Program-made: the position numbers and the translations under genes | Notes under the pieces: model-generated | What the model was told of the DNA's origin: nothing | The model's input: only the letters and a program-made list of their open reading frames with translations | Databases searched by the model: none | NCBI GenBank assembly: GCA_964016885.1 | Contig: OZ024741.1 | Location: 401,698,001-401,762,000, forward strand | DNA length: 64,000 nucleotides | Source of the DNA: Eledone cirrhosa | Lineage: Eukaryota | Reading direction: 5' to 3' | Part shown: positions 1 to 64,000 of the stretch, one piece after another | How the letters are laid out: the number at the start of each line of letters is the position of its first letter | Numbering within the stretch: the stretch's first letter is position 1

Positions 1-51
1 TGATATCTAGCTATTGCTTACTTCTTTCATCTTTATCCTTTTACCTCTGAT

Positions 52-2515
52 TTTCCCTGTTTCCGTGGATTAGAGTGGTCTATTCCCTGTTACCATGGTT
101 TGGAGTGGTCTATTCCCTGTTACCATGGTTTGGAGTGGTCTATTCCCTGTTACCATGGTTTGGAGTGGTCTATTCCCTGTTACCATGGTTTGGAGTGGTC
201 TATTCCTTGGTTACATGGATTAGAGTGGTCTATTCCCTGTTACCATGGTTTGAAGTGGTCTATTCCATGTTACCATGGTTTGGAGTGGTCTATTCCCTGT
301 TACCATGGTTTGGAGTGGTCTATTCCATGTTTACATGGATTAGAGTGGTCTATTCCTTGTTTACATGGATTAGAGTGGTCTATTCCCTGTTACCATGGTT
401 TGGAGTGGTCTATTCCATGTTTACATGGTTTGAAGTGGTCTATTCCCTGTTACCATGGTTTGGAGTGGTCTATTCCCTGTTTACATGGTTTGGAGTGGTC
501 TATTCCCTGTTACCATGGTTTGGAGTGGTCTATTCCCTGTTACCATGGTTTGGAGTGGTCTATTCCCTGTTACCATGGTTTGGAGTGGTCTATTCCATGT
601 TTACATGGATTAGAGTGGTCTATTCCTTGTTTACATGGATTAGAGTGGTCTATTCCCTGTCTACATGGTTTGGAGTGGTCTATTCCCTGTTACCATGGTT
701 TGGAGTGGTCTATTCCATGTTACCATGGTTTGGAGTGGTCTATTCCCTGTTACCATGGTTTGGAGTGGTCTATTCCATGTTTACATGGTTTGAAGTGGTC
801 TATTCCCTGTTACCATGGTTTGGAATGGTCTATTCTCTGTTTACATGGTTTGGAGTGGTCTATTCCCTGTTACCATGGTTTGGAGTGGTCTATTCCCTGT
901 TACCATGGTTTGGAGTGGTCTATTCCCTGTTACCATGGTTTGGTGTGGTCTATTCCATGTTTACATGGTTTGAAGTGGTCTATTCCCTGTTTACATGGTT
1001 TGGAGTGGTCTATTCCCTGTTACCATGGTTTGGAGTGGTCTATTCCCTGTTACCATGGTTTGGAGTGGTCTATTCCCTGTTACCATGGTTTGGAGTGGTC
1101 TATTCCATGTTTACATGGTTTGAAGTGGTCTATTCCCTGTTACCATGGTTTGGAGTGGTCTATTCCCTGTTTACATGGTTTGGAGTGGTCTATTCCCTGT
1201 TACCATGGTTTGGAGTGGTCTATTCCATGTTTACATGGTTTGGAGTGGTCTATTCCTTGTTTACATGGATTAGAGTGGTCTATTCCCTGTTACCATGGTT
1301 TGGAGTGGTCTATTCCCTGTTACCATGGTTTGGAGTGGTCTATTCCCTGTTACCATGGTTTGGAGTGGTCTATTCCCTGTTACCATGGTTTGGAGTGGTC
1401 TATTCCCTGTTACCATGGTTTGGTGTGGTCTATTCCATGTTTACATGGTTTGAAGTGGTCTATTCCCTGTTTACATGGTTTGGAGTGGTCTATTCCCTGT
1501 TACCATGGTTTGGAGTGGTCTATTCCCTGTTACCATGGTTTGGAGTGGTCTATTCCCTGTTACCATGGTTTGGAGTGGTCTATTCCATGTTTACATGGTT
1601 TGAAGTGGTCTATTCCCTGTTACCATGGTTTGGAGTGGTCTATTCCCTGTTTACATGGTTTGGAGTGGTCTATTCCCTGTTTACATGGATTGGAGTGGTC
1701 TATTCCCTGTTTATATGGATTGGAGTGGTCTATTCCCTGTTACCATGGTTTGGAGTGGTCTATTCCCTGTTACCATGGTTTGGAGTGGTCTATTCCCTGT
1801 TACCATGGTTTGGAGTGGTCTATTCCCTGTTACCATGGTTTGGAGTTGTCTATTCCCTGTTACCATGGTTTGGAGTGGTCTATTCCCTGTTTACATGGTT
1901 TGGAGTGGTCTATTCCATGTTACCATGGTTTGAAGTGGTCTATTCCCTGTTACCATGGTTTGGAGTGGTCTATTCCCTGTTACCATGGTTTGGAGTGGTC
2001 TATTCCTTGTTTACATGGATTAGAGTGGTCTATTCCCTGTTACCATGGTTTGGAGTGGTCTATTCCATGTTACCATGGTTTGGAGTGGTTTATTCCCTGT
2101 TACCATGGTTTGGAGTGGTCTATTCCATGTTTACATGGATTAGAGTGGTCTATTCCCTGTCTACATGGTTTGGAGTGGTTTATTCCCTGTTACCATGGTT
2201 TGGAGTGGTCTATTCCTTGTTTACATGGATTAGAGTGGTCTATTCCCTGTTTATATGGTTTGGAGTGGTCTATTCCATGTTTACATGGTTTGGAGTGATC
2301 TATTCCCTGTTTATATGGATTGGAGTGGTCTATTCCCTGTTACCATGGTTTGGAGTGGTCTATTCCCTGTTTATATGGATTGGAGTGGTCTATTCCCTGT
2401 TACCATGGTTTGGGGTGGTCTATTCCCTGTTTACATGGTTTGAAGTGGTCTATTCCCTGTTACCATGGTTTGGAGTGGTCTATTGCATGTTTCCATGGAT
2501 TAGACAGGTTTATTC
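52..2515. repeat. 30-bp minisatellite (TTTGGAGTGGTCTATTCCCTGTTACCATGG), about 80 copies
   Basis: Exact 30-nt periodicity with recurring variant units. Confidence 0.97.
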
Positions 2516-2893
2516 CAACACAGCTTCCTTCCATCTGCAACATTCCTTCATCATTTCCTCTCAGGTTCAGCAATTTTAAGATCTGCTCTTACCACCTGTG
2601 TCTAGGTCTTCCTTAGTCTTCCTCTAATGCAACTTCCTTCCATTGGGAACTCCTGCCACTTTTTCACTCAAAAATCCTCATCCATACAAATACTTTATTT
2701 TTTTAGTTTACATATTTAGTTGTTAAATGGCAAATACTTATATTGACTAATCTTAAGTGAATTTTATACCATCATCATTTTTATGTTCATTTTTCCACAC
2801 TTGCTTGGATTGGACAAAGTCTTATTTTTAAGTGTTTTGTTGAAATATAAATTTCTAGAACAGCCATGAACTGTCCTACATCTCTTTTTACAG

Positions 2894-3044
2894 AATACCA
2901 AGACAGTTCGGAATAATGGACCAGATGATATTATCAACATACCGTATGGTACCACTGTCAACAGTATAAAGTTAAAATTTTATACTGTTAAACCAGATTG
3001 TGAGATGTCTGTAACAGTATCAGTTATGGGATGTTTTGAATCAA
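2894..3044 (+). CDS. Exon B1 (NTKTVRNNGPDDIINIPYGTTVNSIKLKFYTVKPDCEMSVTVSVMGCFES)
   Basis: tttttacag|AATACC ... TCAA|gtaagt, 151 nt. Confidence 0.9.
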
Positions 3045-6000
3045 GTAAGTGTGATGGTATTTAACAAACATACTCTATACAAACAAACATTTCACTATAT
3101 TCATGATTCATGATATTTATTTATGAATAAAACAAAACAAAGTAATGTTTTTTCTTACCCAGTATATTTCAACATCATATTTCAGGGCTATCACCCTCTT
3201 TTTCAAATGTAAAAACAAAAAAAAAAAAAAAAAAAAAATGTTACAAAACAAGTAATGCACTTTTTCCCTGACTGGTCCATGTATCTGGATTACACATGCA
3301 TGAAGCAGTCACAGAAGCCACTCTGCTCTATATCATTCTAATCTATTGTTTATTTGTGGCTTCTGTGTGTTGATGATTAGAGCCTCCTTAATTCTTAAAT
3401 TCCCCACATACCTGTCCATTGCCTCTATGATAACCTCAATGTCTTGGTTGCAGCATTTGTGAATTTTACTATTTTAAATGAATTAAATATTTGTTATCAT
3501 ATCATTTATCTGAAACTAATTTTCTATATTAACTGCCTTTTAACTTTAATTTTAAAAAACTATTAAATTTAATTTGGTAGGAAAATCCTGCACCAAATTA
3601 ATATATAATTCTTTCTATGGAATCTAATTGTTATTTAATGCCTTCTCTCTAGAATCTACAACTGAAGCAGCAACAACAGCTACAGGTATGTGCTTTAACA
3701 TTTCAATAATTTCAATATAAACATCTTCTTCTTGAGTCATCACTCTTTCGAAGGTGAAGCATTTATTTTGCTTTTTCTAATGGCTAGAATATATGTGACT
3801 CACCACACCTGTATAAACATCCATGCCACTGATGTTGTCCAAGGGAAAAGCAATGACCGATACAGCTTGGCACCAGTGATGTGACAACAGATACTATATA
3901 TATATATATACTATAGACGTTAAATGATGATGATGATGATGACTCTATCATCAACATCATCCTCATCATCATTATCGCGACAATTATTATCATCATCATC
4001 ATCATCATTATTATTGGATTGGCAGTATTGGTAGAGGGTCGGACACCAAGCTTTGACGTATGGAGTTACGGCCCTTGCCATTCTGAGTTCAAATCCTGCT
4101 GAGGTTAACTTAGCCTTCCATCCTTACGGGGTTGATAAAATAAAGTACCAGTAATGTACTGAGTAATTGCTGGTCTTGTGCCAAAAAGTAAAAACAATAG
4201 GAGTTCAAGACCGGCTGCCCATGGGAACTCCTATACGCTGATGATCTAATGCTTATAGCTGAATCAATGGCTGAACTAGAGAAGAAATTCCAAACATGGA
4301 AGCATGGCCTAGAATCAAAAGGCCTTAAAATTAACCTGTCTAAGACTAAAGTTCTAGTTTGTAGGAAGGAAAATAGGGCACTGGTCCCATCTGGGAAATG
4401 GCCATGCTCAGTGTGTAGGAAAGGAGTAGGCAGAAACACCATTTTATGTCCCAAATGCAAAGTATGGGTGCATAAAAGATGTAGTGGGATCACAGGTAAG
4501 CTAACTAAGAATATAGATTTTATATGTGGCCGGTGCTCAGGTGCAATAAGTAGCAGCAAGTGCCCACAGAATACTAGCCCATTCCATTGCACAGATGGTT
4601 CTATAGAAATAGTGGACACCTTCCGTTACCTGGGTGACAAAATCAGCAGTGGTGGAGGGTGCTCGGAAAGTACAGCAGCTAGAGTCAGTACGGGATGGAA
4701 AAAGTTCAGAGAGCTTATACCACTATTGGCCGCTAAGGGTTTCTCTCTAAAAATGAAAGGCAGGCTGTATGATGCCTGCATACGAACAGCAATATTACAT
4801 GGAAGTGAGACCTGGGCATTGTGTGCAGACTGGAGAGAAACGAAGCTTGCATGCTCCGTTGGATGTGTAATAGTAATATACGTGAACGGCAAAGCATAAA
4901 TGAACTAAGTGAGAAATTAGGAATAAGAGGGATCAGATGCTATTTACTCGAGAGAAGACTACGTTGGTACGGTCACGTGATGCGCATGAAAGACGACAGC
5001 TGTATAAAAAAGTGCAGAGCGATAAAAATAGACGGTAGCCACAGAGTAGGCAGACCCAGAAAAACCTGGGATGACTTGATAAATTCCGACCTCACACACT
5101 TACACCTCTCCAAGACAATGTCACTGGACCGAGATCTTTGGCGCTACATAGTAATACAGAAGACCCGCCTTGCCTAAGTACAAAGTGAAACCTACAGTCA
5201 GTAGGCACCTCTTAATCAAATATGAACCCCCATCCCACTAACCCACTCCCACCACCCCTTTCAATGTAAAGTATGTTGGTACCACAACATCCAGTCCGAA
5301 ACAAATGAGGTCGTGTAGGTGTCACAACAAAAAAACACACAGTCCACGCTGTAATGTGGCTGTGTAGGTAACACGGTAAAAACCTCCCAGTCCCACACTG
5401 TAAATGTGGTTGGTGTTAGGAAGGGCATCCAGCTGTAGAAAACCCACCAGACAGTCCTATACGAGCAAGACGACCACTCTTGCCTCAAGTGGGACAATTC
5501 CCGTCTAAACCCATGCAAGCGTGGAAGATGGACTTTAAACAATGATGATGATGATGATCAATATTACCATCATCATGATCATCATCATTATCAACACCAT
5601 CATTATCAACATCATCACCATCCTCATCATCACCATCATCACTCATTAATGTTTCTATTCCATGTTGACAGTCAATAGAAATCTAAACAATATATGTTAT
5701 CTGTTATAAATAATATTTAACAAAAACCTTCAGATCATCATCATCATCATTAGATAGTGTTATAAAGTGGCTATCATGTGACGATTTCTGTGTATGTATT
5801 GGTAGGTATGTAAGTATATGTGTGTGTGTGTGTAGTAGAGGTGCAAATGAATTGCTTCCACAGGCAGTATGCCAAGATAAACACTCAATGCTCATATTTC
5901 CATTTATTATTATTATTATTATTATTATTTATATACATACATAGAGAAATATATATATAGATATAGATATAGATTAAATTTTTTGGCAGCATGACCCTCC

Positions 6001-9000
6001 TAAAGTATAACAATATATATATATACTAGCAGATTTACCCGGCGTTGCTCAGGGTTTGAAATTATGCTAAGAATATACAGCTAGGAAGTAAAAGAAGAAC
6101 ATTATTTGCACCCAACCTGTCAAAATAAGCAGAAGTCTTCAATAATTAATGCAAACGAATATTTAGTGCAATCTTTGTACACATAAAACTATGCTGATAA
6201 TGAAGGAAAACACTGAACAGGATGTAGTTATACAAATGATTAAAGACAATACACGTTGCAAATCTGTAAAAAAAACAGGCAGTTTTGCTAAAGTACAAAA
6301 AGTTGTAATGGAAGCAGAGTTGTATACAAACAAAAAAACAATGAGAGTAGAATAAGAGAAAATCTATTCTTTGAGAGCATCCTTTGCTGTGTATGGTTAA
6401 ATTTTGAACTTATAATCCAAAATATCCTGCATGACATATTCATTGGTATGTTTTGTAATGAGTAAGGTGAAGTCAAGGCAGAGCTGTAATAAGTTTTTTT
6501 GATAACACTAAAGCACTTCAGGATAGTTGATATTCTTTGTTTTTCTTTTCGGAACAAACGCAAAGAGATTATCTCGACTGCCAACTCGTGAGCAGGCAAC
6601 GTAGAATTGTCCGTGCGAAAAGCAAGGTTCATCCAAGTGAATTCCAGTGACGGACATAGTTTGACCTTGCGACTTGTTTATGGACATCGCAAAAGCAACA
6701 CGAAGGGGAAATTGGGTTCGGCGAAAGGAGAAGGGAGTATCCACACCTGATGTAGTCAGGCTAATTTTTGTTATTATCACATCCTCGCCTTTTCCACATC
6801 CGGATAGAATGGTAGCGTCAATACTAAATGGAGACAGTTTTTTAACCACAAGGCGTGTGACATTGCATAGTTTTGGAGGAGTGATATTTCTCAGCAAAAT
6901 AACTTTCAGAACCAATGTATTAGGAGGTAAACCAGGAGGATTTAAAGAATTCAGAAATTCAACTGGATAGTTGACCACATCCTGTGGATCACATACAGTA
7001 TCAATAGATTTATATATCCGTGGACATCCAGGAAGAATCCTGTTCAGTATGTTCCTTCATTGTCAAAAAAGTTTGATGTGTACAAATACAGCTGGGAGCA
7101 TAGATAATGCCTGCCTCAAATGTGGACGAAATTACCTTAAAAATGTAAAATCTGTAGGTTTCAATGTTTTTAATGGAAAGTCCCATAAGGATTGTTCTAA
7201 AATTAAACAAACCATCATCAAAATCATGTCAATTCGAGACTGCTGCGAGATTAGGCCCTTAACGCGAAAATTAACACTTAATATAGTGAAACAAGTTAAA
7301 ACAACAAGTGTTTTTTTTAACTTTGAAAGTGCAACAAAGAATAAACAAGAAACAAACAATAATATTAGTGATTTATCTTCAAATGAATTTGATGTTTATA
7401 TTTATTAAATTTCGTCTGACGATGATTGTTGTTTTACAATTGAAAACGAAGGTCTCCATATTACACTCTCTTTATAAGGATTGTCAATAAAGTTCGTTAT
7501 CTCCCTTTTTTTATAAGGATTGTCAATAAAGTTGGTTATCTCCCTTACATCAAATTTGATATCGATTTTTTATTGCTCAACGTGGGTTGATTGGAACCTA
7601 AGCAACCTGTGCAACGTGCACAGAAAATTTGGTCACATTCGGTTGGTAATTGTAAAAGCCATAGGTATCCAAAGTTGTACACAGACACACACACACATCC
7701 TCGCTTTTATATATATAAAGATATATATATGTGAAAAAATGGGGAGAAGAATATTGCAGGTTGCACATGGATAACATGTAATAAAATAAGTCCCTCATCA
7801 GTGATTTGCCGACGATCATAGATATTTCATTGCATTAAAAATCATATACCTCACGTCGGTGCAATAATAACTAAATTAAGTTATTAGGACAATTAAAACG
7901 CGTAAAGCGAGTGAGACAAGATAAGAACAAAGAGGAGAGCTAACCGTAGAAGGAAGGGAACAAGCTTCATAGTTATTCTGTTAGCATAAGCTAAGTGAAT
8001 ATATGAGCGCTTAGAAAAAAGACCTTTTGGGAACGAATTCAAATGTGAGAAAGAGAGAAAATGTTTTCGCCGCGAACGGGATGAAGTGAGAAGAGGAGAA
8101 ACAGTGAGTGAGTGAGTGGAAGTGTGAGGAAGAGTTAACTGACAAGACAGAGGGGGCGAAAGAAAGTAGGAGAAACAGAGAGAACGAGGGAGCAGTAAGA
8201 GAGAGAGAGAGAAAAAAAACAGAATCGCAGTTTAGGTAAATATAAGTGAAAAAATATATATATATATATTTGTGTGTGTGTGTGCATATAAAGTGTGAGA
8301 TGAAAATTTTACCTTTTATGTTGAGGCCTTATTAAATAGTTTTCTTTCTTTCTGTAAATACAGAGTCTTGGTGTGTGTTTAATGATGGTTTAGCTGATGC
8401 CTCATTGATAAGAAGTTGGGATATTAAGACTTCAAGTAATGAAGAATATGTCAATTCAATCAGACCTGGTGGAAAAGGATGGAAACCTGCTCTCAATGAT
8501 ACTAAACGTACAGTGAGAATTTTTGTAGGAGATTCTTTAAGATATGGTGGATCAATAAGATTACTCCATACTAAATATGTTGAGAAGTTTGATGTCATAC
8601 TCTCTGATGGACAGGTAAATTATATCTTTATTTAAAATGATAATTTTATTAATATAGTTAATACAAACATTGTGAGATATGTAATAAATGACTGATAGAT
8701 ATTTCAGAAAGTCAGTACAATGTGGCAGAAATATATAAAGGGTAAAGGATGGCAAATAAAATAAAACAAAGTAATGTTTATCTTACTCAGAATATTTCAA
8801 CATGATATTTCAGGGTTATAACCTCTTTTCAAATATAAAAACAAAAAACTGATCCAAGTATCTTGATTACACATGTAATAGAAGCCACTCTGCTCTGTCA
8901 TTCTAATCTATTATTTATTTGTGGCTTCGTTGTTGATGATTAGAGCCTCCTTAATTCTTAAATTCTCCACATACCTGTCCATTGCCTCTATGATTAACGC

Positions 9001-12000
9001 AATGTCTTGGTGCAACATTTGCGAATTTTATTATTTTAAATAAATTAAATATTTATTACATGGGCGGAGGTGGTGAGAGCAGACCTCAGATCGCTGAAGC
9101 TCACTGAGGACATGATGAAGGACCGTGACAAGTGGAGAGATGCTGTGCTGAATAGGACCCGTCCCTCCCTTACAAGCAGGGAAAAGCGGACGTAAAATGA
9201 TGATGATTTATCTGAAACTAAATATGTGTAGTATGAAAAAATATTTATAAATGTTAAATTACATTGCCTTATTCTGCACCTTACCTTTTTTTTCTATGTC
9301 ACGATATATGAGGGTCAGCAGAAAAGTTCAAAGACTGACCAAAATACTCTCATGGAATGACCAAATGAGGTTTATTTTTCAATGTAGTCCCTGGAAAGAA
9401 ATAATGTAGTTATTAATAAGAAGAGCTGAAATTAATGCAAGATTTCACAGCTCTAGCATCATGCCGTCATAGTCAGCCTCTGAACTTCCCAGCTGAACCA
9501 TGTACATCTAAAAATCTCTATGATCATTATTATAATCATCATCACCATCATCACAATGAGTTCTGAATTTGTTTTTCCATGTTTTCTCTCATGGCTTGGA
9601 TGAACTGCTTTGAGGAAACTTCTCTGGCTGCAAATGAAAAGGGAATAGTTGAAAGATATTAACTAAGAGAATACTGTATAAGGATTCAATAAGAAGGGGG
9701 GAGGAAGAGAGAGCAAGTGAAAGAGAGGAGAGACAGAGCGAAGAACAAGAGAGAGAGAGAGAGAGAGAGAGTCTAATAAAACAAAACAAGATTGAAAGAA
9801 AAAGTATAATTAAGTCACAGAGAAAAACAATCAGCACATGTGTGTGTGTGTGTGTGCACGTGTGTGTGTGCACGTGTGTGTGTGCATATCTGTATTGGGG
9901 ATATTTATGTATTAAAGAGTTCAAATAATTGTTTCTACTTTTGGCACAAGGCCAGCAAATTACCCAGTATGTTACTGGTACTTTATTTTATCGATCCCCA
10001 TAAGGATGAAAGGCAAAGTTAACCTTGGAGGGATTTGAACTCAGTATGTAAAGGGACTTAACTCTATGCTAGAAAGCATGGCGTTCGACCCTCTACCGAT
10101 ACTGCCAATCCACATAATTTAAAGGTGTTGGGAATGTTCTCAATGCTATACATATTTAAAATTCATAAAGATATAGTAAATGTAGAAAAATAGTGATTCA
10201 TTGTGAAATAATCAATCCAGATATTTTAACACCTTATTTAGGTAGAATTCAAAGTTGGTGAAAATCATCAAAATATTGACCCCAAATGTAAGCCAATCCC
10301 CCATTTTATGGGCGATTGTTTTTCGTAATATATTCCTCAGTTTATATTTGAGTATATATAGTGTTTCCTTAGTATATTGTTGGTGTGTTTTAATGTAAAT
10401 TTCTAAAATAGACAATGTTATCTAGGATCTGTCTTTTTTACAGAATACCAAGACAGTTCGGAATAATGGACCAGATGATATTATCAAAATACCTTTTGGT
10501 ACCACTGTCAATAGTATAACATTAAAATTTTATACTGTTAAATCAGATTGTCAGCTGTCTGTAACAGTATCAGTTATGGGATGTTTTGAATCAAGTAAGT
10601 GGGATTGTATTTAACAAACATACATTTCACTATATTTTACAAACAAACATTTCACTATATTCAACAAACATACATTTCACAATATTTAACAAACATACAT
10701 TTCACAATATTTAACAAACATACATTTCACAATATTTAACAAACATACATTTCACAATATTTAACAAACATACATTTCACAATATTTAACAAACATACAT
10801 TTCACAATATTTACAAACATGTCTGTAACAGTATCAGTTATGTGATGCTTTGAATCACGTAAGTATTATTGTTATTTTAAAATATACTTTTGAACATGCC
10901 ATTGTTATTTTAAAATATACTTTTGAACATGCCATTGTTATGTAGAATTAGAATTATAAAACTAATATTGTATACTACAGTGTAACCCATGTCAACAGGG
11001 AGAGCAGACATTTAGTTATGATGTTGTTATATACTAGTGAAGGTGCATAGCTTAGTGGTTAGAGAATTGGAGTCGCAATTGTGAGGTTGCAAGTTCAATT
11101 CCTAGTCTGGGGAAATGCGTTATGTTCTTAAACAATGCACTTTATTTCATGTTGCTCTCACCTCAGGTAGATAGTACCAATAGTTGGAAAGATCAATAGA
11201 AACATTGCTTCCTTAGTCTGATATGACAAGTTCCACCCCACTTGGTCAGCAAATGAAGTTTAGGATCTTGTTGATTGATTCCTTCAATATCTTGATCAAC
11301 CAGGAGTTGTGATTGGTAGATAATATTAGCAATGGAAACATTGTTTCCCCGGTCCAATTTGACGAGCTCCACCTCACCCCACTCAGTAAGCTAAGGAGGT
11401 CTGGGATCTTGTTGATCAATTCCTTCAAGTATCTTGATCTGCCAGGAGTTGTGACCAATAGATAGTGTCAGCAATGAAAAGACCAATGGAAGCATTGCTT
11501 CCTTGGTCTGATTATACAAGTTCAGGCCAAATGAATACTGGGTCAATCAAATTTAATATACTATAGATTGTTAAATCTTGTTTTAAAATATTGATAAATT
11601 ATACATGATATAATTGGTATAACTTGCAATAACATAATATATAGTTGTTTCTATGGGATCTTATTGTTGTTTAATGTCGTTTAATGTCTTCTTTCTAGAA
11701 TCTACAACTGAAGCAGCTACAACAGCTACAGGTATGGAGTTTACAAATTACACTAAACAGATTTCTCTCTTACATATTTATTGGTGATTGCAGAATAATA
11801 AAAACAGAATGTTTTCATGTTATATGCAAAGTACAAGACTTACGAAATACCTTTAGTTGATGACAGGATTAATAATATGTTGGAAATTGTCATTTCTTCT
11901 TCTTGGTTCCTTAACTCTTGATTGAATCGTAGGGGTGCCATAGCAACATACGGTGTTTCTTGGGCATTTTTAAAACCTGGCAGACCCCCATCTATCTCCA

Positions 12001-15000
12001 GGCCTGAGAACAGCAGATTTCTTCCAGAGAAGGATAAAAAGTGAGAAAGAGATATAGAGGAAGATTCGACCCTAGTACTAGACTGGTACTTTTTTATCAA
12101 CCTCCAAAGGATGAAAGGCAAAGTTGAATTCAGAGTGTATAGAGCTGATACAAAAGCCACAAAACACTTTATCCAACTTTCTAACGACTCTGTCATTTCT
12201 ACAGGACTAAATCAATATGGTTTTTTAGTCATCTAATTATAAGATCATGTGGTTGATTATTGCTTAATTACAAAAATCTTTTATTTTGTTTAATATCAAA
12301 TTATTAAATTCACTTTCCTTTTCTTTACCTCTGGCTTAAAATTGACTCACTTTGTTTTTACCATAAAAATAAGATGTTTAACCTATATACTTATATCATC
12401 ATCATAATTGTTTAAGGTCTATTTTTCCATGCTTGTAAGGGCTAGATGGGTTGTTGTGTTATAAGAAGAGTCAGGCCAGGGGACCACATTTTGCTCATAG
12501 GGATTTGTATGTTGGCTTGGTTTCAATGGCTGGATACTCTTCCTAAAACCAACCACTTCACATAAAAATTGTAAATCATAACGAAAGAAAATATTAAGTC
12601 AATACTAAGTAGCGTGTGTCAATTAGTCACAAGGGAGGCTCCAGCACACCTTGGGTACTGGAGCCTCCCTCAAATACTTTTTGAGGCAAGTTAACACACT
12701 GGCTGCATTACCACGGGTGGACTTATCTATAAGCTAAATAAGCTATAGTTTAGAGCCACCCACACAGAGGGGGGGGGGGCTCATTTTTTAATATATATTT
12801 TTATTTTATCATTAGTTTTTATTCTATAACACTAAATCATCAAATTATATATGATGGCGATGATGATGATGATAAATGTGATGCTGATGATTATGATGAT
12901 GGTGGTGATGATTATGAATATGATGATGATGATGGTGGTGATGATTATGAATATGATGATGTAGTGACCTTGTTAAATATATATTTTTCTTTCTGTAAAT
13001 ACAGAGTCTTGGTGTGTGTTTAATGATGGTTTAGCTGATGCCTCATTAATAAGAAGTTGGGATATTAAGACTTCAAGTAATGAAGAATATGTCAATTCAA
13101 TCAGACCTGGTGGAAAAGGATGGAAACCTGCTCTCAATGATACTAAACGTACAGTAAGAATTTTTGTAGGAGATTCTTTAAGATATGGTGGATCAATAAG
13201 GTTACTCCAGACTAAATATGTTGAGAAGTTTGATGTCATACTCTCTAATGGACAGGTAAATTATATCTTTATCTATAAAGTAATTTTTTATTATTTTTAT
13301 ACTAACATGGCATTGTTATTATTTAGTAAAAAATATTTGAGCAACGGTAGAAATGTAATATTAATGAATATGAAGGCCAAAGTACAAATGGACTGAAATG
13401 AATAATTAGTTATATAAAAGTATTTAGATGTAGTGTGCAACTAAGAAGGATGCATTGGTACAGACATGTGATGCACCTATAAAGAATTACAGCTGTATAA
13501 AGAAGTGAAGTAGAAATCTATAGAAACAGTAGAGAAAGACAAATCTGACATAAAACTGTTATATAAGACACAAGTATCTAAACTATAATAAAGTAAGGAG
13601 CGCGGGACTGTGTAAATGTTTATAATTTTTTATCCCATTAGTAAAATAAGTTGAATTACTTTGAATAAATATTGAATGAAAATTGCATAATTTATCTACT
13701 AAATTTCGTGACTGTTGATTAAATATATTTTATTGTTTATTTTAAGATTCACTTCTTTAAAATTTTCAAATGTCAACACTTCCGGTTAGCGATTGCTTAA
13801 ATAAATATTCATATATTTCCGTACACTAATTTTCTCCTAATGCAGTTTATATATAATATCGGTTTTTTTTTATGTATCATGGATTACGTTACTGATTACA
13901 TAAGACAGTGTAACACAGTCTTCATTCAATTTCCGTGTATATTGTCAATTACGATGTTATTTGATGTATCATATCTACATGTATATATACTTGCGTATAA
14001 TACCAATATGCACACTACACATGCTAGCAGAAAACCCACCCGAAGGGTGCTTTTTCTGATAATAAAAGTAAATGACTCAGCCATTTCACCACCTCCTTTT
14101 CTCTACTTTAAATAATTATCTAGTAAACCTTGTTTAAGAATTTGTTTAGTACATTGTTGATAGGTTTGAATGTAAATTTCTAAAATAGACATTGTTATCT
14201 AGGATGTGTCTTTTTACAGCATACCAAACATATTCGGAACAAAGGACCAGATGATATTATCAAAATACCTTTTGGTTCCACTGTCACCAATATAAAATTA
14301 AAATTTTATTCTGTTAGAACAGATTGTGAGATGTCTGTAACAGTATCAGTTATGGGATGTTTTGAATCAAGTAAGTGTGATTGTTATTTTTAAAACATAT
14401 ATTTCCATCTGGTATTGCTAAATACAATTATATTTTCAAACATACTTTACCAAACAATATATTGTTATTTCCAAATCATATTTATGAAAGCTGGTATTAC
14501 AAGGTTCGGCTAAAAATTTTGTTGGATGACCTAGCATCACTCCTTCATAACCAGATCATGAACTTTTCCATTGTTAAATTATTCTAGTTTAATTATAGCA
14601 GTAACAAAATATCTTGTAACAGTGTTCCGTATAAAGATTTATCATATTTGCTGGAGTATTAGAAGTATTTTGTTTTATGAAAAAAACATAAAAGATCTTC
14701 TCTGCATCCAATTCACCCGTATCACCGATGGGTGGCCGAATGGTGGGTAAGGGCAATCATTGTTAAAAAAGTTAGTTTGTATGACTATTAGTATTACCAA
14801 TACAGTAATACAATACAGTTTAGTTTATATTATTATTAGTATTACCAATACAGTAATACAACACAATTTAGTTACCAATACAGTAATACAGTTTAGTTAG
14901 TATTACCAATACAGTAATACAATTTAGTTAGTATTATTATTAGTATTACCAATACAGTAATACAATTTAGTTAGTATTACTATTAGTATCACCAATACAG

Positions 15001-18000
15001 TAATACACGACAGAGTCCCCCGCTCCATTATCTGGTGGGCTCTTAGAAAACTAGGCGTTGACGAATGGCTTGTGAGGGCTATACAAGCCATGTATAAAGA
15101 AACAGTCAGCAAGGTTAGAATTAACAACGAATATAGTGAAGAGTTTAGCGTAAAAGTCGGCGTCCATCAGGGCTCTGTTCTCAGTCCACTACTATTTATT
15201 ATTGCCCTTCAGGCCATAACAGAGGAGTTCAAGACAGGCTGCCCATGGGAACTCCTATACGCAGACGACCTGACACTCATAGCGGAATCAATGGCCGAGC
15301 TAGAGAAGAAATTCCAAACATGGAAGCACGGCCTAGAGTCAAAAGGACTTAAAATTAACCTGGCTAAGACCAAAGTACTAGTTTGTAGGAAAGAAAACAA
15401 GGCGGCGGTCCCTTCTGGGAAATGGTCGTGCTCGGTGTGTAGGAAAGGCGTAGGTAGAAACTCCATTTTATGTCCTAAATGCAAAGTATGGGTGCATAAA
15501 AGATGTAGTGGGATCACAGGTAGGCTAACTAAGAACATAGATTTTACATGTGGCCGGTGCTCTGGTGCAATAAGTAGCAGCAAGTGCCCACAAACTACTA
15601 GCTCTTTCAATTGCGCAGAGGGTTCTATAGAAATAGTGGACAGCTTCCGTTACCTGGGCGATAAAATCAGCAGTGGGGGAGGGTGCTCTGAAAGTACTGT
15701 AGCTAGAGTCAGAACTGGTTGGAAAAAGTTCAGAGAGCTTATACCACTATTAGCTGCTAAAGGGTTCTCACTAAAAATGAAAGGCAGGTTGTACGATGCC
15801 TGCATACGAACAGCAATGCTGCATGGCAGTGAGACCTGGGCATTGTGTGCAGAGGATATACGCAGACTAGAGAGGAACGAAGCTTGCATGCTCCGCTGGA
15901 TGTGTAACAGTAATATACGTGAACGGCAAAGCATAAACGAACTAAGGAATAAATTAGAGATAAGAGGGATCAGATGTTGTTTACTCGAGAGAAGGCTACG
16001 TTGGTATGGACACGTGATGCGCATGAAAGTCGATAGCTGTATAACAAAGTGCAGGGCAATAAAGATAGACGGTAGTCACGGAATAGGCAGACCTAGAAAA
16101 ACCTGGGACGAGCTGATAAACTCCGACATCACACACTTACACCTCTCCAAGACAATGTCACTGGACCGAGACCTTTGGCGGTACTCAGTAACAGAGAAGA
16201 CCCGCCTTACCTAAATATATAGTAAAACCTACTCCAGCCAGTAGGCATCTCTAACAAATACACCCCGTCCCACCACCCCCACCCGATCCACACCACCCCG
16301 TTCTATGTAAAGTTATGTTGGTGCCGCGCCATCGAGGCCGAAACAAATGAGATCGTGTAGGTGTCACGACAAAAAAACACACAGTCCACGCTGTAATGTG
16401 GCCGTGTAGGCAACACGGTAAAAACCTCCCAGACCCACACTGTAAATGTGGTTGGTGTTAGGAAGGGCATCCAACTGTAGAAAACCTGCCAGACAGTCCT
16501 ATGCGAGCAAGACAATCACTCTTGCCTCAAGTGGGACTACCCCCGTCCAAACCCATGCAAGCGTGGAACACGGACGTTAAACGCTGATGATGATGATGAT
16601 GATGATTAGTATCACCAATACAGTAATACAGTTTAGTTAGTATTACTATTAGTATCACCAATACAGTAATACAATTTAGTTAGTATTACTATTAGTATCA
16701 CCAATACAGTAATACAGTTTAGTTAGTATTACTATTAGTCAATTCCTTAATTCTATCGTATTCTCAAACAAAACAAAATCCTTCCCATTCTACTTCTTAT
16801 AAATTCCTTTAAATATATATATTATGCTACTTCGAAAGTCAAAAATCCCGCTTCTACACCCAAGCACCCAGGCACCCTTCACCCTCCATCTACTTCACGA
16901 GGGACTGCGGTCAGCCACTCTCTCTCTCCCCCTTCACCTCTCTCTCTCTCTTAGCTACATATATATATATATAAGATAAATTCCCCTTCATGTTTATTCA
17001 CTTTTCGCCAATTCATTGCTGCTTCAATTATTCCTACTACGGTGTACCCATGTAATCGTAACGTACACAATTTTCTATCTACTCCACGCTTCAATTTCGT
17101 ACCTAGTCCAAACATCCAATCTCGCAAAATCCGAAATCTGTATTTTTTGTTATTTATTTATGTTTAAATACGGTTGTTTTTGTCGTATTGAACAGAACAA
17201 ATCTTGCAGTTTTGCTTTTTGTTAATCGCTTGTTAAACATTCATAACCTTCCAGCTAGCTACTCCACACCCCTCCCACCCGCCCCCACACACCACCATTC
17301 TTAATACGTGGACCAATCGTAAGCCAGAGCCCCCCCCCCCCCCTGCATCACCATTATTATTATTACGCGGACCAATCATAAGCCAGAGGCCTATACTATC
17401 GCTTGCCCGGTTGCCTTCGATATATGATGGATGGATGGATGGACTGCGGAATCCTGGAGAGTGGAAGGGAGAGAAAAATCTGGACGCTCAGAGCGAAAAT
17501 GCCAAAGTTAAAGTCAAATTCACCTCGTGGACGAGAATGCGAGCATTCCTCTTTGTTTCGGCCGCGGATGGCTAACATAACCCCATCTCTCCCCGCGCCC
17601 CACCGCCCCCACCCTCCAAACGCAATCCAAAACTTCAGAGTTGGTACCATAAATGTAGGCACCCTAAAGGGTCGCGCTAACGAGGTTGTAGAAATGCTTG
17701 AACGTAAGGAGGTCGATGTTTGTTGTATTCAAGAGACCAGGTGGAGGGGTGGGTCTGCTAGATTCATTGAGGGTAAAAAACGATGTTATAAGCTTTTCTG
17801 GGTGGGAAACGACGATGGGCTGGGTGGAGTAGGAATCATGGTAGCAGAAAAGTGGGCAGATAAGATAATAGACGTAAATAGAGTGAACGACAGAATAATT
17901 AAAATACGACTTGTCCTCAATAGAACTACGGTGACAGTAATATCTGCGTACGCACCCCAATCCGGACTGCCCGGCACTATAAAAGACAGATTCTATGAGA

Positions 18001-21000
18001 CACTGTTGCTAACTACCTCCCAAATATCTGACAGTGACTATATAATTATTGCAGGCGACCTAAATGGTCACGTTGGACAACATTGTGACGGCTACGACGA
18101 AATCCATGGAGGCTATGGGTTTGGTACTAGAAATGAGGAAGGCTCCAGAATCCTGGAATTCTGTGATGCAAATAACCTAACTATCTGTAACACTAACTTC
18201 AAAAAACGTGACAATCACCTGATCACCTATAGATCCGGGGAACACACAAGCCAGGTAGATTATATCCTTACCAGAAGACGTGACAGAGTGTCTGTTGTAA
18301 ACACTAAATCCCTCCCCCATGAAGAATGCACCTCCCAACATAGACTGATAATTAGCGACCTCATAGTCAGGACGAGACGTACTCGACAGCAGAAGAGGAC
18401 TATCCTCAGGAGAAAAATATGGAAGCTAAAGGACCCCACAGCCAGAAATAAATTTAAAAGCATATTACTTGATGCTTTCGACAGTAAGGAAGAACATTTA
18501 GAGTCGGACAATATAGAGGGACAGTGGGAATTTCTGAAAGCAAACCTGCTGTTGGCGACAGACGAAGTCTGTGGCTGGAGCAGGCCTGTAGGCAGGAGGA
18601 GAGTAAAAACGTGAGGTGTTCAGGATTGCTAGGCAATGCGTCAAGGAAAACCGTGATATTGTCGGGGAGAAGTGTGTACTTAATGATGATGGCATACTTG
18701 CCATCACCGACGCTGATAAGAAGGTAGCTTGGAAGTGTCACTATGAAAGGCTACTAAATGAGGAGAATAAATGGGAGAAAGACAGTCTCCCCCATATCAA
18801 CCCAATAGAGGGACCAGCAGTGTTAGTCGATGGGAGTATAATAAGTAAGGCAATCAAGGATATGAAGACGGGTAAGGCGGCTGGGCCTTCGGAAATAGTT
18901 GCTGAGATGCTGAAGGCATCTGGCACGGTGGGACACACCATGGTCACCCGCATAGTTAACCAAGTCGTACAGAATGGGGTTGTTCCGAAGGACTGGCATA
19001 GCAGCATCATCGTTAACTGTTATAAGGGTAAAGGAGACGCCCTAGATAGGAGTAACTATAGAGGCATTAAATTAATCGACCAGGTCATGAAGGTCACGGA
19101 AAAAGTAATAGCGCAACTAATCAGAGAGAGAATTGACCTAGATGAAATGCAGTTCGGGTTTGTGTCAGGCAAAAGTACCACAGACGCTCTTTTCATAGTA
19201 CGACAAATACAGGAGAAGTACCTAGCTAAAGGTAAACCCCTCTACTTAGCTTTTGTCGACTTGGAGAAAACCTTCGACAGAGTCCCCCGCTCCATTATCT
19301 GGTGGGCTCTTAGAAAACTAGGCGTTGACGAATGGCTTGTGAGGGCTATACAAGCCATGTATAAAGAAACAGTCAGCAAGGTTAGAATTAACAACGAATA
19401 TAGTGAAGAGTTTAGCGTAAAAGTTGGCGTCCATCAGGGCTCTGTTCTCAGCCCCCTACTATTTATTATTGCCCTTCAGGCTATAACAGAGGAGTTCAAG
19501 ACAGGCTGCCCATGGGAACTCCTATACGCAGACGACCTGACACTCATAGCGGAATCAATGGCCGAGCTAGAGAAGAAATTCCAAACATGGAGCAGTGAGA
19601 CCTGGGCATTGTGTGCAGAGGATATACGCAGACTAGAGAGGAACGAAGCTTGCATGCTCCGCTGGATGTGTAACAGTAATATACGTGAACGGCAAAGCAT
19701 AAACGAACTAAGGAAAAAATTAGAGATAAGAGGGATCAGATGTTGTTTACTCGAGAGAAGGCTACGTTGGTATGGACACGTGATGCGCATGAAAGTCGAT
19801 AGCTGTATAACAAAGTGCAGGGCAATAAAGATAGACGGTAGCCACGGAATAGGCAGACCTAGAAAAACCTGGGACGAGCTGATAAACTCCAACCTCACAC
19901 ACTTACACCTCTCCAAGACAATGTCACTGGACCGAGACCTTTGGCGGTACTCAGTAACAGAAGACCCGCCTTACCTAAATATATAGTAAAACCTACTCCA
20001 GCCAGTAGGCATCTCTAACAAAATACACCCCGTCCCACCACCACCACCCCCACCCCATCCACACCACCCCGTTCTATGTAAAGTTATGTTGGTGCCGCGC
20101 CATCGAGGCCGAAACAAATGAGACCGTGTAGGTGTCACGACAAAAAAACACACAGTCCACGCTGTAATGTGGCCGTGTAGGCAACACGGTAAAAACCTCC
20201 CAGACCCACACTGTAAATGTGGTTGGTGTTAGGAAGGGCATCCAACTGTAGAAAACCTGCCAGACAGCCCTATGCGAGCAAGACAATCACTCTTGCCTCA
20301 AGTGGGACTACCCCCGTCCAAACCCATGCAAGCGTGGAACACGGACGTTAAACGTTGATGATGATGATGATGATCAGCAATACAATAATACAATACAATT
20401 TATTTAGTATTACTATTAGTATCACCAATACAGTAATACAATTTAGTTAGTATTACTATTAGTATCAGCAATACAATAATACAATACAATACAGTTTAGT
20501 TAGTATTACTATTAGTATTACCAATACAGTTTAGTTAGTATTAGTATTACCAATACAGTAATACAGTTTAGTTTATATCAGTAAAATTATGTTGAACTTA
20601 TAAAAGAGTTTCTGAAAAAACAATGAAATTTATTACGTTTTTTTTCTTCTTAAAATGTCCTTGTAAAACCAGGGGTGTCTTATATGATGGGGCATCCAAT
20701 AGGCCAGCCCATATGGTAATTATTTAGATGTAAGGAATCTAACTACTTTCTTGTCATCTTTCTAGAATCTACCACTGCAGCAGCAACTACAGCTACAGGT
20801 ATGTGGTTTACAACCTTGCTATCTAAATGCAGTCTATCTTCCCTAATCTCAAGTAACTGTACAGTTTGTTTATTCTGTAGCAAGCTGCTTTCCTTTGGCA
20901 CATTGATACCTTTTCCGTGCGTTGTTTGGCTGAGTTAAGCCAATCGCTATCAGCATAAGGAAATGTATCTCAACTTCCGCCCAAATGGAGAAATTCCCAT

Positions 21001-24000
21001 TTCTTTTAATAAATTAATTCTCTTGCAGCTTCACCCTGCTATGGTAAACAACCTCTTGCTTTTGTTACTCAAGCACAAACAATATATAACAACAAAACAT
21101 CACTACCGGCCTGGCTAACGCCTCAGCCAGTTGACCATACCTTCTCAAACCTTAATTTTGTTTGTTCATTTCTTTTGGCATGCCAGCCCAGCTAACACAG
21201 CTCTTCTCACCTTCTTTGTTAATAAATCATATAAAAACGTTGTAAAGTCTTGTGATGCTATTTACCACAACCATTGCCTTTAAATGTGATATGGAAATAT
21301 TCTTTCCAGAGGTTATGAGACTTACAGCAGAACCTTAATTCAACTTACATTTATTGATATTACGAACCATACCTTTCCAATTACAAACAAACAAATACAT
21401 TATTGTTACATATTCTGGTTATATATTACACACTGCTAAAAGTTATACTATACTATTAAAATGGTGAATATTACATGCTGCTATACTGATAACATTGGCT
21501 ATACTGATAACATTGGCTCCCTACCTTTTTATCATCGTAGTGGACTATTGTATGCGCCTTGCACTGGAGAAACACCAGGACTCTGGCTTTACTGTAGCAC
21601 CGGCTCAGAGCAGGAGAGTTGGGGTGAAAAAGGTATCGGATGCTGAATTTGCCGACGACATGGTTTTGGTGACAAATACAGTGAAGGAGGCAGAGGATTT
21701 GATGCGGGAGGTTGAGACTGTGTCGATGAGTGTGGGGCTGAGAATGAATGAGACTAAAACAAAATATCTGGTAGAGAATGTTGAGAAGCCAGAGGGGATC
21801 ACTAATGTAGGCGGGAAGCCGCTGGAATTGGTTGAGGACTTCCTGTATTTGGGAGCAAAGATTGGGAATACGGAGGATGATGTGGTTGAGAGGAAGAGCA
21901 AGGCCTGGGCGGCGTGCCACAGCTTGAGATCGGTGTGGAAGTCGGACCTTCGTAGAGACCTGAAAATCCGCCTCTTCATTGCTGTAGTGGAGTCTGTGCT
22001 GCTGTATGGGTCTGAGACTTGGACACTGATCAAGAAACTCACTCAGATGGTGGATGGGTGCTACACGAGAATGCTGAGGATGGCTCTGAGGATGAAAAAC
22101 TCAGAGCTGTATGGGAGCATCCCAAAAGTCAGCTCAAAAGTTACACAGAGGAGACTGAGGTTGGCTGGACATGCTCACCGACATCCAGAGTTGACATTGC
22201 ACTCAGTGCTCCTTTGGGAGCCCCTACATGGACACACTAGAAGAGGAAGACCAAGGTTAACATATGTTGATGCCCTAAGGACAGACACTGGTCTGTTGGA
22301 GATGCAGGATATGGCAGCGATAATGAGGGACAGAGACCGCTGGAGAGAACTCGTCCATGGATCTCGGGAATTTTACCCGCCTTAGATAGATAGATACTGA
22401 TAACATAATACATCATCTTCTTATGTTATAAACTACTTCACTGGTGACTTCTATTGATACTCAATACACAAATACAGATATTATCATTCTCACATATATC
22501 TTATTAAATACTATCTTCAATTCTATATCTTGTGATCATACCAATTGTCTTTCCTTGATTATGTGAGAAGTATTAAAGTTGTTGGTAATAGGAAAGGCAT
22601 CTAACCATAGAACTCCTGCCAAACAAAGGGTCTGGTAAAATCTTCAGCTGTGCCATAGACATGACAATCCCCCTAGTGTTGGTGATCTACATGATAAACA
22701 AGAACCCAGTAAATTTTTGTAAAGTTGTTGGTGATAGGAAGAGTACCTAGCCCTAGAAATCCTTCCAAACAAAGTGTCTGATGCACTCTTCAGCTGTACC
22801 CAGGACATGGCAACTTCCCTAATGCTGATGCCATAATAAAATACACTCTACAAAGCATGAATTTGTATGTCAGGCCACCTTGATATTATAGTCTCATTTT
22901 GTGTTATATTTTAGTTTTTACATCCTGGCTCTATATTTTATTGTAAAATTGTTTCGTTGTTATTTAAATGCCCATGTGTATGTGTGTCTGTGTGTGGTGA
23001 CTAATGAACAAGATATAGCAAGTTATGTTTTGTATTGTAGTCTTCACTGATTGATTAATTAATTAATGTTGTGTCATTTTATTTCTGTAAATACAGAGTC
23101 TTGGTGTGTGTTTAATGATGGTTTAGCTGATGCCTCATTAATAAGAAATTGGGATATTAAGACTTCAAGTAATGAAGAACATGTCAATTCAATCAGACCT
23201 GGTGGAAAAGGATGGAAACCTGCTCTCAATGATACTAAACGTACTGTAAGAATTTTTGTAGGAGATTCTTTAAGATATGGTGGATCAATAAGATTACTCC
23301 AGACTAAATATGTTGAGAAGTTTGATGTGATACTCTCTGATGGACAGGTAAAATATATTCTGATGTAAATTATTTTATTATTTCATAGGTGTATTGGCAG
23401 AGTCGTTAGAATGTCGAATATAATGCTTTGTGGCATTCATTTTGGCTATCTACTCTCTGGGTTCAAATCTCGCTGAGGTCAACTTTGCCGTTCATCCATT
23501 CAAGGTTGATAAAAAAAAAGAATACCAGTCATGTACTGGGGTCTACCCTTCCTTTATATCTCCTTTTCATTTCCATTCTTTCACTCTTTATCCTTCTCTG
23601 GAAGAAACCTGCTATATTCCAATCTGGAGAAGATTGGGCCCCACCAGGTTTTAAAATGTCCTAGAAACACTATTTATCAATACGTTGCCCCTACAACTCC
23701 CTCGGGAGTTACAGGACCATATCTGCATTATTTTATAAAATGTAATGGCTGTTTCAGCACATCTCCCTTGACATCCTCCGGGGCAATGTCTTCTCCATCC
23801 TGTCCACCAGGACCACAAGGTAGTGATTTGTATTAATATATGATCCAGGATTTTATTATTTTCAATTCTTTGCAACTTCATTAAAAATAATCTTCAACCA
23901 GAATATCTTATCTTTACATTCCTATCAATTATCTCTTGGTAACAGAAACTTTGTAATATTTTGTCTTTCTATAATGCCTGAAATAAGCACCTGAGAAAAT

Positions 24001-27000
24001 CTCATTTAATGAATGTTGGGAGGACCCTTCAGTTGCGTCAAGGACATGACAACCTCCCTAGTGTTGGTGATTTACATGATAAATGCACCCAGTACACACT
24101 GTAAAATGGTTGCTGATAGAAAGGACATCTAGCCACAGAAATCTTGCCAAACAAAGGGGCCTCAAAGGACCCTCAATTGTGTCAATATAACATGAGACCA
24201 TGCATAAGCAAGACTCAGATCCCTGGCTTGCTTAGGGGACCAGTGGCTTTGCTTCAACCCTTGCTAGCAGGGAAAGTGGTCATTAATAAACAATGATGAT
24301 GATGGTTCAAATATAAGCCAAGGAATATATGACAAAAAAAATTGATGGTAGAAAAGGGGTTGGTTTATATTTTGATGATTTTCAAAATTAAGTCTATATT
24401 CGACCGTGACCTTTGGCGTCACGCAGTAATACAGAGTACCCGAGCTCCCATGGGTACAAGCTGAAGCATATAGACAATATGCCCCCACACCCTCCAACTG
24501 CAAGGTGGTCGTGGAGGTGCCACGGCAAAAAACCACCCAGCCCACACTGTAAAGTGGACATGTAGGCGCCACGGAAAAAGCACCCAGCACTCACTGTAAA
24601 TGTGGTTGGTGTTAGGAAGGGCATCCAGCTGTAGAAATCAAGCCAAATCAGTTCCTGTATGAGCAAGGCATGGTCAGCCGACCAGACACTGCCCACAACA
24701 GGACAACCTGTCTAACCCATGCTAGAATGGAAGAACGGATGTAAAACGATGATGATGATGATGATTCATTAAATTGTTCCTCCCCACAGAAATATTTAGT
24801 AAAAAGTTAAAATATCTGCTGAAGGTGAGAAAAAGCAGAGTGGGTTTTAACAATTTTCACCAACTTCAAATTCTACGTAAATAAGGTTTAATTTTTCCCA
24901 TTTCTGAGACATAAAAAAGTGGGGTTATACTGGCTTATATCTGAGTATATACAGTAACTGTTTCTTTAGTATATTGTTGATGTGTTTTAATATATATTTC
25001 TAAAACAGACAACATGACTAGTCCTGCATGGTTTTTTTACAGAATACCAAACATGTTCTTAACAAAGGACCAGATGATATTATCAAGATACCTTTTGGTA
25101 CCACTGTCAATAGTATAACATTAAAATTTTATACTGTTAAATCAGATTGTGAGATGTCTGTAACAGTATCAGTTATGGGATGTTTTGAATCAAGTAAGTG
25201 TGGTGGTTATTTAACAAACATACATTTCACAATATCTAACAAATATACATTTCACAATATCTTACAAACATACATTTCACAATATCTTACAAACATACAT
25301 TTCACTATATTTTACAAACATAAATTTCACTATATTACTATGTACATTCCGATTTATGACCGATGATATATAGTATGTGATATTTAACTTTCTTTAATTA
25401 AATTAATTTTTATTGGGTAGAAAATATCTTACAATAACATATATAACTGTTTCTATATCTGGAATATAATTGTTCCTTACATTTAGAATCAAGTAAATGG
25501 GATCGTTATTTTACAAACAGATTTTAAAACACATAGTAATTATGATATAATACACTACATAATATTTTGTCATTTTTAACAAAATTATTAAATATTACTT
25601 GTTTCCCCTCTCATTTTTCTCTCTTTTATGTGTTTACCAATGACATATTTATAATGTTCTTCTGAAAGAATTGCAAGCAATTTATAATGTTAATAATTAA
25701 ATTATACTTGGTATGAAATAAGATGCAACAAAACTTTATATATTTCTATATCTGGAATATAATTATTGTTTAATGTCATCTTTCTAGGATCTACAACAGA
25801 AGCAGCAACAACAGCTACAGGTATGGAGTTTACTATAGTAATAGAACCAGTGTCATATACACAAATAATTGTATTAGAATATAAGATACATATTTATGTT
25901 ATATGCTATAAGTAATACTAACCAATCTTCCCATTCTACAATGATAAGCCCCTCATCTAGGACTTGACATGGAGTGACACTTTCTTTTGAGGTAACTTGG
26001 TACATTTAATGAGAGACCCTATGGTAGTAAACTCCTCATCTAGGAATCAACATGTAGTGACACTTTCTCCAGCAGAAGCCAGATATATCTAATGAGAGAC
26101 CCAGTGGTGGTAAACCCCTCATCTAGGCCCTAACATAGAGTGACACTTTCTTTAGTGGTAACCTGTTGCATTTACTGAGAGACCCAGGTTTCATTGCCTG
26201 ACTAGCTGAAGATTGCAAGCTGTGAAGTATCAGCCATGTTCCAATACGTTTGTCATCAAACCTATAGCAGTGGTCTCTAGCGGTATTTTTAATCAAAGAA
26301 CCACCTACCTACTCACTGCTATTGGGGGTAGTAGTTAGCTCTACAAGGTGGAATGGCTATTTTAACACATCTCTCTTGCTAACCTCCAGCCTAACACCTC
26401 TCCATTCTGTCCTACATTATATAATATTTACAATAAAGAAATAGAAAGAAATTAAATAGATAAAGTAAATAGGTTGGGGGAGATATTAGCAGATTCGACA
26501 CCCAGTCTAGGAGATATATCTCAGTTGCACCCCACAGACGAAATGACAAACGCATTCCCACAGAAAACAGCCAGTGGTGACACCCATTATATCAGCCACT
26601 TCACCTCGTGGGACTCCCACCTCAGGCGAATGTTCCCTACCAAATTTTGCAGAGGAAAATGGTCGTTTGAAGACTGATGACACCAAGGTCTCAACAGCAA
26701 CTGGCATAAAGGGGAAGGAATTAATAAAATTCCAGTAATTGGTTAACAAGTATAATTTATGGGGTGAATTTTATTTAGATGCCCATATATATATATATAT
26801 CATCATCATCATCGTGTAACGTCCATGTTCCATGCTTGCATGGGTTTGGAGGGGAGTTTTCCCACTTGAGGCAAGAGTGGTTGTCTTGCTCGCATAGGAG
26901 TGTCTGGCGGGTTTTCTACAGCTGGATGCCTTTCCTAACATCAACCACATTCATCTAGATCGATTCTCTCTCTGATTAGTTACGCTATTACTTTTTCCGT

Positions 27001-30000
27001 GACCTTCATGACCTGGTCGATTAATTTAATGCCTCTATAGTTACTCCTATCTAGGGCGTCTCCTTTACCCTTGTAGCAGTTAATGATGATGATGCTACGC
27101 CAGTCCTTCGGAACAACCCCATTCTGTATGACTTGGTTTACTATCCAGGTGACCATGGTGTGTCCCACCGTTCCAGAGGCTTTCAGCATCTCAGCAACTA
27201 TTTCCGAAGGCCCAGCCGCCTTACCCGTCTTCATATCTTTGATTGCCTTACTTATTATACTACCTTCGACTAACACTGCTGGTCCCTCTATTGGGTCGAT
27301 GTGGGGGAGACTGTCTTTCTCCCATTTATTCTCCTCATTTAGTAGCCTTTCGTAGTGACACTTCCAAGCTACCTTCTTATCAGCGTCAGTGATGGCAAGT
27401 ACGCCATCATCATTAAGTACACACTTCTCCCCGACAATATCACTGTTTTCCTTGACACATTGCCTAGCAATCCTGAACACCTCACGTTTTTGGTCCTCGC
27501 GTTGTAGAACATGCTTGAACTTTCTTTCCTCTGCTTCCCTTCTTGCGAAGTACACTTGTCTCCTAGCTTCCCTCCTGGCCACTTGATAGTCTTCTCTACT
27601 TCCCCCATCCCGCCATACTTTCCAAGCCTGCTTTTTGGCCTTAATTGACTCCTCCACCTTACTGTTCCACCACCATGTTACTCTCCTCCTGCCTACAGGC
27701 CTGCTCCAGCCACAGACTTCGTCAGCCGCCATCAGCAGGTTTGCTTTCAGGAATTCCCACTGTTCCTCTATATTGTACGACTCTAATTGCTCTTCCTTAC
27801 TGTCGAAAGCATCAAGTAATATGCTTTTAAATTTATTTCTGGCTGTGGGGTCCTTTAGCTTCCATATTTTTCTCCTGAGGATAGTCCTCTTCTGCTGTCG
27901 AGTACGTCTCGTCCTGACTATGAGGTCGCTAATTATCAGTCTATGTTGGAAGGTGCATTCTTCATGGGAGAGGGATTTAGTGTTTACAACAGACACTCTG
28001 TCACGTCTTCTGGTAAGGATATAATCTACCTGGCTGGTATGTTCCCCTGATCTGTAGGTGATCAAGTGATTGTCTCGTTTTTTGAAGTTATATATATATA
28101 TATTTATTAAAATAACAGATTAAAGTTTAAGCAAAGAATCGCTGCTTTCACCCTTAACGGGATCTTCTGAAACTAACTAACAAAGTCAATCTGTGAACGC
28201 AGAAGTGAATATTTCAAAAAACGTTGCAACCGGAGGAAGACAAGAAGACGATACTTTGGTTCATGGAAACGTTCCCTTCACAAAACATACAGGTAATATA
28301 TATATTCCAGTAATTGGTTAACAACTTTGAGGCTTTCCCGTCTATCTACTAACGAGCATATTTTCAACGACCATTCCACATATTACAATGAAGCTCTTGC
28401 TCGGAGTGGATTTGTCGATAAGGTAGCATATATAGAGTACGAGAATAGACCTAGAAGAAATAGATCCCAACGCGTTATATGGTATAACCCTCCATATAAT
28501 ATGGAGGTGGCCACACCATTAGCTAAGATCTTTCTTTCCCTTATTACGAAGCATTTTCCCCCTACACATAAATATAGTAAAATTTTTAATAGAAATACTA
28601 TTAAAATTTCTTACTCTACGACTCCTAACCTTGCACATATCATAAGAGCTTCAAATTTAGCTAAACTACCTAGCCATAAGAACACGTGCAACCCTGTAGT
28701 TAGTGCTAACTGTAATTGTAGGAATCGGGTTGACTGCCCCCTATCCGGGAAATGCCTCTAGTAATATTGTCTACAAATGTAGGTTGAAACACCCACGTCC
28801 CATAGGGCCTACATAGGGTTAACCGCCAATAGATTCAAGCAGCGTCTTTACATGCATACCCATTCTTTTCGTTACCCTCTAAGAAGGAATATGACGTCAC
28901 TTTCAGCTTATATCTGGAGTCTAAAAGACAACCACACCCAATATAAGTTACACTGGGAGATCCTAGCTAGGGCTAGATCGTATAATGGAAATAAAAGACC
29001 ATATGACCTCTGCGCCACTGAGGCCCTGGAAATACTCTTAAACAAAAAATCTGAGGCAATTTCAGCTTGTAAACATAAATTGCAAAAAACTTTCCTGTAT
29101 TACAGCCCCACATTATACCCTAACGGATAGTACGAACTATACGTGGATATTTTACGTCTTGATGTGGTAGATAAGTATATGTTATGTTTATACCATTACT
29201 TATTTGTATAGGTAAGTATATATTACCTGTATGTTTTGTGAAGGGAACGTTTCCACGAACCAAAGTATTGTCTTCCTGTCTCCCTCCGGTTGCAACGTTT
29301 TTTGAAATATTCACTTCTGCGTTCACAGATTGACTTTGTTAGTTTCAGAAGATCCCGTTAAGGGTGAAAGCAGCGATTCTTTGCTTAAACTTTAATCTGT
29401 TATTTTAATAAATATTTGCTCTACGGTTCTTATATATTTTATATATATTTATATTTATCCTTATCGGGCCCTCTTTGGATTATTATTATTATATATATAT
29501 ATATATGTGTGTGAGTGTTTTGTATTTTAGTCTTCAATGATAGATGAATTGATGCTGTTGTTTTATTTCTATAAATACAGAGTCTTGGTGTGTGTTTAAT
29601 GATGGTTTAGTTGATGCCTCATTAATAAGAAGTTGGGATATTAAGACTTCAAGTAATGAAGAATATGTCAATTCAATCAGACCTGGTGGAAAAGGATGGA
29701 AACCTGCTCTCACTGATACTAAACGTACAGTAAGAATTTTTGTAGGAGATTCTTTAAGATATGGTGGATCAATAAGGTTACTCCAGACTAAATATGTTGA
29801 GAAGTTTGATGTCATACTCTCTGATGGACAGGTAAATCATATCTTTATTTTATAATAGTTTATTACTTTACACCAAATAACATTTCTTCTTATTTTATTA
29901 TTAATCTGTAATAATAATTATCTGATGTAAATATTTTGGGTAAAACTAATAGAAAATATTAAATTATATTTCCTTAATTTGTATATTACTTGTTTGCACC

Positions 30001-33000
30001 TGTAGCTAATTATATCCACTATATTCTAGATATTCTATGATATTAACTTACCCACATCTCTTTCTACAGAATACCAAACATATTCGGAACAAAGGACCAG
30101 ATGATATTATCAAGATACCTTTTGGTACCACTGTCAATAGTATAACATTAAAATTTTATACTGTTAAACTAGATTGTCAGATGTCTGTAACAGTATCAGT
30201 TATGGGATGTTTTGAATCAAGTAAGTGTGATTGTTATTTTTAAAACATATATTTCCATCAAAACATTGTAAATAATACCAGATAAAATAAATACTATTGT
30301 ATTTAATAATTGTTTCTACTTTAGGCACAAGGCCAGCAATTACCCAGTGCATTACAAATAAAGTACCAGTAATGCACTGGGTAATTGCTGGCCTTGTGCC
30401 TAAAGTAGAAACAATTATTAAATACAATAGTATTTATTTTATCTGGTATTATTTACAATGTTCTGTTTGATCCTGTTTTAAAAATATTGTTAAATTATAC
30501 TAGTTAAAATATATCTAGTAATAGTATAATATATAAATATTTCCATATAAAGAATCTAATTGTACTTTTATATCATCTTTCTAGAATCTACCATTGCAGC
30601 AGCACCTACAGCTACAGGTATGTACAGGGCTTAGAATTGAAATGTATTTAGTATCTATGTTACATCATAATCATTGTTTTTACATCAGTTTTCTCAAACT
30701 TGCATGTGTTGGATGGGTCTTTCTCAGCTCGGCATCTCTCCACGTGTTGTGATCCTTTGTCATCTCCTCTGTAAGTCTCAGTGATTTGAGATCAGCCCTC
30801 ACCACCTCTGCCTTGATCTTTCTTGGTCTACCTCTATTGCGGCTTCTTTCCACTGGCATTTCCAGTTTATATCTACTCTTCTATGTATTGAGCAGGGCCT
30901 CTTCTCTGGTGGAATCAGAGTCCTATCTTCTTTCCTACTCAGTAGCACTTTAGTTTTGACTAAGTTTACTATCAGACCTTTGGAGTCCAAATTTTGTGTC
31001 ACTGTTGAAACTTATTTTCTAGTTCTTTTATGGATTCGGCTATAAGGACCATATCATCTGCTTAGAGAAGTTCCCATGGACAGCAGTCTTATACTCCTCT
31101 GGAGAACTATAATGAACAGTAGGGGCTAAGAACTGAATCTTGATGAACTCCAACCAGTACCTTAAATTCCTCACTAAATTCACTTCCTTCTCTCACTTTA
31201 CTGACAGCTCCTCTATACATGGCTTGCACAGCTCTCACAAGCAATTCTTCTACACCTAATTTCCTTAAAGATCATCAGAAAATAAATCGAGGTACTCTAT
31301 GAAAGGCCTTTTCTAGATCAATAAAAGCTAAATATAGCGACTTATTTTTGGCAAGGAACTTCTCTTGTAATTGCCTCAGTAGAAAGAGGACATCTGTGTA
31401 TTTTGCCAGGCATAAAGCCAAACTACATCTAGTCTAATTTGACTCTTTCTGTCACTTTCATAACTTGGTTCATTAGTTTTATTCCTCTGTAGTTGCTCCT
31501 TTATAGGGCAACATATATGTGGGGGAGGAGGGGGGGTCCATTAAATGGATTAGCATTACCTAAATTTTCACTGATTGAAAATTTAATATTGTTGTTGTTT
31601 TATTTCTGTAAATACAGAGTCTTGGTGTGTGTTTAATGATGGTTTAGCTGATGCCTCATTAATAAGAAGTTTGGATATTAAGACTTCAAGTAATGAAGAA
31701 TATGTCAATTCAATCAGACCTGGTGGAAAAGGATGGAAACCTGCTCTCACTGATACTAAACGTACTGTAAGACTTTTTGTAGGAGATTCTCTAAGATATG
31801 GTGGATCAATAAGGTTACTCCATACTAAATATGTTGAGAAGTTTGATGTCATACTCTCTGATGGACAGGTAAATTATATCTTTATTTGAAATTATTTCAT
31901 TATGTTACACCAATTAATTATTAGCTGTTAATATATTAATTAGTTTATAATAAATGTTTTATGTGGTTGCCATTTGGTACCTTTTAATTTCTGCTCCAGA
32001 AAACCTTTAATTAAAGGCTTTCCAGTCACGATTGTTCCCCAACAACACTTTCCTTCTCTAGAATAGTGTAACCCAGACAAAACCAACCAATATATTTCCT
32101 TCTCTAGAATAGTGTAACCCAGACAAAACCAACTAATATATTTCCTTCTCTAGAATGGTGTAACCCAGACAAAACCAACCAATATATTTCCTTCCTTAGA
32201 ATGGTGTAACCCAGACAAAACCAACCAATATATTTCCTTCCTTAGAATGGTGTAACCCAGACAAAACCAACCAATATATTTCCTTCCTTAGAATGGTGTA
32301 ACCCAGACAAAACCAACCAATATATTTCCTTCCTTAGAATGGTGTAACCCAGACAAAACCAACCAATATATTTCCTTCCTTAGAATGGTGTAACCCAGAC
32401 AAAACCAACCAATATATTTCCTTCCTTAGAATGGTGTAACCCAGACAAAACCAACCAATATATTTCCTTCCTTAGAATGGTGTAACAGAGTCCACATTAA
32501 TGAAGATATTTTCCAATTCTTTTAGGTATAATAGAACGATTAGAAATAGTTTTGATTTTGCAATATTTGCTGGTTGTTTGACCAAATTTCTAAATATTCA
32601 ACTTTATGATTTTGCTAAATACATTTTCAACTGATATTTTCCTAAAGTTTCCCATGTGTAACAACACCCAGGTTTCTTCTTTCTGTAACACCCACCCAGG
32701 CATGGCTTAGTGGTTAGAGCATTGGGCTTGCAATCGAAAGGTTGTGAGTTCAATTCTCGGACCGAGTGATGTGTTGTTTCCTTGAGCAAGACACTTTATT
32801 TCACGTTGCTCCAGTTTACTCAGCTGTAGAAATGAGATGATAGGACTGGGGTCCCTATCATTAAATTACCCAAGACACCTCCAACGAGATATACCTTGGA
32901 GGAGGCCAGCTAAACCTGCATAGGTGTGAGCTGTCACACACACACACACATAGGTGTGAGCTGTCACACACACACACACATAGGTGTGGGCTGTCACACA

Positions 33001-36000
33001 CACACACACACACATAGGTGTGGGCTGTCACACACACACACACACATAGGTGTGGGCTGTCACACACACACACACACATAGGTGTGGGCTGTCACACACA
33101 CACACACATAGGTGTGGGCTGTCACACACACACACACACATAGGTGTGGGCTGTCACACACACACACACATAGGTGTGGGCTGTCACACACACAGACACA
33201 TAGGTGTGGGTTGTCACACACACACACACATAGGTGTGGGCTGTCACACACACACACACATAGGTGTGGGCTGTCACACACACACACACATAGGTGTGGG
33301 CTGTCACACACACACACATAGGTGTGGGCTGTCACACACACACACACATAGGTGTGAGCTGTCACACACACACACACATAGGTGTGGGCTGTCACACACA
33401 CACACATAGGTGTGAGCTGTCACACACACACACACACATAGGTGTGGGCTGTCACACACACACACATAGGTGTGGGCTGTCACACACACACACACACATA
33501 GGTGTGAGCTGTCACACACACACACATAGGTGTCGGCTGTCACACACACACACACATAGGTGTGGGCTGTCACACACACACACACACATAGGTGTGGGCT
33601 GTCACACACACACACATAGGTGTGGGCTGTCACACACACACACACATAGGTGTGGGCTGTCACACACACACACACATAGGTGTGAGCTGTCACACACACA
33701 CACATAGGTGTGAGCTGTCACACACACACACACACATAGGTGTGAGCTGTCACACACACACACACACATAGGTGTGGGCTGTCACACACACACACACATA
33801 GGTGTGGGCTGTCACACACACACACATAGGTGTGAGCTGTCACACACACACACATAGGTGTGAGCTGTCACACACACACATAGGTGTGGGCTGTCACACA
33901 CACACACACACATAGGTGTGGGCTGTCACACACACACATAGGTGTGGGCTGTCACACACACACACACACATAGGTGTGGGCTGTCACACACAACACCCAC
34001 ATAGGTGTGGGCTGTCACACACACACACACATAGGTGTGGGCTGTCACACACACACATAGGTGTGGGATGTCACACACACACACACACATAGGTGTGGGC
34101 TGTCACACACACACACATAGGTGTGGGCTGTCACACACACACACACACATAGGTGTGGGCTGTCACACACACACACACACATAGGTGTGAGCTGTCACAC
34201 ACACACACATAGGTGTGGGCTGTCACACACACACATAGGTGTGGGCTGTTACACACACACACACATAGGTGTGGGCTGTCACACACACACACACATAGGT
34301 GTGGGCTGTCACACACACACACACATAGGTGTGGGCTGTCACACACACACACACATAGGTGTGGGCTGTCACACACACACACACATAGGTGTGGGCTGTC
34401 ACACACACACACACATAGGTGTGGGCTGTCACACACACACACACATAGGTGTGGGCTGTCACACACACACACACATAGGTGTGGGCTGTCACACACACAC
34501 ACACACACATAGGTGTGGGCTGTCACACACACACACACATAGGTGTGGGCTGTCACACACACACACACATAGGTGTGGGCTGTCACACACACACACACAT
34601 AGGTGTGGGCTGTCACACACACACACATAGGTGTGGGCTGTCACACACACACACACACATAGGTGTGGGCTGTCACACACACACACACACATAGGTGTGA
34701 GCTGTCACACACACACACACACATAGGTGTGGGCTGTCACACACACACACACACATAGGTGTGGGCTGTCACACACACACACACATAGGTGTGGGCTGTC
34801 ACACACACACACACATAGGTGTGGGCTGTCACACACACACACATAGGTGTGGGCTGTCACACACACACACACACACATAGGTGTGGGCTGTCACACACAC
34901 ACACACACACATAGGTGTGGGCTGTCACACACACACACACACACACATAGGTGTGGGCTGTCACACACACACACACACACATAGGTGTGGGCTGACACAT
35001 ATAGGTGTGGGCTGTCACACACACACACACATAGGTGTGGGCTGTCACACACACACACACATAGGTGTGGGCTGTCACACACACACACACATAGGTGTGG
35101 GCTGTCACACACACACACACATAGGTGTGGGCTGTCACACACACACACACATAGGTGTGGGCTGTCACACACACACACACATAGGTGTGGGCTGTCACAC
35201 ACACACACACATAGGTGTGGGCTGTCACACACACACACACATAGGTGTGGGCTGTCACACACACACACACATAGGTGTGGGCTGTCACACACACACACAC
35301 ACACATAGGTGTGGGCTGTCACACACACACACACATAGGTGTGGGCTGTCACACACACACACACATAGGTGTGGGCTGTCACACACACACACATAGGTGT
35401 GGGCTGTCACACACACACACACACATAGGTGTGGGCTGTCACACACACACACACACATAGGTGTGAGCTGTCACACACACACACACACATAGGTGTGGGC
35501 TGTCACACACACACACACACATAGGTGTGGGCTGTCACACACACACACACATAGGTGTGGGCTGTCACACACACACACATAGGTGTGGGCTGTCACACAC
35601 ACACACACACACATAGGTGTGGGCTGTCACACACACACACACACACATAGGTGTGGGCTGTCACACACACACACACACACATAGGTGTGGGCTGACACAT
35701 ATAGGTGTGGGCTGTCACACACACACACACATAGGTGTGGGCTGTCACACACACACACACATAGGTGTGGGCTGTCACACACAACACCCACCATAATTAC
35801 ATAAAACTGTTTAGTGTTTCATTTATATAGTGGTGTATTGTGAAGTAAATTTCTAAAATAGAAAATATGGTGACAAAAAACACCCAGTCCACTCTGTAAA
35901 CTGGTCATGTTGGTGACATAATAAAAATCACCCAGTTCACCCTGTAAATGTAGTTGGCTTTAGGAAAGGCATTCAGCCATAGAAACAGTTCTGTGTGAGC

Positions 36001-39000
36001 AAGACATGGTCACCTGATCTGACTTGCCCCACAATGGGTCAACTCATCTGAGTCAAGCTAGCATGGAAAAATGGATGTTAATCAGTGATTATTATGATGT
36101 TGAAGATGATGATGATGATGATAACTGACCTACATCTCTTTCTACAGCAGAATACCAAACATATTCGGAACAAAGGACCAGATGATATTATCAAGATACC
36201 TTTTGGTACCACTGTCAATAGTATAAACTTAAAATTTTATACTGTTAAATCAGATTGTCAGATATCTGTAACAATATCAGTTATGGGGTGTTTTGAATCA
36301 AGTAAGTGGGGTTGTTATTTTTAAAACATACTTTACAATACTGCATTACATTGTTATAATATATATCATAAGTCATATATATAATATACATTATAACAAT
36401 ATTTAAGACAATTGTTATAAGATATATCATAAGTCATCTAAACTATAATAAAGTAAGGAGTGCAGGACTGCGGACGGTTTATAATTTTGTATCCCGTTAG
36501 TAAAATAAGTTGGATTACTTTCAATAAATAATGAATGAATATTACATAATTTATCTACGAAATTTCATGGCTGTTCATTAAATATATTTTATTACTTATT
36601 TTAAGATTCACTTCTTTAAAATTTTCAAATGTCAACACTTCCGGTTAGCGATCGCTTAAATAAATATTCATATATTTCCGTACACTAATTTTCTCCTAAT
36701 GCAGTTTATATATAATATCGGTTTTTTTTTATGTATCATGGATTACGTTACTGATTACATAAGACAGTGTAACACAGTCTTCGTTCAATTTCTGTGTATC
36801 TTGTCAATTACGATTTTATTTGATGTATCATATCTACATGTATATATACTTGCGTAATACACACTACACGTGCTAGCAGAAACCCACCCGAAGAGTGGTT
36901 TTTCTGCTAGTATATATAATATATATTATAACATTATTTAAGACAACTGTAATAAGATATATCATAAGTCATATATATATAATAAACATTATAACAAAAT
37001 TTAAGACAATTGTTAGTCAGTGTGATAGCAAATAACCTGAAGCAACATAATATATAATTGTTTTATGTAGCCAATTTCTCAGACTTTTACAAAATGCTGA
37101 TAAAGTTAATATAAAGAATGGTGTGCTCATGTGCATAGATGTTATAAACTAGCTTTACAAAATCGGGTGAAGATCCTTAAAGATGGAAAAAGTGCATAGC
37201 CAGTATCTCGGAGATAGGGGTTTGGTTCCTCATAGCGACTGATTGCTACTTCTTTTTCCATCTTTAAGGGTGTCACCCTATTTTTTAAAAGCTATTTTAT
37301 AGTATCCCCAAGCATCGACACACTACTGTATATAATTGTTTTAATTTCTGGAGTCTAAATATTTTTTACTCTTTTTACTTTAGAATCTACAACAGAAGCA
37401 GCAGCAACAGCTACAGGTATGTAGTATAGGACATCAACACTTATGTAACTACACTTGTTACGATGTGATTGGTTTAAGCTTAGTAATGTTGAGTAGCTCA
37501 TTGATAAAGATATTGATGGCTTACTTAGTTTGAATAAATATTGTTGTATTATTTTTGTTGAGGCCTTGTTAAGTAAATAGTTTTGTTTCTTTCTGTAAAT
37601 ACAGAGTCTTGGTGTGTGTTTAATGATGGTTTAGCTGATGCCTCATTAATAAGAAGTTGGGATATTAAGACTTCAAGTAATGAAAAACATGTAAATTCAA
37701 TCAGACCTGGTGGAAAAGGATGGAAACCTGCTCTCAATGATACTAAACGTACAGTGAGAATTTTTGTAGGAGATTCTTTAAGATATGGTGGATCAATAAG
37801 GTTACTCCATACTAAATATGTTGAGAAGTTTGATGTCATACTCTCTGATGGACAGGTAAATTATATCTTTATTTGAAATTATTTCATTGTTTTAAACCAA
37901 TTAATAATTATGTTACAAGCCACCTATCCTTCGCAGTCCTTTCAGTCAAATCATCAAAACTGCAGGCGGCCTGAAAGCTGATGAGTGAATTTAAATGGTT
38001 GTGATCTCCTATCATCCATTCTATTTGTTTCTTCCTATCTATTCTTCGAGTAGCTGATTTTTATGCTTTGAGGTAATGTTTTCCACAATGCCGTTTCGGT
38101 GGCATTTTGCTGTTTTAACAGCTTCCTTATGCTGAGTTTTTCCATTTTCCTACGAATAATTATTAGTATTTTATGGTTTGTCTTCCTGTTATATCTACTA
38201 TAAGATTCTGGAAAAAATCTTATTTAAACATTTCATTTATATTTTAATAAGCTGTAATGTAACTTTATAAAACAGACAGTGTTAACTTAAATATATCTCT
38301 TTCTACAGATTACAAAGAACATACCTAACAATGGACCAGATTATATTATCAAGATACCTTTTGGTACCACTGTCACCAGTATACAATTAAAATTTTATTC
38401 TGTTAAACCAGATTGCTATATGTCTGTAACAGTATCAATTATGGGATGTTTTGAAACACGTAAGTATGATTGTTTTCAAATATACTTTATATCAGAATAT
38501 TGGTATGTTGAGTTAAAATTATGAAAACCTAATATTATATATTATGATTATACACCATTCCTCTTTAACTGTCATTCATCTTTAACTAATATTATATAAG
38601 ATGTAGGAGGGTCGGGTTAAAAGTTCATAGGCTGACCAAGATACTCTCATGGAATGACCATATAATAGGGTTACTGGGTTGTATGAATATAACAGGAGAC
38701 TCAGTTGTATGTACAATGTTTATTTAACAAGGTTGAGTTATGCAGAGCAGAATAGTTGACAGGCCAAGATTAGATGAAAGAACGAATTAAAGTTATTTGT
38801 ATTACCGTTTTGAAGTCATCTCGCAAGAGACCAAGTGGTCTTTACATTACCATTGTTCAGGTTGCCAGAGAGTATAGCCTCGGCGAACGCGCCTGGCCGA
38901 AGGGCCAGGCTAGTTAGAAGAGAGTGAGATAGCCCTGAGCTATCCCTTTTATGGGGTCCCAGGACGGAAGTGACAAAGAAGGTTCTGCCACCCCAACCGG

Positions 39001-42000
39001 AAGTAACTCCAGCTACTTCCTGTCTAGAGAGCGGTGATGTGATTGTCATAACAAGGGAGGCAACTCTTGCTACATTATCTCCCGCCAGATTTTTAAAATA
39101 TAAAAATCGAATGAACCATGTATGGAGTAAGATGGCGAGCATGTGTAACACCAAAGTCCAGGCATGAGAATTACAAAAAAAAAAATAGTCAACCGCTATT
39201 GGCTAGAGAACGACTGGACATCTATCTATCCATCACATAAAGATACAATGTAATCAAAAGAAGAGGTCAAAGGAGCAAAGAAACGTACTCGAACATAGTT
39301 ATTAACAAAGTTCAAATGTTCAAAATACAGTTCACAGGTGACAGCAGGAAAGTGTGTTCCAGAGAATGTATGCAGGTGGTTTCTGGACTGTGGTACAACG
39401 TGAAATTCCCAATCTCCGAAGGGATTTTCTCACAGGAAGAGTGTTGCAAAAATAAATTCTCTGTCTTGTTCTGCTGGTTTTGGTTGTTGCTGTTGTTGTC
39501 TCGTGGAGTGAGCCTATTCGATGTTGCTTAAATTCACAGTAAATAGTTTCCCAGAAAAAATGAGTTGTTGTCTCGCAGAGTGAGATAACTCTTTCAAAGT
39601 TGTTTCAAATTAAAGTAAAGATTTTCCCAGAAAAAATGAGTTGCGCAAAGTGCTAGAAATAACAGCCAAAGTTGATTGTCGATGTTGAGAACGCGTTGAC
39701 CTGGAAGGGCCAGCAACCAAAAAAATAATCATTCTGAATAAATGCGCAGTTTTCAACGGCAAATTTACGTGGTAAATTTTTAAACCGGCAAATAAGAGAA
39801 TATAGCTTAAGACTGGAGAATCCTTGGCAAGAAACATTATCTATGGCGTGTGTTATCTCAGTGAGTCGAGATGTGTGGTGCCACACGTGCCGAAACAAGG
39901 TTAAAGTCAAGTTGAAAAAAAAATATTTCTATTGCGCGAGAAAATGGCGCAAAAATGATAGTGCAACAGGTCGTTGGCAGCCATTTTGAAAAATTTGTGT
40001 GTGAACGTGAAAACATGATGAAAAGGAAGGAAAGGCTTTGTATATGGCGAGAGTTCCATTTTTTTTTTTTTTTGAAAGTGATGAAAAAGTAGCGACATTT
40101 AAACGATGTAAACACGTTAGGTGAAGAACAAAATTTTTTCTTGTTTGTTTGCTGCTGAGAAAAAGATTACTTCTATTTTTCGTTTTAGACAAAATCCATG
40201 TGGAATGTTAATCCATGTGGAATGTTAGAGAAATTTTTTCTTTTTGAAATACCGCTAATTAATTTTCTTTTTTTTTTTTTCACATTTACACAACACCAGA
40301 TCCTATTATTTTTTTCTCGGGGTCACCACTTATAACAGGGTGACTGAGGTTGTATGTACAATATTTATTTAACACGGTTGAGTTATGCAGAGCAGAATAG
40401 TTGACATGCCAAGATTAGATGAAAGAACGAATTAAAGTTATTTGTATTACCGTTTTGAAGTCATCTCGCAAGAGACCAAGTGGTCTTTACATTACCATTG
40501 TTCAGGTTGCCAGAGAGTGTAGCCTCGGCGAACACGCCTGGCCGAAGGGCCAGGCTAGTTAGAAGAGAGTGAGATAGCCCTGAGCTATCCCTTTTATAGG
40601 GTCCCAGGACAGAAGTGACGAAGGTTCTGCCACCCCAACGGGAAGTAACTCCAGCTACTTCCTGTCTAGAGAGCGGTGATGTGATTGTCATAACAAGGGA
40701 GGCAACTCTTGCTACATTATCTCCCGCCAAGGGCCAGGCAGGCTAGAAGAGAGAGAGACAGATTTCGTATGTCTCTTTTATAGGGTCCCAGGACGGAAGT
40801 GACAAAGAAGGTTCTGCCACCCCAACGGGAAGTAACTCCAGCTACTTCCTGTCTAGAGAGCGGTGATGTGATTGTCATAACAAGGGGAGGCAACTCTTGC
40901 TACAACCAAATAAGGTTTATTTTTCAACAAATACATTTATTAATAAGAAGAGTTGAAATTAATGCATGCAAGATTTCACAGCTCTATCATCATTCCTTCA
41001 TAGTCAGCTTATGAACTTTTCAACTGACTCTTGTATATTATGTAAAGTATTATGTCATCTGTGACTGATGTCATGTATTGTCATCTGTAACAGATGTCAT
41101 GTATCATGTCATCTGTAACAGATATGTATCAAGTCATCTGTAACAGATAGGTATCATGTCATCTGTAACAGATATGTATCACGTCGTCTGTAACAGATAT
41201 GTATCATGTCATCTGTAACAGATATGAATCATGTCGTCTGTAACAGATATGTATCACATCGTCTGTAACAGATATGTATCACGTCGTCTGTAACAAATAT
41301 GTATCACATCATCTGTAACTGATATGTATCATGTCATCTGTAACAGATATGTATCATGTCATCTGTAACAGATATCATATATTATGTCATCTGTAACAGT
41401 CGTCTTGTATTATGTCATCTGAAACAGACATCTTGTATTATGTCATCTGTAACAGACATCTTGTATTATGTCATCTGTAACAAACATCTTGTATTATGTC
41501 ATCTGTAACAGATATGTATTATATCATCTTTTACTGGTACCATACATTATATGGCAGTCATATTTAGATGTCATTCTTCTTTAACAAAATTCCTTTTTTG
41601 TTTTTAAATCTCTTCTCTCTAGAATCTACAACTAAAGCAGCAACAACAGCTACAGGTATGGAATTCAACATTTTTACAGTTGTTCTATAGTAATTTTACC
41701 ATTATAAAATACACCCAGTACACTCTGTAAACTTATGATGCTGTTTTCACTATAAAATACATTTAGTACACTCTGTAAATTGGCAGTGTTGGTTCCTTGA
41801 TAAAATACACTCAGTACAATCTGCAACGTTATGGTGATGGTGCCACTATAAAATACATCCAGTACACTCTGCAAAGTGGCAATGTTGGTTCCTTGATAAA
41901 ATGTATGCAGTGCATTCTGCAAAATATTTAGCATTAAGAAATGTATCCCACCATAAAAACTATATCAATATATAGAACATATGAACAAGAAGTTCAACTT

Positions 42001-45000
42001 TACCTTTCATCCTTTTGGGGTCAATAAAAAAATACCAGTCTAGTACTGGGGTCAATTCTTCCTCTAATATCCCTTTCTCACTTCCTCTCACATTCTCTCT
42101 GGAAGAAATCTGCTGTGTTCAGAGCTGGAGTGGAGATGGGCTCCATCAGGTTTAATAAAACATACTCCAGAAATGCTGTATGTCACTACATTGCCCCTAC
42201 AACTTCATCAGGAGTTACTGGTTTCTTATATAAATCAATTTATGGATGATAATCGTCACAATATATATATTAAGTTCTCCCAATGTATTATTATAAATAT
42301 ATATTTGTTTCTAACCCTAACACTTCCTTTCCCTCTACATCACTTTCACTTGAAATTAGATATTTCTGTGTAGTTGCTTTTATATATATATATATATATG
42401 TATGTGTAGGAGGTGAGTTTTTATTGTAGCACAATAAAGCAATTTTTTACGTACACATATTACATTACACAAAAACAAACTTAAACCCTAACTAATTCCT
42501 CTAAATTCATAACTCATTCATTCTTCTCCTTCTTTTCACATTATATCCTTAATATCATTAATATTTTTATTTTAATAATACATATTAATAAATTCTTTTC
42601 TTCGCACATATTAAACCCTTCAATATACAAACCTTAATTTAATACTATTCTTAATTCCTTTTTCTTCATGCATAAACCTCATTAACTTTTAATTTCAAAA
42701 TCTTTTAAATTATCTATTATCTTCCAACAGCTTTTTAATTTCTCTCTGTGAGACAATATTTTTTTCTCAGTTGTAAAGGCTACCTCTCTCTCTCTATCAC
42801 CCATCTCTCCTCCTCTCTCATCCTTCCTTCTTATACTCCTCCCCCACCATCCTTTACTCTTATTTCTTCCTCTTCCTTACCTTTTCCAACCCCCCTCACT
42901 TTTTCCCAATCTCATACATCCATCTTAATTTATTTTTCATATATTGATTTAAAACTTCACTATTCACACGCGTTTTTTAAGCTTCATATCATGTCTCTCT
43001 ATTTTATCTGATGAGAACGCAGATATCATCCCATGATGGTATTTGTTTTTGAAATGCGCATAATAAAATACTTGGAACTCTTTTAACCATCTTTTGATCT
43101 TATATTATATATATATGTATGTATGTATATGTATGTGTGTGTGTGTAGCATACATATAGAATTCACCTTCACCCTCACCCACCTCCTCCCATACACCTCT
43201 CATGAGCACAGGTGGAAGCATACATCCAGTATGCACCACCTTCACCTTCATCCCTCCTTCCACACACCTCCCACCCCCTAACACTCTACCCCTCACACAC
43301 GCCCATATACTTACCTCCCTAATCCCCACACACTCTTCCCACTAAAACCCCCAGCCCACACTGCAAAGTGGTCCTGTAGGTGTCACAACAACAAGCACCC
43401 AGTACTCACTATAAATGTGGTTGGCATTAGGAAGGGTATCCAGCCATAGAAACCAAACCAAAATTGGTTCTGTATGAGCAAGAAATGGTCACCTGACATC
43501 AACTTGCCTGAAATAGGATAATCTGTCTAACCCATGCTAGCGTGAAAAATGGATGTTAAATGGTGATGTGTGTGTGTGTGTGTGTGTAAATGTTGAAGTG
43601 TATGTCTGTCTTTTACCTTCAGTATTTCAGCTTTAATTGATTAAAAAATTAAGTTGTTGCCTTTCTCTGCCCGAGTGACATATATACTACTGACCCAATT
43701 GGTCACTTTCCTTCTGGTATAGCTATCTAGATACTCTCTCTACAGCTTCAACAATTCTTTTGATGGCTTCCACCCAGATACTCACTCTATCTGTTGCAGA
43801 CCGCGCATCAACATGAGATATTCTTCTCCACAAAGTTTGATCACCAACAACAGAGTTTAAAGAGCAAAGGATAAGTCCAGTCCATAAGCTGACATTATCA
43901 AGCCAGAGTTTTCGCTGTTGACCCTTGCTTCTTTTACCGGTTAACTTTCCTTCCAAGCATAACTTACTCATACCATGAGTTGATCTTTTGATATGACCAT
44001 ATAGTTAAAGTATTCTTGACTTGATAACTGATGTGATTGGTTTAAGCTTGGAAATGTTGTGTAGCTCATTGATAGAGATATTGATGGCTTACCTAACCTT
44101 AATAGTATGAATAAGTATTGTATTACTTTTGTTAACACAGAGTCATGGTTGAGCCATTGTTAAGTAAATAGTTTTGTTTCTTTCTGTAAATACAGAGTCT
44201 TGGTGTGTGTTTAATGATGGTTTAGCTGATGCCTCATTAATAAGAAGTTGGGATATTAAGACTTCAAGTAATGAAGAATATGTCAATTCAATCAGACCTG
44301 GTGGAAAAGGATGGAAACCTGCTCTCAATGATACTAAACGTACTGTAAGAATTTTTGTAGGAGATTCTTTAAGATATGGTGGATCAATAAGGTTACTCCT
44401 TACTAAATATGTTGAGAAGTTTGATGTCATACTTACTGATGGACAGGTAAATTATGTTTCTTTGAAATTATTTAAATATTCAAAATTGATTAGTAATTAG
44501 CTATTAATATATTAATTAAATTATCATTTAGAAATTTCTAATGTATTTACAATTGTTTATCTACATGTCAACCTTGATCCAACAAGTTTATAATTACAGG
44601 TCCACTGAATATAAACAAAATCTTTGAGTACATGGAAGCTAGGAAAATATTCAACAAGAGAAACTTCTTTCCTATTTTCTTTTTCGTTTTTTTATAACAT
44701 AATCTGCCTCCCATTTCAATTTTTTTCCCCCTAAAATATAATTTTTTCTTATTACTTGTCTCACTAGCTCATTTTCATTATCCACTGTAAGGAGTACTCA
44801 ATACTTTCCCTAGTCTGTCATGGCTTACATCTCTATATGGATGTTTAAATTGATTAAATAATTAAATATAGTTTGGCCTTGATCATCACAACTTTTATCA
44901 GCTATTCTGTAGGTGTGACTATATAAGTTATGTCTTTCCTATTTTAATATGTTAGACTGTGTTTTGAATAAACTTTTACTGCTATTTCTTGTGAGTCAAA

Positions 45001-48000
45001 TGATCAAATTTACTTCTCAGAGTGGGTAGACCAAGAAAAACCTGGGACGAGGTGATAAAAACTGACCTTGCCCGCCTACACCTCTCTAAAACAATGTCAC
45101 TGGATTGAAACCTTTGGCGCCATGCAGTTGTACAGAAGACCCGACTACCATTGCATACAAACCTACAGTCAGTAGGCACCTCTTAACTCAATGTACACCC
45201 CACTGCCACACCCTACCCCACCCTCGTTCTCCCGTTCCGTCCACTGTGTCGATGACACAACAGTCCACACTGTAAGGTGGCCGTGTAGGAGACACGGTGA
45301 AAAGGCTCCCAGTCCACACTGTAAATGTGGTTGGTGTTAGGAAGGGCATCCAGCTGTAAAAAACCTGCCAGAGACGCTTCCGTGAGAGCGAGACACAGTC
45401 TCCCGACCATTCCTGCATCAAATGGAACAAAACCGTCTAACCCATGCTAGCGTGGAAGATGGACATTAAATGATGATGATGATGATGACCACTTGATCCA
45501 TTAAAGATAATGTTGAACCAAAGATTCTTCCTTTGTTATTTTCATTAAATGTCTTCATGTACCAAACTAAAAGCCATTCGTCAACCGAAATGTTTGTAAA
45601 CTGAAACTATTTTTCCCATACAAAATGTTGAGAAATACAGTGACAGAGAGAGATTGTGTGAAAGACAGATAGATATCATCATAGTAACTAACTACACAAG
45701 TGATGCTTTCCCACTGATACTCCAAGCTTGTTGCCAACCTAGATGTTTTTATGTTCAATTTGTTCGTGAGGAGAGACATTTATGAATCATGATTCCACTG
45801 CATGGTTTGTCTTCCTATTATATCTACAATAAGACTCTGGAAAAAATTTTATTTAAACATTTCATTTATATTTTAATAAGCTGTAATGTAACTTTATAAA
45901 ACAGACAGTGTTAACTTAAATATATCTCTTTCTACAGATTACAAAGAACATACCTAACAATGGACCAGATGATATTATCAAGATACCTTTTGGTACCACT
46001 GTCACCAGTATACAAATAAAATTTTATTCTGTTAAACCAGATTGCTATATGTCTGTAACAGTATCAATTATGGGATGTTTTGAAACACGTAAGTATGATT
46101 GTTTTCAAATATACTTTATATCAGAATATTGGTAACAGAACCTTTATATCAGAATATTGGTAACGAACCTGGAAACAAAGGCCAACCTGGAGAAGAAAGA
46201 TCTGGAAGCTGAAAGTCCCCTCAACCAGTAACAGATTTAAAGATATTTTACTCAACGCCTACGACAGTAAAGAACAGATAGAGACATTTAATGTAGAAGA
46301 GAACTGGGAGTTCCTAAAAAATAATTTACTAGAGGCGACGGATGAGGTCTGTGGCTGGAGTAAGACCTCAAGCAGGAGGAGAGTGACTTGGTGGTGGAAT
46401 AATAAGGTAGATGAGGCAGTTAAGGCCAAGAGACAGGCATGGAAAGAATGGAAGGAGCAGGGTACATTACATAGAGACCAAGAGGGAAGCTAGGAGGGAA
46501 GCAGAGGATAGAAAATTCAAGCTTGTTTTGCAACGTGAGGATCAGAAACAGGAGGTATTCAAGATTGCGAGGCAGTGTGTCAGAGATAGTTGTGATGTCA
46601 TTGGAGAGAAGTGTATCCGGAATGATAAAGGTGAGCGTGTCCTCACAAGTGCTGAGAAGAAAGATGCATGGAAGAGTCATTATGATAGATTACTAAATGA
46701 GGAGAATGCATGGGAAGAAGAGACCCTACCCCAAGTAGACCCTATAGAGGGGCCAGCAGTACAAGTCAGCAGCAACGTAGTAAGTAAGGCAATCAAAGAT
46801 ATGAAGATGGGGAAGGCAACCGGTCCATCGAGTATAGCTGCCGAGATGCTGAAGGCATCTGGGTCTGTAGGTCACACTATAACCACACGTATTGTTAACC
46901 AGGTAATACTAGAAGGTGTCATACCAAAAGATTGGTGCAGTAGCATCATTGTCAACTGCTACAAAGGTAAAGGCAATGCACTAGATAGAGGAAACTATAG
47001 AGGTATAAAGTTGATGGACCAGGTCATGAAAGTAACAGAAAGAGTTATAGTACAGTTGATTAGGGACCGGGTGAAAATAGACGAGATGCAATTTGGGTTT
47101 GTACCAGGGAAAGGCACCACTGATGCCCTCTTCCTTGTGAGGCAGTTACAGGAAAAGTACCTAGCTAAAAGTAAGCCACTCTACTTGGCATTTGTCGACC
47201 TTGAGAAAGCCTTTGACAGAGTTCCACGTGCTGTAATCTGGTGGGCTCTTAGAAAACTGGGAGTAGATGAATGGCTTGTGAAAGCGGTACAAGCCATGTA
47301 TAGGGGAGCAGTCAGCAAAGTTAGGATTAGCAATGAGTATAGCGAGGAATTTAGCGTACAGGTTGGGGTCCACCAGGGCTCTGTTCTTAGCCCCCTCCTG
47401 TTCATCATAGTCCTGCAGGCAATAACGGAGGAGTTTAAGACCAGATGCCCATGGGAACTCCTGTATGCTGATGACCTCGCACTCATAGCTGAATCTATGG
47501 TAGAACTAGAGAATAAATTCCAAACTTGGAAGCAGGGACTAGAAAGAAAGGGTCTCAAAGTCAACATGTCAAAGACAGTCCTTGTAAGTAGACAAGAAAA
47601 CAGAACCCAGATCCCCTCAGGGAAATGGCCTTGCTCAGTATGTAGGAAAGGTGTAGGTAGGAACTCCATTCTCTGCCCCAAATGCAAACAATGGGTACAC
47701 AAGAGATGTAGCGGGGTCTCAGGAAGCTTAATTAAGAATGTAGGCTTCACATGCAGCAGCTGTGCTAGGACAGCAAGCAGCAAACAGCCACAGGAAACAA
47801 GTACCACCAATCTCTGGGAGGGCTCTGTAGAAACAGTAGACAGCTTCTACTACCTAGGTGACCGAATTAGCAGCGGAGGTGGGTGTTCAGAAAGTACAAT
47901 AACTAGGGTAAGAACGGGATGGAAGAAGTTTAGGGAACTACTACCACTGCTAGCTGCAAAAGGTTTCTCCCTCAGAATGAAAGGCGACTGTATGATGCGT

Positions 48001-51000
48001 GTATCCGAACAGCAATGTTGCATGGTAGTGAGACCTGGGCGCTGAAGGTGGAAGACTTACGTAGATTAGAGAGAAACGAATCCTGCATGCTCCGATGGAT
48101 GTGTAACAGTAATATACGTGAACGACAAAGCATAAATGAATTGAGAGAGAGACTGAGCATAAGAGGAATCAAATGTCGTGTGCAGGAGAGGCGGTTGCGC
48201 TTTTAGCAGTATTAGTTATAGATGTTATCGCCACTTTAACAGGGTGGTAGAATCAGTGGTCGTTAGTTGCCAGTGTGGTAAGTGATAGTATCCTCGTTGG
48301 ATTATCTTGTTGACATAGACGTGAGGGAAGGTCCCTCAATCTATTTACCATCTATTTACAATATTCCTTTCGTCAGGTCGCCAATTCCAGCAGCATGGAT
48401 TAAAGATGTCTTTGAGATACAAGTGACATAATAACAGCAGTAATTAGAGATGAAATGTTTGTTTATTTATATGGTTGAAGTTACAGATACAAAGAGGTTA
48501 CAAAAATGGAATGTGCCATTGCGCCGTTAAGCCGGCGAGGCTAGTGGTGCAATATCTCACTGTTACATTATGCGTGTTGCTGGCTCGAAGTTTCTGGTAC
48601 AAGCTAGAGATTCTTCAAATCTTCGCGGGGAATTTCTTCCTCAGGGCGCGTAGGGATACATCCTCTTCTACTGGCGCTGATTGGCTGAACTGAGCCAAAT
48701 CACGCACAGAGAATGTATGTGAGCCCGCGGAATGTAGGTCACTACATCACCTCCAACCAGATTTTCAGCCGAAAATCGATAACGAAGAAACGAAAGACTC
48801 ACATATTAAATCAGCAAGAACAAATGCTGAAAGAGCACATCAGTGAAAAAATAATTGAGCAGAAGGTTGCATGCAAGAACAAAAAATGAGGCGCTACGGG
48901 CCGTGTTGAGCCGCTGTGTCAAATGACCAGTTGTTTTGTTGTTTATACGTGACCGCCAAAGGTCTAACAAAAAACGGATAAAGTCTGACATGGGCGAGGT
49001 TGCTGTTCTTGCATTAAATGTTAATGGTAAGCGTTGTACCAGTAGCTGTGAACGAAGCTATTATGGTAGTTTACCAGTGCTGGCGAGAAAATGATGGCCC
49101 CCAGATGTATTGTCGGATGTGCTGTGGAGCCAGGAAAAAATGGCTGGTTGCTTTGTAAAGAACAAAAGGCAAGTTTAATCTGTAGGTGGGTTGCAGTGTA
49201 AATTCCATAATTCGGGCGAATCCACAGAAGTGGCCGAAATGCTAACAAGTCCAGTTCCATTTGTTGCTTTCCCAGCGAGTCGGGCAAAAACAACAAGACG
49301 GATGGCCGTCATGGACGAACAGTGTGCAACGAGATGCGAAGCTGTTCGAGTTCAGCTGCAATGTATTCTCGTGTTGCGGTGCCTGTTTGAATCCAGTGGA
49401 TTAAGCTCTGTGAGCTGCTAGCATGTGACAGCATCTCAACCAGGTGAAAAGGGACTCGCAGAATATTACGTTTGAAGAACATATACCAAGAACAACATGT
49501 TGGTGTGTGATAAAAAAAATGTGTGCTTATGCAGGCATGTAAAACAGCAAAGAATGTGAATGAACAAAAACCATGAGCAAGCAAATAGCAAAAGAGCACA
49601 AAACAAGTAAATGCATTCTACAAAGAAATATGTGAATGTAACAAACTGATAATTCAAAGTCAATCTAGGGGAGCAGAGAAATTGCTCAATAAGTTCAAAG
49701 TTTTTCAAAGTCAAATAGTTCACACATCACCAGTGTACAGACACTAGTTCTATCTGAAAACTGAAAAAGAAGTTTGTTAATGCTGTTAGGGGTTAGATGT
49801 ATGGTGTTTTTGTGAGATTTCGTGGCCATTTTCCCGTCCCGCCACACGGTTGTGTTGCTTATTGTTAAAGCAAAGTCAAAGAATCTTCTGTAGAGTAGGA
49901 GTCACCAAATATGGCAGTCACGTCTGACGCCATAAAGGTGAGAAACTACTGTCTCAATTTCTCGCGTCCCTGTGGTAACGAGACAGAAGGTATGGTGGTT
50001 GCGTCGGTAAAGTTACAAGCCGTTTTGAAATTTCCGATGTGTGGTGGTTGGCGTCGGTAAGGTTATGAAGCTGCCACTCACTGTTCCCTGTATTGGTCAG
50101 TGGTTAAACAACGCTGTCGCTGCTGCTGTCATTGTTGTTGTCAAGCGTAGCCATGACATGTCGGTAGCCATCTTGAAATTTTTTCGGGGCGAAAAAGTTT
50201 TTGAAATACTGCTAATTTTTCAAAAATCTTAAAAGGAATATTCTGGATTTTCGCAAGTTGCGACGTGGCAATAAAAGTTAAACTGAATGAATAAGAAGGG
50301 CTGCGTGACATTCTTACGTCGGTCACCACTTTAGCAGTATTAGTTATAGATGTTATCGCCACTTTAGCAGGGTGGTAGAATCAGTGGTCGTTAGTTGCCA
50401 GTGTGGTAAGTGATAGTATCCTCGTTGGATTATCTTGTTGACATAGACGTGAGGGAAGGTCCCTCAATCTATTTACAATATTCCTTTCGTCAGGTCGCCA
50501 ATTCCAGCAGCATGGATTAAAGATGTCTTTGAGATGCAAGTGACATAATAACAGCAGTAATTAGAGATGAAATGTTTGTTTATTTATATGGTTGAAGTTA
50601 CAGATACAAAGAGGTTACAAAAATGGAATGTGCCATTGCGCCGTTAAGCCGGCGAGGCTAGTGGTGCAATATCTCACTGTTACATTATGCGTGTTGCTGG
50701 CTCGAAGTTTCTGGTACAAGCTAGAGATTCTTCAAATCTTCGCGGGGAATTTCTTCCTCAGGGCGCGTAGGGATACATCCTCTTCTACTGGCGCTGATTG
50801 GCTGAACTGAGCCAAATCACGCACAGAGAATGTATGTGAGCCCGCGGAATGTAGGTCACTACACGCTGGTATGGACATGTGATGCGTATGAAGGATGACA
50901 GCTGCATAAAAAGGTGCAGAGCACTAGAAGTTGATGGAAAACGCGGAGTGGGGAGACCCAAGATGACCTGGGATGAGGTGATAAAAGCCGACTTTACCCA

Positions 51001-54000
51001 ATTACATCTCTCAAAGGCAATGACACACGACCGTGACCTCTGGCGTCACGCAATAATACAGAGTACCCGACCTCCCATGGCTACAAGCTGAAGCATATAG
51101 ACAATATGCCCCCACACCCCCCACCGCAAGGTGGTCGTGGAGGTGCCACAGCAAAAAAGCACCCAGCCCACACTGTAAAGTGGACGTGTAGGCGCCACGA
51201 AAAAGCACCCAGCACTTACTGTAAATGAGGTTGGTGTTAGGAAGGGCATCCAGCTGTAGAAACCAAGTCAAATCAGTTCCTGTATGAGCAAGGCATGGTC
51301 AGCCGACCAGACACTGCCCACAACAGGACAACCCGTCTAACCCATGCTAGCGTGGAAGAACGGACGTAAAACGGTGATGATGATTGGTATGTGGAGTGCC
51401 TCATCCACATATTCTTGGGAGGATCATGGAGGCAGAGTCCTCAAGCATGCCTTCTAGCAGGTCCTGTCAAAAGCAATTGTCTCCAACCAAGACCAGCTGA
51501 GCTCATGGATGTTATCCAACCATCTTGCTCAGAGGTTACCCTTAGATCTTCTGCTTGTTGGTTTTACCCATAAAATCTGTCCAGAGATTCTTTCCTGAAA
51601 CATTCTAACCACATATCCTTAATATCGGAGTTGTGATCTCTCAATTCGGTAACGTAGTGGCACTACCTGGAGTGACTCTCTGCTCTCTTGAGCTACATAC
51701 TCTATTGAGTAACGTTACTCCAAAGTCCCTTTAGAGGAAACCCATTTCATCTGCTTCCATTCACAATAATATTCCTTCAGTCATTACCCAAGATTTGAGA
51801 CCATAATTAAGAGTTACCATGAATATCAAAAGATACACCCTATGGCAATATTATCATGATTTCTCAAAGACCTACTGAAGTGTGAATATTTGGTTGGCTG
51901 TGCTGCATCTAGGACCAAAACCACACTTTTTCTCACCAGCTTCGACTCAATAATATCTTTATGTCTCTTTGTCAGACTCTTAACATAGACTTTATCAGGA
52001 ATCGTAACAAGGAGATCCCTTTGTAATTAGAGCAATCTCACTTGTCTTTCTATTTGAAAATAGGGATTATCACTTCCGATTGCCATTGTTTAGGTGCCTT
52101 TCTAGAGATCCAGGTCAAAAGACACACTTGAGTCAGCGAGAAAACACCTGCTCTATTTAAGGCTTTTAACATCTTCCCTGGCGGCTTTGCCATATTTGAG
52201 CTCTTTAATTGCTCTTATGATCTCAATCTCTGAAAAGTTATTCTCTGCCCCTAGATGCACCTCAGAACATCAGAAGATGCTGTTGTGACCAGGTTTAGGA
52301 GATCAGCAATGTATTCTCTCCACCTCACAAGGGTGCACCTCTCTGAAGAGAGGAGAAGCCTAGATGTGTTCCTAATGGCAGGCGTGGAAGAGGACTTCTT
52401 ATGAAGTTGGTGAATGGATTGCCAGAACATTTTATTTGCTGATCTGAAGTTAGATTCCAGCTTAACCCCAAAGTCTTTCCATGTCTTAACTAAGGTTGCC
52501 TTTATTGTCTCTGCTGTGACTTGTTGTGCCTACTTGTACTGCAAGCACAAGAAGGAGGACTTATTTCCAAGCCAAACATTGTAAACCTCTCTTTTTGCTT
52601 GGATAGCATTTTTGACCTCTTGATTGAACCAAAGATCCTTCTGCCTTCCTGCACCACACCAAGCCACTTTCTCCTCACAGCATTTAACAGTTGAAGCAGA
52701 AACTGCTGAGCTGAACAATATCCACTCCATTTCAACATCCTCAATTTGCTCAGGAAGTTCTCTGAATTTGGATGCAATAGTATCTACATACCTGGTCCTG
52801 ACTTCCTTATCCACCAATGCATCCCACTTTATCCTGTAGGTCACCCTGGATCTGTCAGTTTTGTGGGTTTGGCTTTAGGTAGTGTCAGGTTGCAGATAAC
52901 TAGATGGTGATCAATTGACAGCTCAGCCCTTCTCTTAACATGAATATCCAGCACAAAATTGAAGAGATCAAAGACAATAACAAAATAAATTATTGATCTC
53001 TATCCTCGATTCCCTCTATACCATGAAAAACTAATATTATATATCATGTTTACGTACCATTCTTCTTTATGTGTTAGTCAACTTTAAGAAAGTTTTTATT
53101 TTTAAATCTCTTCTCTCTAGAATCTACAACTAAAACAACAACAACAACTACAGGTATGGAATTTAACATTTCTTCAGTTGTTCTATAGTAATTTTACCTT
53201 TATAAATGTTTTGTAATTTCTACAATTGTTTTATAACTACAGCTCTATGTTACATATCATATATACTATGAGTAATACTATAACTACAGTTCTATGTTAC
53301 ATATATACTATGAGTAATACCATAACTACAGCTCTATGTTACATATATACTATGAGTAATACCATAACTACAGCTCTATGTTACATATCATATACTATGA
53401 GTAATACTATAACTAGAGTTCTATGTTCCATATCATATATACTATGAGTAATACTACTACAGCTCTATGTTACATATATACTATGAATAATACTATAACT
53501 ACAGTTCTATGTTACATACTATATACTATGAGTAATACTACTACAGCTCTATGTTACATACCATATACTATGAGTAATACTATGTTTATATCTGCATATG
53601 ACAAAACTATTACTGTAAATGTAATAAGAATAAAAGGCTGGAAGAAAAATGATAAAAGTATGCTCTTCTATGGAGGGGTGTAGCCTAGTGGTAAAGGTTT
53701 GGGACTTACAATTATAATGTTGTGGATTCAATTCCTGGTCTGGGTTGTGTGTTGTGTTCTTAAGCAAATCACTTCATTTCACGTTGCATCAGCATACTCA
53801 GCTGAAAATGAGTCTTGTACTCTCAGTGACTTTAATGTCAGGAAAACTAAGATAAGCACCAGTCTTCTAAAGTCTGTGTGAAGCCCAGAGGCTTATCAAT
53901 GTTAAAACTTATATAGAAAAACGTTTATAGAATTTATCAACATGATTTAAATTTTAACTGATTAAAAATATAAATTTTTTTTTTTTTTTTTTTCTAAATA

Positions 54001-57000
54001 CAGAGTCTTGGTGTGTGTTTATTGATGGTTTAGCTGATGCCTCATTAATAAGAAGTTCGGATATTAAGACTTCAAGTAATGAAGAACATGTCAATTCAAT
54101 CAGACCTGGTGGAAAAGGATGGAAACCTGCTCTCAATGATACTAAACGTACTGTAAGAATTTTTGTAGGAGATTCTTTAAGATATGGTGGATCAATAAGG
54201 TTACTCCATACTAAATATGTTGAGAAGTTTGATGTTATACTCTCCGATGGACAGGTAAATTATATCTATATTAAATAGTATAATATAATTGTTTCTACTT
54301 TAGGCACAAGGCCAGCAGTTACCCAGTACATTACTGGTACTTTATTTTATCGACCTCGTAAGGATGAAAGGCAAAGTTAACCTCGGCGGAATTTGAACTC
54401 AGACTGTAAAGGCACGTAACTATGCTAGAAAGCATGGCGTCCAACCCTCTCATCATCATCACTCGTCGACTACTGTCGAGATGATGGATCTCACTCTCAT
54501 GCCCCAGAATCCCCTGTTCCCCATCGCTGCCCCCAGGTCCTGTCTGCTGATTCCCGTATCCCTAGAGATAACGTCAGGGAATGACAGCTTCCTACTCCTA
54601 GTCAGGCTGGAGTCAGGGTTCCAGAACAAGAGAGTGGATATGATTTCATTGCTGGCACGGTGACAGTGGCCAGCAAATTGAGCTCTCCGGGATTTTAGAA
54701 GGGCAGAGGCTCGAGGGAGTTTGCCATAGATTTTAGACAAGGTGGGATGTCGTTTCCAGGATAGGTTTTGCACTCTCATTAAGAGGCGGGTATATGTGCC
54801 ATCCAATCTCCTCTCAAGTTGTGATGTTAGTGTCCAAGTTTCGGATCCATAAAGTAATATGGGCTTAATGGTTACTTGCAATATTTCCAGTTTTAGCTTG
54901 TTGGTAAGTTGAGATGTCCATATGGCGTGCATGTCATTGCACGCTGACCATGCCATACCCTTCCTGGTTAGAAAATCTTTTTTGGAGGAGGAGATATATG
55001 AGCCAAGATACTTGTAATCTTCTACCTGCTTAACGGTGGTACCATTAAGGGTTCTGATGGGGTAGTTTGGGCTGTTTGCGCATCTGTTCACACACTCAGT
55101 CTTGGATTCGTTGAGGTACAGTCCAACATAGTTGGACGCTTGCTCTAATGACTTCAAAAGACTCTCAGCATTTTCCAGTGACCGACTGATCAATGCGATG
55201 TCGTCAGCAAAGTCGGTGTCGGTCAAGTATTTTGCTGGGTAGCGTGAGCTTCTCCTAGGCTGTAGTTGATATCCCCTATCCTGAATCCTATCCACAGACA
55301 TGCGCAAAACATAATCCACAACAATGATAAATAGATACGGAGCAAGGGTATCGCCCTGTAAAATTCCAGCAAGGATTGAGAAAGGTGGTGTTTCCCCATC
55401 TGGGGTCAGGACAGTTGATTTGGTATCTGTATACATTGCACGTATGGCCGCGATTATTTTATCAGGAATCCCATAGAGTTGTAGAATTTCAAACATCCCC
55501 GACCTGTCAACTGAGTCGAAGGCTTTTGAAAAATCAACAAAGATGAGTGCAAGGTCTAGATTGCGGTTTTGGGACTCCTCTATAAGTCGGCAAAGGCAGA
55601 GAATCTGGCTAAGTGTTGATCTACCTCTCCTAAATCCATTCTGGTTGTTACGAAGGATTGGCTCAAGAAATGGGATTAAGCGGTTAAGAAGAAGCTTGTT
55701 GTATATTTTTGCAGCAATTGCCATGAGAGAAATTCCTCTATAGTTGGTGGCTAAAGAAAGATCTCCTTTTTTGGGCATGGGGATAATTTGAGCTGCATGC
55801 CAGACACTAGGAAGTTTATTGGTCTCGAAAGTATGGTTACACAAGTTGAGCAAAAGGATGTGGAAATGCTCATCCTTCCAAATCAGGGTAGGTATATTAT
55901 CCGGCCCAAAGGCTTTTGAGGCTTTTAGCTGTTTGATGGCTTCTTTGAGCTCAGGCATGGTGAAAGGAGAGGTGTTGATTCCTAAAGGCTCTGAAACCTG
56001 AACGGATGGCAGTTGATAGTTATCAGGGAGTCTGGCCTTTTTCCCTAGAAGGTTTTTAAAATGAGCAGACCAATTTTCAAGACGTTTTTTGGCAGAGCCT
56101 CCCTTGATTCTAACTGCAGAGTTTGAGTTTTTGCCTGAAAGATCTTTGACAACCTTCCAAGCAAGATGATGGTGTTTGCTGATGTAATGTTGCGATAGCT
56201 GATCAATCCTACCTGAGATATAGTCGGCTTCAGCATTAAGATAAGCGTCGTCTAGTGATTCCTTGGCCATGATAAGCTGTATCTTTTGCCCTTGAGATGG
56301 TGATTGATGGTGAGATTGGGATATTGACCTAAGATGGGCCCTTGCCTCAACTACCTTCTCTGAGGCACTAGGTTTCATTTGGCTTCGGCTTTTCTTTTTA
56401 GGTAGGGTGGCAAGTGCAACTTCCTCTGTTGATTGCTTAAGACAGTCATACACATCCTCAATATTATCGTCACTGATGTCAGAAGTTGAGAGAGATTGAA
56501 ATCTGTTATAGACTTGAAGCGTGAAGCTATTGGATAGTTGTTTGTTGGAAGAAACGGCTTTCCAGTCTATTCTTTTCATGGGATGAGGTTCAGCCCTCTT
56601 GGATATCCTGAGGCTAAGATTGATTGTTGCCAAGATGACTCGATGATCTGAGCCAACAGAGCTAAAGGAGGAATAAGATCTAGAATCTTTGATTGAGTTT
56701 CTCCATTTCTTGCGAAATATCAAATAGTCAATCTGAGCTCGTTTTTGGTTTGGGTATTCGAAGGTCCAAAGCCGGCCTATGGTCTTCATGAAGCTGTTGT
56801 TTGAGCTGAATAGACTGAATTCTTCCATGAAGTCCTTGAGATATTCCCCGTTTCGGTTAGTAACCCTATCGTATGTGAACTTTACTTCATCCGGGCCAAG
56901 TTGAGCGTTGAGGTCTCCAGCGATGATAAGAAAGTTGTGTAAGGGTACTTGCTCAACAATTGTGCGAAGGGTCGTGTAGAATTCTCTTACCTCATCCTCA

Positions 57001-60000
57001 GGAGAGGCGTTATGAGGACTGTATACACATATCTCAGTGGTTCTAGGATTGCCCTCTAGTGTAAGCACCAAGATTCTGGGAGAGATTATTTCAATCCCCA
57101 GAAGATTATTGCTGGTTTTAGATGAGAGAAGGCAGCCGACTCCTCCGACGGAGGCATTGACAGGGTTCTTGGTGGCTGAAGAGGTGACAAGTGGGTAGGA
57201 TCCTAGGGTGTGATACTTGAGATCATCCTTTGGGTGGAAAAAGCAGTGTTCTTGGACCGCAAGGATGTCAATGTTCTGAAGTTTGGCATTCTCTGCCAGC
57301 TCCTGGAGTCTACCTGTTGGAAGGAGGGTTCTGGTGTTCAAGGAGCTAACTATTATTTGCTTTTTACAGCTAACTAAGCAAGATTTGCTTGTTGTTTGGT
57401 TAGGACCTGTTTCTTCTCCATCAGATGAACCCCGCCCCTTGAGATTTGAGGATTCATCATCATTCGATGCCTTTGTAGGTGCATTATGATCAGAAACAGG
57501 ACCTGGGAAAGCAGGGGCTGGACCTATATCAACAGGTATACCATATAGTGTGGTTCCCTGAGGAACAGGAACCCTGGTGCAGTTAGTTGTGAAATCCATC
57601 ATCTTTTCAAATAGCTAATAATGTGTGTGGGCACCACTACTACACACACATGTGAAAGAATTTGACAGCCAAGTCTTGAAGAAGGTGCTTTCTCCTCTGT
57701 GTGGTGGGTTACCCGGCACCAGATACCAACCTGGTATTTATACCCTCACCCTAATTGTTCGTGTTGCAAGCACTAGAGTAGTTGCTAACCAAAGCTACGG
57801 ACCCACTCTATCCGTCTGGAGATACGTTGTACTAGCTTACCAGCATACTAGTAGCAGGCAGTTGACTTTTCCGGCACTGCAGCGCCTTTCGGCGGGCCGT
57901 GCTGGTTTTGGATGGCCATTGACTCCAAGAGCTCTTAAGAGCTCCCAGGAGTTCCTTTGACAGGTTTTATTTTTAGTCCTGCAGGATGTCCAAAGTCACC
58001 CTCCTCACCAAGAAACCTTGGTGGGATTGCCAGTTTAGTCGCCAACGACCCGACCATGAGACAGATTGTACTGGGATACATGTTACCAGTAGCACCAACT
58101 GGTGACCTGACCATGACCAACCTGACCTGACCAACCCTCTACCGATACTGCCAATTCAAAAGATTGTTCAAATGTATTCATTGAATCATTATAAATATAT
58201 TTATTATATTGATACACAGGGGCAGTGGATTAACAGTATTGGCAGAGCATTGAACGAAATGCTTTGCCTTATTTGGGTATGAATTTCTATGTTCCGAGTT
58301 CTATACTCTATTAACACTGCTAGAGAACAAGACCAAAATACTGCAAACCTTTTTGTCCTAACTTATATTAACTCTGTAGGAGACCAACACCAAATGCTGC
58401 AGGCTCTTTTGACCTAAACCATATTAACTCTGCCAATCTGTTGCCATACAAATTTTCAGTTGAAAATGTCAGAACTTGAAGATGTTTTATATCTTTCAAA
58501 TAAACTAAAGCATGTAATAGTAAGGTTTTAATTTATAACTATGTGGTGAAGGTTAATATATACTGTGTGTGTATCATCATCATCATTTTATGTCCGCTTT
58601 TCCCTGCTTGCAAGGGTGGGATGAGTCCTATTCAGCACAGCATCTCTCCACTTGTCACGGTCCTTCGTCATCTCCTCCGTGAGCTTCAGCGATCTGAGGT
58701 CTGCTCTCACCACCTCCGCCCATGTTTTTCGCGGTCTTCCTCTACTGCGTCTTCCTTCTACTGGGATTTCTTGGCACTTCTTTACCCAGGCAGTCATCCT
58801 CCATGCACATCACATGTCCATACCATCTCAGCCTTCTCTCTCGCACAACACAACTATCCCTCTTAAACACAGTTTCTCTCTCAACTCATCTATGCTTGGT
58901 CGTTCACGCACATTGACATTGCACATCCAACAGCATGCTTGCTTCATTTCTCTCCAGCCGTTGCAAATCCTCTGCAGTTGCTGCCCATGTCTCACTACCA
59001 TGCAGCATCGCATACCTCACACAGGCATCATATAACTGGCCTTTCGTGCGCAGGGAGAAACCCTTCTTTGTCAACAGAGGAAGCAGCTCTCTAAACTTCT
59101 TCCAACCCGTCCTTATTCTAGATACTATGACTTCGGAACACCCTCTCCCATATATATATATATTGTATATATGTGTGTGTATGATGGAGACAACAGTCCA
59201 GTATCTTAACATTAAAGCTATTATAATCCCTGTATTGGCAGCTTTTCTTTTTGTTTCTTGTCACCTGAGAGGTTAGCTATAGACATGTCATTAGAATGCG
59301 TCAGGAAAGAATCACTGGACAGATTTTACAAGCCAAAAACCAACTGGCAGGAGACCTAGAGGTAGATCTTGAGCAAGATGGTTGGATAACATCCATGAAC
59401 TTGGCTAGTTCAGTTGGGAATTCAGCTGGATCAGCTGGGGGTGGCTGCTTCTGACAGGACCCACTGGAAGGAGAGTTTGAGGACTCTTCCCCCACGGCTC
59501 TCTCAGGAATAACTGGGTGAAGAAGGAGAAGTAGAAGAAGAAGCTTTGGAGAAAAAATTCAATGCTCATGGCCTCCATGGTTCTTCTGCAACCAAAGATA
59601 TTTATGCCATTAATGTTCTGTTTTAAACTGCTCTAATTCCACTCCTTTTGGATCAGAGGGCTGATACTCTGATTAGGAAGGACTGGATATAGTAGTTATT
59701 GTGGGGTCTTGAAGGGTGAGGAGAGTGGAGATGAGGGAGTTGAGAGTGCCTGAATGGAGGTGGAATAAAACTAGAAAGTTCCAAGGAGTTATCCAATAAC
59801 TAAATATATTTAATTCTCTCATATCAATTAATATTTCTCTTGAAAATATTAATTTTAATGTTTCTTCAATATATCATTTTTTATTTATTTATTTATTTAT
59901 TTATTTACTCAATTTAAATGTCCGTATAGAGTCAGTGGTTCCCTACCTTTTGTGCCCCATGCCCCACCTCAACATCTCATGATCATCAGCTTGACCAGTG

Positions 60001-61487
60001 GTTCCTAACCTTTTGTGCACCATGCCCCACCTCAACATCTCATGGTCATCAGCTTGACCAGTGGTTCCCAACCTTTTGTGCCCCATGCCCCACCTCGACA
60101 TCTCATGGTCATCAGCTTGACCAGTGGTTCCCAACCTTTTATGCACCATGCCCCACCTCAACATCTCATGGTCATCAGCTTGACCAGTGGTTCCCAACCT
60201 TTTGTGCCCCATGCCCCACCTCAACATCTCATGGTCATCAGCTTGACCAGTGGTTCCCAACCTTTTGTGCACCATGCCCCATCTCAAACATTGTTATTCT
60301 CCACTTTGATATAAAAGCAATGATGATCAACTACAAACTTTAACCCTTTAGCATTTAAACCGGCCATATCCGGCCAGAACTCTCTCACCTCTTTCGGTCC
60401 AAACTGGCATAACTGGCCACTTATACTGATGTTAAGGTATTGTTCTCAAAATAAATAATATCAAAATCTCATGGATGCAATATTATGTGAGATAATTATA
60501 TGAGATAAAGTGTTTGCTGTGAAAATATATTAGTATATAAAGTAATGTGAATGCTAAAGGGTTAAACAAATTGGTGTATAGGGGATACCAGATGTGCAAT
60601 AACATGTGTGGAGGAGGTGAGACAGGACTTTCCAAAAGTAATTTGTTCCAAAGTTGTTTTGGTGTAAAAGTAAAAAAGTAAAACCTGAGGTTTGCTCTTA
60701 TTAACACCATTTTCCAATTGCCCCCCTTGAATATTCAAATTGCTCCCCTGTTGGGAATCACTGGTATAGAGCTAGTAAACCATGCCAGACTAAGGGAAGT
60801 GTCTAGAACTTCTTACAGTTGAGAAATAAAAAAAAAGATATACAGAGATAAGTGAATATAAAAATAAAGTTTAAAAAATAAAAATAAAAATAGAGAAGGC
60901 CAACAAGAAGCAAAATAAACATTAAAAAATATCAAGAAAAAATGGTAAACAAGGGAAGCTGTAAAGAAGCTAGAAGGTTCTGTTGTTGAATCTTTTTGTA
61001 ACCTCCATGTTAACAAATATATTGTTTATAGTTGGTAGATCTTTTACAATATATTGTATCTCCAATCTTGGTAGATTTTTAATGATCAGCTTCAGGATGT
61101 TTAGTTTGTTAATATAGGTATAATATAATGTTTAAAGGTTTAGTTATAGATAATTGTGTTAAACATTCTGTTATAACTGAGTAATTATTTTCTGTGTGGT
61201 AGGTCATGGCTGGTTTACATTTGTTTATAGTCGGTAGATCTTTTACAATATATTGTATCTCTAATCTTGATAGTTTTTTAATGATCAGTTTCTGAATAGA
61301 GACAAAGTTAAATGCCATCTTTTTCTTCCTCCATAGATTACAAATCACCTGCGTAACAATAAACCAGATGATATTATCAAGATTCCATATGGTACCACTA
61401 TCAACAGGATACAATTAATATTTTATTCTGAAAAACTAGATTGCCAGATATCTGTAACAATATCAATTATGGGCTGTTTTATATCAC
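2894..61487 (+). CDS. Multi-exon gene (partial, 25 exons): tandem divergent discoidin/FA58C-like domains joined by Thr-rich linkers
   Basis: Repeated exons of constant length (251/151/33 nt), each with a pyrimidine-rich tract plus AG acceptor and a GT donor; phases 1-0, 0-1, 1-1 join in frame. N-terminal C..DGL...I....IKTSS, GWKP and C-terminal SVMGC resemble the FA58C pattern (recognised by eye). Confidence 0.9.
3653..3685 (+). CDS. Micro-exon C1 (KSTTEAATTAT linker)
   Basis: ctctctag|AATCTACA ... TACAG|gtatg, 33 nt. Confidence 0.88.
4016..4198 (+). mobile_element. tRNA-derived SINE (other copies, minus strand, at about 9926-10111, 54286-54450 plus 58131-58157, and 62145-62325)
   Basis: A/B-box-like head (TGGCAG..TGG; GAGTTCAAATCC) and shared 3' part AAAGTACCAGTAAT...CTTGTGCC..AAGTA. 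Confidence 0.7.
4200..5558 (+). mobile_element. 5'-truncated RTE-clade LINE with frameshifted RT C-terminus
   Basis: WELLYADD, YLG, HGSETW, GRPRKTW motifs; (TGA)n tail. Confidence 0.92.
6026..7721 (-). mobile_element. Internally deleted Helitron carrying a PIF1 helicase fragment (6508-6978)
   Basis: Minus strand starts TC, ends with a GC hairpin then CTAG, inserted between A and T; QFPLRVAFAMSINKSQGQT and FSHGQFYVACSRV motifs. Confidence 0.88.
8364..8614 (+). CDS. Exon A1 (ESWCVFNDGLADASLIRSWDIKTSS...KFDVILSDGQ)
   Basis: aatacag|AGTCTTGG ... GGACAG|gtaaat, 251 nt. Confidence 0.9.
9308..9504. mobile_element. Tc1/mariner-like MITE; a second copy at about 38602-41035 is split by an LTR element
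   Basis: TA-flanked imperfect TIRs GAGGGTC..AAAAGTTCA / TGAACTT..CTGA; two homologous copies. Confidence 0.6.
10444..10594 (+). CDS. Exon B2
   Basis: cag|AATACC ... TCAA|gtaagt, 151 nt. Confidence 0.9.
10609..10820. repeat. 25-bp minisatellite (TTTAACAAACATACATTTCACAATA); shorter arrays follow B1 and B4
   Basis: Visible 25-nt period. Confidence 0.9.
11042..11160 (+). mobile_element. Second tRNA-derived SINE family (also about 32699-32837 and 53672-53812)
   Basis: GCTTAGTGGTTAG A-box, GTTCAATTC B-box, shared downstream CACTT.ATTTCA.GTTGC core. Confidence 0.7.
11699..11731 (+). CDS. Micro-exon C2 (KSTTEAATTAT)
   Basis: ttctag|AATC ... ACAG|gtatg. Confidence 0.88.
13005..13255 (+). CDS. Exon A2
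   Basis: 251 nt, AG/GT boundaries, near-identical to A1. Confidence 0.9.
13577..14062 (+). mobile_element. Non-autonomous Helitron
   Basis: Starts TC after A; 3' hairpin; near-identical to 36437-36910. Confidence 0.75.
14220..14370 (+). CDS. Exon B3 (HTKHIRNKG...)
   Basis: tttttacag|CATACC ... TCAA|gtaagt. Confidence 0.9.
14770..15007. repeat. AT-rich minisatellite (TAGTATTACCAATACAGTAATACA...) continuing at 16605-16738 and 20375-20575
   Basis: Same unit on both sides of two LINE insertions. Confidence 0.85.
15008..16606 (+). mobile_element. 5'-truncated RTE LINE with intact 3' RT frame (15072-16214)
   Basis: VHQGSVLSP, YADD motifs; (TGA)n tail. Confidence 0.95.
16740..20374 (+). mobile_element. 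Near full-length RTE LINE (5' UTR, APE, RT) with two internal deletions
   Basis: APE motifs IQETRW, GDLNGHVG, SQVDY; RT motifs FVDLEK, YADD; (TGA)n tail. Confidence 0.93.
20766..20798 (+). CDS. Micro-exon C3 (KSTTAAATTAT)
   Basis: ttctag|AATC ... ACAG|gtatg. Confidence 0.88.
21514..22393 (+). mobile_element. 5'-truncated RTE LINE of a second family
   Basis: FADD, YLG, YGSETW motifs; (TAGA)n tail; TSD ATACTGATAACAT at 21501-21513 and 22394-22406. Confidence 0.92.
23097..23347 (+). CDS. Exon A3
   Basis: 251 nt, AG/GT boundaries. Confidence 0.9.
24400..24764 (+). mobile_element. RTE 3' end fragment (others at about 9060-9207, 43340-43568 and 45020-45487)
   Basis: Matches the 3' UTR at 51030-51382; (TGA)n tail. 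Confidence 0.85.
25043..25193 (+). CDS. Exon B4 (NTKHVLNKG...)
   Basis: 151 nt, AG/GT boundaries. Confidence 0.9.
25788..25820 (+). CDS. Micro-exon C4 (RSTTEAATTAT)
   Basis: ttctag|GATC ... ACAG|gtatg. Confidence 0.88.
26800..28089 (-). mobile_element. RTE LINE fragment: APE/linker/RT start joined directly to the 3' UTR tip
   Basis: ORF 26980-28065 matches the 17403-19986 element; (CAT)n at the left end; (TA)n on both sides. Confidence 0.9.
28102..29490 (+). mobile_element. Penelope-like element: degenerate RT C-terminus plus GIY-YIG endonuclease, inverted pLTR
   Basis: WYNPPY, CNCR...CPL.GKCL, YIGLT..RFKQR, LN.KSE motifs; about 200-bp inverted repeat 28102-28302 vs 29218-29413. Confidence 0.85.
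29581..29831 (+). CDS. Exon A4
   Basis: 251 nt, AG/GT boundaries. Confidence 0.9.
30070..30220 (+). CDS. Exon B5
   Basis: 151 nt, AG/GT boundaries. Confidence 0.9.
30585..30617 (+). CDS. Micro-exon C5 (KSTIAAAPTAT)
   Basis: ttctag|AATC ... ACAG|gtatg. Confidence 0.88.
30665..31510 (-). mobile_element. Old degenerate RTE fragment
   Basis: Minus-strand remnants of DLEKAF, HQ.SVL, PWELL and KGL.VN..KTKV. Confidence 0.75.
31618..31868 (+). CDS. Exon A5
   Basis: 251 nt, AG/GT boundaries. Confidence 0.9.
32049..32486. repeat. 46-bp minisatellite, about 9.5 copies
   Basis: TTTCCTTCCTTAGAATGGTGTAACCCAGACAAAACCAACCAATATA period. Confidence 0.95.
32919..35782. repeat. Compound minisatellite TAGGTGTGGGCTGT(CA)n, units of about 30 bp
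   Basis: Constant 14-mer with a variable CA tract. Confidence 0.97.
36151..36301 (+). CDS. Exon B6 (NAGNAG acceptor; alternative start 36148)
   Basis: tctacagcag|AATACC ... TCAA|gtaagt. Confidence 0.88.
36437..36910 (+). mobile_element. Non-autonomous Helitron
   Basis: A|TC start, 3' hairpin, CTAG|T end, no TSD; interrupts a local tandem unit. Confidence 0.85.
37384..37416 (+). CDS. Micro-exon C6 (KSTTEAAATAT)
   Basis: ctttag|AATC ... ACAG|gtatg. Confidence 0.88.
37605..37855 (+). CDS. Exon A6
   Basis: 251 nt, AG/GT boundaries. Confidence 0.9.
38309..38459 (+). CDS. Exon B7 (ITKNIPNNGPDY...GCFET)
   Basis: ctacag|ATTACA ... ACAC|gtaagt. Confidence 0.9.
38661..40904 (-). mobile_element. 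Non-autonomous LTR element (LTRs 38661-39074 and 40331-40716, extra partial LTR 40730-40904)
   Basis: 4-bp TSD ACCA; PBS TGGTGACCCCGA (tRNA-Trp-like); purine-rich tract TGGCGGGAGATAA; no coding remnant seen. Confidence 0.85.
41050..41530. repeat. 25-28 bp minisatellite (ATGTCATCTGTAACAGATATGTATC)
   Basis: Visible tandem period. Confidence 0.9.
41623..41655 (+). CDS. Micro-exon C7 (QSTTKAATTAT)
   Basis: ctctag|AATC ... ACAG|gtatg. Confidence 0.88.
43000..43070 (+). ncRNA. Minimal type I hammerhead ribozyme
   Basis: Stem I TATTTTAT/ATAAAATA, CTGATGA core, long stem II, GAAA, palindromic TGCGCA stem III, ATA cleavage triplet. Confidence 0.85.
44196..44446 (+). CDS. Exon A7
   Basis: 251 nt, AG/GT boundaries. 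Confidence 0.9.
45938..46088 (+). CDS. Exon B8 (ITKNIPNNGPDD...GCFET)
   Basis: 151 nt, AG/GT boundaries. Confidence 0.9.
46163..51382 (+). mobile_element. 5'-truncated RTE LINE interrupted by an LTR element
   Basis: RT ORF 46411-48045; frame resumes at 50864; TSD ATTGGTA; (TGA)n tail. Confidence 0.92.
48202..50863 (-). mobile_element. Non-autonomous LTR element (LTRs 48202-48746 and 50330-50863)
   Basis: Near-identical direct repeats; 4-bp TSD CGCT; PBS-like TGGTGACCGACG; purine-rich tract; non-coding interior. Confidence 0.9.
51440..52990 (-). mobile_element. Degenerate RTE-like LINE fragments (related 3' pieces at about 59260-59500 and 61610-61845)
   Basis: Minus-strand remnants such as YRIKWDAL, WFNQEVKNAI and a 3' end resembling GR...RWLDNI. 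Confidence 0.7.
53121..53153 (+). CDS. Micro-exon C8 (QSTTKTTTTTT)
   Basis: ctctag|AATC ... ACAG|gtatg. Confidence 0.88.
53232..53582. repeat. Minisatellite of about 39-44 bp
   Basis: ACTACAGCTCTATGTTACATATATACTATGAGTAATAC units. Confidence 0.88.
54004..54254 (+). CDS. Exon A8
   Basis: 251 nt, AG/GT boundaries. Confidence 0.9.
54451..58130 (-). mobile_element. Full-length RTE-clade LINE inserted into a SINE
   Basis: 10-bp TSD CCAACCCTCT (54441-54450 and 58131-58140); (GAT)n tail; 528-nt 5' UTR. Confidence 0.95.
54459..57602 (-). CDS. LINE ORF, AP endonuclease plus reverse transcriptase (1047 aa, uninterrupted)
   Basis: GDLNA, QIDY, SDH; FVDFSKAFDSV, LQGDTLAP, FADD, YLGS motifs. Confidence 0.95.
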   Translation of the reverse strand: MMDFTTNCTRVPVPQGTTLYGIPVDIGPAPAFPGPVSDHNAPTKASNDDESSNLKGRGSSDGEETGPNQTTSKSCLVSCKKQIIVSSLNTRTLLPTGRLQELAENAKLQNIDILAVQEHCFFHPKDDLKYHTLGSYPLVTSSATKNPVNASVGGVGCLLSSKTSNNLLGIEIISPRILVLTLEGNPRTTEICVYSPHNASPEDEVREFYTTLRTIVEQVPLHNFLIIAGDLNAQLGPDEVKFTYDRVTNRNGEYLKDFMEEFSLFSSNNSFMKTIGRLWTFEYPNQKRAQIDYLIFRKKWRNSIKDSRSYSSFSSVGSDHRVILATINLSLRISKRAEPHPMKRIDWKAVSSNKQLSNSFTLQVYNRFQSLSTSDISDDNIEDVYDCLKQSTEEVALATLPKKKSRSQMKPSASEKVVEARAHLRSISQSHHQSPSQGQKIQLIMAKESLDDAYLNAEADYISGRIDQLSQHYISKHHHLAWKVVKDLSGKNSNSAVRIKGGSAKKRLENWSAHFKNLLGKKARLPDNYQLPSVQVSEPLGINTSPFTMPELKEAIKQLKASKAFGPDNIPTLIWKDEHFHILLLNLCNHTFETNKLPSVWHAAQIIPMPKKGDLSLATNYRGISLMAIAAKIYNKLLLNRLIPFLEPILRNNQNGFRRGRSTLSQILCLCRLIEESQNRNLDLALIFVDFSKAFDSVDRSGMFEILQLYGIPDKIIAAIRAMYTDTKSTVLTPDGETPPFSILAGILQGDTLAPYLFIIVVDYVLRMSVDRIQDRGYQLQPRRSSRYPAKYLTDTDFADDIALISRSLENAESLLKSLEQASNYVGLYLNESKTECVNRCANSPNYPIRTLNGTTVKQVEDYKYLGSYISSSKKDFLTRKGMAWSACNDMHAIWTSQLTNKLKLEILQVTIKPILLYGSETWTLTSQLERRLDGTYTRLLMRVQNLSWKRHPTLSKIYGKLPRASALLKSRRAQFAGHCHRASNEIISTLLFWNPDSSLTRSRKLSFPDVISRDTGISRQDLGAAMGNRGFWGMRVRSIISTVVDE
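58573..59148 (-). mobile_element. RTE 3' fragment
   Basis: GWKKFRELLP, HGSETW, GRPRKTW motifs; (CAT)n tail. Confidence 0.88.
59933..60763. mobile_element. hAT-type MITE with a tandemly amplified 63-bp left end
   Basis: TIR CAGTGGTTCCC / GGGAATCACTG; 8-bp TSD GTATAGAG (59924-59931 and 60764-60771). Confidence 0.78.
60344..60561. mobile_element. piggyBac-like MITE nested in the hAT element; truncated copy at about 62540-62695
   Basis: TTAA|CCCTTTAGCATT ... AATGCTAAAGGG|TTAA. Confidence 0.8.
61337..61487 (+). CDS. Exon B9, the most divergent B (ITNHLRNNKPDD...GCFIS)
   Basis: ccatag|ATTACA ... TCAC|gtaagt, 151 nt. Confidence 0.87.
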
Positions 61488-62695
61488 GTAAGTGTGTCTG
61501 TATTTTGTTTAGCTATAAATATATATTTAAATGCTTGGAGAACACCCTTACCTAGGGTCAAGAATCTTGGGTAATAACCAAAAGAATATGATCACAAATA
61601 CAAGTGGTCGAAATGGGGTTCCTCCGAAGGGACTTTGGAGTAATGTTACTCGATTAAGTGCATAGCTCACCGATTAGAGGGTCAATCCAGGTAGAGTTGC
61701 TACTTCTCTGAATTGAGAGATCACAGCTCTGATACTATAGACATGTGGTTAGAATGTTTCAGAAAGGAATCACTGGACAGATTTTATGGGACAAACCAGC
61801 TGGCAGGAGATCCAGGGGTAGACCTCAAGTAAGATGGTTGGATAGCAATTACATTGTGATATAGATTAATGAAACCAGAATTTTTATTTACTATATACCA
61901 ACAGTATTCTTTTTGTCCTTCTTTGTCATTCTAAACATCTTTCTGAAATATTTTAAATATATAACAAAAACCCCCAAAACATCACATCTATGACATAACA
62001 TGAAAACAAGAGTTTCAAATAAAATAACATTGTTTTTCTTTTACCTGTTGGTTATATATGCCATTTAGTCATGTAAATATTTGGTATTTTATTCACAGCT
62101 GTGTAAATAACATTACTAATTGTTCAGTGAAAATATAAACACATATAATTGTTTCTACTTTTGGCACAAGGCCAGCAATTATTCCAGTGTATTACTGGTA
62201 CTTTATTATATTGACCCCATAAGGATGAAAAGCAAAGTTAACCTCGGCAGGGTTTGAACTCAGACCGTAAAGGGCCGTAACTCTTTGCTGCAAAGCAAAG
62301 TGTCCGACCTTCTACTGATACGGCTAAACACATATAGTAGTTATAATTAACTATTGCTAGGAACCTCACAAATATAACACACCAACATATATGATCAGAG
62401 AGAGAGAGAAAAATAGGGGGGAACAAAAGCAAAAATGACCATCAATTCACCACCAAGTGTGATAATTGGCCACACATTACAAGTGTTAATATTGTAATAT
62501 ATTGTATAAGTCACACAAATTCTGTTGGGAGACATGCTTAACTCTTTAGCATTTAAACCGGCCGTATCCGGCCAAAATTCTCTCACTTCTTTCTGTTCAA
62601 ATTGGCTTTAACTGGCCACTCATACTGATGTTAAAGTATAGTTCTTAAAATAAATAATATGAAAATCGCATAGATTTGATATTATATGAGTTATT

Positions 62696-64000
62696 ATAAT
62701 AATAATAATAATAATGAAATTATTTTGTAAAGTGCTCAGGTGCACTACAACTCGTCAAAGGTGTATGTATAGTACATAGAATAATACACAAATGTCAGAG
62801 AAGTGAATAGTGTATGAGTCATGGTATACATGTGTGTATGTGTATGGAGGGGGAACATTAGTTGTAGTGTTGGCGGATCTCGGGAAGCATGGAGGCCTTA
62901 AAGGATGCAGTGTCTCGACAGCTAACAACTGATGCAGGTAGTTTGTTCCATGCTTCAGCAACTCTGAGCATGAAAAAATGTTTCCGAAAGTCATGGGAAC
63001 TGTGCTGTTTTCTGACTTTGTGGGTATGTCCACGTGTGTTAGACATATGGAAATCAAAAAGGTACTCAGGGTTGTTGTTGGCAAGATGGTTAATAATTTT
63101 GTGGGTGTTTACCAAGTCAGTTGCCAGGCGTCGGAGCTTCAATGTATCCATGCCCAGGGAACTAAGGCGCTCAGAGTATGGTAGATGCCTGATGGAGGGT
63201 ATTCGCTTGGTTGCACGTCTCTGAACAGTTTCCAGGAGGTCAATGTTCTGAGCAAGATAGGGGTTCCAGACTGGTGATGCAAATTCTAAGTGTGGCCGCA
63301 CCATAGCCATGTACAGCCTTAAATAGATATCTGGAGAGCGGCTGACAAAGGTCTTGCTGAGTGATGCTAAGACACCCTCGGCCCTCTTGACAATTTTAGA
63401 GACGTGCTTCGTCCAACGCAAATCGCTGCTGACCGTAATGCCCAGGTCACGTTCACAAGAAGACTTCTTGATATTAGTGCTGTGGAGGGAGTATGTGGAC
63501 GCTGGGTTTTTACTCCCAAAATGCATGGTGGTGCACTTGTCTACAGCTAGCTTGAGTTGCCAGTTTGAGATCCATTGTTGCATTGTGTCCAGGTCAGACT
63601 GCAAGCAAAATCTATAGTGTTCAGGATCTCAAGGTACAGCTTGATGTCGTCTGCATACTTTAGTACCGTGGCATTCTTTAAGTTGGCATCTATGTCATTA
63701 ATATATGCCACAAACAAAAGAGGGCCAAGAACAGATCCCTGTGGTACACCAGATTACATCTCATATGGTGAGGAATGCTGTCCCAGAACCGTGACTACCT
63801 CTCTTCGACTGAGAATGAAGGACTTCAACCAGTTAAAAAGATCATCCTTCATACCCATTGCAGAGAGTTTTGCCTTAAGCCTTTTGTGTGGCACAGAATT
63901 GCAGGCCTTCGCAAAGTCAAGGTAAACAACATCCACCCATGAGCTGCCATCAGTGATCCGGGTGATGTCCTCAAGAAACTCTATAAGTTGATCACAGCAG
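62696..64000 (-). mobile_element. CR1/L2-group LINE, 3' part (continues beyond the window)
   Basis: [51 protein letters not shown] motifs; (TTA)n tail. Confidence 0.9.

Follow-up and report, generated by a model that had tools for sequence, protein, structure and literature searches.

In lophotrochozoans, mucin-like proteins are characterised by F5_F8 domains, and SCO-spondins are the closest kin of some invertebrate mucins, according to the accessible part of Lang et al. 2016 (PMC4948705). The same text describes Drosophila hemolectin, where three VWD-C8-TIL units are followed by F5_F8 domains and two further VWD-C8-TIL units complete a 3+2 plan. The vertebrate mucins MUC2, MUC5AC and MUC5B carry a D1-D3 head, CysD beads between PTS linkers and a cystine-knot tail (PMC7599080, in the part available). 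Among lophotrochozoans, the mucin-2-like protein of the ribbon worm Lineus longissimus (XP_064639835.1, 4,464 aa) includes three VWD domains, C8, LDLa, Thr-rich linkers and 13 short discoidin domains (beads hereafter). The mucin-2-like protein of the chiton Liolophura (XP_064614628.1) has 7 beads, as does its relative in Tubulanus. The octopus locus described here probably encodes a protein of this known kind, with the same three VWD-C8-TIL units, LDLa, beads of the same family and Thr-rich linkers; its copy number of 47 beads is extreme. LDLa lies between beads in Lineus and not here.

The stretch analysed is 64,000 nucleotides long (the window: G000:C2:401,698,001-401,762,000, + strand, within the 3.0-Gb genome of Eledone cirrhosa; signed positions refer to this window). 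It contains 25 exons, found where the initial annotation had placed them, in strict B-C-A order (BCA eight times and a last B): nine B exons of 151 nt, eight C exons of 33 nt and eight A exons of 251 nt, each bounded by AG and GT (Table 1). Their in-silico splice is 3,631 nt long and reads through 1,210 codons with 0 stops, in agreement with the open frame of about 1210 aa proposed earlier, and corresponds to eight whole domains and one leading half. The copies had been called near-identical, which is appropriate for exon A (mean 97% nucleotide identity) and less so for exon B (87%). The window linkers are composed of 50% Thr and 30% Ala. A chance origin of the exons was rejected, the identity of the copies being too high (blast E values of 1e-113 to 1e-124 for the exon A copies of the window), as was a transposon origin.

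Table 1. Features of the window and of the gene model around it
Feature	Start	End	Strand	Remark
Whole window, inside gene	1	64000	+	head ~window -414 to -182 kb; array -179.5 to +69 kb; tail +73 to +181 kb
Exon B	2894	3044	+	C-terminal half of discoidin-like domain; partner A upstream of window
Exon C	3653	3685	+	11-codon Thr/Ala linker
Exon A	8364	8614	+	N-terminal half of domain
Exon B	10444	10594	+	
Partial duplicate of exon B 3' end	10819	10864	+	in-frame stop; pseudo-exon fragment outside splice
Exon C	11699	11731	+	
Exon A	13005	13255	+	
Exon B	14220	14370	+	
Exon C	20766	20798	+	
Exon A	23097	23347	+	
Exon B	25043	25193	+	
Exon C	25788	25820	+	
Exon A	29581	29831	+	
Exon B	30070	30220	+	
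Exon C	30585	30617	+	
Exon A	31618	31868	+	
Exon B	36151	36301	+	
Exon C	37384	37416	+	
Exon A	37605	37855	+	
Exon B	38309	38459	+	
Exon C	41623	41655	+	
Exon A	44196	44446	+	
Exon B	45938	46088	+	
Exon C	53121	53153	+	
Exon A	54004	54254	+	
Exon B	61337	61487	+	

The description of the surrounding span as mostly transposon DNA also stands. At least 57% of the non-exon DNA between 2894 and 61487 recurs elsewhere (a lower bound, measured against 864 kb). Of seven long window ORFs tested, five carry RVT_1 (LINE-type reverse transcriptase), one an endonuclease only and one nothing. Short repeats of three families are dispersed through the window, as seen by self-comparison. Long LINE ORFs with endonuclease and reverse transcriptase occupy introns at 54459-57614 (minus strand), 46411-48045 and 17382-19986, one of them reaching 1,051 codons. 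Two 30-bp minisatellites also lie in introns (window 53-2516, 82 copies; 32919-35787, 95 copies), the first of which yields long stop-free frames. Another broken partial copy of exon B is located in an intron near window -105,561 (L010).

The window exons are the 3' part of a 47-copy discoidin-fold array. The initial count of at least 8.5 domains is exact for the window and an undercount for the array, which continues beyond the window for ~180 kb on its upstream and 8 kb on its downstream side. Profile searches over 664 kb identified 47 A exons across ~250 kb (window -179,476 to +68,041) and 46 intact B exons, one A lacking its B beside a 200-N gap. This orphan A and its linker, which flank the gap, were left out of the array splice; the remaining 166 of 168 exons (window -168,033 to +69,072) join into 7,509 codons with 0 stops. 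The beads fall into three subfamilies, to which a divergent first and a divergent last bead are added. Upstream beads have two linker exons (57 and 45 nt; 52% Thr, 18% Pro), one upstream linker exon being enlarged into a 286-aa PTS exon of QPTTT type (56% Thr, 23% Pro). The S/T-rich linkers anticipated in the initial annotation are Thr-rich in both parts of the array, and every linker exon has phase 1-1.

With one B missing at the assembly gap, and identities of 98-99.7% between several of the upstream units, the number of copies may be inaccurate. Unitigs of exon A reach a depth of 61-69 against 3.5-9.4 for those of the adjoining introns (three DNA runs, one sample), which fits several real copies; these runs are possibly the assembly's own and give no independent support. 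The window units have unrelated introns and therefore cannot be haplotype duplicates, a possibility that was rejected.

The position of the intron within the bead has shifted: A exons measure 266-269 nt and B exons 136 nt in the upstream cassettes, with 251 and 151 nt in the window (compared at window 8364-8614 and 10444-10594 against L014:8197-8460 and 8785-8919). The donor of the window type lies 15 nt earlier and its acceptor 18 nt earlier than in the upstream type, and O. bimaculoides is of the window type. Beads of this family also form another array, 6 Mb away on C2 (G000:C2:395,775,816-395,818,653; L068-L072). It comprises 33 units with a period of 1,329 bp, 99% identical including their introns. 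Each unit has two exons, one for the first half of the bead and one in which the second half is fused to a Thr-rich linker. TSP1- and knot-like exons lie 35-45 kb downstream of this second array, and no VWD was found in the 75 kb upstream.

The initial annotation had proposed a discoidin (FA58C) fold, and AlphaFold2, Foldseek, VIA and HHalign agree with it. The AlphaFold2 model, computed for one bead of O. bimaculoides (87% identical in exon A to the window bead) from an alignment of window and locus exons, is all-beta, with a pLDDT of 92 and a pTM of 0.87. Its top Foldseek matches are neuropilin b1/b2, factor VIII C2, DDR2 and CBM32. VIA scores reach Z 13.8 against CBM32 (rmsd 2.3, 115 aligned residues) and Z 12.9 against neuropilin and DDR1. 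Overall, the structural matches span Z 12-14 and rmsd 2.3-3.8 over 113-130 aligned residues, as for an eight-stranded discoidin barrel. HHalign of a profile of 86 beads against nine FA58C domains (SCO-spondins and a hemichordate) gives an end-to-end alignment (93%, E 4e-8, 126 columns) in which C3, G8, I20, R33, W39 and C130 are kept. The bead therefore includes both cysteines of the terminal pair, the first and the last, as had been predicted, together with the FA58C end motifs (GM..I..SS..R...W and ..GC).

Sequence searches see little of this likeness. Pfam PF00754 matches none of five exons, none of the beads of the ortholog P0001 and nothing at the locus in a genome scan, and the bead profile, searched against solved structures, gave six chance matches (best E 0.35). 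Clusters of F5/8 type C in the ESM Atlas score 0.87-0.88, short of 0.9, and are a lead only. Taken together, the models support a predicted discoidin/F5-8C barrel with shortened loops. Compared with canonical FA58C, HHalign places five gaps in the bead, mostly in loops, which make it ~28 residues shorter. These gaps would remove the ligand-binding spikes of the discoidin fold.

This bears on the role of a multivalent lectin suggested in the initial annotation. As such a lectin, or as a clotting protein comparable to insect hemolectin, the protein could recognise a microbial or wound-exposed glycan or lipid through each bead, with avidity provided by 47 copies. The fold is shared with CBM32, discoidin I/II and factor VIII C2, homogenised beads would suit one repeated ligand, and hemolectin too combines three VWD-C8-TIL units with F5_F8 domains (PMC4948705, as far as the accessible text goes). 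However, likeness of fold alone says nothing on function, the loops are trimmed as described and the second VWD pair of the 3+2 plan was not found in the tail. The array is also far longer than that of hemolectin. We consider this reading unlikely: nothing in the sequence comparisons favours lectin activity, which is not supported for a bead of this reduced length.

Extending both flanks for other domains, as the initial annotation had recommended, was productive on either side. Upstream of the array and on the same strand, the head begins with an EGF-like exon (-414 kb), followed by VWD1 (-402 and -338 kb) with C8/TIL, VWD2 (-312 to -217 kb) with C8/TIL, VWD3 (-200 kb) with C8/TIL and one LDLa exon (-182 kb). 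An unnamed 679-aa fragment, P0017, maps collinearly onto it (678 of 679 aa, 77%). Downstream, again on the same strand, the tail is composed of TSP1, TIL, VWC and an 11-Cys cystine knot. The O. bimaculoides tail maps collinearly between window +68 and +181 kb (727 of 826 residues, 73%). The 11-Cys stretch forms the last exon and scores just below the Pfam Cys_knot cut-off of 24 bits (23.6 bits, E 6.5e-5). The locus therefore exhibits the three N-terminal VWD-C8-TIL units of gel-forming mucins, their PTS region in the form of Thr-rich linkers, and their C-terminal cystine knot. A genome scan that scores best candidates only found no fourth VWD unit in the tail; this unit (D4) would distinguish MUC2, MUC5AC and MUC5B from the present protein and is absent from MUC6 and MUC19. 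The signal peptide was not located in the one stretch examined, near window -426 kb, nor was the first exon. A membrane anchor was rejected, the ortholog terminating in a cystine knot.

The single-copy parts contain very long introns, of ~93 kb in the head (window -312 to -219 kb) and ~64 kb in the tail (L022-L029, window +80,046 to +143,958). VWD genes are clustered at the same end of C2 (396.71, 396.85, 399.93-399.96 and 401.50 Mb), and G000:C2:396.7-401.5 Mb is likely a cluster of mucin-like genes.

Since no second head or tail was seen inside the array, and since head and tail, on the same strand, are collinear with orthologous fragments, the array likely forms the middle of one gene of ~600 kb, whose continuous mRNA would encode ~10,000 aa. 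The array could be real without corresponding to one giant chain, if units are skipped, if several genes share the array, or if young units were over-counted by the assembly. Linker exons that are all phase 1-1 make the units skippable in frame, O. bimaculoides models vary by whole units (4, 6 or 7 beads), a 13.2-kb block that extends across the window start shares 98.6% identity with the adjacent one and the array includes the 200-N gap. We judge such a composite origin quite unlikely: 166 exons follow each other without stop, frameshift or broken splice site, the array lacks internal heads and tails, and the unrelated introns of the window units argue against haplotype duplicates.

Related sequences come from other octopods. 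Among 41 candidates, a search with exon A retrieved one protein, O. bimaculoides A0A0L8GSU4 (87% identical), which exhibits five beads and a terminal bead, then TSP1 (four stretches), TIL, VWC and a final Cys-rich domain. Its junctions are those of the in-silico splice. Together with A0A0L8GSE0 and A0A0L8GSM8 it represents the ortholog of the 3' end, with the same 145-aa cassette, terminal bead and tail; unlike the Eledone gene, these entries are uncharacterized fragments of 1,245-1,679 aa with 4-7 beads and without a head. A search of 1.84 billion proteins with the bead profile gave 74 matches at E <= 0.001. Besides the ribbon worm and chiton mucin-2-like proteins, named matches include Glandiceps (a canonical F5/8C) and uncharacterized proteins of O. 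vulgaris, O. sinensis and O. bimaculoides. Two DUF5018 proteins were treated as false positives. Pfam F5_F8_type_C matches three of 21 relatives tested, one above cut-off.

As the mucin-2-like proteins of ribbon worm and chiton carry 13 and 7 copies, neither the domain nor the architecture is lineage-specific. The suggestion of an orphan protein has to be abandoned, all the more since an O. bimaculoides fragment is already annotated. The literature searched on the accessions of these relatives contained no paper naming the O. bimaculoides proteins, and that on FA58C mucins in cephalopods, mollusc discoidin/VWD mucins and octopus SCO-spondin held no description of such an array. In skin mucus, 'SCO-spondin' proteins are listed without accessions in the part of PMC11431876 available. 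Among the rows listed of the O. vulgaris skin-mucus PSM table (PMC10138644 supplement), three accessions and 12 short peptide motifs returned 0 rows, although O. vulgaris peptides may differ.

The other part of the initial proposal, an extracellular mucin-like protein, is supported by the head with three VWD-C8-TIL units and the TSP1/TIL/VWC/cystine-knot tail, as in SCO-spondin-like invertebrate mucins. Vertebrate SCO-spondin exhibits the same domains in the same order (three VWD, LDLa, FA58C, TSP1, TIL, VWC and cystine knot). It has one or two canonical FA58C domains and long arrays of about 10 LDLa and 26 TSP1, whereas the octopus gene has 47 trimmed FA58C domains, PTS linkers, four TSP1 stretches and a single LDLa exon found. 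Alternatively, the protein could be orthologous to SCO-spondin in the strict sense and form an extracellular fibre, neural or sensory, instead of mucus. Its plan, the best long matches of its tail (SCO-spondins), the name SCO-spondin carried by an O. vulgaris member of the cluster and the affinity of some invertebrate mucins for SCO-spondins noted by Lang et al. (PMC4948705, same part) point in that direction. We regard this as highly improbable given the short TSP1 and LDLa complement, the linkers with 50% Thr and the presence in O. bimaculoides of a closer SCO-spondin-like paralog with six LDLa (P0108). The gene probably encodes a secreted octopus scaffold of mucus or matrix, ~10,000 residues long and resembling both gel-forming mucins and SCO-spondins.

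Such a chain would be secreted, with O-glycosylated linkers, and could form tail-to-tail dimers through its 11-Cys cystine knot. The beads would act mainly as stiff spacers offering weak multivalent contacts in a mucus or matrix gel rather than as classical lectins. They would be comparable to the CysD domains between the PTS stretches of vertebrate mucins, although they are discoidin barrels.

The cysteines of the head and of the beads suggest how chains may or may not be joined. In MUC2, C1088 of D3 forms an inter-chain disulfide, and MUC19 also lacks an equivalent (PMC6739602, in the part available). At the aligned site (GGDC; numbering offset from the accessible part of PMC7599080) the octopus protein has Gly, while the six relatives listed have Cys. 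MUC2-like, canonical head-to-head polymerisation is therefore doubtful in the octopus protein, judging from this residue. The third Cys reported for each domain is indeed present in every window bead. Across 45 spliced beads, 22 have three cysteines and 23 have four; in the latter, a bond between the third and the fourth (position 71) within the bead is possible. Roughly half of the beads possess an odd cysteine, which could provide added side links. The third Cys is missing at that position from 42 outside beads, a further difference from the lophotrochozoan relatives.

A broader reading would join these elements. A lophotrochozoan-wide trimmed discoidin bead, invisible to Pfam, would do the job of the vertebrate CysD, and in this octopus mucin lateral links, made by free cysteines in roughly half of the 47 beads, would have replaced the head-to-head D3 disulfides. 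The resulting gel would be of a ladder type with no counterpart among described mucin polymers, and exon-limited gene conversion would keep its beads uniform. As a whole, this combination appears rather unlikely.

The array exhibits repeats of different ages. Upstream units are 98-99.7% identical over kilobases, introns included, and are young whole-cassette duplications. A 13.2-kb tandem duplication also spans the window start (window 53-13272, L019-L020); it contains two cassettes and the 30-bp satellite. In the window, exon A copies differ at 3-9 positions per 251 nt (pS 0.058), 27 of 32 four-fold sites being invariant. Beyond 30-60 nt, the flanks of exon A fall to the identity of shuffled sequence, and the A-B introns (238-7,082 nt) have little in common except mobile elements. 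Between the three subfamilies, pS reaches 0.49-0.64 with a dN/dS of 0.17-0.29, a pattern of purifying selection on the beads. For the A halves of inner beads, likeness is 96% among the copies of one species and 83% when Eledone is compared with O. bimaculoides, while the terminal bead has a one-to-one ortholog (tree support 100/100). In the bead tree (36 distinct own beads and 7 ortholog beads, with identical duplicates and the divergent first bead left out), 35 own inner beads form a clade with support 94/93, just under the starred mark; those of O. bimaculoides branch as an open polytomy.

Exon-limited gene conversion is likely the best explanation of alike A exons amid diverged introns. The history would begin with tandem duplication of whole cassettes, conversion then keeping old exons alike after their introns had diverged beyond recognition. 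Selection at the nucleotide level, on splicing enhancers, RNA structure or codon use, could instead have maintained the likeness. The identity reaches only ~20-30 nt into the introns, where splice signals lie, and GC3 is not raised in the homogenised exons (0.20, compared with 0.28 for single-copy exons), so that the signal of GC-biased conversion was not found. This alternative is very unlikely: synonymous sites diverge freely between subfamilies, shared variants form a mosaic across the copies (of 15 informative site pairs in exon A, 10 are incompatible) and the shared residue set differs species by species. Concerted evolution and conversion in duplicated exons are well known, there including introns (PMC2720389, in the part available), and the array is therefore a clear case rather than a new process.

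The array displays both stages of repeat evolution, young cassette duplication upstream and old exon-only homogenisation in the window. Its 251-nt exon is far more uniform than its 151-nt exon, a natural test of the homology needed by gene conversion. The model presented here is a near-complete one for a ~600-kb cephalopod mucin-like gene, of which public annotation holds unnamed fragments only. It defines a short discoidin subfamily of octopods, chitons and ribbon worms that is missed by Pfam. Should the protein prove to be a scaffold of mucus or of an adhesive, its beads with their odd cysteine would lend themselves to tests as a module that cross-links invertebrate gels.
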